A stretch of 64,000 bases of DNA from a virus (taxonomy: Duplodnaviria; Caudoviricetes): positions 128,001 to 192,000 of IMG/VR virus record IMGVR_UViG_3300031555_004710; one strand, given 5' to 3'. Positions within the stretch are counted from its first letter, which is position 1; the number at the start of each line of letters is the position of its first letter. Shown in pieces: positions 1-64,000 of the stretch. The notes under the pieces were generated by a model, which was not told the origin of the DNA, made no database searches, and worked only from the letters and a program-made list of their open reading frames with translations. The translations under genes were made by a program, and so were the position numbers.

Positions 1-1338
1 TTTAATAAGAAATTAACAAAGCTCTCTGCAAGAATTGACTTGTTAGGAATACTTATTCATCTTCTTAAAGAAGAGAACATTGAAAAGACTATTAAGATTA
101 TTAAGAATTCGGATTCTTCTGAGGCAATCGAAAAACTTATGAAACTTGGAAAAATGACATCGTATCAAGCAGCAAAAGTTTACGATATGCGTTTAAGTGC
201 ATTTACTAAAGATGCCAGAAAACGTTATAAAGAAGAACGTGAAGATTTAATTATTGAGCGTGATGACTTAATGAAGACAATACGTTCAGAAAAGAAAATT
301 GATAAAATTATTTTAGATGAACTTGAAGATTTACGTAAGTATGCATCTCCTAGAAAATCTAAAATAATTGCAGAAGAAACTGGTGTTAGAATTGCTGATA
401 CAACTCATTCAATTGTAGTTAGTAAAGGCGGTCTACTAAAGAAATTAGCATATGACCCTACTAATCCTTCTAAAAATACAAATATGGGTTCATTTAAGAC
501 AGGCGACTTTCCAATACATCAGTGTATTGCTCACAATACTAGCAGTATTACTCTCCTTGATACTTTTGGTAGATATTCAATAATTCCAGTTCATAATATT
601 GATAATACAGAGACATCTCATTATGGACATAAAATATTCGATATATCTAAATTAAGTGGTAAAATTGTTAGATGTATGGAGTCATATGATAATGACCTCA
701 TAGAGACAATGCGTAAGAAGATTGGCGAACCTTATTTACTCACAATTAGTAAAAGAGGATATGCAAAGAAAACCCCAATGTCAGTATATGTTGATATGAA
801 GAATAATAAGAATATCCGTGCAATGAAGATTCGTGATGATGATTCTATGATTGCTGCAGATGTTATATTTGATACTTCTACTATTATCATATATACTAAG
901 AAAGGTGAATACACAATCTTACGGATGAAAGATATTGCTGAACAGGCTAAAGATTCAATGGGTCTTATTACAATGCGAGTTGCAGATGATGATGAGGTTG
1001 CAGGATTTGCACCGATTGGTTCTGATGACGATTACATTGTAATGATTTCTGATAAAGGAATGGTTAAGAAAGTTAGTATCAAATATTTTGGAGGACCTGC
1101 TAGAAGAGGTTCTTTAAAAGATCAAGGATATATGATGACACTTGACCCAACTGATACAATGAGATTCGTAAGTGGTATTCGTGAAGACCAAGATGTTGCA
1201 GTTGCTATGCGAAATAATGTTGTATTTCTAAAAGGTAATGATATACCTGACCAGACTAAAAAGTCTAAAGGAAAGAAAATGTTATCCCCTTCCGGAAATA
1301 TAAATATTGTAGCCGCATCTATAGTTGATGGTAAATAG
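1..1338 (+). CDS. gyrA: DNA gyrase/topoisomerase IV subunit A, C-terminal part (5' truncated by window)
   Basis: Frame is open from base 1. YDMRLSAFT resembles GyrA LDMRL.RLT, followed by a coiled coil, PRKSKI and repeated beta-pinwheel units (TISKRGYAKKT, MISDKGMVKKV). Confidence 0.85.
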   Translation, partial: FNKKLTKLSARIDLLGILIHLLKEENIEKTIKIIKNSDSSEAIEKLMKLGKMTSYQAAKVYDMRLSAFTKDARKRYKEEREDLIIERDDLMKTIRSEKKIDKIILDELEDLRKYASPRKSKIIAEETGVRIADTTHSIVVSKGGLLKKLAYDPTNPSKNTNMGSFKTGDFPIHQCIAHNTSSITLLDTFGRYSIIPVHNIDNTETSHYGHKIFDISKLSGKIVRCMESYDNDLIETMRKKIGEPYLLTISKRGYAKKTPMSVYVDMKNNKNIRAMKIRDDDSMIAADVIFDTSTIIIYTKKGEYTILRMKDIAEQAKDSMGLITMRVADDDEVAGFAPIGSDDDYIVMISDKGMVKKVSIKYFGGPARRGSLKDQGYMMTLDPTDTMRFVSGIREDQDVAVAMRNNVVFLKGNDIPDQTKKSKGKKMLSPSGNINIVAASIVDGK

Positions 1339-1345
1339 ATATTAA

Positions 1346-1388
1346 AATATATCGGTGATTATTTAAATATAATAATCACCGATATATT
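1346..1388. terminator. Intrinsic terminator hairpin after gyrA
   Basis: aatatatcggtgattatt / aataatcaccgatatatt inverted repeat. Confidence 0.7.
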
Positions 1389-1398
1389 ATTTTATTGA
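1383..1398 (+). promoter_or_regulatory. Putative early (virion RNAP) promoter TATATTAT-tttat-TG
   Basis: Member of a 7-copy upstream motif; overlaps the 3' arm of the terminator. Confidence 0.55.
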
Positions 1399-1449
1399 GT
1401 AATTGACAAGGGTTATAAATATAAAAAATAAAAAAGAGGAGGAATTAAT

Positions 1450-1680
1450 ATGAATGCGATATTTATATCAATATTAATTATATGGGTTCTTATCGCTATA
1501 TGTAATATAGCAATATTAGAATTTAATAATTATATAGATAATTATAAACCGAGTTATAGCGAACGAGTATTTATGAATTGTCTATCTATATTGATGAGTC
1601 CGATAATATTTATAATAATAATAACATGTTATATTGAATACCTCAAAAATAATAAGAAGAAAGGTGATAAAAATGAGTGA
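1450..1680 (+). CDS. Small membrane protein
   Basis: GAGGAGG RBS; two hydrophobic segments. Confidence 0.7.
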   Translation: MNAIFISILIIWVLIAICNIAILEFNNYIDNYKPSYSERVFMNCLSILMSPIIFIIIITCYIEYLKNNKKKGDKNE

Positions 1681-2482
1681 AAATTATCAAAATAATAATG
1701 AAAGTAGAGTATATAGCAATAATCAAATTTCAGTAACTACTGCAATGATGACAATATGGGATTCTGCAACAGGAGCTCAATTAAAATTATCAGTTTTAAA
1801 TAATGGATTAGGGATTGCTATATGGCTTCCATTTGTAAATCCTGATGGTTCTAGAAAATATCCTACAGAAAATAGACACTCTTCAGTGTTAACTCAAAAG
1901 AATGCTTTGGCATTAGAACGTGCAATAAATGATCATCTTATACCTGAATATGATAAAGGTAACAATGCTCATTATGGTGTATTTACTAATAATGCTCATA
2001 GTAATATGATTGAGGTTGAAGTAAGAGATGGAGATTTCTATTTATTGATGCATAGAAATTGTGACCCTTCAACCAAAATAGCAAAAGATACCATAAGATT
2101 TAAATTTGATAGCACTGCAATTATTGAAGGATATGATTCTGCAAATGGTGAAATGAACGTACTTCCAATTCAAGCAGATTTTTACGTATTTGCAAAAGCG
2201 ATATGTGCTTATAATGATTTAGCTGGAGGATATATTGCTGCTCATGGAACATCTATGGCAATGTCATCTATAAATCAGAGATTTATGGAATATATGAGAT
2301 CTATAGCAGATGCAGTTCATGCGCAGCTTCCAGCACCTAATTATCAGCAAAATGGTGGATATAGAGCACCTTCTAATTCAGGAGTTCAGCAGAATTACAA
2401 TGTTAATAATGTAGCTGCTTCATCAAATCTTCCATCGGTTACTGCTACTGAAGTAACAACATTGTCTGATTTAGTTGGATAA
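1673..2482 (+). CDS. Hypothetical protein (beta-rich core, N/Q-rich tail; possibly nucleic-acid binding)
   Basis: ORF 1634..2482; ATG at 1673 follows AAGGTGA RBS. Confidence 0.7.
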   Translation: MSENYQNNNESRVYSNNQISVTTAMMTIWDSATGAQLKLSVLNNGLGIAIWLPFVNPDGSRKYPTENRHSSVLTQKNALALERAINDHLIPEYDKGNNAHYGVFTNNAHSNMIEVEVRDGDFYLLMHRNCDPSTKIAKDTIRFKFDSTAIIEGYDSANGEMNVLPIQADFYVFAKAICAYNDLAGGYIAAHGTSMAMSSINQRFMEYMRSIADAVHAQLPAPNYQQNGGYRAPSNSGVQQNYNVNNVAASSNLPSVTATEVTTLSDLVG

Positions 2483-2489
2483 TAAATTT

Positions 2490-2519
2490 AAAAAGTGAAA
2501 TTTATAAATTTCACTTTTT
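2490..2519. terminator. Perfect-palindrome terminator
   Basis: aaaaagtgaaattta|taaatttcacttttt. Confidence 0.75.
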
Positions 2520-2540
2520 TATAAGAAGGTAGGTATTAAA

Positions 2541-3407
2541 ATGGGTAGATATACTGAAAGAAAAGATCTATATAATCAACCACCATTGTTTAGTGCTGAT
2601 AATAGAGATGAAAATATATTAATTGATATTTTAGGAAATTGGATTCCTGAGTGCGATATTATATATTATGGTCTTCTAAATAGTCACTATTCCGAAGAAT
2701 TATATAAATTAAAGACAACATCAATGTTTAACATTCATGATATATATTTAGATACTTCATATTTTACAGGAGATGATTTAATAAGATATCTGGCATCGAC
2801 TGACGATACTCTTGCAGAATTGAGTGATGAATATATCAGAAATGCGATAGTTACAGCAATTGATAAATATTACTATGTACCTTGTAATGAAACTATGCTT
2901 AGACACGCAATAATTGAATTAGCGTATTCCAACTTTGTAAAGTCTATTACATTACTATATCCATGGGATATTAGAGAGATTGATTATCAATACTTAAAAC
3001 ATATTATCCCATTATCTGTATTGGAAAAATTTAAAATTGTTAGTGGTACAATGTTGGGATTTCTCGAAAGTAAAGCAAATTCAGGTACTAAATATACTAC
3101 AATTATTAGTAATTCTACTGAGGATATTAATACTATGATTGATGAGTGTGATAAGTACCATACAAATGAGTCATTTTTCTTATTACGAAATCATAGTGGG
3201 AATGTCAAACATGAAATACTTGAAGACCCAGAAACACCTGGTAAAAAAATAATCAATTTTGAGGAACTTGAAAATGTTAATATTATCGGTAAATTAATGG
3301 ATATGGAATTAGGAATTCCAAAAACAAAAATGAGATTTGCTAGATATGAACCAAACTTATTTGAGGATACTCAACCAGACCCAGAAAATTTTAAAGTTGG
3401 AAGATAA
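2541..3407 (+). CDS. Hypothetical protein
   Basis: 288-aa ORF with AAGGTAGG RBS. Confidence 0.75.
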   Translation: MGRYTERKDLYNQPPLFSADNRDENILIDILGNWIPECDIIYYGLLNSHYSEELYKLKTTSMFNIHDIYLDTSYFTGDDLIRYLASTDDTLAELSDEYIRNAIVTAIDKYYYVPCNETMLRHAIIELAYSNFVKSITLLYPWDIREIDYQYLKHIIPLSVLEKFKIVSGTMLGFLESKANSGTKYTTIISNSTEDINTMIDECDKYHTNESFFLLRNHSGNVKHEILEDPETPGKKIINFEELENVNIIGKLMDMELGIPKTKMRFARYEPNLFEDTQPDPENFKVGR

Positions 3408-3410
3408 TTT

Positions 3411-5570
3411 ATGAAAGGAGATAATATAATGGATTATATCAAAAGTGCATTATATAATGAAATATTATCTAATAGCAATGTAATTAATGGTAAAGAATAT
3501 AGAGAATTAGTATGCGCTATTTCTCAGGTTGCATCCGATATGGTTGTAAAAACCCTTGGCCCTTATGGCTCTACAACAATGATTGATGAAGGAACTGGAT
3601 TTACATATCCTAGTAAAGATGGATGGTCTTGTTTAAATAAGCTCCAGTTTACTGACCCAACATATAATAGCATATTTAATATGCTGAAGAAGATTAGTTT
3701 TAATAGCGTAACCACCGTAGGTGATGGTACAACTACAGCAATGGTTGCAGCAAATAATTTTCTTCGTCAAATGTATATGGAATTCATTCCAAAAATAGAG
3801 AAAGATGGATTTCGTCAGGCGGACTTTATTGATACGATGAATGAATTCTATACTTATATAGAAAGAGAATTACGAAATAATAAAAATATTCAAAAGATAG
3901 ATGATTCCGGTGATTTTTCGGATATATATCAGATAGCATATGTTGCTACTAATGGAAATCATGAATTTGCCGAAATTATACAAAAGATATATCAAGAGAC
4001 AAATAATCCAAATATTCAGGTAACTCTCGATAAAAACTCTGAGACAACTTATGAAATTCAGCAAGGGTATAAGTTTGATGCAAGAACTTTAAATTATCCA
4101 GCATATGTAAATTGTGATGCTGGTATAATCGATTATAAGAATCATCCATGCAGAGTTGTTATATTTGACCATAACGTAACATTTCAAATGCATGAAAAGA
4201 TTATTGGTGGAATTAGTGGATTTGCTAGTAGAGATAATCTCGAAGTAATTATACTTGCACCATATTTTGATGACATTGTGACATCATGGATCGATTCTAG
4301 CGTGCAGAGAATGGTTCAGAATAGACAAATTCCGAATATAATGTTGGTTCAAATACCTATGACAGCAAATATTCAGAGAAAGTCAATTTCAGATTTATGT
4401 GTATTATCAAATGCTCAAGTATTTGATGAAGCAAAAGTGAAAGCTTTCAACATATTATATCATAATCAGACACACTCTGCTGATGAAAAGATAGAAGATC
4501 CAATGTTTTCTCTTGAACAGTATGCTTTTGAAAGCCCAGAAGAAGTTATTCGTAGATGTATGGGTACAGTTAAGAGCATTACGTTTAATAAAACAGAAGC
4601 ATTTTTACAGGACTATGAAACTGTAGCTAATCCTGTACAGTATAATGCAATAGTTACAGAAGCTAAAGAAGATTATGAAAATATGAAATCTAAAGCTTTA
4701 AAGACTATTGGAGGAATGCTTGATAAAGATTTCTTATTTACTCAAATGCGTTATATAAAACTTAAAGGCTCTACTGGAGTGATTAAGGTTGGTGCATTTT
4801 CTGATATACAGCAGAGATGTGATAAAGATGCATTAGACGATGCAGTATTAGCATGCCGTTCAGCATATGAGAATGGATATGTGCGTGGTATGAACATTGA
4901 ATTATTATCACTTCTTAAAGAGTTGCTAGAAGCATATCATACAAATACAGCACCACTAGCTTATTTTGGTCAGTATTCATATGATGTTTTACAGATGTTA
5001 TATAATTGCTTCTATCTTACATCATTACAAGTTATTATGAATAAAGAACCAAATAACAGTGCTTCAAGATTAGTAACACAGAATGATGCTAATAAAGATG
5101 AAGATATGATACCTATTAGCTACATTAAATGTAATTTAACTAATCCGGAAATATTAGATATGATTATAACTAGCAAAGAATGTTTAGACTATAATCTTCG
5201 TACAGAAGAAATGAATCCTATTGGTAGTTGGGAAGTTATAAATTCTGCTGCTACTGATATTGAAATATTGAGAGCAGTTGTAAATGTACTTACTACAGTA
5301 ATCACCTCTAATCAGTTCTTATCTGTTACACGCAGATTCGATGTAAAGGTTAACAATGAGAGAACTATTCAGAATCGTCTTGAGGAAGATGCTAGATTTA
5401 TTAAGAATAAGGTATCTGCTACAATTGACGCAGTAGTTAATCATCCTGATTATGATTTATTACAGGGACTTATAGGTGGAATCAGTGTTGATGGATTACC
5501 TTTTGAATCATTTGATGGTGAAGTTACTGAACCTACCGAATTCGATAAAAATATTAGTGAAGCTAAATAA
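3411..5570 (+). CDS. groEL: Phage GroEL-like chaperonin
   Basis: KTLGPYG, SKDG, VGDGTTTA ATP-binding motif, GVIKVGA, DALDDAVLACRSA. Likely start 3429 after AAAGGAG. Confidence 0.92.
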   Translation: MKGDNIMDYIKSALYNEILSNSNVINGKEYRELVCAISQVASDMVVKTLGPYGSTTMIDEGTGFTYPSKDGWSCLNKLQFTDPTYNSIFNMLKKISFNSVTTVGDGTTTAMVAANNFLRQMYMEFIPKIEKDGFRQADFIDTMNEFYTYIERELRNNKNIQKIDDSGDFSDIYQIAYVATNGNHEFAEIIQKIYQETNNPNIQVTLDKNSETTYEIQQGYKFDARTLNYPAYVNCDAGIIDYKNHPCRVVIFDHNVTFQMHEKIIGGISGFASRDNLEVIILAPYFDDIVTSWIDSSVQRMVQNRQIPNIMLVQIPMTANIQRKSISDLCVLSNAQVFDEAKVKAFNILYHNQTHSADEKIEDPMFSLEQYAFESPEEVIRRCMGTVKSITFNKTEAFLQDYETVANPVQYNAIVTEAKEDYENMKSKALKTIGGMLDKDFLFTQMRYIKLKGSTGVIKVGAFSDIQQRCDKDALDDAVLACRSAYENGYVRGMNIELLSLLKELLEAYHTNTAPLAYFGQYSYDVLQMLYNCFYLTSLQVIMNKEPNNSASRLVTQNDANKDEDMIPISYIKCNLTNPEILDMIITSKECLDYNLRTEEMNPIGSWEVINSAATDIEILRAVVNVLTTVITSNQFLSVTRRFDVKVNNERTIQNRLEEDARFIKNKVSATIDAVVNHPDYDLLQGLIGGISVDGLPFESFDGEVTEPTEFDKNISEAK

Positions 5571-5585
5571 AATATCGAATAATAA

Positions 5586-5619
5586 AAGAAAGTAGGATAC
5601 ATATGTATCCTACTTTCTT
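5586..5619. terminator. Bidirectional perfect-palindrome terminator between convergent genes
   Basis: aagaaagtaggatacat|atgtatcctactttctt. Confidence 0.8.
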
Positions 5620-6073
5620 AATTTGTTTGATTATAATCTTTAACTATTTGCTCCACTAGTTCATCTAAGGATGATGCTTTACGTGCACCATGTTTTAACA
5701 TCATATTATTTAATGCATATATTGAATTCAATAATCTTGGATTCCATGATACTGTATTCCCATCAGAATCAACATCTTCTTGCATTATGTAAAAATACGT
5801 TTTAACTTTATCATCGTGAACAGAATCTACCATTTCTGCAACACTATATATACCAACCATATTTGGGCTTAGTACATATACATGATATTTGGTGTATTGC
5901 TTTACGAGATTTTCTAATATAACATTCTCATATGTCCATCGTTCAACTGATGGGTCATAACAGTTAATATCTGAATTCATGTTTTTAATAAGTTTTAAAA
6001 AATCTTTTCTCCAGGTAGAATGATGTGTACCACCTAAAAAGATATCATACCCATGAGTTTTTAATTCGTTCAT
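5618..6073 (-). CDS. Nucleoside 2-deoxyribosyltransferase-like protein
   Basis: IFLGGT...WR, YDP...W, YSVAEM pattern typical of NDT-like Rossmannoid proteins. Confidence 0.65.
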   Translation of the reverse strand: MNELKTHGYDIFLGGTHHSTWRKDFLKLIKNMNSDINCYDPSVERWTYENVILENLVKQYTKYHVYVLSPNMVGIYSVAEMVDSVHDDKVKTYFYIMQEDVDSDGNTVSWNPRLLNSIYALNNMMLKHGARKASSLDELVEQIVKDYNQTN

Positions 6074-6148
6074 TATTACATCTCCCTCTCCATATTCTCA
6101 TGTATAATTTGTCATTCTTAATTAAATATTCAAAAGTTTATAGATTCG

Positions 6149-6160
6149 GACAAATTCATA
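6149..6160 (+). promoter_or_regulatory. Putative late promoter variant GACA-N6-TA
   Basis: gaca aattca ta upstream of 6204 gene. Confidence 0.5.
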
Positions 6161-6203
6161 AGTTTTGGGATAAATATAATAAATTGAAGGGAGAATATTT
6201 ATA

Positions 6204-7142
6204 ATGAAAGCTGAATATAACTCTTTATTATATGCGTATGAATCGCACAATTCAGATATTTTAAGTATAATTGCAGACGAGCTTGATATGGCATTAGAAG
6301 CTGAGGGTGAAACTTCTACATCGGGTGATTCAACTAAAGTAGTACGTGATACTATTAGATCTGATGAATCTAAAGCTGCTTCTAAAACTCTATTAATCAA
6401 TAAAATTATTACTAAGGTAAAAGAGCTAATAAAGAAGATTTTTGAAATATTTGATTCACTTAAAAGAAAACTATCAAATCGCTTAAGATTATTAGCTGAA
6501 ACCGATAAAGGATTTTTTAATCTTTATTATAGAAGAAAAAGTATGATAAAGCCTTATGATCGTGTGAAAGTTATTACTTATCAATATAATGATAATTTTC
6601 TTGATATGAGAATTGAAAAGATTATGAGTGAAACAATAACATGCTTAGATAAACTTCGCGCAGTTAACGGAACTACAAATGGTAATTCTAGAATATCTGA
6701 AATAATAAATGCTCCACAAGGCAAAACTATAGAAGTATTATTATCGCCTTACATTGATAGTGGAGATGCTCCAATAAATACAATTCCTAATTTTGTTAAA
6801 TACATAGTATCAAAATATCGTGGCGATAAAAAAGAAATTATATTTAATAATTCACAATTACCACAAATAGAAGCTGGTGCGTTATCTACTAAACAGATTG
6901 CGAATAAATGTAATAGCTATTTAGAAAGTGCACAGAGTTCATATAATAAGATAAAAACTTTAGAGCAACAAATACGAAGAACGTCTGAAAGTGATGAAGA
7001 AATAAAATTAGTAATGTCCAATGCATCAAAGGCAGCTACTATATATAATGCATATTCAGCACTTCTTCAAGCTTATTATGAACTCAAAATAGAGCAAAGT
7101 TTAAACTATAGAGTTATCTTAAAGAAATTCTATCAATTTTAA
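6204..7142 (+). CDS. Putative internal head/virion protein
   Basis: Helical protein with acidic N-terminal leader containing AYES/ALEA (A-x-E prohead-protease-type sites); late promoter. Confidence 0.55.
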   Translation: MKAEYNSLLYAYESHNSDILSIIADELDMALEAEGETSTSGDSTKVVRDTIRSDESKAASKTLLINKIITKVKELIKKIFEIFDSLKRKLSNRLRLLAETDKGFFNLYYRRKSMIKPYDRVKVITYQYNDNFLDMRIEKIMSETITCLDKLRAVNGTTNGNSRISEIINAPQGKTIEVLLSPYIDSGDAPINTIPNFVKYIVSKYRGDKKEIIFNNSQLPQIEAGALSTKQIANKCNSYLESAQSSYNKIKTLEQQIRRTSESDEEIKLVMSNASKAATIYNAYSALLQAYYELKIEQSLNYRVILKKFYQF

Positions 7143-7176
7143 AATATTTTTAATAAACAGGAGATGACTAATATAC

Positions 7177-8217
7177 ATGCGAACATCTAATTATTTATTT
7201 ACAAAGGGGTCTATAGTATTTGTAAAATTTCCACCTAAATCAGATAAAGCTTTTCTGAATGGAAGACCGTTAATAGTTGTAAGTAATCCATCACATATAC
7301 TAAGAACCATTACAGTTTGTACAACTGGCACTCAAAATAAACCTGGTATACAAGTATCTTTTTATAACCACGTTGATAAGTGTTATGTTGGTGATACTGA
7401 AATATCTCATATTTATCCATATAGTTTAATGACTATATACACAGATCAAATAATAGCATCTATTGGACAACTTGACCCATTTATAATGAATGAAGTAGAT
7501 AATGCTATTGATTTTCACTTAGGACGTAGTATGAATATCCCTAAATATTTACAAGATTGTGAAGATGACCTAGTTGGTGTATCTTATAATAATATGCAAA
7601 AATGTGATATAAAACATGAGATCGTTTCGAAAGATTTTACTCCTGCCGTAGAATATAAACGTCAATATCGTAAATCAGAAGAATTAGGTAAGAAATCGAA
7701 TTTTGTTCATAAGAAGGAAAATACTCGAAAGAACAGATCTCAGAAAGAAATTAAATCTACATCTATGGAAGCAATTGATATTAATAAATGGAGACATAAT
7801 CTACCAAAGGATGTTGACTATAGTAGAATTTATAAAAATACTAACATGCTTACACAATATATTGATGATGAATCCATTAATATTATCTGTAGTAGATTAA
7901 TACCTTTAACGTTAGTTATGGAAAAGTATAAGATATCAAAAAGAATCGCTACTATTATTCGAATTAATTTAACAAATAATCTTATTAAACGAGGAATTGA
8001 TATTCTAAAAGGTCCTCATAATATTAGTAAGAATACAAAATTATCAGAATCTTATATATTGGGAATTATTTTAGCAAAAGAATTTTCTAACGTTGATTGT
8101 AAAAATAATATTTGTGAAGTTTTTGCTGATAAAATATCTACAGTAATTAAAAAGTATAATATTAATTTTAATGATAAACGTATATGGAAATCTATTGAAA
8201 CTTATTATCTAGAATAA
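7177..8217 (+). CDS. PemK/MazF-like endoribonuclease domain fused to an unknown C-terminal domain
   Basis: GSIVFVKFP...GRPLIVVSN...VCTT...LMTI...IGQLDPFIMNEVDNAIDFHLG matches the MazF/PemK pattern. Confidence 0.7.
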   Translation: MRTSNYLFTKGSIVFVKFPPKSDKAFLNGRPLIVVSNPSHILRTITVCTTGTQNKPGIQVSFYNHVDKCYVGDTEISHIYPYSLMTIYTDQIIASIGQLDPFIMNEVDNAIDFHLGRSMNIPKYLQDCEDDLVGVSYNNMQKCDIKHEIVSKDFTPAVEYKRQYRKSEELGKKSNFVHKKENTRKNRSQKEIKSTSMEAIDINKWRHNLPKDVDYSRIYKNTNMLTQYIDDESINIICSRLIPLTLVMEKYKISKRIATIIRINLTNNLIKRGIDILKGPHNISKNTKLSESYILGIILAKEFSNVDCKNNICEVFADKISTVIKKYNINFNDKRIWKSIETYYLE

Positions 8218-8249
8218 AAATAAGGAACGCTTAAGCGTTCCTTATTTTT
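8216..8249. terminator. Bidirectional perfect-palindrome terminator
   Basis: aaaaataaggaacgctt|aagcgttccttattttt. Confidence 0.8.
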
Positions 8250-8659
8250 TACATAAGTGGTTCATCATCGCAATACTGATCACATTCACTCATATCAATA
8301 TTGTGTAAAAAATTATTAGCCTGTGCAGCTGCAAATGTTATACCATCACCATTTCCTCCAGTATTTTCATCTCTATTCTTATCTACTACTTTTCCAAGAA
8401 CTATTGATAAGCATGTTGATAATGGAGTAAATGTTACCGTCCAACATAATAATTGTCCAGTATAATTATATTCAATACTTAGTAAAGCAAGATATAATCC
8501 ACCAGCCAAGCCAAATGTCAATAACAGAATTAGATATATTGCTAATCTATTTGTAAATCCTATGTTTTTTACATGATTACGAAATCCTTTTTTATTCTTC
8601 TTCTTTTCTTTATTATTGCAATTTGAAGAATCTGGAATCATTTCAATACCTTTTTTCAT
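8249..8659 (-). CDS. Two-TM membrane protein (possible lysis accessory)
   Basis: Two hydrophobic helices; directly downstream of the holin. Confidence 0.6.
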   Translation of the reverse strand: MKKGIEMIPDSSNCNNKEKKKNKKGFRNHVKNIGFTNRLAIYLILLLTFGLAGGLYLALLSIEYNYTGQLLCWTVTFTPLSTCLSIVLGKVVDKNRDENTGGNGDGITFAAAQANNFLHNIDMSECDQYCDDEPLM

Positions 8660-8666
8660 AGTAGTT

Positions 8667-8966
8667 TTACTCTCCTTTCTTTTTTAAAGCATATACAGCA
8701 GCTTCAATCATTGCATCAATTTTATCAGCATCATATTTTATATTACGGGCTTCTAGCCAGTCTATAACATATTTTTTCTTTTCTTTACCTCTACCATTAC
8801 CAATATATATTTGCTCAGCTGCATCAACAGCTATTTTTACCCATGCATTAATTTCTTCTAACTGCTCCTTAGTTGTCTTACTCTTAATATATGGAATAAC
8901 GAATGTTGTTATTACAAGAGAGATTAATGTTAGGATAATTTTAACAATTTCAGTGATATCGTACAT
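8667..8966 (-). CDS. Phage holin, LL-H family
   Basis: N-terminal TM then WVKIAVDAAEQ...G.EKKKYV...IDAMIEAAV; AAGGAGG RBS. Confidence 0.85.
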   Translation of the reverse strand: MYDITEIVKIILTLISLVITTFVIPYIKSKTTKEQLEEINAWVKIAVDAAEQIYIGNGRGKEKKKYVIDWLEARNIKYDADKIDAMIEAAVYALKKKGE

Positions 8967-9035
8967 AATAAATACCTCCTTTATTTATTTTTTATATTAT
9001 TACTAAATTTGTTAAAAAATATTACACTCAATAAA

Positions 9036-9067
9036 AGAAAAGTATAGGAATATTCCTATACTTTTCT
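9036..9067. terminator. Perfect-palindrome terminator
   Basis: agaaaagtataggaat|attcctatacttttct. Confidence 0.75.
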
Positions 9068-9074
9068 ATATCTT

Positions 9075-10673
9075 TTAACCTTTTAAAGGTACTGCATATC
9101 CAGAATCCGTAAAATACATTTTTACAGGTTTATTTCCAAGATTACAGTAATTTGCACAGTCACGAATAACTTCTGCTACTGTAGCACCAAATTCTTCAAG
9201 AGCATGAATAGAAATCATATATACTGCAACCGGACTACCACTTGCATCTACACCTTTCAATTCAATATCAACTTTAGAATTTTCACTGCATTTTAAATCA
9301 CTTCTTACACTAACTTTAATTTCTTGAACCATTGGCTTTTTAGCAAGTATTTGAATACCATGCTCAAGATTAGCCAAATTTTCTTCCTTTAAACGTGTTA
9401 TAAAGTGACCAGTCACAGTTTTATTTTCTTCTTTATTAGAAGAGTTTATAGAATCTAATCCACTATCAATCTTGGTAAGAATACGAGATTTACATTCGGT
9501 GTCAGATTCTGCAACTATCATGCTATCAATAATACCTTTAACTTTTTCAAGACTTTCCTTTGCCTGTTCAAGTTCTAAAGTATTATATGCACCCATTGCA
9601 ACGGATTTCTTTGTATCATTAACCACTGCATTAACTTTATCTTCTACATTTGCAAGCGTTACATTGGTTAACTTTTTAACGGATGTATTATCGTCAACGA
9701 AGTTTTTAACATCTGCGATACTAGGTTTAGCAATATGCATTGTCTTAAGAGTTTCTAAAAGTGTCATAATGCAAATTGTGCATATAAATGCAGTCTTAGC
9801 AATTTTCTTTTTCTTTATTTCAGATTCCTCTTCAGAACACTCACTTACACTCTCAGTAACAATCATCATATTTTCAAGATCTTCCATAAGTGTTTTATTT
9901 GAAAGATCAAAATATGGGAATGTTGATTCAAGAGTAATTTTTTCAAGTGTTGAATATGGAATTTCTCCATCATATTCTTCTCTTGAATGAAGAATTCCTT
10001 CCATACAAACGTCTTGCATTTTTGAAAATACAGATATGTGCTCACGAGCATCGGTAGGCTCAAGTACTAAACTGAAGTAAGATTCAATTGCTTCATCATT
10101 TGTAAGTTCAGCTTTTAAATCTTCTCTTTCTTGTCTAATAACGTCCTTAACTTCTTCACGAAGTTTTGCACTTGTTTCATATGCTGTTTTTTCATCTTTG
10201 ATTACATTAATCATTTTTTCTTTAACAAGTTTAGCAACCTCGTCAGTACCAGACTTTTTACTTGCAGCTACAAGTTTTTCAGTCTCATCGCTATTAAGTT
10301 TTGTCTGAGCTACTATTTCGGGTGTTGGATTATCACTTACTAAAGATTCCTGCACAATTCTTTTAGTAGCTGTAGTTACTACATCATCGATTGCAGATTT
10401 TAAGTTAGATACATATAAATTAGCTTTTTGATTACCTAATGTAGATTCTAATGCACGGTCTAAAAGAGTTTCAGGGTGCATTTTATCAATAACATTTACT
10501 GCATATCTACTAAGGTTTGCAGCTTCATTAGCTAATTCATCTTTATCAAAAGGAAGTGCATTGATAAATGCTTCGGTGATAATACCTGTAGTACATTTAC
10601 CAGTGAGCTTATTTCTTACCTGATCGGCAAGCAACGAAGTGTTGCGTTTCATTGGTTTATCATTCCTTTCCAA
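9075..10673 (-). CDS. Putative virion (head) protein
   Basis: 532 aa, helical, several x-x-ES motifs (ALES, AIES, TLES); lies in a structural cluster. Confidence 0.55.
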   Translation of the reverse strand: MERNDKPMKRNTSLLADQVRNKLTGKCTTGIITEAFINALPFDKDELANEAANLSRYAVNVIDKMHPETLLDRALESTLGNQKANLYVSNLKSAIDDVVTTATKRIVQESLVSDNPTPEIVAQTKLNSDETEKLVAASKKSGTDEVAKLVKEKMINVIKDEKTAYETSAKLREEVKDVIRQEREDLKAELTNDEAIESYFSLVLEPTDAREHISVFSKMQDVCMEGILHSREEYDGEIPYSTLEKITLESTFPYFDLSNKTLMEDLENMMIVTESVSECSEEESEIKKKKIAKTAFICTICIMTLLETLKTMHIAKPSIADVKNFVDDNTSVKKLTNVTLANVEDKVNAVVNDTKKSVAMGAYNTLELEQAKESLEKVKGIIDSMIVAESDTECKSRILTKIDSGLDSINSSNKEENKTVTGHFITRLKEENLANLEHGIQILAKKPMVQEIKVSVRSDLKCSENSKVDIELKGVDASGSPVAVYMISIHALEEFGATVAEVIRDCANYCNLGNKPVKMYFTDSGYAVPLKG

Positions 10674-10716
10674 TTTTAAGATTGTTCTAATACATATTTA
10701 AGTCTCTGTTTTTAGC

Positions 10717-13716
10717 TTAACTTAAGATATCTATGTCTATATTTGGATAAGATTCTCCATTTAAATCAGTAAGAATATCTAAGTTTAGAAATTCTGGAAT
10801 AAAGTTTTCTTGATAATCTGTAAGATCTGGACCAATAACTTTTTGAGCTTCGTAAGTATATTTATTGAATCCGTAATATTCAATATATGCGATTTCACTA
10901 AAATTAGAACGCATTTCTGATATTAAATTCATAATATACAGATCTTGGCCAGCAGTTGTAATCTTATCGTCTGATTCAATATAATCTTGAATAAACTTTC
11001 TGCATTTTTTAATAAACTGATCATTCGATGCAATTGTATTAAGTTTAACTCCAAAATGGAATTTACATTTAACACTATCAAGTTTACCCATTCCATTTTT
11101 ATCATAACTATTACCAACAGTAAAGAATCTAGCTTTACCATAAGTATTATAGAATTTACTATCTATACTAAAGTTATTTTCTAAAGTATAATATGCACTA
11201 TTAAGTTGATCGTTAATAGAAATATATTTAGAAATAAAGTAGTCTATATTGTCTTTATTGATAGCCCATAGAGCACCAATTAACGGTGATTCTTTAATTA
11301 TTATTTTATAGTCACCTTCTTTTTCTGGTGGTTTAAAATCAACAACGCTTCGTATAAATGGAAGGGTTCCAACAAAGTTAATATTTTCATTCTCATTACT
11401 TATATATGTATTTGTAAGAGTAAACTCATTTAGTCCTACAAATCCTCTATCACGATATTTATTTGAGCTCTGGTTGTCTCCAATGTTTTTATATAATACA
11501 TTCATTTCAAGAGTATTATTTCTCATCTTAACAGCAACATTACTGTCTTCAATACCAGATTTATCATATATTCCATGAGTAATAACTATCTGCTCAGAAA
11601 GACTAATATCGTCATCTGTTGCAAGATATGCTTCCATTACATAACCTTTAACAGATTCATTATAGCTCTGTATTGTAAAAGGTATATATTTTCCATTATT
11701 AAATAAATTATTTTCTGGTAAATCTCCACACATTACAAGATTTCCTTTATCTCCAACTCGTTTTGTTGCTAATATATCACCAGAAATAAATTCATCTCCT
11801 ACATTAAATAACATTTCGTATCCAGTAATCGATTCTTTATTAATCGATATCGTATTTGATGCTTGTATCCATTGTATTCTCTCTTTTTCATTTTCAGTAT
11901 AATATTCTATAGTATACCTAATATAACCAGCTTGTATTTCATTGTCAAAATAATATTCTTCATTTATGACTCTGCCATTATGCGCTGCTATAATCTGATT
12001 ATCATCAGATGAAGTATCACTGAATGTAATTATTGATGTTGGATCGATATCGGTCGCTGGAGTTAAAAGAATTCTAAATCGATAATAATTTGAACCAATA
12101 ATCGAATTTCTATATACTGACAATGTACCAGCAATGAATTGCTGTACTGAGTTATCATTTACATATATATATTCTATAGGAAGATACATATTATTTGATG
12201 CCATATAATATCCTACACTATTAGGATCAATATTTACACCGATTAAAAATGGGTTTGTAAAGTATAATTTATCTTTAGAATCCTCATTTTGGATATCTAA
12301 AAATGTCTTAGGTTTCCCATTCTCATCTTTAGCTAATACTAAAGTATAATCATTATCGTTTTTATATTCAAAAATTGATCCCGGTTTTATAGAAACTCGT
12401 GATAAAATAGATGTTAAATCTTCTACAAAGTCACTCTTTTTAAATTCAATATCTAGAGTATTAGTAGGAATTATATTTTTTCCCGAATCTTTCATTACTG
12501 AATATGCACCAAATAAACGAATTAATGGATCATCTCGTTTCTTTTTAAATAATACTTTTACATTCGATATATTATCGGCAATATCATCAAAATGCAATTG
12601 TAAATCATGTGATGTTGTGATTGTATTATTAGTAGAATATGCTTTTAATATAGCATTACGAAATTCTTCTGTAAGCATTTGATCAGCACCACCAGTTGCA
12701 CTACCATTTACTTTACCAAGAATTGTCATATTTGTATTATATGGGTACTTTTCAGATTCGGAACTACATACAAGGTCTTCTGCAAAAGAATTAAAATTAC
12801 CAGCTGAACCTTGAGATGTATATACCCTACAAATAATTTCCGAATTATATTTAGGTGTAAAGATAGAGTTATATCTAAAAGTCAGTCTAATTTTATTTGA
12901 ATTTACCAATTCATATTGTACATATTTAGTCATTGGAGTTTTTCCATTTATCATTACTTTTGTCAACTGTTCTTCTTTACCATTTGCATTATCTTTGTAA
13001 AAAACTTCAAAATTTGCAAGGTTTCCATCGAAGTCAATATCCATTGTGATTGTATCTAATACACTATCTTTAATTACGATATTTGTAATCTCCGTCATTT
13101 CTAATTGACGAATTGTATCAATAAATAATACAACATAATTTATACCACTATCCTTAAGTATCTTATTAGAGATATATCGTGTATCATTTGAAGTATTTAA
13201 TGAATTAGATACTTTTGTATCATAATGAATTGTATGCGAATATTTACCCCCATTATCTTTTGAAAGAATTATAATAGGGTAATCCAACATAAATTGAATA
13301 TCGCCAGCAAAAATCTTTAAGCAGTTATCAATAACACATGTCCCTACATCATCTGACCATGTTGAATTTTCAATAATTTCATTTTGAGGAATTATTAATG
13401 CACATTTACATGTTGATGGTTTAGTTAATGGGATATCTATTGATTGAAGAGTTGCCATCGCATATAAGGATGAACTAAACTGTGCAGTGACAGGATAAAA
13501 TTCTCGTCTTGCAACTGCTATAGCATTAAATGAATCTTCTGCAGTATTTGCCATTATTTCATTTACATATCCAAAAATACCAACGTTATAATTATTAACG
13601 TTATTAAAATCAAAATATTTAGTGGCTATATTATTTAACCAATAACTCTTAATATCTGATATATTAGTATAATCAGCATAAACGTTATTAGTTGTAGTTG
13701 CCATAAAAATCACCAA
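10717..13716 (-). CDS. Baseplate wedge protein (T4 gp6/baseplate J-like)
   Basis: N-terminal TAQFSSSLYAMA; TSQGSAGN; ATGGAD..LTEEFR...YSTNNTITTSHDL resembles gp6 GGAD.E..ESIR...RAVT..DY; late promoter upstream. Confidence 0.7.
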   Translation of the reverse strand: MVIFMATTTNNVYADYTNISDIKSYWLNNIATKYFDFNNVNNYNVGIFGYVNEIMANTAEDSFNAIAVARREFYPVTAQFSSSLYAMATLQSIDIPLTKPSTCKCALIIPQNEIIENSTWSDDVGTCVIDNCLKIFAGDIQFMLDYPIIILSKDNGGKYSHTIHYDTKVSNSLNTSNDTRYISNKILKDSGINYVVLFIDTIRQLEMTEITNIVIKDSVLDTITMDIDFDGNLANFEVFYKDNANGKEEQLTKVMINGKTPMTKYVQYELVNSNKIRLTFRYNSIFTPKYNSEIICRVYTSQGSAGNFNSFAEDLVCSSESEKYPYNTNMTILGKVNGSATGGADQMLTEEFRNAILKAYSTNNTITTSHDLQLHFDDIADNISNVKVLFKKKRDDPLIRLFGAYSVMKDSGKNIIPTNTLDIEFKKSDFVEDLTSILSRVSIKPGSIFEYKNDNDYTLVLAKDENGKPKTFLDIQNEDSKDKLYFTNPFLIGVNIDPNSVGYYMASNNMYLPIEYIYVNDNSVQQFIAGTLSVYRNSIIGSNYYRFRILLTPATDIDPTSIITFSDTSSDDNQIIAAHNGRVINEEYYFDNEIQAGYIRYTIEYYTENEKERIQWIQASNTISINKESITGYEMLFNVGDEFISGDILATKRVGDKGNLVMCGDLPENNLFNNGKYIPFTIQSYNESVKGYVMEAYLATDDDISLSEQIVITHGIYDKSGIEDSNVAVKMRNNTLEMNVLYKNIGDNQSSNKYRDRGFVGLNEFTLTNTYISNENENINFVGTLPFIRSVVDFKPPEKEGDYKIIIKESPLIGALWAINKDNIDYFISKYISINDQLNSAYYTLENNFSIDSKFYNTYGKARFFTVGNSYDKNGMGKLDSVKCKFHFGVKLNTIASNDQFIKKCRKFIQDYIESDDKITTAGQDLYIMNLISEMRSNFSEIAYIEYYGFNKYTYEAQKVIGPDLTDYQENFIPEFLNLDILTDLNGESYPNIDIDILS

Positions 13717-13748
13717 CTTTCATTTCAAAATACTTTGGACTTATGGAT

Positions 13749-13760
13749 TACGAGTTTGTT
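13749..13760 (-). promoter_or_regulatory. Putative late promoter AACA-N6-TA
   Basis: Reverse strand aaca aactcg ta upstream of the baseplate gene. Confidence 0.7.
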
Positions 13761-13793
13761 TTTTGACTTAAAATAAAGGATTTAATATAAAAA

Positions 13794-13825
13794 ATAGATA
13801 GAAGGAGATTTCTCCTTCTATCTAT
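13794..13825. terminator. Intrinsic terminator
   Basis: atagatagaaggaga tt tctccttctatctat. Confidence 0.75.
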
Positions 13826-13829
13826 AAAA

Positions 13830-14831
13830 TTATATTTCTTTATATAATCCACTGAGAATTCTTGGCATTATTTTACTATCTTCATTTACAATAACATCCC
13901 ATGATCTATCATTTAATATATATGCTTTATTAAAAGTCACAAATAAGCAATAGAAGAAATAATCTGCACTCCATAATGCTAAATATGCACCATCTCTTCC
14001 CATATAAGATGAGAAAAGTCTTAAATATTGCTCAGCATTCATATCAATATTTGTGATTGAATGAATATTTGTGATTTCATTGGAAAACATTGTATATGCA
14101 AATGTTGACCAATCTTTATATAAATCAATACCTTTTTGATTTAAATTTGACTCAATCATTAAAATGTATTTTGATTTAGTATTCTTAATAAACTCTCCGG
14201 ATATTCTATCAATAATTGCTGGAGGGGTTTCTAAATAATACTTCATGAAGAATCTCATTGCAAAATACATGAACGCTTCGTAACGTTCTTGATTATTAAC
14301 AAAAATTCTTTGAGTTTTTAAAATATGATTAAATAATTTTGCCCATAAAAAAGACATCCATTTAGTAGTTTCAGTTGATATAACTGTTTCATCATTAAGT
14401 ACATTAAGTGCAATATATGCAGGAATTAAAAGATTATATAATTTAGGAATATCACATTTCGCTTCTAAGATATTACCGTTTTCCGATCTTTTAATTGTAG
14501 AGTACTTACTAATATCAACAATTACACAATTTTTACCATTTCTTTTTGTTTTAATATATGGAATATTTGCAGGAAATCTCTTATCTATAGGCATTGCAAC
14601 TAAAATTATTTCAAATTTTTTAACTGCCTCAACCGCTTTTAGTGTAAGAGTTTCTTTATATGCTTTTTGCACGCTATCCAAACTTTCTGTAATCTTCGAA
14701 TTTAAAACACATGTGTCATTAATTGATTTTACAGCTGTTGTAAGTTGTCCATATATTGCATTTCCAGAATTCATTTTAATAAACATATCTGAATTTGAAT
14801 AAAGACGCATTATAATTAACCTCGCTTTCAT
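13830..14831 (-). CDS. Hypothetical protein (late; possibly virion)
   Basis: 333-aa ORF preceded by late motif. Confidence 0.7.
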   Translation of the reverse strand: MKARLIIMRLYSNSDMFIKMNSGNAIYGQLTTAVKSINDTCVLNSKITESLDSVQKAYKETLTLKAVEAVKKFEIILVAMPIDKRFPANIPYIKTKRNGKNCVIVDISKYSTIKRSENGNILEAKCDIPKLYNLLIPAYIALNVLNDETVISTETTKWMSFLWAKLFNHILKTQRIFVNNQERYEAFMYFAMRFFMKYYLETPPAIIDRISGEFIKNTKSKYILMIESNLNQKGIDLYKDWSTFAYTMFSNEITNIHSITNIDMNAEQYLRLFSSYMGRDGAYLALWSADYFFYCLFVTFNKAYILNDRSWDVIVNEDSKIMPRILSGLYKEI

Positions 14832-14854
14832 ATTTAATATGTATTCGTAAACTT

Positions 14855-14866
14855 TAAAGAATTGTT
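14855..14866 (-). promoter_or_regulatory. Putative late promoter AACA-N6-TA
   Basis: Reverse strand aaca attctt ta. Confidence 0.65.
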
Positions 14867-14902
14867 AAAATCGAACAAAAAATATTAGTAGGCTAGAAAA
14901 AT

Positions 14903-15568
14903 CTAGCCTACTTTAATTTTAGTCAATAAATCATTATCATATGGAATTAACTCACGTTCAATTACATTTTGATATACAAAATAAATTGAATTAAATATCT
15001 TTCCAAGCTCATCGATATCTTTTTGATTTATAGGATATAATGTTGATATTCTTTCATTTACAAGAATTATTGAACCACCATCTATTTTATAACCATTTTC
15101 AGTCATTAAATTATAATAACCACCAAGTTGTAATAAATGCTTCATATATACTCTTTTACTAGATTTAAAGTCGTTGAGCATATTAAATCCACTCATTTCT
15201 GCAAACCAGTCTATAGTTCCACCATACCCAAGTTTAGAAGATACAAATGTTTTCTCAGTGAAAATTGTATTATACGAATAATCTTTTATCATATTTGAGA
15301 ATTTATCTGCAATTTTTGTATATTTCTCTTCTTCTAATTTATCTTTAAATACAATGGGTTCGTTTGCTAGTGATGGGTCAACGATATGTTGTACTATTGT
15401 ATGAATTAAAGTTCCTGAATCGGCTAATCGATTTAATTCTGTATCATAATCGATGTGCCTAAATCCTAGCATATTTGCCCATTTGATAATTTCTTTATTT
15501 CCTAATACTTGCAATATCGTAGTTACTGATGGAACCTGTTTCCCATCAGGACATTCGTAAATATGCAT
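14903..15568 (-). CDS. PD-(D/E)XK exonuclease (Cas4/lambda-exo-like phage nuclease)
   Basis: VPSVTTIL, GTLIH, E...YGGTID...NDFKSS, QLGGY. Confidence 0.85.
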   Translation of the reverse strand: MHIYECPDGKQVPSVTTILQVLGNKEIIKWANMLGFRHIDYDTELNRLADSGTLIHTIVQHIVDPSLANEPIVFKDKLEEEKYTKIADKFSNMIKDYSYNTIFTEKTFVSSKLGYGGTIDWFAEMSGFNMLNDFKSSKRVYMKHLLQLGGYYNLMTENGYKIDGGSIILVNERISTLYPINQKDIDELGKIFNSIYFVYQNVIERELIPYDNDLLTKIKVG

Positions 15569-15593
15569 TTTTAATCACCTCTCAATTAATTAA

Positions 15594-15609
15594 TATATTA
15601 TTTATGTGA
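15594..15609 (+). promoter_or_regulatory. Putative early promoter TATATTAT-ttatg-TG
   Basis: Recurring motif upstream of the 15626 operon. Confidence 0.6.
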
Positions 15610-15625
15610 GAGTTATAAAATATTC

Positions 15626-17212
15626 TTGGTAAGACCTATATTTAATATATTAAAAAACGAAAGGAAGATACTAATGAACGATAACTTTTGGGATGGGTTA
15701 TTCCCATCAACTGAAGATGATAATGAAAATGATAATTATGGAAACTTCCCATTTAATATTCCTGGACTCTTTATTTTAGGAAAAGGGTCACCTAATTCAA
15801 ACCATCAAAAAATATCATCAATTTTTAAAAATATAAATTTATTATGTACTTTATTTAATGAGGAATATGGAATATTCCTCATTGATAAAATTGATAAAGA
15901 TGATAACTCTAAGTATCTTTTAGAATGTACTAAAATGCCTAATTCTCGCAAAGAATCAAAATATGATTTATTTTCTGTATATGAATATTTAGAGTCTAGT
16001 CATTTTATTAATTTTCTAATAGCAAAAACTTTTAATAAATCAGTATGGGCATATGAAGGTATAAATACAAAAATAGAAATAGTGAATAATGATGATGAAA
16101 AATATTCTAAAATTATGATATTTGTAGAAACATCTTCTATTCCGAATTATATATATGAAGATATTCTTTTAGACAGTTTAAAAGAAAATAATACGTATAT
16201 AGATTCGACAATACCAAATTCACCTTTGATGATTAAAGTTATAAAAAGTAAATCGTACTATAGACCGATAATAGTATATGATGTAACATTCGGATTTAAT
16301 AAAAAATCAAAGGTTAATTTCAATAATATAGATTCAATGAACTTCTATGACTGTTTTATATATTCAAAATATATAAATGATGCAATATTGAGTTTTTATA
16401 TTGGGATTCCAATAAAAATATTTAATGAATATAAAGAAAAGTTACTGAGGGTACAGTATATTGTAGAATATTCTGAACGTATAATGAAAGTTAAAATTAT
16501 ATGCACTCCTACACTATATTATAGTGGGTCAAATGTAATTAGTAAATACTTATTTATAAATGATGAATTGCATATGTTTGGTTGTCAACGACTAGATGAT
16601 AGTACCGAAAATATTGATACTAAAGAAGTATCATTTATAAATAATATTTCATCATCAGACGTTAGTCAATTGATTGTATTATCGACATTTAGAAAAGGTA
16701 TAGTTAATGAATTCTGTGAAGAGTACTCATCATTAATATGTGATTCTTTAATATTTACTCTTAATCGAGAAATCATTAGATTTAACAAAATGAAAGAATA
16801 TAGTAATCCACCGAAAATATTTACAAATCTATTGAGTAATAAGAGTGCGTTTAATTATGTTGATAACTACTGGGTACCAGCACAACCGATTTTAATAAAT
16901 GTCTCAAGTTCTGAAAATACTTCAAATATCACAAAGATGAGAATTTATGGATTTATTAATTTTAATAGAGATGAGCTTTCACCAGATGATAAATTTGAAG
17001 ACGTTTATAACGATTTACAATATGAATTGAGAAATATACTTGGTATTACAAAGTCAGATTATAATCATAATGATTTTGGGACAGTGTTGTGTTATGAAAA
17101 TATGAATACTTCACGAATAATGCTATTTAAATTTATAACTGATGAGGAGCCAAAAACTAAAAATGCTCCTAATAAATCTGCAAAATCTAAACTATGGAGG
17201 GGCAAGAATTGA
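15626..17212 (+). CDS. Hypothetical protein
   Basis: 528-aa ORF; likely start 15674 after AAGGAAG. Confidence 0.7.
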   Translation: MVRPIFNILKNERKILMNDNFWDGLFPSTEDDNENDNYGNFPFNIPGLFILGKGSPNSNHQKISSIFKNINLLCTLFNEEYGIFLIDKIDKDDNSKYLLECTKMPNSRKESKYDLFSVYEYLESSHFINFLIAKTFNKSVWAYEGINTKIEIVNNDDEKYSKIMIFVETSSIPNYIYEDILLDSLKENNTYIDSTIPNSPLMIKVIKSKSYYRPIIVYDVTFGFNKKSKVNFNNIDSMNFYDCFIYSKYINDAILSFYIGIPIKIFNEYKEKLLRVQYIVEYSERIMKVKIICTPTLYYSGSNVISKYLFINDELHMFGCQRLDDSTENIDTKEVSFINNISSSDVSQLIVLSTFRKGIVNEFCEEYSSLICDSLIFTLNREIIRFNKMKEYSNPPKIFTNLLSNKSAFNYVDNYWVPAQPILINVSSSENTSNITKMRIYGFINFNRDELSPDDKFEDVYNDLQYELRNILGITKSDYNHNDFGTVLCYENMNTSRIMLFKFITDEEPKTKNAPNKSAKSKLWRGKN

Positions 17213-18378
17213 AATATAAATTTATTGTATTAGCAGACCTTCATTGGGGAGCTATGGATAGTTATAAAATGTATAATAATCTACAGTTGGTATTAGAGTT
17301 TATTCGGCAAATGAAAGATTCTTTAGATTTCATTATCATTGCTGGAGACTATTTCGACTATAGGTTACAACTTAATTCAAAGACTGCACTTGCGGCAGTT
17401 CAATGGTTTGACGAATTAGTTAATACATGTAGGGAATCTAACATTAAAAAGATTAGGATGTTTAAAGGTACTAGAGAGCATGATAATGATCAGTTGGAAA
17501 TATTTCGTCCACCATACGAATTAGATGATGGATATTTTAAAATATTTAATACTACTGAGAGTGAGGAATTGCTTCCAGGCTTAAGATGTATATATTGCCC
17601 AGATGAAAATATGAATTTATCGGAATATCATCAGGTATATTATAGTAAATTCATCCCTCATCCAAATATCGGATTCTTTCATGGTAATTTTGATACAATC
17701 CTTCCAGATATTGAATTTAATAGAATTCAAGAGCATAACTTAGCTACAATGATTTATGAATATGATAAGTTTTCTAAGCTTATTAAAGGACCTATGATAT
17801 CTGGTCATTGGCATGTTAAAAATGAGCATAAATCTTTATATTACGTAGGAAGCTATGATAGATGGAAATTTAACGAAGAAGAAGATAAGGGATTCATCTA
17901 TGGTGAAATAGATACCGATACAAATGAATATTTTATTCATCGAGTAAATAATCCTTTAGCAACTCAGTATAAAACTATAATAGTTAGCTCAGATGAATAT
18001 TCTACACCTGAGCAGTTTGCATCATTATCAAATATGATAAATGATTATTTAAAGGATGATTCTGAGATAAAACTCAGAGTGTCATATTTATTAAGCTCTA
18101 ATAACGATGAAGCCTTAGTAAATTACAATATATTTCAACGACAGTATAGTACATGTAAGCAAGTTAAAATTGAGATAAAAGATTTGGTTAAACGTGAAGC
18201 TAAGAAAGTTAAGAAAAAACAAGTTGAAATAGAAGCTTCTAAATATCAGTATATATTTGATTCTGATTTAAAAAATATACCTAATATCGTACATCAATTT
18301 ATTCTTGATAATAAATCTGTCGATATACCCACTGCAACGATAGCAAAGTATATCAATAAATATTTAGAGAATAAGTAG
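17194..18378 (+). CDS. sbcD: SbcD/Mre11-like metallophosphoesterase nuclease
   Basis: ADLHWG, AGDYFD, GTREHD, FHG, GHWH, YVGS motifs. Confidence 0.8.
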   Translation: MEGQELKYKFIVLADLHWGAMDSYKMYNNLQLVLEFIRQMKDSLDFIIIAGDYFDYRLQLNSKTALAAVQWFDELVNTCRESNIKKIRMFKGTREHDNDQLEIFRPPYELDDGYFKIFNTTESEELLPGLRCIYCPDENMNLSEYHQVYYSKFIPHPNIGFFHGNFDTILPDIEFNRIQEHNLATMIYEYDKFSKLIKGPMISGHWHVKNEHKSLYYVGSYDRWKFNEEEDKGFIYGEIDTDTNEYFIHRVNNPLATQYKTIIVSSDEYSTPEQFASLSNMINDYLKDDSEIKLRVSYLLSSNNDEALVNYNIFQRQYSTCKQVKIEIKDLVKREAKKVKKKQVEIEASKYQYIFDSDLKNIPNIVHQFILDNKSVDIPTATIAKYINKYLENK

Positions 18379-18391
18379 AATATTTAAACAC

Positions 18392-18444
18392 ATATATCTA
18401 AGAACTTTTTAGAAATTTTCCAAACTAAAAGTTCTTAGATATAT
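18392..18444. terminator. Hairpin terminator
   Basis: atatatctaagaactttt ... aaaagttcttagatatat. Confidence 0.65.
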
Positions 18445-18499
18445 TTTTTATATGTACTATAACTATAATTACGTTTACGTTTTATAATTTAGGAATGAG

Positions 18500-19090
18500 G
18501 TGAAAAATATGGACCCAAATAGAGAACAACGACTTCTTGAAATCTTAGCAGATGACCCATCTATGATTTTAATCTTTAAATACAAACACACTACTGATAA
18601 TATGTGGAAAATCTGCATTGAGAATGAACCATCATTATTTCAGTTTATGAAAACTCCTTCTGAAGAGATGATACTATTTGCATTATCTGAGGATGGCGCA
18701 AATATAAAGTATCTCAAGGAGATGGGTATTTCGTTAACTCCAAGAATGATATATACTGCAGTTAAAAGCTATCCAGGAGCAATATATATGATTCCTGCTG
18801 AATTACGAACTACTAAATTGAGAGAATATGCCTGCAATGAAGACCCATCATTAATGAAAGAGCTTCCATTAAAGAGAGAATATGTAGAAAAGAAATTAAA
18901 AGAAGATCCTGCACTTGTTAGATTTTTAAAGAATCCTACAGAAGATCAGTTATGCAAAGCAATTGCTGCAGATCCAAATATATGTGCATATGTTGATAAG
19001 TTTACACCTAAAGTAAAGCAATTAATAAAGGAACTTTATCCAGAAATTATTCCTCTTATACCAAGGCTTTCTGAGCAATTTACAGAATAA
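18500..19090 (+). CDS. Short-helical-repeat protein (DUF4116-like)
   Basis: Repeats of A..D/EP..I.F/Y..P.E. Confidence 0.55.
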   Translation: MKNMDPNREQRLLEILADDPSMILIFKYKHTTDNMWKICIENEPSLFQFMKTPSEEMILFALSEDGANIKYLKEMGISLTPRMIYTAVKSYPGAIYMIPAELRTTKLREYACNEDPSLMKELPLKREYVEKKLKEDPALVRFLKNPTEDQLCKAIAADPNICAYVDKFTPKVKQLIKELYPEIIPLIPRLSEQFTE

Positions 19091-19100
19091 AATTTAGGCT

Positions 19101-19112
19101 AACATCGACATA
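19101..19112 (+). promoter_or_regulatory. Putative nvRNAP promoter AACA-N6-TA
   Basis: aaca tcgaca ta upstream of dnaB. Confidence 0.65.
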
Positions 19113-19143
19113 ACAGAAATCAAAAGGGGAGTGAAAAATCCAC

Positions 19144-20826
19144 ATGAGTAAAGTGGTTACTAGAAAAAGTTCCTCTCAACAAACTTCTGGAAAAATAAAA
19201 TTTAACTTTGACGTGCAGATGTTAAATGCACTTATTCAATATACTCAATGTGAATACATTGCACGTTCTGATTTATATAATCTAGAAAAGTTATTAAGAT
19301 ATAGTGATGCTGAATTATATCGCCATGAAGTTCCAATCTATCTTAGATTATGCACGATTCAATCTATTCTAAGTTCAATGATTGGAAAAGGTTTAACGAA
19401 TTTAGATTTAATTAGAAGTCAGTTGAGACAGGATTTTGAACCTGGTATCGAAATTATTGATGATATCGGGTTTATGAAAAATAAACTTAATATCTCAGAA
19501 TGCGAATACATAAATAAGTTCGTTAATGAGAAACTTCAATATATTGAAATTTATCAAAAGAAAGATAAACTAATCAATCTTTTAAGAAAGATTGATGATA
19601 CAGCAGATTATAACGTATCATATTTTGAGACGATACAAGAAATAAAATCGACCGTTAGTGAGCTAATGGTATCTATTCAGGATAATGATCAAAATCAAGG
19701 TCTGCTTAGAGAATTTTCATTCTCAAATACAGATGCAGCAAATATATTGTCAAATATTGTTAATAAGGCAAAACAACCTGCTGCTATTTTACAAACTGGA
19801 ATTAGGCAGTTAAATGCAATATTATCTCCAGGATTTCAGTCTGGTAGACTATATACTATAGTAGGCGGTTCAGGAAAATTTAAATCTGGTACTTTATTAA
19901 ATATAACTGACCAAGTTAGAAGATATAATCCTCAAATTATACCATATGAAAATGGTATGAGAAAATGTATATTATTTATAACATTGGAAAATTCGATTGA
20001 AGAAACTGTTGAAAGACTTTATGATATGTATTCTGGTATGGATTCTGATTTAAGAAATATGTCTATTGAGCAAGTTCTAGAAACTTTAAGAGATGATGGT
20101 GGATTAGATTTTCGTAACGGTGGTGGAATTGATATCTGCTTTAAATATGCTGGAAATTTGGAAATATCGACAGCCGATATTTATGGAATGATATCAGATT
20201 TAAATAATAAGGGGTTAACCCCTATATGTATAGTATTGGACTATATTAAACGAATAGATTCCGCACATAATTCAAATGGCGACGAACGTGTAAGAATGTC
20301 ATTTGTTGCGAAGGAGTTAAAAACTATAGCTCAATATTATCAGATTCCTGTAATTACTGCAATGCAATTGAATCGTGAAGGTAACTCTATTATAGATTCT
20401 GCAATGCGTGAAAGTAAGCAAGACGTTGCTAGGTTTGTAGGTTCTAGTTCAATAGGTAATGCTTGGGATATTATTGAAGATTCTGACTGGGTATGCTTAA
20501 TAAACTTAGAATTACAAAAATCAACTCAGCGACTATTCTTAACTTTTAAACGTTTGAAGATTCGTGGTAAGAAAATACCGATGGCAAGTGATTATTTCAA
20601 TCATCCGTTTACAAATGCGAAAAATATTCGATTAGAACCAGATGTTGATAAAGAGGGGACATTGAGTATTATGTCTTTAGCAAATGATTTGGAATCAATT
20701 GATGAAGAGGCTGAAAATAAGAAAAATAATTTAACTAATCTTCAGCAAAAGAATAGAGAAAAGAAAAGTTCTGATTCAATATTAAATTCATTAAAAGGTA
20801 CACTTCCTAATGGATTAATGTCATAA
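19144..20826 (+). CDS. dnaB: Replicative DnaB-like helicase
   Basis: LQTGIRQLN, Walker A GGSGKFKS, FITLEN, VLDYI, ITAMQLNR, IIEDSD. Confidence 0.9.
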   Translation: MSKVVTRKSSSQQTSGKIKFNFDVQMLNALIQYTQCEYIARSDLYNLEKLLRYSDAELYRHEVPIYLRLCTIQSILSSMIGKGLTNLDLIRSQLRQDFEPGIEIIDDIGFMKNKLNISECEYINKFVNEKLQYIEIYQKKDKLINLLRKIDDTADYNVSYFETIQEIKSTVSELMVSIQDNDQNQGLLREFSFSNTDAANILSNIVNKAKQPAAILQTGIRQLNAILSPGFQSGRLYTIVGGSGKFKSGTLLNITDQVRRYNPQIIPYENGMRKCILFITLENSIEETVERLYDMYSGMDSDLRNMSIEQVLETLRDDGGLDFRNGGGIDICFKYAGNLEISTADIYGMISDLNNKGLTPICIVLDYIKRIDSAHNSNGDERVRMSFVAKELKTIAQYYQIPVITAMQLNREGNSIIDSAMRESKQDVARFVGSSSIGNAWDIIEDSDWVCLINLELQKSTQRLFLTFKRLKIRGKKIPMASDYFNHPFTNAKNIRLEPDVDKEGTLSIMSLANDLESIDEEAENKKNNLTNLQQKNREKKSSDSILNSLKGTLPNGLMS

Positions 20827-20862
20827 AAATATAGACGTGTTTAATAAACACGTCTATATTTT
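20826..20862. terminator. Bidirectional terminator
   Basis: aaaatatagacgtgttta a taaacacgtctatatttt. Confidence 0.8.
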
Positions 20863-21310
20863 ATTTAATTAAATCAGATGATATTTCTTCTTCATTATAA
20901 TTTTTAGTTTCATTCTCCAAATTTAAAATTCTTACCAATTTATCAACCACATCTACTCTGAAAAGATAAATTGTCCTAGAATTAAATTCTGTGATAGTAT
21001 GAAGTTCATTTGCTTCCAATATTAAGAACCAAAGCTCCGTTGTACCATAAATATCATATGAGAGAACTTTAGGATTAAATTTATATTTTGAATATTCTTC
21101 ATTTGATAATGAAATCTTAATTTTAATATCTTTTAATTCTGGCATATATTTAATAACCAGATTTTCAAAATTTAAGAGCATTTTGCTATCATTGACTGTA
21201 AATACTTGCTTTAAAAAGAAGGAAGATACGTTAAAATCTTCGTTTCTAAATTGTGCAACATAATCTTTTATGGTTGGTTCTTTTCCCATACTCATAGTCG
21301 AATTGGCCAT
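20861..21310 (-). CDS. Baseplate protein, T4 gp53-like (LysM-like)
   Basis: P..LSYDIYGTTELWFLILEAN resembles gp53 RPD.LS..LYG...LWW.IL..N. Confidence 0.65.
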   Translation of the reverse strand: MANSTMSMGKEPTIKDYVAQFRNEDFNVSSFFLKQVFTVNDSKMLLNFENLVIKYMPELKDIKIKISLSNEEYSKYKFNPKVLSYDIYGTTELWFLILEANELHTITEFNSRTIYLFRVDVVDKLVRILNLENETKNYNEEEISSDLIK

Positions 21311-21335
21311 ATGAATTCACCTTCTTTCATATAAT

Positions 21336-21692
21336 CTAATAAGTTATAGAATTATCTTCATCTTCTGGAGATAATTTACAAATGAGTCCATCCTCAGTTT
21401 TTACTTGTATCTTTAGTGAGCTACCATAACCGTAGCGAGGATATTTGTACGAGTTGTATGATGCTTTAGCAGTAATAAAATTTTGAGTTGATATTTTTGA
21501 AGCGACTGCTGGTTTACAATCATTTGCATTTATATAGCAAGACTTATTTAAAGATACTGGAGTTGATTTTGGGAGACCCATTGATATTTTGGACATTAAT
21601 GAAGGAACATATACTTTTAAATCCCCATTAGAAGAACCATAGGGGGATGATTGAATATACTTTGCAGATAATAATTCATTCACTTTATACAA
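21336..21692 (-). CDS. Hypothetical protein (likely baseplate/virion associated)
   Basis: 118-aa ORF, AGGAG RBS, late-motif variant GACA-N6-TA at 21736-21747. Confidence 0.6.
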   Translation of the reverse strand: MYKVNELLSAKYIQSSPYGSSNGDLKVYVPSLMSKISMGLPKSTPVSLNKSCYINANDCKPAVASKISTQNFITAKASYNSYKYPRYGYGSSLKIQVKTEDGLICKLSPEDEDNSITY

Positions 21693-21775
21693 TATTATCG
21701 ACTCCTTTTTATAACACTATAAAATTGAATAATCTTAAATACTTGTCAAATAATTTATTAATGTAAAAAATTAAG

Positions 21776-22981
21776 GTGGTGAGTAATATGAAATTAGAAC
21801 CTACAGAAAGTCAAGCTATATTATTGGATAAAGTAAAAGTGTGGTTTAATAATTGGGAAAAAGGACTTAAAATTGGAGACCATCCGCAATGGTTCTCATA
21901 CTCTGGGGCAGCTGGCGTTGGTAAAGGTGTTGCTGCTAGAATGATAGTTGACATGTTAGGTCTCGGAAGACACAGTTACATTGCTTGTGCATATGTTGGA
22001 AAAGCTGTACTTCAATTATCTAAAAATGGAATGAATGCAAAAACGATTCATTCATTAATATATGATGCAAAACCAATAATAGATGAAGATGATAATAATT
22101 CAAGAATTTTAAAATATGTATTCGTTTTAAAAGAACGATTAGATGAAGATTATCGTCTAATTTTTGTTGATGAAGCTGCAATGGTAAATGATAAAATGAG
22201 AGATGAACTACTCTCATTTGGTGTACCTATAATATTTATGGGTGATATGAATCAATTACCGCCAGTATTTGGTGATTCTACAATACTTGCAAAACCTGAT
22301 CATATTCTTACTCAAATAATGAGACAGAAAGAAAATGACCCAATAGTTCAATTGTCACAAATGGTATTAAAAGGAATACCAATATTAGAAGGTGATTATG
22401 GTAAATCGAGAGTTGTTAGGGAACTTGAATTGGATAAAGGATTGATTACAGATTATGACCAGATTTTATGTAATACAAATCTTTATCGCTCAAAAATAAA
22501 TGAATATATTCGAGAAGTTATTAAAAAGTATCCAAAGTCCAGACCTGTTATAGGAGATAAGATAGTATGTTGTCAAAATAATTGGCATCTTACAGTAGAT
22601 GGATATCCTCTAACTAATGGGATGATAGGATATATTGCAGATATATCACGTCAATTTGTGCATCGCGGATATTATACAATAGATTTCGAACCAGATTTTC
22701 TTGATTCTGACCGACAATTTAGAAATCTTAAAATGGATGCACGATATATTAATGCATCTTATACTGACCAAAAGAATAGTGGTCGAATAATGAATGAAAA
22801 ATTTGAATATGGATATGCTATTACAGTATATAAATCTCAGGGTTCTGAGTTTGATAGAGTTTTATATTTTGATTCTAAATTTAGAACTCCAGAACTCACA
22901 AAGAAGAGTAGATATACTGCTATAACTAGAGCAAAAGAGAGCATTACAATTGTAATGAATCGCGAATCTTCATATATGTAA
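21776..22981 (+). CDS. RecD/Dda-like SF1B helicase
   Basis: GAAGVGK, FVDEAAM, GDMNQLPPV, QIMRQ, YAITVYKSQGSEFD, YTAITRA. Confidence 0.9.
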   Translation: MVSNMKLEPTESQAILLDKVKVWFNNWEKGLKIGDHPQWFSYSGAAGVGKGVAARMIVDMLGLGRHSYIACAYVGKAVLQLSKNGMNAKTIHSLIYDAKPIIDEDDNNSRILKYVFVLKERLDEDYRLIFVDEAAMVNDKMRDELLSFGVPIIFMGDMNQLPPVFGDSTILAKPDHILTQIMRQKENDPIVQLSQMVLKGIPILEGDYGKSRVVRELELDKGLITDYDQILCNTNLYRSKINEYIREVIKKYPKSRPVIGDKIVCCQNNWHLTVDGYPLTNGMIGYIADISRQFVHRGYYTIDFEPDFLDSDRQFRNLKMDARYINASYTDQKNSGRIMNEKFEYGYAITVYKSQGSEFDRVLYFDSKFRTPELTKKSRYTAITRAKESITIVMNRESSYM

Positions 22982-22995
22982 TTAAAATGAGGTGA

Positions 22996-23490
22996 TTGAT
23001 AATGAAAATATATACCGATGGTTCATTTAATCGAAAACTATCTAAAGACAGTACAGCTTACGCTGCTGTAATAGTTACTGATGAAAATGAATCTGAATAT
23101 ATTGTAGATATTGTCTATGGTGTTATAACTGACCCAAATTATACTGGTATGTGGAATGTTGGTGGAGAAATTTGGGCAGTATTAGCTGGATTAGATTATG
23201 CTATCAATAAGTATAATCCAAAAGACATTTCCATTTACTATGATTATATTGGTCTTGGTAAATGGGTTAATGGGGAATGGAAAACTAAAAATCCAACAAC
23301 TGAAAGTTATTCTAGGTACATTAAAAATAAAATGTGTGAGCATGAGTTATCGTTTAATAAGGTAATAGGACATTCAAATGTTCTTTTAAATGAGCTTGCT
23401 GATAAATATGCGAACTATGGCACTACGACTTATTTAGAGAGTGGAAAAGTTTCAACTCTTATAACTGGATTACGAGTTCCTCGTAAGTAA
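22996..23490 (+). CDS. rnhA: Ribonuclease HI
   Basis: IYTDGS, NVGGEI, IYYDY, KVIGHS, NELADKYA. Confidence 0.9.
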   Translation: MIMKIYTDGSFNRKLSKDSTAYAAVIVTDENESEYIVDIVYGVITDPNYTGMWNVGGEIWAVLAGLDYAINKYNPKDISIYYDYIGLGKWVNGEWKTKNPTTESYSRYIKNKMCEHELSFNKVIGHSNVLLNELADKYANYGTTTYLESGKVSTLITGLRVPRK

Positions 23491-23601
23491 TAAAATCTAT
23501 AATTGAGATAATTTGAATTGGAAAGTATAAATTCAAATTATCTCAATTTATTTTTCGATATATAAATGAATTTCCTTAGTATTTTTTAGGATAGTAGGAT
23601 T

Positions 23602-23613
23602 AACATTTTTTTA
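23602..23613 (+). promoter_or_regulatory. Putative nvRNAP promoter AACA-N6-TA
   Basis: aaca tttttt ta upstream of nrdD. Confidence 0.6.
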
Positions 23614-23653
23614 ATCTTAAGAAATAGAATAGAAAAAAGAGAGGAAGGTAATT

Positions 23654-25846
23654 ATGAAAATAATTAAACGTGATGGAACTGAAGCAATTTTTGATAAGAA
23701 TAAAATAGAAATTGCTATCAGTAAAGCAAATTTAAGTGTAAATAAATCCGACAGATTAAGTATTGATACTATAAAATATATTGCAGATGAGATAGAAACT
23801 AAGTGTGAATCTTTAGGTAGAGCACCATCTGTTGAAGAAGTTCAAGACATGGTAGAAAAAGAACTACTACGCTTTGATAAATATGAACTTAGTAAAAATT
23901 ATATTACTTATAGATATCAGCGAGCAATGACACGCTCATCTAATGCTACGGATGAAAGGATCTTATCATTAGTTAATCAATGTAATGAAGATATTAAACA
24001 AGAAAATTCAAATAAAAATCCTACAATTATTTCTACTCAAAGAGATTATATAGCTGGAGAAACTTCCAAAGATATTTCTGATAGATTATTACTCCCTGAA
24101 GATGTAGTGGAAGCTGATAGAGAAGGTATTTTCCATTTCCATGATAAAGACTATTTTATTTGTAGGGAATATAATTGTTGTCTAATAAATTTGGAAGACA
24201 TGCTACAAAATGGTACTGTTATAAGTGAAACAAAAATAGAAAAACCTCATAGTTTTGCTACGGCATGTAATATTGCAACTCAGATTATAGCACAGGTTGC
24301 TTCTAGCCAATATGGTGGTCAGAGCGTTTCTCTTACTCACTTAGCCCCATTCGTAGATATTAGTCGTCAAAAAATTAGAAAGATTGTAGAAGAAGAGCAA
24401 AGAATTGCACATAATACTGTATATGGTGGAGAATTAGTAGATTTTTCAGATAGTATGAAAGCTGCTATAGATAATATTGTAGAAAAACGAGTACGCGAGG
24501 AAGTTAAAAAAGGTGTACAAACTATACAATATCAAATATTGACACTTCTTACATCAAATGGTCAAACACCATTTGTTACCGAATTCATGTACTTAGGGGA
24601 AACTGATGATCCACAGGTAAAGGAAGATTTGGCGTTAATTATAGAAGAAACTCTTAATCAAAGAATGCAAGGAGTAATGAATGAAAAAGGTGTTTGGATA
24701 ACTCCTGCATTTCCTAAAATAATTTATGTATTAGAAGAAGATAATATACACCCAGATAGTAAATACTATTATTTGACAGAGTTAGCTGCTAGGTGTACTG
24801 CTAAACGAATGGTTCCTGATTATGTTTCTGAAAAGAAAATGAAAGAATATAAAGAAGGAAACTGTTTCCCTCCTATGGGTTGTAGAAGCATGTTATCTCC
24901 TTGGAAAGATGATAATGGTAATTATAAATTCTATGGCCGTTGTAATCAAGGCGTTGTTACGATTAATCTAGTTGATGTAGCATTATCATCCAATAAAGAT
25001 TTTGATAGTTTTTGGAAAATATTTGATGAGCGACTCGATTTATGTTATAAAGCATTAATGTGTCGTCATAATAGATTAAAAGGTACAGTTTCAGATGTTG
25101 CTCCAATTTTATGGAGACATGGTGCAATTGCAAGATTGGATAAAGGTGAGAAAATAGATAAACTTCTATATGGAGGATATTCTACAATCTCTCTAGGTTA
25201 TGCTGGATTATACGAATGCGTTAAATACATGACTGGAAAATCTCACACTGATTCGGATGCGACCCCTTTTGCCTTAGAAGTAATGCAGTATATGAATGAC
25301 AAATGTGATAAGTGGAAAAAAGAAACTAATATTGGATTTGCAATTTATGGAACTCCAATAGAATCCACAACTTATAAATTTGCAAAATGTTTACAAAGAA
25401 GATTCGGTATTATACCAGGAATAACAGATAAGAATTATATTACAAATAGTTATCATATCGACGTTAGAGAAAATATAGATGCTTTTAGTAAGCTAGAATT
25501 TGAATCTAAATTCCAACATCTTTCTACAGGAGGAGCAATTAGTTATGTGGAAGTACCTAATATGCAAAATAATATTCCTGCTGTATTGGAAGTAATGAAA
25601 TTTATATACGAAAATATAATGTATGCAGAATTAAATACTAAATCTGACTATTGTCATGAATGTGGATATGATGGAGAAATCCAAATAGTTGAAGAAGATG
25701 GAAAGCTTATCTGGGAATGCCCAAATTGTAATAATAGAGATCAAGAAAAAATGAATGTTGCTCGTCGTACTTGTGGTTATATTGGTTCTCAATTTTGGAA
25801 TCAGGGTAGAACTCAAGAAATTAAAGATAGAGTATTACATTTATAG
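23654..25846 (+). CDS. nrdD: Anaerobic ribonucleoside-triphosphate reductase
   Basis: N-terminal ATP cone (IIKRDG), NCCL, QYGGQ, MGCRS, CxxC...CxxC, glycyl radical loop RRTCGYI. Confidence 0.97.
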   Translation: MKIIKRDGTEAIFDKNKIEIAISKANLSVNKSDRLSIDTIKYIADEIETKCESLGRAPSVEEVQDMVEKELLRFDKYELSKNYITYRYQRAMTRSSNATDERILSLVNQCNEDIKQENSNKNPTIISTQRDYIAGETSKDISDRLLLPEDVVEADREGIFHFHDKDYFICREYNCCLINLEDMLQNGTVISETKIEKPHSFATACNIATQIIAQVASSQYGGQSVSLTHLAPFVDISRQKIRKIVEEEQRIAHNTVYGGELVDFSDSMKAAIDNIVEKRVREEVKKGVQTIQYQILTLLTSNGQTPFVTEFMYLGETDDPQVKEDLALIIEETLNQRMQGVMNEKGVWITPAFPKIIYVLEEDNIHPDSKYYYLTELAARCTAKRMVPDYVSEKKMKEYKEGNCFPPMGCRSMLSPWKDDNGNYKFYGRCNQGVVTINLVDVALSSNKDFDSFWKIFDERLDLCYKALMCRHNRLKGTVSDVAPILWRHGAIARLDKGEKIDKLLYGGYSTISLGYAGLYECVKYMTGKSHTDSDATPFALEVMQYMNDKCDKWKKETNIGFAIYGTPIESTTYKFAKCLQRRFGIIPGITDKNYITNSYHIDVRENIDAFSKLEFESKFQHLSTGGAISYVEVPNMQNNIPAVLEVMKFIYENIMYAELNTKSDYCHECGYDGEIQIVEEDGKLIWECPNCNNRDQEKMNVARRTCGYIGSQFWNQGRTQEIKDRVLHL

Positions 25847-25858
25847 GAGATTGATATT

Positions 25859-26416
25859 ATGTATTATGGAGCAATTAAAAAATATGATATTGCAAATGGT
25901 CCAGGTGTAAGAGTGTCTCTATTCGTATCTGGATGTGAGCATTATTGCAAAGGATGTTTTAATTCTGAAGCTTGGGATTTTTCATATGGAAATGAATTTA
26001 ATTATAAAACTCGTGATGAATTATTTACAGCTTTAAATGCTAAATATATCAGAGGTTTGACAATTCTTGGTGGAGAACCTATGCATCCACAAAATCAATT
26101 ACAGATTTTAGATATACTTAAAGATTTTAAATTTATATATGATGAATCAGATAAAGATTTATGGATATATACTGGTTATCTATACGAAGATTTGGTTTCT
26201 AATAAAATTGGTAAATATTCAGAAGAAATTCTTAAGTATACTGATGTACTTGTAGATGGTCCTTTTATACAGGACTTAAAAGATATTGGACTAAACTTTA
26301 GAGGTTCTAGGAATCAAAGAATTATAGATGTTCAGAAATCTATTTCAAGTGGAGAGGTTATTCTACATCCATTAGGTATTGGTGATTCTGATAAATACAT
26401 TAAAAAGGAGAAATGA
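25859..26416 (+). CDS. nrdG: Anaerobic RNR activating radical-SAM protein
   Basis: NGPGVRVSLFVSGCEHYCKGCFN, GGEP, VDG.F, FRGSRNQR. Confidence 0.97.
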   Translation: MYYGAIKKYDIANGPGVRVSLFVSGCEHYCKGCFNSEAWDFSYGNEFNYKTRDELFTALNAKYIRGLTILGGEPMHPQNQLQILDILKDFKFIYDESDKDLWIYTGYLYEDLVSNKIGKYSEEILKYTDVLVDGPFIQDLKDIGLNFRGSRNQRIIDVQKSISSGEVILHPLGIGDSDKYIKKEK

Positions 26417-26417
26417 T

Positions 26418-26870
26418 ATGAATTTATGTGAGTTATATAAAGATACCCAGATTACAGTACGAGCTACACATACAGGTCACATTTATCATGGTCCTATAAA
26501 GACTATCTATAGAGTATTTCACGATATTCCAATTCAAGTATTTTATAATGGAGAATGGAATTCTGCAAGAATTATAGGAATACCTAATGAGAGAAGGATT
26601 GTAAAAATCAATAATAGTCTAATGTGTTCATTTGATTTACCATTGGTAAAAGATGATTCAATAGTTATAGTAAAGGATTTGAGTGGTAGTACTGTTGATG
26701 GAAATATGATTTCTGAAAAGTATATTTCTCATTTCACTGATGGAAAAATAAAAATAGATTCAATAGAAATTACCGATATTCATAGTGAATGGCTATTTGG
26801 AGTTGAATTTATTGATTCTAAAAATAAGTTCTATACTTTAAGTAATGGATTCATTATTTCGGCAAAATAA
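26418..26870 (+). CDS. Stand-alone degenerate intein-like (Hint) protein
   Basis: C..KDTQITV (block A-like), CSFDLPLV (block B without His), VKDL, KIDSIE...LFGVE, FYTLSNGFII (blocks F/G, no terminal HN). Own AAGGAG RBS. Confidence 0.6.
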   Translation: MNLCELYKDTQITVRATHTGHIYHGPIKTIYRVFHDIPIQVFYNGEWNSARIIGIPNERRIVKINNSLMCSFDLPLVKDDSIVIVKDLSGSTVDGNMISEKYISHFTDGKIKIDSIEITDIHSEWLFGVEFIDSKNKFYTLSNGFIISAK

Positions 26871-26912
26871 ATTAAATAAGAGTATGAATAAAATTCATAC
26901 TCTTATTTAATT
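26870..26912. terminator. Bidirectional terminator
   Basis: aattaaataagagtatgaat aaa attcatactcttatttaatt. Confidence 0.8.
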
Positions 26913-26917
26913 TTTAA

Positions 26918-27136
26918 TTATTCTTCGATGGTTTCGTCGTTATCTTCAACAACTTCTTCCTCTTCTTCATCTTCGATAGTTTCTTCAACTTCAGCAGAAG
27001 AATCAATATCTTCTATAGGTGCACCATCTTTTGTGAATACATTTGTAGCAGGTGTGTAAGGATACATACCTCTAGTAGATGCTGCTGCTTTTTTAGCGTT
27101 TTCAATAGCTTCTAACATTCTAGGATGCTTTGCCAT
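26918..27136 (-). CDS. Small protein with highly acidic C-terminus
   Basis: 72 aa, E/D-rich tail; GAGGG RBS. Confidence 0.65.
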   Translation of the reverse strand: MAKHPRMLEAIENAKKAAASTRGMYPYTPATNVFTKDGAPIEDIDSSAEVEETIEDEEEEEVVEDNDETIEE

Positions 27137-27219
27137 ATTTCAACCCTCATTTCATACATTATATATTTTATTTTATAATCACTTATTAAATAATTAGTTC
27201 TAAAATGCATCTACCGATT

Positions 27220-27231
27220 AACATTTTTATA
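27220..27231 (+). promoter_or_regulatory. Putative late promoter AACA-N6-TA
   Basis: aaca ttttta ta. Confidence 0.6.
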
Positions 27232-27259
27232 ATAATTTATAGAAGGATGGTGATTTTAT

Positions 27260-28153
27260 ATGTCATTAGTTGAACTTTGTAGCAGCAACTATAATCATTT
27301 AAAATTAGACACTTTTGGAAAGAAATATTACCAACAATTTAACGGAAATAAGATTATCTGTGAGGAATGCGCGACAGTATATATCAATGATGTTGCTAAT
27401 AAGTTAACAGAAATTATCACTAGATATCTTGAGAGAATAAATATGAAAGATTTAGTATTAAGAGGTGATATTTATCGTGAGGAAGAATTAAATATCATTA
27501 CTAACGCAGCTATTCACGATTATATGCAATATATATTACCAATTAAATTCTCTATAAAAACTAAATTATTCTACGAAGAATATGTTTCAAATATAGAAGA
27601 TGAATATGAAGATAATTTATATAAGCTTGCAAGAGTTAATATAGAATCTATTAATTGTGTTGACCAATTTCCAGTATTTAATATGATATTGGATTTAAGA
27701 AGTATTGACACTACTGAGAGTATTAATGATGCTATTAAACAATACATATCCTCATACGTCGATTTATTATACTATGAACTAACAGATGAAGTAGTAAAAA
27801 TATTAATGACTCATTCTCCTAAAGAATATACTTCTACAGCATCATGTTCATGTTCTTCATCAGCACAGCAGTGTATTAGTTGTAATAGTTCCACAGTAAG
27901 TGAAAGCTATGTGTATAATAATAGGCATTTTTGTTTAAATTGTATGTACGATATAGTTGTAAATTTAGCAAAAGAAAATAACATTACTGATGAAGTTGGA
28001 TTAAGTATAGATAACCAATCATCAAATTCTACCAATTATGCAATAGTTAATACACCTGAGTGGAAAAGAACTGTTATTTCAAAATATCAAGCAAAAATGA
28101 GTTCGTTAGGAATTCCAATAAATATTACACATTATACAATGACTTTAAATTAA
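27260..28153 (+). CDS. Hypothetical protein with CxxC pairs (possible Zn finger)
   Basis: CEEC, CISC...FCLNC. Confidence 0.7.
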   Translation: MSLVELCSSNYNHLKLDTFGKKYYQQFNGNKIICEECATVYINDVANKLTEIITRYLERINMKDLVLRGDIYREEELNIITNAAIHDYMQYILPIKFSIKTKLFYEEYVSNIEDEYEDNLYKLARVNIESINCVDQFPVFNMILDLRSIDTTESINDAIKQYISSYVDLLYYELTDEVVKILMTHSPKEYTSTASCSCSSSAQQCISCNSSTVSESYVYNNRHFCLNCMYDIVVNLAKENNITDEVGLSIDNQSSNSTNYAIVNTPEWKRTVISKYQAKMSSLGIPINITHYTMTLN

Positions 28154-28162
28154 ATGAAAAGA

Positions 28163-28198
28163 TAAAAGATAGTAGACATTTCTGTCTACTATCTTTTA
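28163..28198. terminator. Intrinsic terminator
   Basis: taaaagatagtagaca tttc tgtctactatctttta. Confidence 0.75.
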
Positions 28199-28311
28199 CA
28201 CGATTTAATGATTTAAAAAATAACGGGGTGATACTCATTGATGAGCATTCGACTTATTTTTATGTTATATACGAAAATAAAAAATAACGTATATTCGAGA
28301 TATTTTAATAA

Positions 28312-28327
28312 TGTATTATTTATGTGA
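28312..28327 (+). promoter_or_regulatory. Putative early promoter TGTATTAT-ttatg-TG
   Basis: Recurring motif upstream of a micro-ORF cluster. Confidence 0.55.
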
Positions 28328-28357
28328 ATAATAATAAATAACGAGGTGATAAAATGT

Positions 28358-28504
28358 ATGCATTGGCCATTTAATTATCCAGGAGATGAATATAATACAA
28401 ACGTATTTAATCAAGTAATCATCTTATTAGAAGATGTAAAAGATAAGACAATTGAATTTATTGATGAAATTAAGGAGGGAATTAAAAATGATAAGACTAA
28501 TTGA
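28358..28504 (+). CDS. Small hypothetical protein (48 aa, below ORF-track cutoff)
   Basis: GAGGTG RBS; MHWPFNYPGDEYN...KNDKTN*. Confidence 0.45.
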   Translation: MHWPFNYPGDEYNTNVFNQVIILLEDVKDKTIEFIDEIKEGIKNDKTN

Positions 28505-28565
28505 CTTAGCTGTAAAAATCTATATTGCATATCTTTTGTATAAACTAGTTAAAAAATATTTATAA
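28488..28565 (+). CDS. Micro-protein, single hydrophobic helix (25 aa)
   Basis: AAGGAGGG RBS; MIRLIDLAVKIYIAYLLYKLVKKYL*. Confidence 0.5.
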   Translation: MIRLIDLAVKIYIAYLLYKLVKKYL

Positions 28566-28582
28566 TTTGGGAGGAATTACAA

Positions 28583-28780
28583 ATGAAAAAAAGTATTAAA
28601 GTAGTTGGAAATTTATGTTGGATATTAATGTTTATTATCACCGTTATAATTATATCTTGGGCTATTATAAGTTATTTTAACATTATATTTAGTAACAGAT
28701 CAATCGCTGGAGCTTTTGATAGACTTTGGGATTGGAATCTCTTTAAAGTTCTTGTAAATTTAGGAACACAATTAAATTAA
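28583..28780 (+). CDS. Small membrane protein
   Basis: GGAGG RBS; one TM helix. Confidence 0.65.
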   Translation: MKKSIKVVGNLCWILMFIITVIIISWAIISYFNIIFSNRSIAGAFDRLWDWNLFKVLVNLGTQLN

Positions 28781-28806
28781 AAGAAAGATGATATCATCTT
28801 TCTTTT
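28779..28806. terminator. Perfect-palindrome terminator
   Basis: aaaagaaagatgat|atcatctttctttt followed by a T tract. Confidence 0.75.
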
Positions 28807-28861
28807 TTTTTGTGTATTTTTTAGTTTTCGTTTTGATAATATTATAAAAATATATAAAAAG

Positions 28862-29359
28862 GTGGTAAAAAATATGGATTTCCCAATAATCAACAATGAA
28901 GAAAAAGATAGTGCATGTGTAATTCTTGTAAAGTACTCAGACCCAGAATTTCCAACACTACAGATTAATAAGAACGGTGATTGGATAGATATTAAATGTG
29001 TAAAAGATTATCATATTAAGAAAGGAACTTCTGAACTTATTGATTTAGGTGTTGCAATGAAGCTTCCTGAAGGATATGAAGCATGGTTAGTTCCTAGAAG
29101 TGGGACATTTAAAAAATATGGTTTAATACAAACTAATGGTATCGGAATTATTGATAACTCTTATAGTGGCAATGACGATATTTGGAGAATGCCAGTACAT
29201 GCACTAGATAGAGATGCCGATATTGCAAAAGGTGAAAGATTGTGTCAGTTTAGATTAGTACCGACAATGAAAACTGTAAATAGATTAGGTGTTTCTTTTA
29301 CAGAAGTTTCTAATTTAGATGAGACTAATCGTGGTGGATTTGGGTCTACCGGTAGATAA
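28862..29359 (+). CDS. dut: Trimeric dUTPase
   Basis: All five motifs: GDWID, VPRSG, GIIDNSYSG, GERLCQ, RGGFGSTG. Confidence 0.93.
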   Translation: MVKNMDFPIINNEEKDSACVILVKYSDPEFPTLQINKNGDWIDIKCVKDYHIKKGTSELIDLGVAMKLPEGYEAWLVPRSGTFKKYGLIQTNGIGIIDNSYSGNDDIWRMPVHALDRDADIAKGERLCQFRLVPTMKTVNRLGVSFTEVSNLDETNRGGFGSTGR

Positions 29360-29416
29360 TTAATATTATGATATTTGGAGTTTTGATTTTCAATCTCCAA
29401 ATATCATTTTTAATCA

Positions 29417-29432
29417 TATATTATTATTTTGA
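29417..29432 (+). promoter_or_regulatory. Putative early promoter TATATTAT-tattt-TG
   Basis: Recurring motif upstream of ligase. Confidence 0.6.
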
Positions 29433-29460
29433 TAATAAGATAGGAAGAAGGTAATTAATT

Positions 29461-31476
29461 ATGACTGATATTAAATTTAAATCACTATGGGAAAAGGTTT
29501 TGAGTGAAGAATTGTTTGTAGACGATATTGCTCATTACAAAGAGGATTTTAATAATTATGCTATTAAAATTATTTCTGGGAAAGTTTCTCCATCAGACCC
29601 AGAATTAGAAGCATTTATTAGACTATGTAATGATGTCTACACTTATTCACTTGATGGAGAAGTTCTAATACCAGATTCAATATATGACCAATGTATGCAA
29701 GTATATAAATCAAATGGAAATGATACAATTGTATTTGCAGATGTAATTGGTAAGAAGAAATGGAATTTTGTTAAGCATGATATAACTGGAGTAGTTGGTA
29801 CTATACAGAAAATTTATAATTATAAAGAATTGAAAAACTATCTTTCTAAATATATAGGTGTTAATAAGTTTATATTAGCACCAAAATATGATGGTGTATC
29901 ATGTGGAATTAAAGTTGAAAATGGAAAAATCATATCTGCTGCAACTAGGTATGACGGAATAATGGGACAGGATATTACAGAGCTTGTCAAAAGAGCAAAG
30001 AATAGTAAAAACTTCATATTTCCAGAGCATCAAGATGGGTATTATAAATGTGAATTATGTGTTGGTACAGATGAGTTTAATGAGCTGATTAAATTAAAGA
30101 GATACACAAATCGACGTTCAGCTACATCAGGTATCATTAATACTCCTACTAATATAAATTATGCAGAATTTGTTACAATAATACCACTGATAGTATATGA
30201 CAATAAAAGAAAAGAGATGCATCACGTTGCTCCATATCAGAAAACGGTATCTTACTATTCCCCATCAGATTTAATGGATGATATTGAAGAAATGCTAGAG
30301 AATATTCGTTCTAAAGACTTTCAATTTAGAGTAGATGGAGTTGTTATAAATCCAGATAGAACTAAATTACCAGACCCAAATGAATACGATTTAATGGATA
30401 ACAGCGTTGCATTCAAAATTAATACTGCTGAAGGAAAAACAAAAATATTATATGGATATATGAGCGTTGGTAGACTAGGTAAAGCTGTACCAATGCTAAA
30501 AGTTTCTCCAGTTGAAGTAAATGAAACTATTGTGGAAGATGTTAGTCTTGGCTCATATGATAAATTCTTATCAATGGATTTAAAAGAGGATGAAGAAGTA
30601 ATAGTATTCTCTGCAGGCGATGTAATTCCACAAATTAAATTACCAGCTATTAGAGCAAATATATATAATTCTCCAGATTTAAAGATTCATAGAGTTTGTC
30701 CATATTGTAACGAGAAATTGACAAGAATTAATACCGAATACTATTGTATGAATGATGATTGTATTCGAATTATAAGTGGTAGAATTTCTAATTTCTTAAT
30801 TAAGATGGGAATCGAAGGATTCTCAGATAAATCCGTAGAAATGATTTATGAAGGTTTACACATTAAATCTATTTATGATTTCTTAAATCTAACAGCAGAC
30901 AGAATTATGAAAGTAGATGGATTTGATATAAGCTCATCTACAACTTTAGAAAATGAACTTAAGAGAATCAAAAATACTCCAGTTTCAGTTTCAAAATTCT
31001 TTGGAGCTTTAGGTATCGATAAGATATCAGAAAAGAAATGTAGAAAGATTTTTGAATATGTAAATATCGAGGATTTATTATCTGGAAAGGATAAGAAGTT
31101 AGATAAAATATTCTGGCAACTTCAGTGTTCTGATGGAATTGGAGCAAAAACTGCTAGAGCATTCATTGATTATATCAAAGATCATCTAGATGAAATTAAT
31201 GATTTGCTATCAGTGATAAAAATAACTGGAAATATTAAATATAAAGCAAATGTTGTATTTACAGGATTTAGACCTAGTAGCGATATTGAATCTAGATTTA
31301 ATAATGTAGGTATTGAAGTTGCAAATAGTGTTTCTAGTAGTACAGTTGCGGTAATTACTGCATCAACTGAAAGTAATAGCGGAAAATCAAAAGCTGCAAT
31401 ATCTAAAGGAATTCCAATTATACATGCATCTAGATTAGAAGAATTCTTAGAAGATATTGAGTCAAAGGAAATTTAA
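29461..31476 (+). CDS. ligA: NAD-dependent DNA ligase
   Basis: PKYDG, TRYDG..G.DIT, VDGVV, AFK, AGDVIP, CPYC...C...C, HhH, C-terminal BRCT (VVFTG). Confidence 0.93.
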   Translation: MTDIKFKSLWEKVLSEELFVDDIAHYKEDFNNYAIKIISGKVSPSDPELEAFIRLCNDVYTYSLDGEVLIPDSIYDQCMQVYKSNGNDTIVFADVIGKKKWNFVKHDITGVVGTIQKIYNYKELKNYLSKYIGVNKFILAPKYDGVSCGIKVENGKIISAATRYDGIMGQDITELVKRAKNSKNFIFPEHQDGYYKCELCVGTDEFNELIKLKRYTNRRSATSGIINTPTNINYAEFVTIIPLIVYDNKRKEMHHVAPYQKTVSYYSPSDLMDDIEEMLENIRSKDFQFRVDGVVINPDRTKLPDPNEYDLMDNSVAFKINTAEGKTKILYGYMSVGRLGKAVPMLKVSPVEVNETIVEDVSLGSYDKFLSMDLKEDEEVIVFSAGDVIPQIKLPAIRANIYNSPDLKIHRVCPYCNEKLTRINTEYYCMNDDCIRIISGRISNFLIKMGIEGFSDKSVEMIYEGLHIKSIYDFLNLTADRIMKVDGFDISSSTTLENELKRIKNTPVSVSKFFGALGIDKISEKKCRKIFEYVNIEDLLSGKDKKLDKIFWQLQCSDGIGAKTARAFIDYIKDHLDEINDLLSVIKITGNIKYKANVVFTGFRPSSDIESRFNNVGIEVANSVSSSTVAVITASTESNSGKSKAAISKGIPIIHASRLEEFLEDIESKEI

Positions 31477-31480
31477 TACG

Positions 31481-31496
31481 TATATTGTTATTTTGA
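31481..31496 (+). promoter_or_regulatory. Putative early promoter TATATTGT-tattt-TG
   Basis: Recurring motif upstream of 31541 gene. Confidence 0.55.
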
Positions 31497-31540
31497 TAAA
31501 AATAATATTATAACTTTTTAAAAAGGAAAGGTGATACTTA

Positions 31541-32326
31541 ATGCAAAATGATATTAGAATTGGAATGGATACTAGTAGTGGAAGTGCATATGGAAAATTA
31601 TTTGTAATTCCTCAGGATCCAAGTGACAGAGAATTTTTATTATCAGTCGACAGAAGAGCAAGAGCTGAATTAAATCGTATCTATGGAATTTTAGTAGATT
31701 ATGATTGGCAGGCTAACACAATCGCAAATAGCGTAATTGAAACACTAATTACTGATTTGGCATTTATGCTTAAGAATGGAGCAAATAATGGAATCGGTAT
31801 TGAATTTTATGACATTATAAAAGCTATAGTTTCTATAAAGACTAATGAAAAAGCTGAAAAGGAAGGAAATATAAATATTTATTTTGAACCTGGTGCTAAA
31901 GCAATTTCCTTAATAGAAAATGGTCCAGATAAAATTGAGTATGAAGAGAAGGTTGATCCTGCTACTCGATTCTTAACTGGAGACCCTGCTGAAGATGATC
32001 TTTATAAAAATCTTGAATATCATACAAGATATAATTTATCATCTGTAAATGGAATAACCATTCCAGACCATTTAAAATTCTCAGTATTTGCAATAGGATA
32101 CACATTCATTGAATGTATTTATCTTGAAATATTGTATAGACTTGCAAATATGGATGGTGAAGATGGTGAAGAAAAATTAGTTTCCGTAAACTTCAATGAT
32201 AATATTGAAATTCACGGAATTATGAAAAATGGTACTGTAAATATTACAATGCGTCCTGGTATGAATGCAAAATTACTAATCAAATGCGATGAAGTTACTG
32301 AGCATACAATGGGCGATGATGAATAA
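31541..32326 (+). CDS. Hypothetical protein
   Basis: 261-aa ORF, GGTGA RBS; two halves appear internally similar (I.F.D...N.NI...PG..A). Confidence 0.7.
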   Translation: MQNDIRIGMDTSSGSAYGKLFVIPQDPSDREFLLSVDRRARAELNRIYGILVDYDWQANTIANSVIETLITDLAFMLKNGANNGIGIEFYDIIKAIVSIKTNEKAEKEGNINIYFEPGAKAISLIENGPDKIEYEEKVDPATRFLTGDPAEDDLYKNLEYHTRYNLSSVNGITIPDHLKFSVFAIGYTFIECIYLEILYRLANMDGEDGEEKLVSVNFNDNIEIHGIMKNGTVNITMRPGMNAKLLIKCDEVTEHTMGDDE

Positions 32327-32343
32327 GAAAGGGATGATATATA

Positions 32344-32865
32344 ATGACTTTTCACGATTTGAAGTTGCCTAAAGAACTTTCAAAGAAGAAAAAACTTGAA
32401 TTATATAAATGCTGGATATTGACTCCTTTAACTAAGGAGTCAAGTCCTAGAAAACTCGAACTTGATTGGGTATATGACAGATATGGCTTATCCGAACAGT
32501 CTGCAGTAACTCTGGCTATAAATGAGTATGGTGAAGACTTATTGAAGAATCCAGATAAAATATTTGATATACTTTCCCAGAAATGTTTCGTGATACTTAA
32601 AGTAGTTTTATTGGCTGGTACTATGGATGAGGAAGTTATAATACCACCAGAGAATAATTCTGGTATTGACATGAGTCCAAATTATGACCCAATAAATGGC
32701 TTATTGAATGTAACTGTTAGACATAGAACAGCAGATTTAGATTTAAAGAATTATACTCTTACAGATATTAAGTTAGAGCTTGATGAAAATACAAATCTCC
32801 TAGCTGTAAAAGATATCTCATTACAGGAGCAAATTATAAATAAATCAATTACAGGTGGAAAATAA
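32344..32865 (+). CDS. Hypothetical protein
   Basis: 173-aa ORF with RBS. Confidence 0.7.
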   Translation: MTFHDLKLPKELSKKKKLELYKCWILTPLTKESSPRKLELDWVYDRYGLSEQSAVTLAINEYGEDLLKNPDKIFDILSQKCFVILKVVLLAGTMDEEVIIPPENNSGIDMSPNYDPINGLLNVTVRHRTADLDLKNYTLTDIKLELDENTNLLAVKDISLQEQIINKSITGGK

Positions 32866-32970
32866 TTTTAATAACTAAGAAAGTCTTATGATGATAGGTG
32901 TGATAATCACCATTAACTCATAAGACTTTCTAGTTAAAATTTTAATAGAAACTATAATTTTTCTTAAAAT

Positions 32971-34824
32971 TTGTATGAACCACTGATATTATTTAAAAAT
33001 ATAAAGGAGGAGCTTATTTTGCTTAATTATATATCATTATATCCAAATCCTTATGAGAAAGAATTTAATGATCAAATAATTTTGGGAACTCATGACAATT
33101 CTATTGCTGATTACGTTATTATGGAAATGATGGAGTTAGAAGCTATAGAAAATATCCATATTGAAAAAGTTGAAGTTGTAATGAATCAAGATGATATTGA
33201 TATAAATAATCATATGGTTAATATCAACTATAAAAAGAAGGATATGAATAGCATTGAAATTCCAAAATCTAAATATATAAATGATGGTAGATATGGAGAA
33301 GTAAGATTTACTATAAGAGTATCTACCAATTTGAATAGTAAGACTATATTAAAGAGAATACTTATTCCTATTGAACATGAAGGATTTTATTATAATAGCG
33401 GTAAACGAATGAAAGCAATCTGGCAGATTGTCGATGAAGCAACTTATTCTCAACGAGGAAAAATAACTTTAAAGAGCAGAATGCCAGTCATAATTTACCA
33501 GAATAAGAAAAGACAGATTACCGATGTATTAGGTAATATATATAATACTCCATCATATTCATATGCACTTAATGGTAAACAGCGTAAAGGACCTGTAAAA
33601 TCAGCTAAGAAGCCTAAAGCTAAATTTATAAATCCTATTATGATTTACTCAGCTAAAATGGGATTTCAGAATACTTTAGAATTCTTTGGTATGCAAGGAA
33701 TAGTATATATTGAACCACAGTACACTGAAGATGAACTTGAGGATCTATATATCTTCCCACTCGACGATGTATTTATAAAAGTTCATAAAGACTTATTTGA
33801 TAAATACGATTTGGTTAAATCATTCGTATGCATGACATATAATCTAAAATCACCTAAAGATTTTAGAATTGATATGAATTACTTAGAAGATAGAAAATAT
33901 TGGGTTTGTAGAATAGGAATGGTTGGTGCTGCAAGAAATAAGAATCTTGATTCATTCTTAGAAAAAGGTACTACTAACTTATTAATGATTGAAAGATTGA
34001 TCAATTCGGTAACTCAGCAATCGCTAAGACTTCCAAATTACTATAAACAAAATATATATTATTTACTGTATTGGCTGATTACCAATTTCGATGAACTTCG
34101 TAAATATAGTAATACTGATATGAGAAGTAAACGTATAAGACGAAATGAATATATTGTAAATTCTTCCCTTGGAAGAAAGTTATCAGAAAATGTGAATAAA
34201 TTAATAGAACGAAAGAGTCGTTCTAAAATGAATAATATGGATACTTTATTAGAATTATTTAACTTTGGTTCTGATATCGTAGTTGCTGGGATGAGAAATC
34301 TTAATGACTTAATTAAGACTGATGATATTGTAAATGATATGGATTTTATACAATCATTAACCTTCTCTATGAAAGGTCCGAATAGTATCGGGGAAGGAAA
34401 TAGCAAGATGATAGCTGTTAAGTATAGATATCTTGACCCTAGCATGGTTGGTGTATTAGACTTAAATGTATCATCTAATAGTGACATTGGTATGTCGGGG
34501 TCATTTGTACCTTTCGTTAATCTATATGATGGATATTTCTTCACTCCAGAAAGACAACCATGTGAAAAGAGATTTCATTTTGAAAATGAATTACAAGCTG
34601 CAGGTTTGAGAGTATATCCTATCCCAATTAATACTTTCGAAGACTACTTAAAAGTATTAGAAGATGGTGATAAGTTTAAAGAACTTCTTAAGCCTGAGAA
34701 GATTGAAATCATTGAAAAGACAACTGAGGAAATCCGAATAAAAAGAAAGAAAACTGAGGTTCCTATTACACCAGAAGAACCTGATATAAATATTGAGGAG
34801 GGTGATACAAATGAGAGTAATTAA
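32971..34824 (+). CDS. rpoB: Phage multisubunit RNA polymerase beta subunit, N-terminal half (probably non-virion RNAP)
   Basis: GFYYNSG...WQIVD; FSMKGPNSIG...RYLDPSMVGVLDL..SS.SDIGMSG resembles beta LSALGPGGL...RDVHPSHYGRICP. Likely TTG start at 33019 after AAGGAGG. Confidence 0.85.
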   Translation: MYEPLILFKNIKEELILLNYISLYPNPYEKEFNDQIILGTHDNSIADYVIMEMMELEAIENIHIEKVEVVMNQDDIDINNHMVNINYKKKDMNSIEIPKSKYINDGRYGEVRFTIRVSTNLNSKTILKRILIPIEHEGFYYNSGKRMKAIWQIVDEATYSQRGKITLKSRMPVIIYQNKKRQITDVLGNIYNTPSYSYALNGKQRKGPVKSAKKPKAKFINPIMIYSAKMGFQNTLEFFGMQGIVYIEPQYTEDELEDLYIFPLDDVFIKVHKDLFDKYDLVKSFVCMTYNLKSPKDFRIDMNYLEDRKYWVCRIGMVGAARNKNLDSFLEKGTTNLLMIERLINSVTQQSLRLPNYYKQNIYYLLYWLITNFDELRKYSNTDMRSKRIRRNEYIVNSSLGRKLSENVNKLIERKSRSKMNNMDTLLELFNFGSDIVVAGMRNLNDLIKTDDIVNDMDFIQSLTFSMKGPNSIGEGNSKMIAVKYRYLDPSMVGVLDLNVSSNSDIGMSGSFVPFVNLYDGYFFTPERQPCEKRFHFENELQAAGLRVYPIPINTFEDYLKVLEDGDKFKELLKPEKIEIIEKTTEEIRIKRKKTEVPITPEEPDINIEEGDTNESN

Positions 34825-35698
34825 CATTGAAGGAATTGATGCAGTTGGAAAAGAAACTGTATCTAAAGCTTTAGAGGAAAGATTAAGCGAGAAAGGATAT
34901 CGTGTAAAGCGTATATCCTTCCCAAATTATGATGGTTCTATTGGTAAATCTATAAAAGAAATTCTGATGGGAGCATGCGGTAGTGCACCTTCATTAGACC
35001 CAGATTTAATGGGACCATTTTATACAATGGATAGATTATCTTATTTTAAATGTAATATAGATGACTTGATTGATAATTACGACTATGTAATTATGGACAG
35101 AAGTTTCTATTCTAATTTAATGTATCAAGCTGCTAAATTCTATATATCTGGAAAGAATAAACCAATACAAATTTCAGACGATATTACAAAATATGGAATG
35201 AATTCCAGTACTTTAACAACAGTATTTGATTGGATTTCACGAAATTATCAATGGGAAATACAAGAGACTGGATTATATCGTTGCGATAATATGTTTACCT
35301 TTGTATTATCCATGGATGAAGAAAGTAGTAAAAAGCAATTAAGTAATAGAAAAGAAGTAGATACTAACGAAACAAGTCGTTCATATTTAGAAGAATGCAA
35401 AGAATTTATTACTAAAATACTATCAAATGATTATCGATATAATATTATGAAATTTATTGATGAATACGCATTTGCAGTTAGACTTTGTAATAGAAGCAGA
35501 TATATTCAGCAATATATGCATAATGCTGCTTTTTATTATCTATCAAATGTGGACTCTATTGAAGTTAAACATGTCGAAAATCCTAAGGATATTCCATCAG
35601 CTACAAATGAAGTTGTTAATAAAATACTTGACATGATGTACGACAATGATATGTTTGATGATGATTATGAAGGAGATGATGCTAATGGCGAAAATTGA
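34811..35698 (+). CDS. tmk: Thymidylate (dNMP) kinase
   Basis: IEGIDAVGKET P-loop, SFPNY, DR, MDRSFYSN. Confidence 0.85.
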   Translation: MRVINIEGIDAVGKETVSKALEERLSEKGYRVKRISFPNYDGSIGKSIKEILMGACGSAPSLDPDLMGPFYTMDRLSYFKCNIDDLIDNYDYVIMDRSFYSNLMYQAAKFYISGKNKPIQISDDITKYGMNSSTLTTVFDWISRNYQWEIQETGLYRCDNMFTFVLSMDEESSKKQLSNRKEVDTNETSRSYLEECKEFITKILSNDYRYNIMKFIDEYAFAVRLCNRSRYIQQYMHNAAFYYLSNVDSIEVKHVENPKDIPSATNEVVNKILDMMYDNDMFDDDYEGDDANGEN

Positions 35699-37694
35699 TT
35701 TTAATGGACATCCTAAGAAAAGTAAAGAAGAGCTAGATAAATTATATCCTCCTGATTTACTTATTATTATAGAAGAAGTTTTATCTTCCAAGAAATCATT
35801 TCAGTTAATATTTCAAGATTTAATTGATATTATGAAATATGGATTTGAAGATGAGAATGTTAGAAGACGTCCAATATACTATAAATTCAAAAAGCGTGAA
35901 AAGAAACAGCATGTTATGCAACTAAATCATATGATATCTAATCTTATATTTTGGAATCCATTAATTGAAGTTGATAAAGTAGAATTATTGGATGAGAGTT
36001 GGATATTTGATTTTAGTAAATTTAATACAAATACTCTTATGGATTATATCAACACACGTTTACTTCCGGTATTTGATACAGACTTTGCTTCACAAAATGT
36101 AATGGTCGATGAAATTTATCATAATATAATTTCGATATCTCATGCATTTTGTCTATTGATGGGTATGGGAATTTCGTTATATGATTTACATCAATTAGAA
36201 TTGAGAGACCCTGAAATATCTCATATAATGAGAGATTCTGTAGACCAGTCTCTTGAACCACATGAAGTAGAAGAGCAATTAAATGATAGAAATAAACGAC
36301 TAATACAGAAATTGATCGAAGACCCTATTGGAAATGACTATAAACCATTCTTTGCTAGTGGTACTGGATTAAAGGCTGCACAGTTTAGGGAATATATTGT
36401 AAGAATTGGATTTAAAGCTGATATCAACGGTAATACCGTTCCTATTCTTATAGATAATAACTTCCTATTACATGGATTATCAAAGCCTTCATTCTTATAT
36501 CTAAATGCGATATCTGGTAGAAAGAGTTTGATATTATCTAAACTTTCAATGGGAGCTCCTGGTAGTTTCTCTAAGAAGCTCACGATGAATTCAATATCTT
36601 CTACTTTAAGAGAAGACTATGAAACATGTGATAGTATTCTTACAATTGATTACTATATTAAGACTAATGAGTTCTTAAAGTTATTGAATGGAAGATATTA
36701 TTATGATGCCAGAGGTAATATGCAGCTTCTTGATTATGATAAAGATAAACATTTAATAGGTAAAGTAGTTAGATTTAAAAGTCCAGCTACATGTAATAGT
36801 AAGAACGGTGTATGTAAACATTGTTATGGACACATGTTTGATATTAATAAGAGCTTGGCTAGTGCTGGTGCATATGCTTCATTGAAGATAAGTGAACCTA
36901 TAGGTCAGGCAGTATTATCATCAAAACATAGTCAGACAACTTCATCAAACGAGCTGAAGTTCAGTGAAGGATATGATGAAGTATTTGAAACTACATCCTC
37001 AATGGTTACACTTAGAGAAGATTCTGATTTAGATGCAGATGTTTATATCAGATTGAATAATGTGTCAGTAGAAGAAATGGATGACTCTGAATTCTATTAT
37101 GTTGAATCATTTGATTTAGTTGAAGCTAATGGTAATTTGATAAGACATATTGAGGAAGAAAATAAGGCTAAGTTCTACTTAAATGATGGATTAATCTCAT
37201 TATATAAACAGAAGTTGAAGATGAAAAATAGTGAACCAATATTCTCATTAGATGAAATTGATGACGAAACTTTATTCACTATAGAAGTAAAGAATAAAGA
37301 GTTAACTGAACCTTTAAAGATATTTACTAAAGTTCTTAATACACATGAGCATATGGGTGCAACTAATTTGTCTGATTTATGTCAAATCTTTGCAGAAAAA
37401 TTAATTCTTATGGGAATTAAATATGAATTAGTTCATGCGGAAATGATAATAAGATCATTAATTAGAAAGAAGAGTAATATATTAGAGTTCCCTGATTTTG
37501 GAATGGGTGGAAATCTAAATGATTATCAGATTCTTAAATTGGATGAAGCTCAATTATATAATCCTAGTGCACTGGTTAGTATGCCTTATGGATATCTAAG
37601 AAGACAGTTATTATCAACTGAATTATATGAGAAAACTCAAACTGGAGCATTGGATGCGTTGTATGTTTCTGATTTGAGTAAGTATATTGATTAA
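35646..37694 (+). CDS. rpoC: Phage RNA polymerase beta' subunit, C-terminal half
   Basis: Bridge helix GRKSLILSKLSMGAPGSFSKKL, KSPATC...GVCKHCYG, trigger loop ISEPIGQAVLSSKH, HAEMII. Likely start 35685. Confidence 0.9.
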   Translation: MICLMMIMKEMMLMAKIDFNGHPKKSKEELDKLYPPDLLIIIEEVLSSKKSFQLIFQDLIDIMKYGFEDENVRRRPIYYKFKKREKKQHVMQLNHMISNLIFWNPLIEVDKVELLDESWIFDFSKFNTNTLMDYINTRLLPVFDTDFASQNVMVDEIYHNIISISHAFCLLMGMGISLYDLHQLELRDPEISHIMRDSVDQSLEPHEVEEQLNDRNKRLIQKLIEDPIGNDYKPFFASGTGLKAAQFREYIVRIGFKADINGNTVPILIDNNFLLHGLSKPSFLYLNAISGRKSLILSKLSMGAPGSFSKKLTMNSISSTLREDYETCDSILTIDYYIKTNEFLKLLNGRYYYDARGNMQLLDYDKDKHLIGKVVRFKSPATCNSKNGVCKHCYGHMFDINKSLASAGAYASLKISEPIGQAVLSSKHSQTTSSNELKFSEGYDEVFETTSSMVTLREDSDLDADVYIRLNNVSVEEMDDSEFYYVESFDLVEANGNLIRHIEEENKAKFYLNDGLISLYKQKLKMKNSEPIFSLDEIDDETLFTIEVKNKELTEPLKIFTKVLNTHEHMGATNLSDLCQIFAEKLILMGIKYELVHAEMIIRSLIRKKSNILEFPDFGMGGNLNDYQILKLDEAQLYNPSALVSMPYGYLRRQLLSTELYEKTQTGALDALYVSDLSKYID

Positions 37695-37697
37695 AAT

Positions 37698-37725
37698 AAA
37701 AGAGAACTCAATTGAGTTCTCTTTT
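37698..37725. terminator. Perfect-palindrome terminator
   Basis: aaaagagaactcaa|ttgagttctctttt. Confidence 0.8.
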
Positions 37726-37738
37726 TTGTATCTTAAAA

Positions 37739-37750
37739 AACACCTCATTA
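37739..37750 (+). promoter_or_regulatory. Putative late promoter AACA-N6-TA
   Basis: aaca cctcat ta. Confidence 0.65.
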
Positions 37751-37789
37751 AATATTTACAAAAAAAAAACGAAATGAGGTTGATTATAA

Positions 37790-38458
37790 ATGAATAAATC
37801 ATATGCTGATGTATTAGAATCGTATTTAATTGCAGAAGAAGGTTTATTTAGTAAAATAAAGTCTGGTATAAATAAATTAGAAAAATGGGATCGAAAGAAA
37901 AATCCACAAAAATATGCTGCAATAGATAAGAGAAAAGCTGATAAAGAAAAAGCTAGAAAAGCTACTGATTCTACAAAAGATAATTCTAATAACTATTATA
38001 AATTTAATATCAATGCAGAAAAAGCATTAGACGATTCAAAATTAAATCTAACACCATATCCTGAGGGTAAATGGGAAGATCAAGATGATTTATTTAATGC
38101 AATTGAAAGGGATTTAAAATTAGCATTACCGAAGATACTTTCTTGTAAAGAAGTAATTGAAAATGTTAATAAATTCTGTGAAGAATATAATAAAACTCCA
38201 AAAGATGAGTTAGAAGATAGATTTTTTATGGAAGATTTTCCATCTAAAATGTCATTAAGTTGGTTTAAGTCACAATTTTGTGTTGATTCTGAAGGAGATT
38301 ATTTTATGATATGTGAAGGAGACCAATGCTTTAGAAGTTCATATGGTATAGAAATCGTAGATATAATGGCAAAATATATTAAAAAGAAATATTCTAATTA
38401 TAATCTCCATGTTGGAACTGGAGATGGTGATGAAGGATGCGTTTATCCTTTTGATTAA
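37790..38458 (+). CDS. Putative head-packaged (ejected) protein
   Basis: N-terminal VLESYLIAEEG leader followed by a basic segment; late promoter. Confidence 0.55.
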   Translation: MNKSYADVLESYLIAEEGLFSKIKSGINKLEKWDRKKNPQKYAAIDKRKADKEKARKATDSTKDNSNNYYKFNINAEKALDDSKLNLTPYPEGKWEDQDDLFNAIERDLKLALPKILSCKEVIENVNKFCEEYNKTPKDELEDRFFMEDFPSKMSLSWFKSQFCVDSEGDYFMICEGDQCFRSSYGIEIVDIMAKYIKKKYSNYNLHVGTGDGDEGCVYPFD

Positions 38459-38465
38459 TGAACTT

Positions 38466-38496
38466 AAATAAGAGTACTCATTGAGTACTCTTATTT
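38466..38496. terminator. Bidirectional terminator
   Basis: aaataagagtactca t tgagtactcttattt. Confidence 0.8.
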
Positions 38497-38507
38497 TTTT
38501 ATATTTT

Positions 38508-40823
38508 TTATTTGGCTATAGCTTCAAGTTTAGCTATTATTCCATCCATTCCTGCAAATGCTTGGTCTAATGTAGCTAAATCATTAGCTGCCTCAACGTA
38601 TAACGCATGTGTTTCTGCAGTTTGAGATAAATCTACTTCAGAAGGAATTGCAGAGCTAATCTGTACAATTTCTTCTTCTACTGTAGCATATTCTTCTTTA
38701 GTTACAGCATCTGTGATGCCATATCCAGCAAGTGTTGTTGGAGTATTTGTAACATTATTCCAATTCAATTCGGATACTGCAAATTCTTTAAATGCTTTAG
38801 ATACATTTAGTGACAATGTTGCAGTTGCAGTTATACCTCTGTAATTACCACTTATTAATCTATATCCAACTGCTACGTATTTTTTATTATCATAGCATAT
38901 TGATGACCAGAATGTGTTAACATCTGTAATTGAATCCTCATTCCATGTTTTACCATCTATTGAGTATAAAAATTTATTTGAAGAGCTTGATATTATTACA
39001 CATAATCCATTTGCATAACATCCTGTTCTCCAGTAGTTTTCTTCTATATTAGATGCTTGGATGATATCCCATTCAATACCATCTGTTGAACTTGCAAAAG
39101 TATTTCCAAAACTAGGTATTAGAATAAATTTATCATTTGCAAAAAATACACTACCCCATTCAGTAATACTATCAATAGTAAAAGGATTTGCCCAAGTTTT
39201 AGCATCAGTAGAATATGTTATTGTATATGCTTCATTTGTCATGTCATAACCAACAGCTACAAACTTACCATTTCCATAACATATAGACAGTAACTCATCT
39301 TCGGTATCTGTATTAGTATTAGCCTCGATAAATTTCCAATTTACCCCATCTGATGAAGTTCCAATAAGTGATTTATAATTATCTACATGTCTTCCAGCTA
39401 CAACATATTCACCATTGCCATAACATATTGATGTTAATACATGCGAATATCCAGTAACAGTCCAATCGATACCATTTTTAGAGAATGCGATAGTCCCATT
39501 TCCTGATACAGCAACGAATTTACCATTACCATAGCATATAGAATTCCAATATTTAATACCACTAGAACCAACTTTTCGTTCTGTCCAATTAATACCATCT
39601 TCAGAATATGCAAATATATCACTAGCATGTGCAATAGCTACAAATTTACCATTACCATAACATACGGATTTCCATTCTCTAACAGTGGTTATCTCAGGAT
39701 CTTTAACAGACCAATCGTTAATAATTCCCTCTGAACCAAGATATTCATCATTAGTTACAAAATACCATTCCACGCCATTGTCAGTTTCAAGACAAATTGT
39801 ATCTCCATTATGAACAGGATTCTTTTTCAATGAATATAACTCTTCTTTACTATTGAGTACATATACTCTTTCTTTCACATCATAAGGAAGAGCATCTAAA
39901 GGAATATCTCCATTAACGTTTGATATATCAACAATTACATTGTTATCTAAATTATGAATATGGTCATTATCAGCTTTAGAATCCCACTCAAGCTGTTTTA
40001 CTTTAGTTGGATGAATTAATGAATCATTTGAATGTGATTCAAGTGAAGTTTTTAACTCTGAAGTTGTATTTGATAGATTTTCTATTTTACCACTTTCTGA
40101 TAAGACTATTTGATCTATTTTATCTTCCAATGAAGATTGCATAATATTTACAGAATTCTGCAAATCTTCTTTAGATGCACTATTATTCCAGTTATTCTTT
40201 TCATCTGGAGTGACATGAATAGTATTATCGGCAATATGAACATCTATAGCATTTATAGAACCTGAAGATATTGATGCAACAGTATCTTCAATATATTTGA
40301 AGATATCTGTTTTTTTTCCTTGTGGGTCGTAGATGTCAGTTATCATTGACCCTTCTGGAATAATACTTTCCCAGTTACTATTTATATAAATTTTTAATGT
40401 TGGAAAATTAGGATTAGATGTATCCATCCAAACAGTCTTACCATCTATAGGTGATATAGGTGCAGATGGACCGGGATTAATGGAACCTTCCGATTGGTCA
40501 ATACTCCAATTTCCATATTCAGACTCACTATTTTCACTTACTCTAACATAAGATTTATTTAGTGCAGTAATAAACTGATATAAATTATCACCCATAAGTA
40601 CAATAGATATATTTATAGGAGATATATTTACTTCTCCAAAATCAGGACCATTAATAAAATGTGAGGTTGTATAGTTTCCAGGATTTTTAAGAAGATTTAA
40701 ATTTGTAGGATTCGATACAGAAGATTCTATTCTAATCCATCCATTATTTACAACTCTTATATTTCGACCTTTTTCAAGAGCCAAATCAATTTGTTCACCG
40801 GTATATTTAGTAGGCCAACCCAT
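38508..40823 (-). CDS. Tail fiber-like protein with an inserted seven-repeat beta-propeller
   Basis: YTGEQID N-terminus, HI.D..IH.T..EK..WN repeats, PTTLAGYGITDA fiber motif, 7x W.SICYGNGKFVA...S.DG..W. Confidence 0.7.
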   Translation of the reverse strand: MGWPTKYTGEQIDLALEKGRNIRVVNNGWIRIESSVSNPTNLNLLKNPGNYTTSHFINGPDFGEVNISPINISIVLMGDNLYQFITALNKSYVRVSENSESEYGNWSIDQSEGSINPGPSAPISPIDGKTVWMDTSNPNFPTLKIYINSNWESIIPEGSMITDIYDPQGKKTDIFKYIEDTVASISSGSINAIDVHIADNTIHVTPDEKNNWNNSASKEDLQNSVNIMQSSLEDKIDQIVLSESGKIENLSNTTSELKTSLESHSNDSLIHPTKVKQLEWDSKADNDHIHNLDNNVIVDISNVNGDIPLDALPYDVKERVYVLNSKEELYSLKKNPVHNGDTICLETDNGVEWYFVTNDEYLGSEGIINDWSVKDPEITTVREWKSVCYGNGKFVAIAHASDIFAYSEDGINWTERKVGSSGIKYWNSICYGNGKFVAVSGNGTIAFSKNGIDWTVTGYSHVLTSICYGNGEYVVAGRHVDNYKSLIGTSSDGVNWKFIEANTNTDTEDELLSICYGNGKFVAVGYDMTNEAYTITYSTDAKTWANPFTIDSITEWGSVFFANDKFILIPSFGNTFASSTDGIEWDIIQASNIEENYWRTGCYANGLCVIISSSSNKFLYSIDGKTWNEDSITDVNTFWSSICYDNKKYVAVGYRLISGNYRGITATATLSLNVSKAFKEFAVSELNWNNVTNTPTTLAGYGITDAVTKEEYATVEEEIVQISSAIPSEVDLSQTAETHALYVEAANDLATLDQAFAGMDGIIAKLEAIAK

Positions 40824-40873
40824 TTAGGTCACATCCTTTCTTAATATTTATAGGCTTCCTATTTTACATGATT

Positions 40874-40885
40874 TACGAATTTGTT
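40874..40885 (-). promoter_or_regulatory. Putative late promoter AACA-N6-TA
   Basis: Reverse strand aaca aattcg ta. Confidence 0.7.
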
Positions 40886-40957
40886 TTGAGGGTATTTGTA
40901 CATAAATATGATAATATTACTTAGTATTTTACATAAAATTAGCAATATATGGATTTT

Positions 40958-40969
40958 AACAATTCCTTA
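40958..40969 (+). promoter_or_regulatory. Putative late promoter AACA-N6-TA (divergent pair)
   Basis: aaca attcct ta. Confidence 0.7.
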
Positions 40970-41014
40970 ATTCGTATACATAATGTATTAATAAATGAAA
41001 GGGGTTGACCTTTT

Positions 41015-44000
41015 ATGGCTACATATCTTGAAAAAATCGCAGCTGCTCAAAAGGGAATTGATTCCACTTATGGGCTTCTTAATATTTATAAAAATTCAAG
41101 ATCTAATAATGGATGGATTGGTACTAACCCATCTGATATAAATTTAAGTAAGTTTAATACTTACTTTAGCGAAAATAATATCGTTAAATTAAATGATTCG
41201 ATAGATGCAACCCTATTTGATATCCCTATGAGTACTATGGGTTATGATAAGTACGGAAACTTTGGTGCAGGTATTCCTAGCGATATTGGATTTACTAGAA
41301 ATGTAGAGCAAAATGAGTATGGTAGTTATATTCCACATCCTCCATTATATAAAATAATAAATGGGGATACTATTGAAGCTTATGCAAGTAATAATGCGGA
41401 TATAAATATAGGTGGTAAAGTCAAATACCGCATTGTAGATAATGGAATTGAAGTATTTCCAAATGGTTCAAGTGAATCATTTATTTCTGCACCAGATAGT
41501 GAATATTTTGATCCAGAATATATTTTCCCAATAGTTCCTGTAGATGATAGTAACCATCTACATATGCTTTATGCTTTCGTATCAATAAATTATCAAAACG
41601 GTGGAATAATGTTATTTGTTACACCAAATTTTATAACTTGGAATACTCATTGTATTCTATCTCCAGATGCTGATTGGCATGAAACATGGCATAGGATATT
41701 TGATCATAATGAGGATAATATGTCACTTATTCGTAGTTCAGAAAATATTTCTATTGTAGAAAATATAATATCTAAATATTTTAGAGTGCTTCCTAATAAT
41801 AATTATCTTATTATGAGACCAGAGGATATTTCTAATGCAGCTGGTAATAATTTCCCAATGGTTAAAATGTATTCTTTATGGAATAAAGATCCATTATTAA
41901 TAATTATGAATCCATATAATTTTGATTATGATAATATCGAAGGATATTTAAATGTTATATACAATGGATTCTCATCATTTATGACAGAAAATGGAGAAAT
42001 TGTATTATATTATAATAATTCTGGATATACTCCATTAGTTCTGTATAATGGTAGAACAATGGGCACATTTACAGGAGAAGTTTCTGATAATTATAGACAT
42101 GAAATCATTGAATCTCCAAAAGTTGCAAAGATATATGATATGCAGATTGATAAAACTGCGCCATATACAAAAACCGTTGATAATATGGCAATGGATTGTG
42201 CTGTAAGTATACTGGAAAGTAAAAATAAAAAATTAACAAATGATGATATTCCCGCAGCATCAGTACAACTTGCACTGGGCGATATTGGTAGACCTTATAT
42301 CGATAACATGTTAGATGAAATATCTTTACATGTAGATAAATCAATAGATATGATGAATAATATCGATGTTGATTTTAGCGATTATATTTATGCTAAAAAT
42401 AATAACGGTCAAGATTATTTAGAAAAAGATTCTGATTTGCAGAATAATGATATCCAATTGATGGATTGTAATACGAAAAATGGAGAAATTATAGAAACTC
42501 TTGTTACTAATATATGCTATGGTAATGGTAAATATATTATTTTTAATGATGATGGAACTATCATATATTCAAATGATGGTATTGTTTGGGAGTATAATTA
42601 TTCTCCTTATTATTATTCATCATTTTATAATTTTGGATGTTATGGGGATAATAAATTTATTACTATCGGAAATACCGAATCAGGCTCATTTACTGACGGG
42701 GAATTAACTTTTAACTATTCTACTGATGGTATTGAGTGGACAAATATATCTGTATCGAATATTGATACTAGTAAGCATTATATTTGCTCATTGTGCTATG
42801 GTAATGGTAAATTTGTAGCAATTAAATCTTATTCATCTATAATATATTCAAATGATGGTTTTGTATGGAATGAAGTTGATATTAGCAATTTTAATAAAAA
42901 CTGGTATGATGTATGCTATGGTGACGGTAAGTTTGTAGCAATCGCTGCTGATACTGCAGAAATAATTACTTTCATATATTCTATTGATGGTATTAATTGG
43001 ACAGAATGTATAGCTAGCGGCATGGATTTAGCTTGGTATTCAATATGTTACGGTAATGGTAAATTTGTTGCAGTTGGTAGCAATGTACCATATGCGGATA
43101 CTCCAGTAGTAGCACATTCAACTAACGGTGTTGATTGGACTGTGGAATATATTGATCCATATAAATACTATGATTTTTCAGATGGTGGATACTCATATTA
43201 TGATCGTATACGTTATGGTAATGGAAAATACATTGTTATTGATGGTAGCTGTAATGTTATTTATTCTACTAATGCTATTGACTGGATATATATAGATAAT
43301 ATAGAAGATAATTATAATGAAATACCCAATATTGGTTATGGAAATGGTAAATTTATACTAACCACATATAGTACTATTAAATATTTAGATTCCATTGACT
43401 TTTCAATTCATTCTAATATCTCAAATAATAATAAATTAACTATTCTTTCTGACCCTTCATTATATAATAGTAATGTAAGATATCGTTCTTCGATAATTGG
43501 AAATACTTTAGAAACCGGGATTAATATAAATAATATTGATACATGGGTTGAAAGTAATATAAGTGATACAACTAGAATGTGGACCTCAGTATGTTATGGT
43601 GATGGTAAATTTATAGCATTTGGAATTGACAACGTATCTGCTTATTCTATAGATGGTATTAATTGGACTGAAGTTACAGTAAGTGATATTAGTAGAGATT
43701 GGGAATCGGTATGTTATGGCGATGGTAAATTTGTAGCTATTTCTTGCGATGACAATATATTTGCTTATTCTACAGATGGTATTAATTGGACAGAAGGTAC
43801 TATAAGTGATAATTATAGATACTGGGAATCGGTATGTTATGGTAATGGTAAATTTGTAGCGGTTACAGCTTATGATGGTGACAACGTATCTGCTTACTCT
43901 ACAGATGGTATTAATTGGATAGAATGTGCTATAAGTGATAATTATAGATCTTGGGCTTCTGTATGTTATGGTGATGGTAAATTCGTAGCAGTAGGATATG

Positions 44001-44446
44001 GTGATTCATTTGCTTATTCTATAGATGGTATTACTTGGACAGAAGTTACAGTAAGTTATTACGATAGATTTTATCGTTCTATATGTTATGGTGATGGTAA
44101 ATTCGTAGCAGTTGCATATGAATCTATATTTGCTTATTCTACAGATGGTATTAATTGGACAGAAGGTACTATAAGTGATGTAGAAAGAACTTGGGTCTCT
44201 GTATGTTATGGTAATGGTAAATATGTAGCAGTTGCATATTATTCTAATATATTTGTATATTCTACAGATGGTATAACATGGACAGAAGGTACTATAAGTA
44301 ATACTAAAAGAAATTGGGAATCGGTATGTTATGGTAATGATAAATTTGTAGCAGTAGATCATGATAATATTTCTGCATGTTTTAGTAAATTTATTAATAT
44401 ACTATATAAAGATAAGAATAATCCTTCACTTGGAAATTTATACTAA
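41015..44446 (+). CDS. Large virion/adsorption-type protein with two seven-repeat beta-propellers
   Basis: 14 copies of W.S(V/I)CYG(D/N)GKFVA...YS.DGINW in two blocks of 7. Confidence 0.7.
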   Translation: MATYLEKIAAAQKGIDSTYGLLNIYKNSRSNNGWIGTNPSDINLSKFNTYFSENNIVKLNDSIDATLFDIPMSTMGYDKYGNFGAGIPSDIGFTRNVEQNEYGSYIPHPPLYKIINGDTIEAYASNNADINIGGKVKYRIVDNGIEVFPNGSSESFISAPDSEYFDPEYIFPIVPVDDSNHLHMLYAFVSINYQNGGIMLFVTPNFITWNTHCILSPDADWHETWHRIFDHNEDNMSLIRSSENISIVENIISKYFRVLPNNNYLIMRPEDISNAAGNNFPMVKMYSLWNKDPLLIIMNPYNFDYDNIEGYLNVIYNGFSSFMTENGEIVLYYNNSGYTPLVLYNGRTMGTFTGEVSDNYRHEIIESPKVAKIYDMQIDKTAPYTKTVDNMAMDCAVSILESKNKKLTNDDIPAASVQLALGDIGRPYIDNMLDEISLHVDKSIDMMNNIDVDFSDYIYAKNNNGQDYLEKDSDLQNNDIQLMDCNTKNGEIIETLVTNICYGNGKYIIFNDDGTIIYSNDGIVWEYNYSPYYYSSFYNFGCYGDNKFITIGNTESGSFTDGELTFNYSTDGIEWTNISVSNIDTSKHYICSLCYGNGKFVAIKSYSSIIYSNDGFVWNEVDISNFNKNWYDVCYGDGKFVAIAADTAEIITFIYSIDGINWTECIASGMDLAWYSICYGNGKFVAVGSNVPYADTPVVAHSTNGVDWTVEYIDPYKYYDFSDGGYSYYDRIRYGNGKYIVIDGSCNVIYSTNAIDWIYIDNIEDNYNEIPNIGYGNGKFILTTYSTIKYLDSIDFSIHSNISNNNKLTILSDPSLYNSNVRYRSSIIGNTLETGININNIDTWVESNISDTTRMWTSVCYGDGKFIAFGIDNVSAYSIDGINWTEVTVSDISRDWESVCYGDGKFVAISCDDNIFAYSTDGINWTEGTISDNYRYWESVCYGNGKFVAVTAYDGDNVSAYSTDGINWIECAISDNYRSWASVCYGDGKFVAVGYGDSFAYSIDGITWTEVTVSYYDRFYRSICYGDGKFVAVAYESIFAYSTDGINWTEGTISDVERTWVSVCYGNGKYVAVAYYSNIFVYSTDGITWTEGTISNTKRNWESVCYGNDKFVAVDHDNISACFSKFINILYKDKNNPSLGNLY
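43575..44360 (+). repeat. Coding tandem repeat, about 120-130 bp x7
   Basis: gtatgttatggt(g/a)atggtaaat...tattcta(c/t)agatggtat...tggac recurs at DNA level. Confidence 0.9.
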
Positions 44447-44448
44447 TT

Positions 44449-44478
44449 AATGAAGAGATGCAGCTGCATCTCTTCATT
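44449..44478. terminator. Perfect-palindrome terminator
   Basis: aatgaagagatgcag|ctgcatctcttcatt. Confidence 0.8.
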
Positions 44479-44542
44479 TATATTAAATTTACACCAACTA
44501 ACATTTTTTATAATATTATAAAAATGGAAGAGGTGAACTTAT

Positions 44543-45064
44543 ATGAAATTTAAAAATCTATTAAAGAAATTATTTTGTAATCATGATACAAATCTTATTT
44601 TTATTAGAAATATTCATGGCGATGAGATTAATCAATTGAATGCCAGATCAATTTGGAGATGTTCAGATTGTAATAAATTAATTTACAAAAAGATGCTATA
44701 TGATACTGGTAAAATATCGGATGGATATTATACATTTGATGAATTATATCATCATAGAACAATTTTATTTGCAGTAATATGTAGTATGTATAAAGATAGG
44801 TGTTGGAAGTCATATCGTCATCATGCACAAGATGGAGATATGTACAAAAATATGTTTATAGTTGGAATTAACACTCCCACTGGAACTGCAACATATCATG
44901 TTGATATTAAATATTGGGATTCTTTTAATGTTCCAATATACATCCATGCTCCTAAATGGGATGGTCATACTCCAGATGAAGCAATTAAAAGAATATCATC
45001 ACTCATTGGATATGATATAGATAGTGATAAAAAATATCGAGTTATACATAGAAATTTTAATTAA
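44543..45064 (+). CDS. WDGH-motif phage protein with N-terminal Zn-ribbon-like segment
   Basis: FCNH...CSDC; TFDELYHHR..LF, GI.TP.G.ATYH, APKWDGHT. Confidence 0.65.
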   Translation: MKFKNLLKKLFCNHDTNLIFIRNIHGDEINQLNARSIWRCSDCNKLIYKKMLYDTGKISDGYYTFDELYHHRTILFAVICSMYKDRCWKSYRHHAQDGDMYKNMFIVGINTPTGTATYHVDIKYWDSFNVPIYIHAPKWDGHTPDEAIKRISSLIGYDIDSDKKYRVIHRNFN

Positions 45065-45096
45065 AAATAGAGAGTGTTTTTAGCACTCTCTATTTT
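45064..45096. terminator. Bidirectional terminator
   Basis: aaaatagagagtg...cactctctatttt. Confidence 0.75.
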
Positions 45097-45099
45097 CTT

Positions 45100-46281
45100 T
45101 TAATCAACTATTCGAACGTGATAGTTTCGGTGTAAATTATCAGTTGCCATCTTTGCAGTATGGTCTATTTCAAAATTTAATCCTTCAATATTACTTGGTA
45201 ATGGGTAATCTGGTATTAAAGTACCATCTCGGTCTTCAGCTATAACACCCTGTACTCTATCATCGGAATCTACAAGCAATACATATTCTACTCCTCTATC
45301 TTCATATTGTAAGAATTTAGAACCATCATTATCAGTAGATATAGAAGAAGTATTATCGTCACTAAAGTATCTTCTTTGGATTTCTTCATCATCCATCTCA
45401 TCTGATACCATAACTCCATAATCCGATTCATTATCATTTCTTGCTCCAGAAACTCCTCCATATCCACCCATAGAATTTACTAAGCCGCTTCTAGAACTTG
45501 AAAATATACTCTGTAAGGTATTAGCATTAATATCATTACTACCAGCATTTTCTGACTCTTTTCTAGCAGCTTCTTTTTGACGCATATCAAATATACTTTT
45601 ACGTAAAGCGTTTACTTCTTTAACTATTGATAATTGAGTACTTTGCATAGAGTTCTTTACACTTATCATGTCAGCTAATGATTTTCCTCCACGACCAGGC
45701 ACTCTCATTCTTTCAATATCCTTTTGTAAACTTAGTTTATCTTTATCCAATTCCTCATATAAAGCTTTTAATCTTTTCTCAGAATCAGCAAATGTTTTTG
45801 TAATCTCTGAAGATTCTTTAGAAACTGAACTATCTCTAGCATATTTTCTTCCTAAGCTAATAAGATTATTTCTCATTTCAGCATCTTCTTCAGCACTAAA
45901 TAAACTTTCATCATCTAAAAAGTCATCGAACTCATCAGCTGAAGCTAATTGAGCTGATTGAACTAATTTTTTAGTGGTTTCCATAATTTCATCTACTTTA
46001 CGTCTATCTTTAGGTCTATAAGAATCTTCCGAATCTCCAAATAAATATTCATATGTTTTTTGTTTTTTACTCTTTTTAGATTTCTTTTTACTTTTATAAC
46101 CGGAATCTTTAAGATAGGAATCGATTGATAATTCCCCAAGATTAAAATCAAAAGGTTCATCATCCACTGAATCATTTACAACTTCAAAAGAACTTTCGGA
46201 ATCAGAAATTCCAGATAATTCTTTATCATATTCAAAAGATGATTTTCCTGCTAAAATATTTAGTTTATTACTAAGATCCAT
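45100..46281 (-). CDS. Hypothetical protein (acidic, coiled-coil)
   Basis: 393-aa ORF, AAGGAG RBS, late motif at 46328-46339. Confidence 0.75.
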   Translation of the reverse strand: MDLSNKLNILAGKSSFEYDKELSGISDSESSFEVVNDSVDDEPFDFNLGELSIDSYLKDSGYKSKKKSKKSKKQKTYEYLFGDSEDSYRPKDRRKVDEIMETTKKLVQSAQLASADEFDDFLDDESLFSAEEDAEMRNNLISLGRKYARDSSVSKESSEITKTFADSEKRLKALYEELDKDKLSLQKDIERMRVPGRGGKSLADMISVKNSMQSTQLSIVKEVNALRKSIFDMRQKEAARKESENAGSNDINANTLQSIFSSSRSGLVNSMGGYGGVSGARNDNESDYGVMVSDEMDDEEIQRRYFSDDNTSSISTDNDGSKFLQYEDRGVEYVLLVDSDDRVQGVIAEDRDGTLIPDYPLPSNIEGLNFEIDHTAKMATDNLHRNYHVRIVD

Positions 46282-46327
46282 ATGTATTCACGCTCCTTTA
46301 TATAAAACATAAAATCATCTAGTAGGT

Positions 46328-46339
46328 TAGCGAAATGTT
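46328..46339 (-). promoter_or_regulatory. Putative late promoter AACA-N6-TA
   Basis: Reverse strand aaca tttcgc ta. Confidence 0.65.
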
Positions 46340-46464
46340 AAACTAAATTCTTTTTTGTATTATCTTATTTTAAGAAGTTTTTAATACGAATCTTTCTATT
46401 ATGTATTTTTTATATGATATAAGATAAATTAATTGATTACATTGAAATAACATTTGATGTAAAC

Positions 46465-48351
46465 GTGAAAGGAGAAATGATTATGAAATTTTTACCATTA
46501 GAGTTAGTGCGTCCACATCTAATACCATTAAATATTGTATACTATAATCCAGTATCTAATGGTGGTACTTTTTCAGACCCAGATGTATTAACGATAACCT
46601 ATAAAGACCAAGATTCTGGTCAAAAATTTGTATATGACCTTAAAGAACCAAAAATTGAAATATTTATAGTTAAACCAGAACATCGAACTTTTAATCACAT
46701 GAGAGATATGATTACAATGGAAGTATGCGATAAATACACTGTTCCATATAAATCAAGATGGGGTTTTGCTGCTAAGAAATTAGGTTTAGCAAGCGCCGAT
46801 GAAGCTAAAGCTTCACCTTATGTATTTAATGCCGATTTACCAATCGAGACATATTATTTGATTCAATTTGTTATGGAATATTATTCTGATTCTCCAAAAG
46901 CTCTTTCATTAGGAAAACTGGATATAGAAAATGATATCATAGCATGTGAAGATTTTCCATTACATGGTGAAACTCCAATAAATGCAGTAACATATATCAA
47001 TATGGAATCAAATGATGTATATACCTTAGTTCTATTAAAAGATAACCTCCCATTATTACCAGAAGGACATAAAAAATATCAAGAGTATAAAGAATTAAAA
47101 GAAAAATTCTATGATCAAGTTGATAAGTTAAATTCAAATCCAGAATATATGGTACAACAATGCCATGAAAAGTTTGATGAAATGTATCCTGGAATGAAGT
47201 ATAATCTTTTATATTATACTGAGGAACTACAATTATTAAAAGATTTAATGTATATAATTCATAGTACAGATAATGATTATATTGGTATCTGGAATATGCC
47301 TTACGATATGCAAAATATAATTGCTAGACCTTCTCATATTGGTGGAGATGCTTTAGAACTTATTCCCGATGAAAGATTTTCTTTAAAGATGGTATCATTT
47401 AAAGAAGATACAAATCCTGTTGCACATAAGCGTCGTCATCAATGTACAACTTCAACTATTCCAACCTTTGTAGATGATATGGTTCATTATGCAGGTATAC
47501 GTTCTGGTGGTGGAGTTATTCCGTCATTGAAACTTAATAATGTTGCTAAAACTGAATTGAAAGATGAAAAGTATGACTATAGTGAAGTAAGTGATATTAA
47601 ACATCTTTTCTATGACGATTTAGAAAAATTTATCTTATATAATATCAAGGACGTTCTCTTGCTAGTCGGACTTGAAAATAAATCAAAAGATACAAACACA
47701 ATTTATTCTCGTATGTATCAAATGTGTGTATTTCCTAAAGAAGCTTTCACAACTACTAAAGTTGTATGGCATTCATTGATAAAGTTTATGTATGAACGTG
47801 GATATGTGCCTGGTACAAATAGAAATAAAGGTAAGAATAAAAAGAATATTATTGACTATTCTTCCGCTTTAAGTAATCAATTAAGTGACGATATTGATGA
47901 TTTTGAAGAAAGTTTATTTATAGTGGATGAACCGGATTTAGAATCAGAAGGCGATGAAGAAAAAGAAGAAAAATATCAGGGTGCTTTTGTAATGAATACA
48001 TTACATATGCAACCAACTAATGTTAAAATAATGGGAAAACCTGCAAAGTATATACACGATAATGTAGCTGACCTCGACATTGGGTCAGAATACCCCAGTG
48101 CAATTAATACCTGTGATATATCTAATGAAACTTTAGTTGCTAAAGTTTATTTAGAAAATCCTGATGATGTAGATATTAAAATTCCTGAAGGATTTGTGTT
48201 TCGTGGTGATGATAGAGAAAAATATAAGATGGATAAAGGAAATTATCTATTGGAAACTTACACCGAAGGAGACATATTTAATTTTAGTAACATCTTCTTA
48301 GGACTTCCCACTCCAGATAAAATCTTAAATGAAATTCAAGATTTAATTTAA
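46465..48351 (+). CDS. Split family B DNA polymerase: exonuclease plus palm motif A subunit
   Basis: ExoI LDIEND, ExoII WNMPYD, ExoIII YNIKDV, YQGAFV, motif A DLDIGSEYPS...ISNET. Ends without motifs B/C. Confidence 0.88.
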   Translation: MKGEMIMKFLPLELVRPHLIPLNIVYYNPVSNGGTFSDPDVLTITYKDQDSGQKFVYDLKEPKIEIFIVKPEHRTFNHMRDMITMEVCDKYTVPYKSRWGFAAKKLGLASADEAKASPYVFNADLPIETYYLIQFVMEYYSDSPKALSLGKLDIENDIIACEDFPLHGETPINAVTYINMESNDVYTLVLLKDNLPLLPEGHKKYQEYKELKEKFYDQVDKLNSNPEYMVQQCHEKFDEMYPGMKYNLLYYTEELQLLKDLMYIIHSTDNDYIGIWNMPYDMQNIIARPSHIGGDALELIPDERFSLKMVSFKEDTNPVAHKRRHQCTTSTIPTFVDDMVHYAGIRSGGGVIPSLKLNNVAKTELKDEKYDYSEVSDIKHLFYDDLEKFILYNIKDVLLLVGLENKSKDTNTIYSRMYQMCVFPKEAFTTTKVVWHSLIKFMYERGYVPGTNRNKGKNKKNIIDYSSALSNQLSDDIDDFEESLFIVDEPDLESEGDEEKEEKYQGAFVMNTLHMQPTNVKIMGKPAKYIHDNVADLDIGSEYPSAINTCDISNETLVAKVYLENPDDVDIKIPEGFVFRGDDREKYKMDKGNYLLETYTEGDIFNFSNIFLGLPTPDKILNEIQDLI

Positions 48352-48353
48352 AT

Positions 48354-48383
48354 ATAGATGAGGTAAATATTTACCTCATCTAT
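48354..48383. terminator. Perfect-palindrome terminator
   Basis: atagatgaggtaaat|atttacctcatctat. Confidence 0.8.
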
Positions 48384-48410
48384 TTATTTTTTTCTATATT
48401 TAATGATTTT

Positions 48411-48422
48411 AACAAATTCTTA
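48411..48422 (+). promoter_or_regulatory. Putative late promoter AACA-N6-TA
   Basis: aaca aattct ta. Confidence 0.7.
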
Positions 48423-48448
48423 AAGTCTATGAATGATAACTATTAAAT

Positions 48449-51400
48449 ATGAAAGGATGTGTTTTTATCATGGCAATGCCAATTACTAAAGCACGTAAAG
48501 AACGTATTGATGTTTTAAATCAAGATATTGATACTAAACTTTCTGAAATTAAATCTACATATGAAAATAGTGGTTTTGGTTTTGATGCAGTTGCTGCAAA
48601 TGGATTTAGTAGATCTAATTTAGTACAAGATTTAAATAATAACGTACATGGTATAGCAGTTCCTGAAGAATCCGAAATTATATCTTTAGGAAATGTAAAC
48701 GGATATGAAACTGTAAATGCATTTCCACTTAAAGGTAATTGTAAAAATGGAGTTAAATATGCTGACCCAAATAACCCTGCTGAAGTTTATGTAGAAAATA
48801 ACAGTAATACATTAGTAACTGATAGAGCTGATGAAAATTTAGATATCGATCGTTGGACTTCAAGAACTATATTTAAATTCAAATCTGAGAACTATGGATA
48901 TGATAGATGTGTTTATGTCATTCCAATTGCTGATTTAGCAAATGGATTTATTATTAATAGCGAAAAAGATACTCCGCATGGAAATACATTAAAGAATTAT
49001 CCATATCCAGAAGAAATTATTATGACTTCTCAAAAAACTGAGAAGAATTTTATTCATTTTATAAATGTCCAATATACAGATAGTCACTATGGACATTTTA
49101 ATGGAAGAAATTACAATTTAATGATTGTAAAAAATAGAACTAGATATGGAGTATTAGATGAATCTGGAAATAGTTTTAAAGAATATACAAGTGTATATGC
49201 AAATGATATAGAAACTGAATTAGCATATGTAGATAACGGATATTTATATTTACCAGTTCCAAGTCCAGCATTTGGTGAAGAGATGTTAGATACTCTATGG
49301 GATTGTAGAGTTATATGGAGAAGAGATATTCCAGATAGAAATATTTCTATTAACTTAGAGATCAATTCGGATTCCAGAGATATTTATGCTAATTGGAAGG
49401 ATGTTGTAGTTGAGTCTGAAGGAAGATTTTGGGACTCTATATGCTATGGTGATGGAAAATTCGTAGCTATTGGAAGTACTACTAATCTTACTGATGATAC
49501 GATATGTGCTTATTCTACAGATTGTATAAATTGGACAGTGACCACAGTGAGTAGTAATAAAAGAATATCGAGTGACATATGCTATGGTGGTGGAAAATTC
49601 GTAGCTATTGGTTCAGGTACGACATTTGCTTATTCTACAGATTGTATAAATTGGACAGAAATTACTGTAAGTAATACATTTAACCTTTGGTCTTCTATAT
49701 GCTATGGTGGTGGAAAATTCGTAGCTATTTGTTCAGGTACGACATTTGCTTATTCTACAAATGGTATAAAATGGACAGAAATTACTGTATGTAATACAGA
49801 GGTATTAGTATGGAAAACCATATGTTATGGTGATGGAAAATTCGTAGCTCTTTCATCTAATCCAAATCTATTTGTTTATTCTACGAATGGTATAAATTGG
49901 ACGGAAGGTACTATAGGTAATATACGTAAATATTGGTCTTCCATATGTTATGGTGATGGAAAATTCGTAGCTATATCGAGTGGCAATGATTCTAATTCTA
50001 GCATAATATTTGCTTATTCTACTGACGGTATTAATTGGACAGAATATACAATAGAATCTGCAGTTAGATTCTGGGACTCTATATGCTATGGTGATGGAAA
50101 ATTCGTAGCTATCGCAAATTATTCCCCAAATAAACAATTTATATTTGCTTATTCGACTGACGGTATTAATTGGACAGAAGGTTCAATGAGTATATATACT
50201 ACTGGTTGGAAGTCTATATGTTATGGTGATGGGAAATTTGTATCTGTGGGAGCATACCATCCATTCACCTATATTAATAGTGATGAAATTAATAGATTTG
50301 ATGATGTTAATAGTATGCAAATCATCGATGATAGAATTCATTTAGGTTTTGGAAATAAAGATTATATTGCATATAATAGAAGTTCCAATCTCAATTTAAC
50401 TGGAGAATATTACGACATTGTAAATTCAATTATTGATGGTAGGTGTGTTATCACTGATGATGGGACTATAAAGATTGCACCTCTATTTAATGATAGTTAT
50501 AATTTGATTCAGCCACTTCAAGATGATAGATTTGAATACTATTGGGGTGTAGGTTGCCCTAATCAAATATTTAAAATTTCCGATAATAATTATCTCGGTT
50601 TTTATTATAAATATTGTGATCATATAGGTGATGATTACATTGATGAAGTAACTCAATTATATTGGGGTATTTTTGATTCTAGCATGAGAACTATAAATCC
50701 CGTGCCATCCGATGATAGTCATATTCCTGAACCATATCCATGCCAATATTATTCATCAGAATTTATGAATACTGGAAAAATAATAAAAGTATTTAGAGAT
50801 AATATCAATGAAGTTACACAGAAATCTTCCTATTTAGTATTTGCTCAAAGAGGAATATATAGATTTAATTTCTGTATGACGGGGATAGATGCGATAGAAC
50901 TTACATCAATAGAAACTATACTTACACTCGAATCTAAATATAACCGTTATACATTGTATGATATTGAACGAATCTCAGATAGTGAATTTTATTTTATTTA
51001 TGATATCGAATGTGTTAAGGTAGATATTATTGATAAAACGATGAGTCATATTTGTTCATTGGCAAATATACTATTTGGTAGAACTTGTATTGCAGATCTT
51101 GGGCTTGGTGAATCAAATATCCAAAGATATTTATATGATAGTAATCAATTGATTATACCAAATAATAGCTACTACGATACTGCATTAATTGAATCTGATA
51201 GCAAAATTAAATATAAATATGGTATATTTAAAAATGAGAAATATGAACCAATATTACACAAATTAGTAGAGAAATTTAGTTTCGATAAAGAACTTATGCA
51301 GCCTCCGTCGTATTGGATAAGTAGAGAATATACTATAAGCACATCATATAAATATAATGATATCTCTTATAGTGATGACAGGTTTATTGCTAAGAATCCT

Positions 51401-52174
51401 AATCGTAATACATTTGCTTATTCTACCGATGGTATTAATTGGATGGAAAATGAAGTTATTATGAGTGACAATCTCAATACAACCTATTCTAGCATATGTT
51501 ATGGTAATGGTAAGTATGTAGCAAGTAGATATACCGATAATATAGTATACTCTACTGATGGCATTAATTGGATAGAAGTATCATTAGATAATTTCGGTGG
51601 AAGTTGGAATGACGTATGTTATGGAGATGGTAAATTTGTAGTAGTAGGGGATGCTGCTGGTGCAATAATTGCTTACTCTACCGATGGTATTAATTGGACA
51701 CATGCTAGCACTGGTGCTGCTAATCTTAGCTATATAAAATACTGTGATGGTAAATTTATGTCAATCGATGATACCAATAATCTCGTATATTCTGATGATG
51801 GTATTAATTGGAATTGGCATGAAATGGATATATCTATACCAGTTATCTATGATATGTGCTATGGAGATGGTAAATTTGTTGCAATTGGATGGGAAGATGA
51901 CCAGAGTACCGAACCGTGGGGAACAACATCTTTTCTAACATATTCGACTGATGGTAGTACTTGGACAACTGTCTATATAGATATAGGTATTGAATGGGAT
52001 TCTATATGCTATGGGGATGGTAAATTTGTAGTAGATAAGGGTTATTATTCTATCGATGGTATTAATTGGATGCAGACTGGTACTACTTCACTAAATAGTA
52101 TCTGTTACGGCAATGATAAATTTGTAGGAGTTAATTATAATTCATCTAAATCCACATTACTAATAGATTTTTAA
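48449..52174 (+). CDS. Large virion/adsorption-type protein with two seven-repeat beta-propellers
   Basis: Two separated blocks of 7 SICYGDGKFVA...YSTDGINW repeats; likely start 48470. Confidence 0.7.
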   Translation: MKGCVFIMAMPITKARKERIDVLNQDIDTKLSEIKSTYENSGFGFDAVAANGFSRSNLVQDLNNNVHGIAVPEESEIISLGNVNGYETVNAFPLKGNCKNGVKYADPNNPAEVYVENNSNTLVTDRADENLDIDRWTSRTIFKFKSENYGYDRCVYVIPIADLANGFIINSEKDTPHGNTLKNYPYPEEIIMTSQKTEKNFIHFINVQYTDSHYGHFNGRNYNLMIVKNRTRYGVLDESGNSFKEYTSVYANDIETELAYVDNGYLYLPVPSPAFGEEMLDTLWDCRVIWRRDIPDRNISINLEINSDSRDIYANWKDVVVESEGRFWDSICYGDGKFVAIGSTTNLTDDTICAYSTDCINWTVTTVSSNKRISSDICYGGGKFVAIGSGTTFAYSTDCINWTEITVSNTFNLWSSICYGGGKFVAICSGTTFAYSTNGIKWTEITVCNTEVLVWKTICYGDGKFVALSSNPNLFVYSTNGINWTEGTIGNIRKYWSSICYGDGKFVAISSGNDSNSSIIFAYSTDGINWTEYTIESAVRFWDSICYGDGKFVAIANYSPNKQFIFAYSTDGINWTEGSMSIYTTGWKSICYGDGKFVSVGAYHPFTYINSDEINRFDDVNSMQIIDDRIHLGFGNKDYIAYNRSSNLNLTGEYYDIVNSIIDGRCVITDDGTIKIAPLFNDSYNLIQPLQDDRFEYYWGVGCPNQIFKISDNNYLGFYYKYCDHIGDDYIDEVTQLYWGIFDSSMRTINPVPSDDSHIPEPYPCQYYSSEFMNTGKIIKVFRDNINEVTQKSSYLVFAQRGIYRFNFCMTGIDAIELTSIETILTLESKYNRYTLYDIERISDSEFYFIYDIECVKVDIIDKTMSHICSLANILFGRTCIADLGLGESNIQRYLYDSNQLIIPNNSYYDTALIESDSKIKYKYGIFKNEKYEPILHKLVEKFSFDKELMQPPSYWISREYTISTSYKYNDISYSDDRFIAKNPNRNTFAYSTDGINWMENEVIMSDNLNTTYSSICYGNGKYVASRYTDNIVYSTDGINWIEVSLDNFGGSWNDVCYGDGKFVVVGDAAGAIIAYSTDGINWTHASTGAANLSYIKYCDGKFMSIDDTNNLVYSDDGINWNWHEMDISIPVIYDMCYGDGKFVAIGWEDDQSTEPWGTTSFLTYSTDGSTWTTVYIDIGIEWDSICYGDGKFVVDKGYYSIDGINWMQTGTTSLNSICYGNDKFVGVNYNSSKSTLLIDF
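49425..50250 (+). repeat. Coding tandem repeat, about 120-140 bp x7
   Basis: atatg(c/t)tatggtg(a/g)tggaaaattcgtagct recurs; 49577-49669 and 49697-49789 differ at only 4 positions. Confidence 0.9.
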
Positions 52175-52350
52175 TACTAACTTATATTCATATATTATAC
52201 ATTCAATAATAGCAGAGAGATCATAATGGATAAATTCAGATAAAATCTTAATATACTTATAGTTTCACTATCTATTTTACATTAATTTATCTTTTATAAT
52301 AATCTTTGTGATATTATTTAATTCTATAAATACTTTTAAAATAAATATAA

Positions 52351-52383
52351 ATATATAGCGAGAGTTTAACTCTCGCTATATAT
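52351..52383. terminator. Intrinsic terminator
   Basis: atatatagcgagagtt t aactctcgctatatat. Confidence 0.8.
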
Positions 52384-52407
52384 GCTTTTTTATTTAAGTT
52401 TTATTCA

Positions 52408-52423
52408 TGTATTATTTTTATGA
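52408..52423 (+). promoter_or_regulatory. Putative early promoter TGTATTAT-tttta-TG
   Basis: Recurring motif. Confidence 0.5.
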
Positions 52424-52437
52424 GGTGATATTATATT

Positions 52438-52806
52438 ATGAAAATTTTTAGATATTATTATAATAAGACAAAAACTTTTAGAAAAGCTGGTTTTCTTACT
52501 AGAGTTGGTGATATAATAGAATTTCATGAAAATCATCGAGATATATTAGAAGCATTGACAAAATATTTTGATGATGAATTACCATTTCCAGATGATCGAT
52601 TATTTGATTTAAGCAGAAATGGTATTAGAATGACAAGTTGGTTTACTTCTGTTGGTAATGAGAAATTCAAACTTCATATTTCTAGAATAAATAAATATAT
52701 TAAGAAGAGATTTAATCAAAATATGATTTGTAATGTGAAAGATATTTCAGAAAATAATAAAGATATTCTTTATCAGGATAAGTATCAAGTTACATTAAAA
52801 GAATAG
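52438..52806 (+). CDS. Hypothetical protein
   Basis: GAGGTG RBS; SWFT..G and ILYQDKYQV motifs. Confidence 0.7.
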   Translation: MKIFRYYYNKTKTFRKAGFLTRVGDIIEFHENHRDILEALTKYFDDELPFPDDRLFDLSRNGIRMTSWFTSVGNEKFKLHISRINKYIKKRFNQNMICNVKDISENNKDILYQDKYQVTLKE

Positions 52807-52900
52807 AAGATAATTGATATCTTCTATTCTTTTTTATTTTTAATTTAACTTATAAGTAATTGATTTAATACCTAGATTTTTTTAATCGGCTTGGTATTAA

Positions 52901-52915
52901 TATATTATTTTTATG
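52901..52915 (+). promoter_or_regulatory. Putative early promoter TATATTAT-tttta-TG
   Basis: Heads the operon containing RNAP beta'-N. Confidence 0.6.
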
Positions 52916-52936
52916 TAATAGAAAGGAGTTGCTAAT

Positions 52937-53812
52937 ATGCAAGGGAACATAAAAGGAAAATTTAAAGTAATAACACTTTGCGGTTCAAGTAAATTCAAGA
53001 AAGAATTTATAGAAGTTGCAGAAAAACTTTCATTGGAAGGAAATATTGTAATTTCATTAGGATTATTTGGTCATGCTGATAATAAGTTTGCTACAGTGAT
53101 AACTGATGATGTTAAAGCAATGCTTGACGCAGCGCATAAACAAAAAATTGAAATGTCTGATGCAATTTATGTAATAAATCCAGGAGGATATATAGGAGAC
53201 TCAACTAGAAGTGAAATAGGTTATGCAATTAATCTTGGAAAAGAAGTTCATTTCTTAGAACCAATAAAAAGTATTCAAAAAATCGGTGATATATATAAAG
53301 TTATTACTGATAATGATACTCTTGATTCACCTGGAGATCCTATGAATAATGATATTATTACGTATAAAATAGATGATTTTAAGTATTTTGATGATTTATG
53401 TTCATTCTATAGAAATACACCAAAAGAAGAAGTTATAGATAAAAATCTTTTATTTAGAATAACTGCATCTGGTGGATATGATTATCGTAATAAATATATC
53501 GAAGAAGACGATCTTATAAAACCAATTATTGTAGATGGTTTATTGACTTGGATTAAAATACCATTATCATTTGATGGATTATCATTGTCGACTAGTTTCA
53601 AAGACCTTTGTGAAACATTTAATCCACATATACACATGGCTAAATTTGGTAAAGTTTATCAAATTATAAAGGGTGGAGGAAAAGATTATTATGGTGAGCC
53701 TATAATGGATGGTGATTATTTAACATATCATGATACTAAAAAAGGAGTTTATGCATGGAGTAAACTCCACAGTAAATTATTGGAGGTAATACAAAATGAG
53801 CAAATCAAATAA
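52937..53812 (+). CDS. NDT/DUF4406-like Rossmannoid domain fused to a repeated C-terminal module
   Basis: VITLCGSSKFK...H.QKI.MSDAIYVINPGGYIGDSTRSEI.YA. Confidence 0.65.
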   Translation: MQGNIKGKFKVITLCGSSKFKKEFIEVAEKLSLEGNIVISLGLFGHADNKFATVITDDVKAMLDAAHKQKIEMSDAIYVINPGGYIGDSTRSEIGYAINLGKEVHFLEPIKSIQKIGDIYKVITDNDTLDSPGDPMNNDIITYKIDDFKYFDDLCSFYRNTPKEEVIDKNLLFRITASGGYDYRNKYIEEDDLIKPIIVDGLLTWIKIPLSFDGLSLSTSFKDLCETFNPHIHMAKFGKVYQIIKGGGKDYYGEPIMDGDYLTYHDTKKGVYAWSKLHSKLLEVIQNEQIK

Positions 53813-55086
53813 ATGTAATATAGAATACGTTAGAGTAGAAAAGATACCACTTGACTTAGAGTGTTGGCATGATATTGCTACTGGCAATGGTATTAGACTT
53901 ACTTCAGTTGAATCTTTTGATAAAAAGAATCAGAAGATATATAGAGGGCTTCAGTCAGAATTCTTTGGTTCAGACTTTTCATCAGACTGGGCTTTTAAAG
54001 AAAGATATAGTTGTAAATGTGGAAAATATATGGCTAAAGCATATTCTGGAATGGTATGTGATTTCTGTGGCACTAAAGTAGAATATCACGATATTGACCT
54101 TAAGAAAACTGGATGGGTAATTCTTGATAAGTTCGAAGTTCTTTCTCCTATATATTCGGCAAAACTTACAGAAGCGTTAGGTAAGGCTGATGGAGAATCT
54201 GTACTTAGAATGATACTTAATCGTAGATATCATGAAGAAGGGGTAATTGAGTACTCTGAAAAAGAATTAACAAACATAAAGAAGCATCCATTTTCTCAAA
54301 GAGGTATGCAGTGGCTTAGAGAGAATATAATGGAAGTATTAGACTTCTACGAAAAGAGAAAACCTGGTAAACAAAAACTCTTTGAAGAACTTAGAAATGA
54401 ACAGGCTAATATGTGGACACATTCTATTCCTATTTACAGTTCTCTTTTAAGAACAGAACTTCCTGGAGAAAAAGGTTCTAAAAACTTTAAGCTTAAAGTA
54501 AACACTCATTTCAAATCAATCATTCGATTAGTAAATGCAATTAATGATATAGACCCAGATGATATGGATTATATCACATTAAATTCTATAGATATATATC
54601 TTGCAGGAATTCAAAAAGAAATAGACCAAGTATTTGATGTTACTTTTAAAGACCTTACAGATAAAACTGGTATTATAACAAGTAAGATACTCGGTGGAAG
54701 ATATAACTTTAGTTCAAGAGATATTATAGTTCCTGATAGTGGAACTTTAAGGTCTGATGAAGTTATAATAGGATATATACCATTTCTTGAATTATATAGA
54801 TATGAAATTCAGAATGAATATAGAAAAATACATGGCTGTACTCCAGCACAAGCAAATACTGCTTGGAAAAGAGCGACTAATCATTTCGATCCTAAGATTT
54901 ATGCTATAATAGAGCATATGGTTAATGACCCTGAATATAGAAGATATTTAGGTGTATTGATTAACAGAAATCCTAGTATAAACTATGGATCATTTGATTA
55001 TGTTAAAATCGTTGGTGTTAAGAAAGATATCTCGGATAAAACTCTTACAATACCAACACACATAATAGTTCCAATGAATGCCGACT
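53796..55086 (+). CDS. rpoC: Phage RNA polymerase beta' subunit N-terminal half, exon 1 (join 53796..55086,55414..55589; 488 aa)
   Basis: Zn finger YSCKCG...CDFCGT, ILGGRYNFSSR.IIVP, INRNPS, ending PMNAD+T. Confidence 0.92.
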
Positions 55087-55413
55087 TAACAAATCCGTTG
55101 AGGTCGGGTACAGTAGTAATATTGTACATGTATCTAGGTGAACGCTTAACCAGCGGTGTCTATTCTATAGGCTAACGGTAGAAGTTAGATAAGCATTATA
55201 GATGTCGAATACGCTTCGTAAGAAAAGCTACGGTCCATTTATAATATGGATAGCAGCCAATACCGTGCCAAGCTTCTATATACATATAGTTGAAGGTGTA
55301 GAGACTAATTATTAGGATATATGATGGAAAGCATATATTCGAAGCGCCTAGCTCCTATGTAAATAGGATGAAGATATAGTCCACATATTATTGAAAAATA
55401 GTAATTATTATTG
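55087..55413 (+). mobile_element. Group I self-splicing intron (IA-like, no homing endonuclease), 327 nt
   Basis: 5' exon ends in U paired to IGS (ccgacu/ggucgg); terminal G at 55413; P7 elements GUAGAGACUA and GAAGAUAUAGUCC; P3 cuaggug/cgccuag; GNRA loops; removal restores NADFDGD. Confidence 0.95.
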
Positions 55414-55589
55414 TCGATGGCGATTTGCTTAATGTATTTCGTATTATTGGAATGGATTTCCAGAAACGATTTGAGAAAAATATGAATCCAAGATACAATT
55501 TATTTGTATCCAGAGCAGATGGTAAAGTTAACAAAGAGGTCGTACCAGTTAAGGATGAGCTTGTCTGTTTCTGGGCATTTAATAATTAA
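55414..55589 (+). CDS. rpoC: RNA polymerase beta'-N, exon 2 (not in ORF track)
   Basis: (T)TC GAT GGC GAT... = FDGDLLNVFRIIGMDFQKRFEKNMNPRYNLFVSRADGK...FNN*. Confidence 0.92.
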
Positions 55590-55596
55590 TAAACTA

Positions 55597-55632
55597 ATTT
55601 CCAAGTATGTATTTATTTACATACTTGGAAAT
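55597..55632. terminator. Hairpin after RNAP exon 2
   Basis: atttccaagtatgta...tacatacttggaaat. Confidence 0.7.
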
Positions 55633-55658
55633 AAATATTTGTTAAGAGGTGATTTTTA

Positions 55659-55916
55659 ATGTTCATGAAATATACTGGTCCTAATATTGTAGATCATGAA
55701 TTAGTAAATGGTAAAATATATGATGTCGATAATAGATGGAACTGGCATTATCGTCATATGTCACGTATCAAGGGGACTGAGGTATGGGTAAATAGAAAAT
55801 TCTTAAAGCCTCTATATCTTAGATCATCATTATTGCATCTTATAGTAAAATTTATATTAAAGTTATTAATAGCTACTATATTGGTAACTATTATTCGTAA
55901 ATTATTTATTAATTAA
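55659..55916 (+). CDS. Small protein with C-terminal TM helix
   Basis: GAGGTG RBS; N-terminus resembles that of the next gene. Confidence 0.65.
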   Translation: MFMKYTGPNIVDHELVNGKIYDVDNRWNWHYRHMSRIKGTEVWVNRKFLKPLYLRSSLLHLIVKFILKLLIATILVTIIRKLFIN

Positions 55917-55928
55917 GGAGGGAGTTTT

Positions 55929-56546
55929 ATGTTTCTTAAATATATAGGAGAACAGCAACCGGGAATATATGCATTAACTCCAAATAAATACTATCATGTA
56001 AACCTTAAGGTAACCGATGATGCATTGGAAGGAACTGATTGTAGAGAAGGTACTAAATATATTTTAGAAAGAGTGACTGAAGATGGTACTATAGTTAGCT
56101 ATGTACATTTTAGTATTGATGAAATAAATCGAAATTGGGAAGCATATGAGGGATTTACAAAAACCACAGTAATTCATAAACTTGTAAGAGATCGAATCCC
56201 AGAAAAGATAATTCATAATGATCAATTGAAAGAAGTACCATTCTACCATAAATTAACTGATAAAAATGAAATTCTTCATGCTCTAGAAAAGAAACTTGAT
56301 GAGGAAGTTAAAGAATTTAAAGAATGCAGAGATGTAGAAGAACTTGCAGACATTGTAGAAGTTATATATGGTATATTATACCAATTAGAAGTTGACAAAA
56401 AATCCTTCTTTGGTATTGTAGATCGTAAACGAGCTCTTAACGGTGGCTTTAAAAATGGTATAGTATTAGACTATACTGTGGCAGATGAGTATAATCCTAC
56501 TGCATCTCCAGTATATTATTTCGTGAGTAGAAAGGAAGATGAATAA
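55929..56546 (+). CDS. MazG-like/PRA-PH-like nucleotide pyrophosphohydrolase with N-terminal extension
   Basis: KLVRDRIPE, KLDEEVKEF, EELADIVEVI, KR...GGFKNG. Confidence 0.8.
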   Translation: MFLKYIGEQQPGIYALTPNKYYHVNLKVTDDALEGTDCREGTKYILERVTEDGTIVSYVHFSIDEINRNWEAYEGFTKTTVIHKLVRDRIPEKIIHNDQLKEVPFYHKLTDKNEILHALEKKLDEEVKEFKECRDVEELADIVEVIYGILYQLEVDKKSFFGIVDRKRALNGGFKNGIVLDYTVADEYNPTASPVYYFVSRKEDE

Positions 56547-57187
56547 TGATAAAACCTAAATGTATCATTACAAAGGCAAAGACAAAAATTGATAAAACTG
56601 CTGAAGAATATAAAAAACTTATAAATTTAGAAGAAGAAAAAATCGATAATGATTCAAAAGATTCTGAAAAAGATTATCCACGATCATATGGTGGAAGATC
56701 GGGTCCATATAATGAAAAAATAGTAGCAAATGCTGATGAAATATTTAATAATGAAATACTTCAGCATGTAAAATTAACTCCAGATATCAAATGGATAAGT
56801 GCTAAAGAAGTAAGATATATTTATGAAAATATGGTTAAAAGTATGGTTAATGAAATAGGTGTGGTATATCTACATTTAGAAGAGAAAGATATAGTACAAT
56901 CGATTTGTTTATCAAAACAAGGAATTGATCCAATTGAGTTAATTGGTAAAGCTACATGTAATCTTGCAAGAATAAATAACAAATATTCTACATATCTTGC
57001 AGCTACAATTTTTATTACATTATGTAGAGAAAATTCAATTTCAATAAACATTAAGAGTGAAACACTTCTTCACACCTTAAATAAAGTAAAATATAATACA
57101 GTAACTTATGATAGTTTTATAAATATGATATCTGGAGATTCATCACTTAAATCATGCTCTAGTGGAATGGTTGCTACTATTTTATAA
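56546..57187 (+). CDS. Degenerate Doc/Fic-like protein
   Basis: C-terminal half aligns with the 57526 paralog (WIS..EV..I, GV, AATIF.TLC..N); no Fic motif. Confidence 0.45.
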   Translation: MIKPKCIITKAKTKIDKTAEEYKKLINLEEEKIDNDSKDSEKDYPRSYGGRSGPYNEKIVANADEIFNNEILQHVKLTPDIKWISAKEVRYIYENMVKSMVNEIGVVYLHLEEKDIVQSICLSKQGIDPIELIGKATCNLARINNKYSTYLAATIFITLCRENSISINIKSETLLHTLNKVKYNTVTYDSFINMISGDSSLKSCSSGMVATIL

Positions 57188-57254
57188 ATAGAATTAATTC
57201 CTTTTAAACTATTAATTAATAAAGTATGAATAGTTAGAGGAGGAATGATTAATA

Positions 57255-57482
57255 ATGAGTAATGATAAAGAATATATTCAGCTTTTGACAGAGAAAAGAA
57301 ATATTGAAAGGCATGAAAAAATTTTAAAACAAGTTCCATCTAAAGCAGATTACAAACATTCTAAAAAAATATTAGAGGATTTTGATATTACTGATGTTGA
57401 TATACCAGAGTTTGATTCTAAATTAGAACTAGAACGATTTATAAAAACTACAATTTCTACACATTTAGATAAATACGAATAA
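57255..57482 (+). CDS. Small hypothetical protein
   Basis: GAGGAGG RBS; 75 aa. Confidence 0.7.
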   Translation: MSNDKEYIQLLTEKRNIERHEKILKQVPSKADYKHSKKILEDFDITDVDIPEFDSKLELERFIKTTISTHLDKYE

Positions 57483-57509
57483 TAGCAATATTGCTATTAT
57501 TCGTATTTA
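57470..57509. terminator. Perfect 40-bp palindrome
   Basis: taaatacgaataatagcaat|attgctattattcgtattta. Confidence 0.7.
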
Positions 57510-57525
57510 ATAATTAAAAAGGAGA

Positions 57526-58014
57526 ATGATTATGGTTAGGACTAAAGATGTACTTGATATTGCTAAAAATATTATAGATGAAAATATAGAGGAGTTTTCA
57601 TCAATGTTTCATGGAAGAGATCCTAGACATGGAGATATTGAATGGATCACAGTTGATGATGTATTATCAATTCATAATGAAATCATCGATAAATTAAATG
57701 GCCGTAAAGGAGTTCATAATCTAATTGATTTGAAATATGCAGTTGATTTTCCTATTATGAATATTGAAGGATGTCCACCTAAGCCAACATTTGAGAAAAT
57801 ATGTAATTGCGCATATCTTTTAGGAAGATGCTTTGTTGATTGTGGTGCACAGGTTGCCGCAACTGTTTTCTGTACGCTCTGTAAAAAGAATAACTATGAA
57901 GTTAAATTTAAACTAGGAGATATCTATGACATATTTTCAAAAACTATAGGACCAAATATTGAGTTTAGTGAATTTCATTATTCATTATCAGAACTCACAA
58001 AACGCAATTTTTAA
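57526..58014 (+). CDS. Doc (death-on-curing)/Fic-like protein with degenerate active site
   Basis: ITVDDVLSIHNEII...GRKGVHNL..L..AV..P...TFEK; the HPFxDGNKR position reads RCFVDCGAQ. Confidence 0.65.
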   Translation: MIMVRTKDVLDIAKNIIDENIEEFSSMFHGRDPRHGDIEWITVDDVLSIHNEIIDKLNGRKGVHNLIDLKYAVDFPIMNIEGCPPKPTFEKICNCAYLLGRCFVDCGAQVAATVFCTLCKKNNYEVKFKLGDIYDIFSKTIGPNIEFSEFHYSLSELTKRNF

Positions 58015-58082
58015 AAGAGAGTATATAATACTCTCTTTTATTTTTTCGTTTAAATTAAAATTTACACAAACCACGAAAATAT

Positions 58083-58094
58083 AACATTTCATTA
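58083..58094 (+). promoter_or_regulatory. Putative late promoter AACA-N6-TA
   Basis: aaca tttcat ta. Confidence 0.65.
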
Positions 58095-58114
58095 ACTTTT
58101 TAAGATAAAACGAG

Positions 58115-58873
58115 GTGATATTTATTATGACAATTGCTGAATATTTACAAAATCCTTATGGAAAAGGCTCGGCATTTTCGTCGAGCTCAAAACAGAAAGA
58201 TGATTTGGATAAGCAATTTAAACAAATCTCTGAAAAGATAATTTCAAAAATTTATCGTTATCGTGATTTTGTTATATATCATGTAATCGTTCCTAGTACC
58301 AAAAAAGACTTTGTTAATTATGATGTAGTAATTGAAGTAGAAACAAAGAAACTTCATGAAGGAGCAGCAAATTTGGAAGGACTTGAATTTAAAGTATTCT
58401 CAAATTGCCCTTCATTCATATTTACATATGCACATGTTTTTAGGGGTAGTGGAATGTTATGTGACTGGCTTCTTCCTAAATATAATAAAGAAGTTAGGAC
58501 AAAAGCTCCAGTTAAACGAAATCAATACGGTATCGTAGGCTTAGAAAGAAGTGTGTATTTAGCACTTAAGCATTTACATGCTAGTGGAAAAACCCATTTT
58601 GGAGTTTATCAAACTGCTGGAAAGAAAGTTCATGGTAGAAATGAGATTATTAATGCCGTTAGAACTCAGCAGCAAATTATGGATAGGGTTAAGGAAAAAA
58701 TTCCTGCACATAAAGACCCTTCAGCATTTAGTCCAAAAACAATTGCTACAAATCCCCATGCCAATAAAGATAGGACAACTCGAACTACAGTTTTTACAAA
58801 ATCTGTAAAAAATATAAAGAGTGGAAAAATGACAAAAAGTACAAAAACATCAAAAACGACGAAAAAAATATAA
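58115..58873 (+). CDS. Hypothetical protein with K/T-rich basic tail
   Basis: 252-aa ORF; YDVVIEV...KVFSNCPSF.FTYA. Confidence 0.7.
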   Translation: MIFIMTIAEYLQNPYGKGSAFSSSSKQKDDLDKQFKQISEKIISKIYRYRDFVIYHVIVPSTKKDFVNYDVVIEVETKKLHEGAANLEGLEFKVFSNCPSFIFTYAHVFRGSGMLCDWLLPKYNKEVRTKAPVKRNQYGIVGLERSVYLALKHLHASGKTHFGVYQTAGKKVHGRNEIINAVRTQQQIMDRVKEKIPAHKDPSAFSPKTIATNPHANKDRTTRTTVFTKSVKNIKSGKMTKSTKTSKTTKKI

Positions 58874-58925
58874 ATCAATATATTTTTTTTATGTATATTA
58901 AAAAGATTATGAGGAGGCTAAAACA

Positions 58926-60470
58926 ATGGGCAATTTAAAACCACTAGCATTTCAGGAGAATCCTCCACTTTATGAGTGGGTACCTAATCCTGGAGAAATA
59001 TATTATATATATGATGGAGAAAACGTAAAAGCAGACTATGATGGACGTGTTGGAAAGATTGAAGAAATTTCAACCCTACCAATATTTTACATAAAAAAGA
59101 ATCATTATAAAACTAGAATGGATGAAATTACTAGAGTATTGAACTATTTTACTAGATTTTATGATTTAGATAGAGAATCATTTTTCGCTATGATGGTTGC
59201 AAAATATTACTGCGATACACATCTTGATGTATTGCAGAAAGATTTTATAAACTATCTAATGGAAAATGTAGTTACCTCTAGCTTTGTATCTAAATGTAAA
59301 ATGATGTCATGCGATTTATATAAATTAAATATAAATGCAGACTCTTCAGGAAAATTCAATAACACTCCAAAAATCACAAATGCTCAGGCATTTCAAATTG
59401 TAGCAGTTTCATTCTGTTTTAAAATATTGACTCCATTAATGTTACATTTCTCAAACGTGAATACTAATTTTGATCCAGCTGTGAAGACAGAATATTTGAA
59501 ATGGTTCAATAAGTTATTCAATAAAGTAATCAAGAAATTTGAAGAAGGGGATACACCTTTCTATACGTCTCTTTGCAAATTCGTTGTATTTAGGGGAGAG
59601 AAAATCTCTAGAAATAACTCAACTGCATTTTACCAAAAGAAAATGCTTAGAGGAGATACTCTCGAATTATATAATGAAAATTTAATAAAAGAGGTAGTTT
59701 GTGTAAAGACTCTTTATAAGTTAGATTACAGACATTCATGTGTAGCATTTATTGATGGAGTTATTCATAACTATAATATGAACTACTTAAAAGAAAACTT
59801 TAGTAGTAAACCATATGAGATAGATTCTGAAGAAACTTCAAAAGATTCAGATGAATCATTATCTCATGCAGAAGCTATGGAAATGGCAATGTATAAAAGA
59901 GATGAATCTGCCGCAATGGTTGCAGATATCAATGGAGAATATGTAATGAATCAAATTCGAAAATGGTACAAAGCATTTGATATCAGTAATGAAGAATTTG
60001 AGTTCTATTACAATAACTTCTATCCTAACGAAGTTAACCAATCATTATTCAATGATTTTTATGCTGGGAAATTTAAAGACCCATATGCTGTAAATAATCT
60101 TAATAGAAAAGATACAGTATATCTTTTAATTTGCATGAAGAAAGTATTCCAGACATATAAAATGTATCATCTTGCACAGATTTGTACTGCTCAGGTATTT
60201 CGTAAGTACAAAGAAAATGTAATTAAAAATGGCAAATATATGGAAAGAATAACTTCCTCTAATGTATATAAGGAAATAGTTTCTAGAAAATATTCTAATA
60301 TCGTTGAGTTAGGTATGAAAGAGAATCCTATACTTAAAACTCTTGAGACGATTATCAATAGTGTATTTACTTTAGTAGACTATGAGCCTGAAATAAATGG
60401 ATATAAACTTGAGCATTTAGATAGAGATGCTATTGCAGATGAATATTTACTTTTCCTAAGTATTATATAA
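58926..60470 (+). CDS. Non-virion RNAP promoter-specificity (sigma-like) subunit, AR9 gp226-like
   Basis: Colinear similarity, judged from memory of AR9 gp226: Y.L.IN..S.GK, KILTPLM.F, F.KVIK.F..G, KL...S...F.D.VI, DE.LS..E.ME, terminal D.IA.E.L..L.I. Confidence 0.7.
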   Translation: MGNLKPLAFQENPPLYEWVPNPGEIYYIYDGENVKADYDGRVGKIEEISTLPIFYIKKNHYKTRMDEITRVLNYFTRFYDLDRESFFAMMVAKYYCDTHLDVLQKDFINYLMENVVTSSFVSKCKMMSCDLYKLNINADSSGKFNNTPKITNAQAFQIVAVSFCFKILTPLMLHFSNVNTNFDPAVKTEYLKWFNKLFNKVIKKFEEGDTPFYTSLCKFVVFRGEKISRNNSTAFYQKKMLRGDTLELYNENLIKEVVCVKTLYKLDYRHSCVAFIDGVIHNYNMNYLKENFSSKPYEIDSEETSKDSDESLSHAEAMEMAMYKRDESAAMVADINGEYVMNQIRKWYKAFDISNEEFEFYYNNFYPNEVNQSLFNDFYAGKFKDPYAVNNLNRKDTVYLLICMKKVFQTYKMYHLAQICTAQVFRKYKENVIKNGKYMERITSSNVYKEIVSRKYSNIVELGMKENPILKTLETIINSVFTLVDYEPEINGYKLEHLDRDAIADEYLLFLSII

Positions 60471-60503
60471 ATAAGATGGAGACTGGTAGTCTCCATCTTA
60501 TTT
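60469..60503. terminator. Intrinsic terminator
   Basis: aaataagatggagact ggt agtctccatcttattt. Confidence 0.8.
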
Positions 60504-60523
60504 TTTGTATTTATAAGGATTAA

Positions 60524-60535
60524 AACATTTCCCTA
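60524..60535 (+). promoter_or_regulatory. Putative late promoter AACA-N6-TA
   Basis: aaca tttccc ta. Confidence 0.7.
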
Positions 60536-60574
60536 ATAATCTATAATATTTTTTATCCGGAGGTGAAATAAATT

Positions 60575-61825
60575 ATGGCTAAAAAATCAATTGATAATGA
60601 ATACGAAGAAGTTGATTTAGTCGACGATAGTTATCAAATAGACCAAGTTCCAAAAACATATGTTTTATTAGATAAATATTGGGATACGATTGAAGATAAT
60701 TTACCTCGTAATAGATCAGTATTAAAAAGATTTATTGCAACTTATAGAAATAAAAATATTGATAAATTGGAAACACCATATCCTATCGATTTTCCACCTT
60801 GGACTCCTCCTTGTAACAAAATATTTTATGCTGTAACTGGGATTGATGAAGAGGAATTTGTTGAATCTGTAATGACTATTAGAGGTCATGAAGGATATCT
60901 GGATCCTTATTTAAAAGACAAAGCTCCATATATCTTAGCGTTAATGATTGCTAGATGGTTAATGATACATGATTATACTCAAGAATTGACTATAATGCAA
61001 CATTATATAGGATACTCTCATTATTGGGCAGTATTTAGTGTTTTCTTTTACTCTAATAAAAATAAGAGAAAATATAAACCTAAACTGGAAGTAATGAAAT
61101 ATACTATTAATGAGATGAGTTATAAGAGTAGATTAAAAGCTTTAGGCTCAGTTGATAAATGGTTACAAGATGGTGTAATGAATGGTATGAATACTTATAA
61201 AGAAAGATTGCTTAGAGCATCGGATTTCGAATTGCATTATATAAATGAAAAGATTCGTTCTAAATTTAAGAGTGCAATGAAAACTTTATATAGAGCTCAA
61301 GAAAAGAATGAACGTGAAAAAAATTATATATTTACTTCAAGTAGTCACATGGGTGATGATATAATTGATAATACATATGGAGTTGCGGAGGTAATTTCAT
61401 TAGCAAGCACATTTACTACAAAATTCTTTGCAGACCCTATTACAGAGAAAGCTTTAAAAGGAGCGCTGATTCCTGGAGGTATTACAGAGAAGGACCTTCG
61501 TAATGTAATTCTAATGATTTCTGATGATAAAAAGAATCTAGACGATGTATCAAAATTATATCAGTCGTTATTTTATATCTTTTTAGAAGATAATAAATAT
61601 AAAGTTCGTGATATTGGTGGTAATAGATTCTATTATGAAATGGAAAAATTATATAAACCTGGGAATACAAACGACCCAAATAGAAATTACATCAAAACTA
61701 TTCTTGATAAGTGGTTAAGTATGGGAAGTGCTACTTTTAGATCTACTAATAGGACTGCTACTATAACAACTTTTAGAAAATCAATCTATGAATATTTTGT
61801 ATTGAAGATAATGTATGATAAATAA
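60575..61825 (+). CDS. Hypothetical protein (late)
   Basis: 416-aa ORF, GGAGGTG RBS. Confidence 0.75.
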   Translation: MAKKSIDNEYEEVDLVDDSYQIDQVPKTYVLLDKYWDTIEDNLPRNRSVLKRFIATYRNKNIDKLETPYPIDFPPWTPPCNKIFYAVTGIDEEEFVESVMTIRGHEGYLDPYLKDKAPYILALMIARWLMIHDYTQELTIMQHYIGYSHYWAVFSVFFYSNKNKRKYKPKLEVMKYTINEMSYKSRLKALGSVDKWLQDGVMNGMNTYKERLLRASDFELHYINEKIRSKFKSAMKTLYRAQEKNEREKNYIFTSSSHMGDDIIDNTYGVAEVISLASTFTTKFFADPITEKALKGALIPGGITEKDLRNVILMISDDKKNLDDVSKLYQSLFYIFLEDNKYKVRDIGGNRFYYEMEKLYKPGNTNDPNRNYIKTILDKWLSMGSATFRSTNRTATITTFRKSIYEYFVLKIMYDK

Positions 61826-61851
61826 GAATACCAATTGGTATTCTTATTTAT
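61818..61851. terminator. Perfect-palindrome terminator
   Basis: ataaataagaataccaa|ttggtattcttatttat. Confidence 0.8.
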
Positions 61852-61872
61852 TTTCGTAAAAATAGGCTAAAA

Positions 61873-61884
61873 AACAAATTCGTA
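61873..61884 (+). promoter_or_regulatory. Putative late promoter AACA-N6-TA
   Basis: aaca aattcg ta (identical to the 40874 copy). Confidence 0.7.
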
Positions 61885-61927
61885 ATCTATGCGAATAAAG
61901 AATAGAAAATATGTGAGGTGATAAATA

Positions 61928-64000
61928 ATGGCGAAAAATCCTCTTTATAGAAATGAATATTATTTCTTTTCTAATATGTATGATGATTCTTTAATTACTG
62001 ATTTTTATAAAAAGATAACATCTGAATCATATGATAAATCAGTATATTATCAACAACATGCAGTTGGTAGAAATCGTCATTTTAATGATGATTCAATTTA
62101 TTATAAATCATCATTGGGAGAATTTGTTATAGATAATAAATATAATGAAATTGCTGGTTTACCTAAAGGAACCAGGACATTAAAATTTAACACAATGGTA
62201 CTCCCTATTCATGATAAACGTAAATATATATCAACGTATGGTATTTCTTATAAAAAAATCCCATTACTTGATTTTTATGCAAGAACTGATATATTTGATA
62301 AAGCTATATCATTGCAAATAGGCAAATATCAAATAATGTCAGCATATTTAATTGAAAATAATGATAAAACTATTACATTAGCTTTTACTGACGGTGCTAT
62401 AAGCTTTTCTGAGTTTGCTAAACTTAAATCGGAGTATTCTGATTCTGAACCAGTATGGTTATTTACAAACGAACTTACTAAAACTTATTATCGCCAGGCA
62501 ACTACTACAGGACTTATTTCTGGTAGAGTTGATGATAATTATTTATTACTTATTCCAGAATCAGCTGAAATAAATAAAATTGATAACGGTGTAAATAGTA
62601 ACGAATCTAATTCTTGGGATTGTTTAATGTCATATGAAGTTATACCTGGATACGACAATTCAAACTTATTATTATCGATTCCGTGTACATACACTGGGCA
62701 AACTATTAAAAATGGTACTAAATGTGCGACTTTTAGTGTCCCTGCAAATTTTGTAAAGGCTATTATTAGCCATTCTACATCTACTAGAGTTAAAGTTTGC
62801 TTTATTAAACGTCCAAATAGAATATATATATCTCATTATATTTATTCCGATAATACTTCACCAGTTATTAATTTAGATTATATTAATAATCCTACTGGAA
62901 ATATTAACCTAGAAGTATATGAAACCACTGCGGATATGAGTTATCGAGGACGGAGATTATATGATTCAAAATTTATGCAATCATATTTTCCTAACATCTA
63001 TGATTTTTCTAAATTAAATGTAAATAAATCTAATTTATTAATTGAAGTTACAGAATATGATACAACCCACACTAATCAAAAAATGAGAAACTCGATAAAA
63101 CCATTAATTGACTCTCTAGGTTCTGATTTCTACACAGAATATGTTGTAAATGGTTATGATAAATCATTAGATGGAAATTCAATGAACTTAAAAGAATATA
63201 ATCCAAAAGCATATCCAGCATCATTAGAAGATTATAGATCTAGTGAATACTATGGTGATTATAGAGGTTATATATTAGATAAGATTGCAAAGACAATTGA
63301 AAGTGATCCTTATCTACTTTCTGAATATTATGATTTTATGGCATCTAAAAATCAATTGGTTATTAGTAGAAGTGGAACTCCTAAATATTTTAGGTTTAAA
63401 ACTGGTAGACTTGGTGAATTCTCTGGTTCTAATAAATTTGTAATGAACACTTCCATAGCATCAATAAACCCGGATGATATTCAATATTTTGATGAAACCC
63501 ATTCATATATATCATACTATAGCTCAGGAAATAAATGTCCAGCAAATGTATATATTAATGGAAAGTATATTAGACCTACGTGTACTAGATATTATATGGG
63601 AATGAATTATTTATTTTTCCCAATAGATATAGTAAATAAGGAATTATTAAAATACTCAACTGACGAAGAACTTCTTGAAGCTTCACCTATAGTAGTTGAT
63701 TTTTATCCATATACATATACTTCATTATCAGAAGCTCCAAAAGATATTATTACAATTAATAGTTCATCAGATGTAATTAAAATATTTAAAAAATTAGAGA
63801 ATCCAGTATTTTCCTTAAATGAATTGGTAGCATATGATAATTCTACTGGTAAATACTTAGGTTTACTAACGGATATATTTAATGTAAATTTATCCGTATC
63901 ACAGTATAAAATAGACCATCCTGAAGAAACTAATGAGATTTTAATTTCTAAAGGAGAAGAACCGGAATATTTGATGACAATGATGAATGAAATATATCGT
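61928..64000 (+). CDS. Large hypothetical, probably virion structural protein (3' truncated; not in ORF track)
   Basis: GAGGTG RBS, ATG at 61928 (MAKNPLYRNEYY...), appears open to the window end; late promoter. Confidence 0.7.
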   Translation, partial: MAKNPLYRNEYYFFSNMYDDSLITDFYKKITSESYDKSVYYQQHAVGRNRHFNDDSIYYKSSLGEFVIDNKYNEIAGLPKGTRTLKFNTMVLPIHDKRKYISTYGISYKKIPLLDFYARTDIFDKAISLQIGKYQIMSAYLIENNDKTITLAFTDGAISFSEFAKLKSEYSDSEPVWLFTNELTKTYYRQATTTGLISGRVDDNYLLLIPESAEINKIDNGVNSNESNSWDCLMSYEVIPGYDNSNLLLSIPCTYTGQTIKNGTKCATFSVPANFVKAIISHSTSTRVKVCFIKRPNRIYISHYIYSDNTSPVINLDYINNPTGNINLEVYETTADMSYRGRRLYDSKFMQSYFPNIYDFSKLNVNKSNLLIEVTEYDTTHTNQKMRNSIKPLIDSLGSDFYTEYVVNGYDKSLDGNSMNLKEYNPKAYPASLEDYRSSEYYGDYRGYILDKIAKTIESDPYLLSEYYDFMASKNQLVISRSGTPKYFRFKTGRLGEFSGSNKFVMNTSIASINPDDIQYFDETHSYISYYSSGNKCPANVYINGKYIRPTCTRYYMGMNYLFFPIDIVNKELLKYSTDEELLEASPIVVDFYPYTYTSLSEAPKDIITINSSSDVIKIFKKLENPVFSLNELVAYDNSTGKYLGLLTDIFNVNLSVSQYKIDHPEETNEILISKGEEPEYLMTMMNEIYR

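Follow-up and report, generated by a model that had tools for sequence, protein, structure and literature searches.

AR9-type late promoters and a gp226 ortholog in an uncultured jumbo phage whose DNA likely contains thymine

RNA polymerase-encoding jumbo phages have been sorted in the literature into two kinds, those with uracil DNA and no nucleus (AR9 type) and those with thymine DNA and a nucleus (phiKZ type). To our knowledge, the AR9 polymerase is the only one that reads its promoter via template-strand deoxyuridines, and this uracil requirement has been proposed as a means of telling phage from host DNA. In AR9, late promoters are recognized on the template strand through dU at −11 and −10 (PMC9209446). 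In this study, 64,000 nucleotides (the window) of the 237-kb genome of an uncultured jumbo phage (G000) were analyzed. The initial annotation of the window had described AR9-type promoters and a gp226-like gene in what seemed a thymine-DNA phage. The question is whether the AR9 promoter can be read without uracil. No published precedent for an AR9-type promoter and polymerase on thymine DNA was found.

The annotated gp226-like gene at 58926–60470 (+ strand) was confirmed: sequence, profile and predicted fold all show its product to be homologous to AR9 gp226 over its full length. Its product had 24% identity to AR9 gp226 over 463 residues (BLASTP, E 5e-13), and HHalign matched its family to the AR9 gp226 family with a probability of 99.6% (E 7e-24, 450 columns). 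The AF2 model (pLDDT 81) had as best PDB matches 7s01_A and 7um0_A (Foldseek, E 1.6e-15, probability 1.0), which we take from their chain length to be gp226. The similarity was remote, since plain searches were empty: phmmer of the protein against the PDB and tblastn of it against phages gave no match. AR9 gp226 queried against the phage genome gave none either, and the link was visible only by pairwise BLASTP, profile–profile comparison and fold comparison. A total of 82 uncultured homologs of the product were found.

The gene directly upstream (58115–58873, +) was a homolog of AR9 gp227, the syntenic partner of gp226 (tblastn E 7e-16; phrog_20045). Three further genes on the + strand encoded polymerase subunits: the nvRNAP beta N-terminal subunit homologous to AR9 gp105 (32971–34824; BLASTP E 7e-37, tblastn and MSA), the beta-prime C-terminal subunit (35646–37694; phrog_3015, 7.8e-45) and the nvRNAP beta-prime N-terminal subunit homologous to AR9 gp270 (53796–55175; tblastn). 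The best phage matches of the beta-prime C-terminal gene were the AR9, PBS1 and S6 beta-prime genes (tblastn, about 28% identity), and AR9 g270 exon 1 matched genome positions 182303–183085 (tblastn, E 1e-24). All five AR9 nvRNAP subunits, the four of the split beta/beta-prime core and gp226, have homologs in the phage; the beta C-terminal subunit is encoded outside the window, at genome positions 49724–51778 (−). This is the same five-subunit set as in the AR9/PBS1 nvRNAP holoenzyme (PDB 7S01, 7UM0, 7UM1; PMC9209446, PMC5449584), with a gp226 of the same length class and fold and the same gp227–gp226 synteny, although sequence identity is only about 24–28%. On sequence and modelling, the product of 58926–60470 is the ortholog of the AR9 gp226 sigma-like promoter-specificity subunit, with predicted roles in core binding and promoter-specific initiation.

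The AR9 promoter consensus AACA-N6-TA, also noted in the initial annotation, was confirmed by its enrichment upstream of genes. Regions upstream of ORFs make up 5.4% of the sequence and contained 51 of the 135 genome-wide matches, where 7.3 would be expected. Among all 4-mers in the pattern 4-mer-N6-TA, AACA ranked first upstream of genes, and the spacer N6 gave 51 sites, compared with 5–27 for the others between N3 and N10. Position +2 was A in 45 of 50 sites, which the search pattern did not demand. Refinement by PWM left 43 sites, with all four AACA positions invariant. The extended consensus WWWAACA-N6-TAAW corresponds to the AR9 late-promoter consensus with identical spacing and precedes about 43–51 genes; the conserved A at +2 and the W-rich flank are extra features of the phage promoter. 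The relatives G003, G006, G007 and G010 showed this enrichment as well, as did the AR9 control. An early-promoter word resembling that of AR9, ATATATTAT, was also present. When the four permutations were counted in five genomes, AACA was the least frequent one in four of them, a mild effect that was given no weight.

The window held 41 raw matches, of which 13 were correctly oriented and lay no more than 130 nt from a called ORF; a further site was located at 61873–61884 (+). By orientation, gene proximity and N6 specificity, these sites are predicted AR9-type late promoters. On the + strand, they were 27220–27231 (before ORF 27260–28153), 37739–37750 (AACA-N6-TAA, 40 nt before ORF 37790), 40958–40969 (before ORF 41015–44446), 48411–48422 (before ORF 48449–52174), 58083–58094 (late-type, before the gp227-like/gp226-like gene pair) and 60524–60535 (before ORF 60575–61825), together with 19101–19112 and 23602–23613. 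On the − strand, they were 40874–40885 (before ORF 38508–40823, −) and 46328–46339 (before ORF 45100–46281, −), together with 10699–10710, 13749–13760 and 14855–14866.

Sequencing reads U as T, and the nucleotide-metabolism genes were used to judge the DNA base. The trimeric dUTPase gene at 28862–29359 (+; Pfam dUTPase 48 bits; phmmer E 5e-40) probably starts at ATG 28875, which has an SD, rather than at GTG 28862. The five motifs ascribed to it were all present in the alignment to B. subtilis YncF and SPbeta YosS (E 5e-40), including the motif III Asp and RGxxGFGSTG of motif V. The annotated dTMP kinase (34793–35698, +; likely start ATG 34811) held for its N-terminal half, which matched Pfam Thymidylate_kin (2.4e-18) with a visible P-loop and DR motif; the large, acidic C-terminal half had no family assignment. 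Only half of the dTMP-kinase profile matched, and the NCBIfam dTMP kinase score was below the cut-off. A genome-wide search for thyA/thyX versus Ugi and dCTP deaminase, suggested at the outset, found a probable ThyX, encoded outside the window. Its Pfam score was 100 bits (cut-off 24.8) and its NCBIfam score 79.9 (equivalog cut-off 87.9); in its signature R-K-R-xx-S-x4-S-x-R, K replaces H of the RHR motif. Taken together, dUTPase, ThyX and the dTMP-kinase domain would cover every step between dUTP and dTDP. Among the five genomes compared (G000, AR9, S6, phiR1-37 and LPJP1), each of the three was found in G000 only.

The genes of uracil-DNA synthesis had the opposite distribution. The zinc-deaminase dCTP deaminase supplies dUTP in dU-DNA phages, and the dU-DNA module of PBS1, phiR1-37 and DSS3_VP1 consists of Dcd plus Dtm/Dtt (PMC12697855). 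The PF00383 deaminase was present in AR9, S6, phiR1-37 and LPJP1 and had no match in G000, in which tblastn with AR9 g221 also gave no match. Ugi, which is small and fast-evolving, and a ThyA-type enzyme were not found in G000. As PF06941 (PBS1 Dtm family) and PF03167 (UDG) matched none of the five genomes, not even AR9, their absence from G000 carries no information. PBS1 and phiR1-37 belong to the same broad lineage and have the same polymerase and promoters as G000, whereas G000 has the opposing dUTPase and thymidylate synthase in place of their dU-DNA module.

In a FastTree tree, the window phage falls in a large clade of gut phages that appears as sister to the uracil-DNA phages AR9/PBS1, S6 and phiR1-37; the tree is rooted at the midpoint, a root that does not fix the order of ancestry. 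The AR9-clade set was brought to six complete genomes by G018 and G019, which have the deaminase and lack ThyA, ThyX and dUTPase. In this clade, thymidylate synthase was found in 0/6, dUTPase in 0/6 and the zinc deaminase in 6/6 genomes, whereas all four complete genomes of the window clade (G000 and its relatives G003, G007 and G008, which have ThyX or ThyA) encoded thymidylate synthase; in phylogenetic terms, the split amounts to a single event rather than ten separate ones. Given this clean split, the dUTPase, ThyX and kinase genes, and the absence of Dcd, the DNA of the window phage likely contains thymine, in agreement with the thymine-DNA lineage proposed initially.

The window phage is therefore, in our judgement, probably a thymine-DNA lineage that has retained late promoters of the AR9 type together with a gp226 ortholog and reads the promoter without uracil. 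Its genes point to thymidylate synthesis and dUTP breakdown, and the polymerase most likely does without uracil at the shared promoter. With thymine in the DNA, the template bases at −11 and −10 would be T, and the polymerase would start at AACA-N6-TAA with T, not U, at both positions.

The AR9 pocket residues and their roles were taken from PMC9209446. The initial pairing of the AR9 segment SDVVIW with NNSTAF was recovered in the same register by three alignment methods. A short helix is predicted at the site of the AR9 2.1bis helix (residues 232–242, STAFYQKKMLR; codons 59619–59651, +; AF2 model), and T233, aligned with AR9 V206, is encoded at 59622–59624 (+). A one-residue shift that pairs Y236 with AR9 Y210 was rejected because the three methods and the predicted helix boundaries agreed on the unshifted register. 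In gp226, V206, I207, W208, Y210 and F261 of AR9 were replaced by T233, A234, F235, Q237 and Glu; these equivalences come from alignments with roughly 24% identity and from a predicted model rather than from superposition onto 7S01. In betaN, Y362-R363 and K375 were replaced by N409-K410 and T425 (MSA). The uracil-discriminating residues of AR9 (gp226 V206, I207 and Y210; betaN R363 and K375) are thus not kept, and the −10 uracil pocket is altered on both walls. Common to the whole window clade were Y210 to Q/K and F261 to E in gp226, and Y362-R363 to N-K and K375 to T in betaN, for which the comparison excludes G003.

The initial annotation had proposed smaller pocket residues and a widened pocket. 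Smaller residues were found at two positions only, with Ala for I207 and Phe for W208; at residue 206, Thr233 matches Val in size and therefore brings no simple widening of the pocket. The V206 column was invariant in the AR9 clade (7/7, plus five more sequences) and variable in the family of the window protein (T24, G18, K11, V10, I7, P5, L5). G008, a complete genome, has Gly in this column and ThyA. The relatives G006 and G011 retain V-I-W and yet carry ThyA, with B. subtilis ThyA as best match, so that the switch cannot lie in residue 206 alone. Across the wider family, the idea that Val in this column tracks the absence of thymidylate synthase was ruled out by G006 and G011; the clean T/U split falls between clades, not along residue 206.

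The protein had also been proposed as a natural counterpart of engineered AR9 gp226 V206G, which accepts T at −10 and still needs U at −11 (PMC9209446). The methyl-excluding Val is indeed lost and the protein is a gp226 homolog, but the window phage has Thr at this position; Gly occurs in 18 other family members, including G008. Many further contact residues distinguish the natural proteins from the mutant, and a thymine-DNA phage would need relaxation at both −11 and −10.

The most likely mechanism, to which we give slightly less than an even chance, is that template-strand reading is retained in a rebuilt pocket. The change of Ile to Ala, together with a flexible Lys for the stacking Arg, would let the 5-methyl group be tolerated; the −11/−9 stack would be rearranged, as Y210 and F261 are gone, and residue 206 would be unconstrained in the window clade. 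Thymine exclusion at −11 in AR9 is due to the DNA backbone and not to a side chain (PMC9209446), so that no side-chain change obviously relieves it, which counts against this mechanism.

It is less likely, at roughly one chance in four, that the same thymine-DNA phage reads AACA mainly on the non-template strand with a template pocket that is no longer base-specific. The motif on that strand has no T or U, which would make the choice of uracil or thymine irrelevant. AR9 Y246 stacks on a non-template A and is essential on dsDNA (PMC9209446). The non-template contacts S245/Y246 were kept as A274/F275 in the window phage and as S/A/G and F/Y in 90/90 family members, and the surrounding stretch was the best conserved between the clades, while the template-pocket residues were replaced or free to vary. 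However, a 2.1bis helix is predicted here as well, with flanks conserved across the family, and the invariance of all four AACA positions is explicable by either strand.

It is improbable that the phage is itself a uracil-DNA phage, with its polymerase reading uracil like that of AR9 and with the dUTPase, ThyX and kinase moonlighting in regulation, serving early host manipulation or being inactive. The promoter consensus and polymerase shared with known uracil-DNA phages, the equal size of Thr233 and Val206, and the variant motif and sub-equivalog score of ThyX are consistent with this reading, but the dUTPase has every catalytic motif, no dCTP-deaminase-type gene for dUTP supply was found in G000, no dUTPase or thymidylate synthase occurs in the six complete AR9-clade genomes, and the uracil-contacting residues are replaced on both pocket walls. 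Moreover, PBS2 inhibits the dUTPase of its host (PMC12697855). Just as improbable is a modified pyrimidine, for example a thymine-derived one, made from the dUMP/dTMP pool and fitted by the rebuilt pocket: DNA modification is frequent in jumbo phages, and the C-terminal half of the kinase ORF and many neighbouring ORFs lack a family match, but G000 has no ThyA-type hydroxymethylase, the product of ThyX is dTMP and not 5-hydroxymethyl-dUMP, and no modification enzyme was identified in the scanned part of the genome.

Taken together with the preferred reading of a thymine-DNA lineage, the data allow a tentative and rather doubtful scenario in which AACA-N6-TA and the gp226-type subunit predate uracil DNA, the thymine-DNA clade reads the element without uracil, perhaps chiefly on the non-template strand, and the AR9 pocket is a later add-on. 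If so, the AR9 template pocket (Val206, Tyr210 and betaN Arg363) would have co-evolved with dU-DNA and would distinguish phage from host DNA. The order of events, promoter code first or uracil DNA first, becomes testable. The relatives offer natural variants for finding the residues behind the uracil requirement, with Gly, Thr, Lys or Val in the V206 column and, in betaN, a wall where Lys takes the place of the stacking Arg.

The window phage, like its many uncultured relatives, seems to represent a third kind of RNA polymerase-encoding jumbo phage, with AR9-type transcription on thymine DNA. The phiKZ nvRNAP with gp68 (PDB 8QUE, 9RJS) is likewise from a thymine-DNA jumbo phage and has a sigma-like fifth subunit, but its promoter consensus is different, gp68 is needed for core assembly and identity is about 10%. 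Phages of the phiKZ type build a chimallin nucleus, whereas tblastn, a weak test here, gave no chimallin match in the window phage. In the structural search with the gp226-like model, phiKZ gp68 was the third-best match (E 2.6e-4).

The phage record in IMG/VR (genome G000) comprises 236,671 bp and is 94% complete; the window covers bases 128001-192000 with a G+C content of about 29%. Even the best relatives of its RNA polymerase beta-prime gene, those of the AR9/PBS1, Staphylococcus S6-type and phiR1-37 jumbo phages, showed an identity of only about 28%. Uracil DNA is classically known from AR9/PBS1, S6 and phiR1-37 (PMC7598289). All four core subunits of the non-virion RNA polymerase (nvRNAP) had homologs in G000: betaN at 32971-34824, beta-prime C at 35646-37694, beta-prime N at 53796-55175, and betaC outside the window.

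Plain sequence searches with the ORF at 58926-60470 gave no match. By BLASTP against AR9 gp226 (L001:19415-20809, minus strand), it was collinear over 463 residues (E 5e-13). A profile of 46 uncultured homologs, compared by HHalign with one built from seven AR9-clade proteins, gave a probability of 99.6% (E 7e-24, 450 columns). In the PDB, the AF2 model of the product (mean pLDDT 81) was most similar to chain A, 463 residues long, of AR9 holoenzyme entries 7S01 and 7UM0 (E 1.6e-15), a chain taken as gp226 on the strength of its length; phiKZ gp68 ranked third. An AR9 gp227 homolog lay directly upstream, the same arrangement as in AR9. Orthology to gp226 was regarded as established; the initial annotation had described the gene as gp226-like.

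The initial annotation also equated the promoter consensus with that of AR9. AT-rich DNA often contains AACA-N6-TA, which had 41 raw matches in the window and 135 genome-wide, and it is position that makes them informative. The regions of 120 nt preceding 213 crude ORFs made up 5.4% of the sequence, so 7.3 of the 135 matches were expected there; 51 were found in the correct orientation. An unbiased scan of all 4-mers followed by N6-TA put AACA first, and the N6 spacing gave 51 sites versus 5-27 for the other spacings from N3 to N10. Of 50 sites, 45 had A at position +2, and the flank on the 5' side was W-rich, neither being imposed by the pattern. A PWM with mismatches allowed converged on 43 sites, the four AACA positions being essentially invariant. 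Putative start sites were 20-92 nt (median 41) ahead of start codons. Four relatives (G003, G006, G007 and G010) and AR9, used as control, showed the same enrichment. Seven sites lay within or adjoining 28862-60470, mostly ahead of large, apparently structural genes. A late-type AACA-N6-TAA promoter at 58083-58094 precedes the gp227-like/gp226-like pair; the promoter annotated for g226 in AR9 is an early one. Transcription of the sigma-like subunit may therefore be carried out, at least in part, by its own polymerase.

The dUTPase aligned with B. subtilis YncF and SPbeta YosS at E 5e-40, and motifs I-V were all intact, as first described; its start is probably ATG 28875. The dTMP kinase was likewise recovered, as a domain in the N-terminal part of ORF 34793-35698. 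Outside the window, a predicted ThyX was found at genome positions 230621-231499 (L006:1438-2316; Pfam 100 bits). Its signature R-K-R-xx-S-x4-S-x-R had canonical spacing with Lys for His; R-K-R was also present in G003, and R-H-R in G007 and canonical ThyX. No dUTPase, ThyX or dTMP-kinase family was found in AR9, S6, phiR1-37 or Listeria phage LPJP1. All four carried a PF00383 deaminase, which G000 lacked; no Ugi homolog was found in G000. In PBS1 and phiR1-37 this type of deaminase is the dCTP deaminase supplying dUTP, and it acts with dTMP/dTTP hydrolases and a dUTPase inhibitor (PMC12697855).

Thymidylate synthase was present in all complete relatives of the window phage, as ThyX in G003 and G007 and as ThyA in G008, and also in several fragmentary ones; G009 and G010 showed only a weak ThyX-like ORF with the signature missing. 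Among complete genomes, thymidylate synthase occurred in 0 of 6 from the AR9 clade versus 4 of 4 from the window phage's clade. Because this distribution follows clades, the split counts as roughly one evolutionary event. Sequencing reads U and T alike, so we infer the DNA base from gene content, of which thymine DNA is the most economical reading. The proposed T-DNA lineage was upheld to that extent. LPJP1 and the complete AR9-clade genomes G018 and G019 (IMG/VR) lacked dUTPase, ThyA and ThyX and carried the deaminase. The uracil-type signature Y-x-D-x-V-I/M-W-x-Y/F was common to LPJP1 (L004/L008), G018 (L099) and G019 (L101). All three are predicted to have dU-DNA as well; in LPJP1, gp226 is annotated as two separate CDS.

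In AR9, the -10 uracil is held between gp226 I207 and betaN R363, hydrogen-bonded to betaN K375 and the backbone of V206 and I207, with its C5 abutting V206; -9G is stacked on Y210, with bonds to the F261 and Y263 backbone, and at -11 the DNA backbone itself excludes thymine (PMC9209446). BLASTP, MAFFT with 90 bridging sequences and HHalign gave one register, the same as the earlier alignment of SDVVIW to NNSTAF. Model helix 232-242 (ORF 58926-60470) coincided with AR9 2.1bis helix 205-214. The corresponding gp226 changes were D204 to N231, V206 to T233, I207 to A234, W208 to F235, Y210 to Q237 and F261 to Glu; in betaN (32971-34824), Y362-R363 became N409-K410 and K375 became T425. Because Thr is the same size as Val, the pocket that had been supposed to be widened is not simply wider at V206.

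Val was invariant at column 206 in the AR9 clade versus T24, G18, K11, V10, I7, P5 and L5 in the window's family. Column 210 was aromatic throughout the AR9 clade and Q or K throughout the family, one Met excepted, and column 261 was Glu in every family member with a residue there. BetaN Y362-R363 was invariant in five AR9-clade phages, and N-K and T425 in four family members examined. Val at column 206 was rejected as a mark of genomes without thymidylate synthase: G006 and G011 keep T-D-A-V-I-W yet carry ThyA (best match B. subtilis ThyA). Therefore, residue 206 alone is not the switch, and the stronger candidates are the changes shared across the clade at Y210, at F261 and in the betaN wall. 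The AR9-like T/S-D-A-V-I-W segment was kept in G004 (L023), G006 (L025) and G011 (L030). G006 and G011 combine ThyA with a PF00383 deaminase, and the G006 betaN wall is N-K. Among natural variants, these relatives offer the best means of telling which wall determines uracil specificity.

Gly at column 206 (e.g., S-D-I-G-I-C) occurred in 18 family members, among them L027 (G008), P0044, P0050, P0055, P0057, P0065-P0068, P0073 and P0077-P0080; the complete genome G008 combines it with ThyA. The natural counterpart of engineered AR9 V206G, suggested for this phage by the initial annotation, exists in relatives such as G008 but not in the window, whose own protein has Thr233.

If the DNA has thymine, T at template positions -11 and -10 has to be accepted by the enzyme although the element is strictly conserved. 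The tentatively favoured mechanism is a template pocket rebuilt so as to tolerate the methyl group. Less likely, but a serious competitor, is that the sequence is now read on the non-template strand, where AACA includes neither T nor U. Column 246 was aromatic throughout, with a small residue (S, A or G) at column 245; AR9 Y246 stacks on a non-template adenine and is indispensable with double-stranded templates (PMC9209446). Uracil DNA after all and a modified pyrimidine are each very improbable.

A FastTree phylogeny of 96 homologs split the AR9 clade from the window's family with full support. SDx[VI]IW forms stood at the family base and the window's NNxTAF form deep within it, under a midpoint root, which gives no direction of change. 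A literature search found no description of thymine-type relatives of the AR9 system; reviews recognise two kinds of jumbo phage that encode RNAP, those with uracil DNA and no nucleus and those with thymine DNA and a nucleus. Whole-genome tblastn of G000 with phiKZ chimallin (gp54) gave no meaningful match. If profile or fold methods confirm this result, G000 would be an RNAP-encoding thymine-DNA jumbo phage without a nucleus shell.

The word ATATATTAT was found just 5' of genes at window positions 29416, 52900, 15593, 1382 and 52190 (+ strand), for example before the ligase at 29461 and ORF 52937. It resembles the early promoter AAATATATATTAT annotated in AR9, and the upstream 8-mers with the strongest enrichment include TATATTAT. 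The early promoter of the virion polymerase also seems to be conserved. About 700 nt (28154-28861) between ORF 27260-28153 and the dUTPase held three small ORFs, each with an SD ahead of it and one of them encoding a hydrophobic product, and a hairpin-plus-T-run terminator near 28786-28810. The dTMP-kinase ORF overlapped both adjoining polymerase-subunit genes; its C-terminal part of about 180 residues (35150-35698) had no family match and ended in an acidic D/E-rich tail. ORF 44543-45064, between two late structural-type genes, encoded a WDGH domain (Pfam PF25311, E 5e-37).

Follow-up and report, generated by a model that had tools for sequence, protein, structure and literature searches.

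Introns in the polymerase genes of jumbo phages are already known. In phage PhiPA3, a group I intron interrupts gp210, the β subunit gene of the virion RNA polymerase, at the conserved catalytic aspartates (PMC11620839; review PMC12908238). The HNH endonuclease that this intron carries is a nicking enzyme, and its action against a competing phage has been shown (Birkholz et al. 2024, PMC11620839). Introns have also been documented in polymerase genes of Staphylococcus jumbo phages. In phage AR9, the annotation gives g270 as two joined pieces with the HNH gene g271 between them, in line with what the earlier note on this locus had stated about RNA polymerase genes of AR9-like phages.

The window analysed here is a 64,000-nucleotide stretch of a virus genome recorded in IMG/VR. 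Its positions 55087 to 55413 very probably constitute, as read from the sequence, an ORF-less 327-nt group I intron of the IA type that splits the NADFDGD motif of a non-virion RNA polymerase β'-N gene, a selfish mobile element in its endonuclease-free state. The known jumbo-phage cases differ from this one in insertion point, RNA subfamily, endonuclease content and lineage, which here is uncultured. Like the PhiPA3 gp210 intron, the window intron belongs to group I and lies at the catalytic aspartates of a jumbo-phage multisubunit polymerase; the PhiPA3 intron, however, sits in the β subunit of the virion polymerase and has an HNH endonuclease, whereas the window intron is endonuclease-free. 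The AR9 intron interrupts the orthologous gene at the same metal-binding motif (SGDYDGD in AR9) and displays comparable group I features, exon 1 ending in U and the insert in G. By contrast, it is 897 nt long, encodes the HNH endonuclease g271 and is inserted 8 nt downstream of the window site (DYDG|D against NAD F(1/3)|). No similarity was detected between the sequences of these two introns, and the group I covariance model RF00028 gave no match at the AR9 locus at E 0.01.

The source record is 236.7 kb long, with a G+C content of 29.7% and an estimated completeness of 94%, and the phage is an uncultured gut jumbo phage. The ORF starting at 53796 reads ...IVPMNAD, exon 1 ending in AAT GCC GAC T (N, A, D and the first base of the F codon), and then runs through 29 unrelated codons to a stop at 55175. 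Exon 1 is matched by phrog_2987, 'RNA polymerase beta subunit', with an E-value of 4.7e-49; in Pfam, neither exon 1 nor the neighbouring ORFs had any match. By tblastn, exon 1 matches β'-N subunits in 93 jumbo-phage records at 20-28% identity, among them phiR1-37 g274, proteins of Staphylococcus phages annotated as non-virion β' subunit and, as the sole AR9 match, g270, annotated as non-virion RNA polymerase β'-N subunit. The same genome encodes, outside the window, a second β'-like protein of 977 aa, in which phrog_2986 and phrog_2962 are fused and which is uninterrupted. This gene (G000:C1:203780-206713; L022:1281-4214) has its best full-length matches in Fusobacterium phages of the JD-Fnp series. 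Since the 977-aa paralog matches the virion-type β' subunits of AR9-like and Staphylococcus phages, the interrupted gene, the only one of its subunit type found in the genome, is assigned to the non-virion (late) polymerase. Judged by homology that includes the NADFDGD loop, and distinct from the virion-type paralog, it is an ortholog of the β'-N subunits of the AR9 gp270 and phiKZ gp55 type.

The frame that resumes at 55414 translates as (F)DGDLLNVFRIIG...WAFNN up to a stop at 55589 and has no start codon of its own at its 5' end. Joining 55086 to 55414 brings 1291 and 176 nt together in frame as 488 codons plus a stop; it restores the codons GAC T|TC GAT GGC GAT and yields a product reading ...PMNADFDGDLLNVF...WAFNN*. 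The intron is inserted after the first base of the Phe codon in NADFDGD, and the predicted ligated junction is GCCGACT|TCGATGGC (GACT|TCGATGG). The C-terminus of the joined protein is colinear, with each conserved position matched, with those of AR9 gp270 (...SGDYDGDVLNIIPVF...ILNN*) and phiR1-37 g274 up to the terminal NN*, and exon 2 is colinear also with the C-terminus of the intron-less relative P0018. The arithmetic and the colinearity thus bear out the earlier proposal of a 488-aa subunit with a restored DFDGD. A comparison with intron-less homologs, which had been put forward as a check, gave the same answer, as relative L026 (74% identical in protein) reads AATGCCGACTTCGATGGAGAT, the ligated exons with one wobble base different. 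Translation of the unspliced RNA allows only a 459-aa product without the three aspartates.

An interrupted reading frame alone could also mark a group II intron, an intein, a translational bypass or two separate genes. The probability that the insert is any of these is, in our judgement, negligible: no other Rfam family matches; an intein is ruled out because the insert contains stops in the exon frame and no ORF; 327 nt far exceeds the known ribosomal hops; and, if there were two genes, the second would begin in mid-codon without a start, leaving a catalytic triad split from its fold and useless.

The boundaries of the insert, which begins TAACAAATCC and ends ...TTATTG with the G at 55413, are those of a group I intron. 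At the 5' splice site, U55086 forms a wobble pair with G55102 within P1, as expected for this class, and this U.G pair is retained in the relatives described below. P1 also follows the third base of the Ala codon, the pair at this position being C-G in seven sequences, G-C in one and A-U in one (columns 8-13/68-73 of alignment A1), with the combinations GCC/GGUCGG, GCG/GGUCCG and GCA/GUCUG. The P10 guide is contiguous with the P1 guide, the canonical layout of group I introns, and its seven base pairs with exon 2, together with the terminal G55413, define a 3' splice site of the group I kind. Of the 8 relatives whose contig includes the 3' end of the intron, 7 have a G immediately before exon 2; the eighth, L030, is ambiguous. 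There, the bases ahead of DGD (L030:2840-2900) read ...GAUGAUGAUC GAU GGG GAC, and no G|UC or G|UUC junction gives NADFDGD; either the motif has an Ile residue and the splice site a base other than U, or the 3' terminal base is A. NADIDGD is present in the intact relatives P0081 and P0103. In three other relatives (L029:2526, L032:1528 and L033:2481) the splice point of the homologous intron is shifted upstream by one base (GAU|, with exon 2 beginning UUY GAY GG), and the 5' splice site thus tracks whichever U the Asp and Phe codons provide; the P1 U.G pair is retained in the upstream-spliced L029 and L033.

The features of the locus are collected in Table 1. P1, P10, P3, P4, P7, the GNRA hairpins P2, P8 and P9 and the terminal G, all proposed from the first inspection of the sequence, were found where they had been placed.

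Table 1. Features of the interrupted β'-N gene and of its intron; A1, alignment of the window intron with nine relatives
Feature	Position	Strand	Sequence or pairing	Basis and variation
Exon 1, non-virion RNA polymerase β'-N gene	53796-55086	+		ORF list, phrog_2987, tblastn, splice arithmetic
P1	55081-55107	+	exon CCGACU (55081-55086) with internal guide GGUCGG (55102-55107), 6 bp; loop 55087-55101	
P10 guide	55095-55101	+	CCGUUGA with exon 2 UCGAUGG (55414-55420), 7 pairs, 2 wobble	
P2 hairpin	55108-55127	+	8 bp, GUAA loop	MFE fold; A1 columns 74-81/86-93, 7 of 8 pairs compensatory
P3, 5' strand	55134-55140	+	CUAGGUG with CGCCUAG (55345-55351); duplex -9.2 kcal/mol	
P3-P4 insertion, hairpin 1	55143-55155	+	CGC(U)-UAACC-(A)GCG	2 of 3 pairs compensatory
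P3-P4 insertion, hairpin 2	55158-55172	+	GUCUAU-UCU-AUAGGC	A1 columns 125-131/139-145, 5 compensatory pairs
P4-P5 domain	55175-55266	+		RNAalifold
P4	55175-55180, 55261-55266	+	ACGGUA with UACCGU	invariant in A1
P5	55181-55185, 55213-55217	+	GAAGU with GCUUC	UCAGU/ACUGA in phage G
P5a	about 55193-55206	+		RNAalifold
Extra hairpin between P5' and P4'	55227-55257	+		RNAalifold
P6 with P6a extension	55268-55296	+	CC (55268-55269) with GG (55295-55296)	Rfam alignment
P7, 5' strand (guanosine-binding helix)	55301-55307	+	G(A)GACUA, bulged A, with UAGUCC (55377-55382)	Rfam alignment
P7-P3' hairpin, P7.2-like	55315-55340	+	9 bp	MFE fold; A1 columns 389-397/406-414 compensatory
P3, 3' strand	55345-55351	+		Rfam alignment
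P8 hairpin	55353-55368	+	UCCUAU-GUAA-AUAGGA	Rfam alignment; A1 columns 427-431/449-453 compensatory
J8/7	55369-55376	+	UGAAGAUA	Rfam alignment
P7, 3' strand	55377-55382	+		Rfam alignment
P9 hairpin	55386-55403	+	UAUUAUU-GAAA-AAUAGUA	Rfam model positions 236-253
Tail after P9	to 55413	+	10 nt, ending in the terminal G	sequence
Exon 2	55414-55589	+	TC GAT GGC GAT ... AAT AAT TAA	58 codons and stop
Terminator-like hairpin	55597-55632	+	15 bp, 8 nt past the exon-2 stop	pattern scan, 2 found against 0.5 expected

RF00028 matches positions 55151-55403 over the full model with 36.4 bits, corresponding to E-values of 1.1e-7 in a search of a 601-nt stretch and 1.0e-8 in a search of the 236.7-kb genome, in which it is the only match. 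This group I match lies far beyond chance. It is nevertheless below the Rfam gathering score of 50 bits, and no intron match came from scanning the window, either with Rfam at the gathering threshold or over its full length by E-value. The covariance-model search proposed in the earlier note thus succeeded over the full length of the model, though under the cut-off, and the group I call is therefore made to rest on covariation as well. The model misplaces P1 and P4 and scores low because the intron has extra P3-P4 hairpins, a large P5 domain and a hairpin between P5' and P4'. The P3-P4 junction of group I introns is usually 3 nt long; in the window intron and its relatives it holds an insertion of about 34 nt with two small hairpins. 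As a single sequence, the window intron folds unexceptionally (z -1.6).

Ten contigs encoding proteins with the intron-derived tail were retrieved, of which nine gave an alignment with the window (A1, 571 columns). These nine metagenomic relatives have a homologous intron at the same site, with exon identities of 48-89%. In the RNAalifold consensus, which was derived from the same alignment as the pairs counted (in Python), 95.3% of the cells of 77 pairs are canonical and 39 pairs show compensatory double changes; in slid controls, with the partners shifted by 1-3 columns, 35-39% of the cells are canonical and 10-17 pairs show double changes. Compensatory double changes, as expected of group I helices, occur in P2, P5, P5a, the P7.2-like hairpin and P8. 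Hairpin 1 of the P3-P4 insertion changes from G-C to A-U in L027 and from C-G to U-A in L023. P3 was counted separately because it crosses P7: its outer pairs covary in the relatives (CCG/CGG, CUG/CAG), and the helix covaries in other phage introns (CCGGGUG/CGCCCGG, CAUGGUG/CGCCAUG and AUUUGUG/UGCAAAU). P4 reads ACAGUA/UACUGU, again a compensatory change, in related phage DnaE introns (L017, L018). P7, the strands of which are GUAGAGACUA and GAAGAUAUAGUCC in the Rfam alignment, has five invariant pairs in A1, and an extra outer pair (55301/55382) is G-C in five sequences, U-A in three and A-U in one. The covariation and the nine relatives add to the RF00028 match in upholding the original proposal of an ORF-less group I intron in NADFDGD.

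The window intron is of the IA type, with an extra helix between P7 and P3'. This hairpin had been noticed at the outset, and it carries compensatory changes in A1; the window intron has this one alone, while more distant relatives have two, the additional one being P7.1. Some helices considered during the analysis were discarded. P3 as CGCUUCG/CGAAGCG and a P4 5' strand at 55153-55158 or 55230-55235 were dropped after comparison with the relatives, and an RNAalifold helix at columns 109-114/327-332 was rejected because it conflicts with P6, which carries a compensatory change (C269-G295 becomes U-A in L031).

The score below the Rfam cut-off and the missing P7.1 hairpin might also be read as signs of decay, the intron being a splicing-dead remnant and the β'-N gene a pseudogene in this assembly. 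We regard this as highly improbable: no core helix is damaged, and P10, the U.G pair and the terminal G are likewise intact; both exons are open and conserved; at least three further faecal samples yielded contigs with an identical allele; and no other gene of this subunit type was found in the genome.

Outside jumbo-phage polymerase subunits, the closest RNA relatives are the introns in DnaE and DNA polymerase genes of Bacillus phage G, staphylococcal SPbeta-like phages, Mammaliicoccus phage phi116 and Enterocloster phage CB473P1. By blastn, the P4-P6 and P8-P7-P9 cores match unannotated gaps in split DnaE, DNA polymerase and NrdE genes of other phages over 43-105 nt, and two of these gaps reach 56-77 bits with RF00028. 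The P4-P6 core of the four is 71-82% identical to that of the window intron, and they share its layout (P3, AA, a small hairpin, GUGU, a hairpin, GCUA, P4 and a hairpin between P5' and P4'). They differ in their host genes and in having endonuclease ORFs in P6 or P8 in three of the four cases, and they do not align outside the core. RF00028 gave no match at E 0.01-0.1 in the AR9, phage G, Enterocloster, Mammaliicoccus, SPbeta-like and Machias loci, probably owing to ORFs and insertions, and comparison with these introns was therefore made visually and with blastn. Four phage members of the window intron's own subfamily (L003, L016, L017 and L018) are among those missed by the model. The ORF-less introns of Flavobacterium phage immuto and Alteromonas phage AD45 share core sequences in P3/J3-4/P4, P6-P7 and J8/7. 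Their P3-P4-P5 region is compact and they score 56-77 bits with RF00028, whereas the window intron is about 90 nt longer in this region and scores 36 bits.

On the standard group I pathway, the pre-mRNA would fold into P1-P10, and an external guanosine bound in P7 would attack the bond after U55086, positioned by the U.G wobble in P1. The terminal G55413 would then take the place of the guanosine in P7. With exon 2 aligned by P10, exon 1 would be ligated through its free 3'-OH to U55414. The expected outcome is the 488-aa subunit with its Mg-binding DFDGD loop intact.

The insert has no sense-strand ORF of 40 aa or more, and hence no endonuclease of its own. The search of the genome for a free-standing homing endonuclease, which the earlier note had called for, was likewise negative: the profiles HNH, HNH_3, GIY-YIG, LAGLIDADG_3 and NUMOD1 found no match, and phmmer with five intron endonucleases of other phages found none among the ORFs of the genome. 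A LAGLIDADG_1 match at 3006-3173 (+), in the ORF 2541-3407, reaches only 13 bits (E 0.03 for the genome), was not reproduced by hmmscan of the 288-aa ORF and is probably due to chance. The genome contains no second copy of the intron. In the relatives L031 and L033, by contrast, the 3' part of the homologous intron contains GIY-YIG homing-endonuclease genes, and the presence of these enzymes in some homologs against none recognisable in the window genome is a new observation. L030 has an HNH_3/NUMOD4-like gene directly downstream of exon 2. In L023 (87% identical), an antisense ORF of at least 194 aa (2845-3429, minus strand) lies in the 3' part of the homologous intron and is cut by the contig end; it matches no Pfam or PHROG family. 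The C-terminal part of this ORF resembles the DNA-binding tail of intron endonucleases, a resemblance only.

A protein search recovered 248 relatives of the subunit from metagenomes, and the best 120 cluster representatives were compared at the insertion site. Fifty-six are intact, some of them 72-75% identical to the window allele. Homology is lost at NAD in 29, 15 of which continue with the tail (G/C)ERLTSGV, the translation of the intron segment GGUGAACGCYUAACCAGCGGUGU; two others in the NAD group stop four residues ahead of NAD. In a further 30, homology ends about 35 codons upstream, at NRNPS, and a few break elsewhere, where some may simply be contig ends. About half of these 120 representative alleles of the gut-phage clade are interrupted, at the window site or at NRNPS, which is also new. 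The NRNP|S site is occupied by an unrelated group I intron of about 360 nt (RF00028, 56.8 bits) in the IMG/VR relatives L009-L014 (for example L009:3671-4056), and these alleles, of 42-93% identity, keep (G/N)ADFDGD intact.

The window allele with its intron occurs with zero differences across both junctions in contigs of at least three other faecal/gut metagenomes, and the intron-less joint was not found among the aligned contigs of these metagenomes. Among the public sequencing runs listed as containing this stretch, none is an RNA run. Several other contigs from the same faecal metagenomes agree with the window over the 30-nt P4'/P6 core alone and diverge beyond it (breaks at 55171, 55246-55277 and 55316); related introns are therefore common in these communities. 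Between relatives, exon identity falls to 51-53% at the nucleotide level, yet the intron cores remain 70-83% identical, and the L024 intron is nearer to the window intron than the L023 intron is, whereas the exons show the reverse. This pattern hints at horizontal spread.

In view of the absence of the intron from part of the clade, the GIY-YIG genes in homologs and the lack of an endonuclease in the window genome, the window intron looks like the endonuclease-free stage of the usual homing cycle. The earlier note had held that it is either fixed or mobilised in trans, having no endonuclease of its own; the latter point stands, 'fixed' does not, and the homing-cycle stage describes the situation better. 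The site behaves as a homing hot spot, which in related phages holds the same intron with a GIY-YIG gene, a different intron or none.

The distribution of the intron bears also on a regulatory role. The earlier note had suggested a GTP/Mg-sensitive checkpoint, in which GTP, Mg or folding would gate the late polymerase and splicing would time the switch from early to late expression. Splicing is logically required for an active subunit, and early transcription of the gene may be assumed by analogy with AR9, where the non-virion gene g270 is annotated with an early promoter nearby. However, 56 of the best 120 representative alleles do without the intron, some at 72-75% identity, so that a timing role built into the intron is dispensable; the unrelated introns that the same stretch hosts at other sites, and the versions carrying an endonuclease, are the signature of selfish homing; and neither the sequence nor the comparisons revealed any regulatory feature. 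We accordingly consider a checkpoint very unlikely and retain the reading of a selfish mobile intron.

A more speculative idea, to which we give limited credence, is that the intron serves as an immunity allele: because endonucleases recognising the uninterrupted site can no longer find their target in the intron-bearing allele, the disrupted NADFDGD target might shield the late-polymerase gene from the GIY-YIG (perhaps HNH) endonucleases carried at this site by related gut jumbo phages. If this were true, the dense occupation of these 40 codons (about half of the alleles, at least two sites) would reflect a continuing endonuclease arms race between co-infecting phages and not neutral parasitism.

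With this locus, the known use of polymerase catalytic motifs as intron homing sites extends to an uncultured lineage of gut jumbo phages. The finding opens no new mechanism; rather, a single gene family displays all stages, from the empty site through the intron with or without endonuclease to second and third insertion sites. For annotation, the gene needs a two-exon join, as gene callers otherwise give a 459-aa product devoid of the catalytic aspartates, and the public protein collection contains dozens of such truncated calls in this clade.

Two further genes were noted in the course of the analysis. In the intron-less relative L026, a 72-aa Hfq-family protein (PF17209; L026:3396-3614) is encoded two genes downstream of the β'-N gene. 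At 3411-5570 (+), the window itself encodes a 719-aa GroEL-like chaperonin (phrog_5725, 7e-67), which Pfam Cpn60_TCP1 matches over residues 42-194 only.
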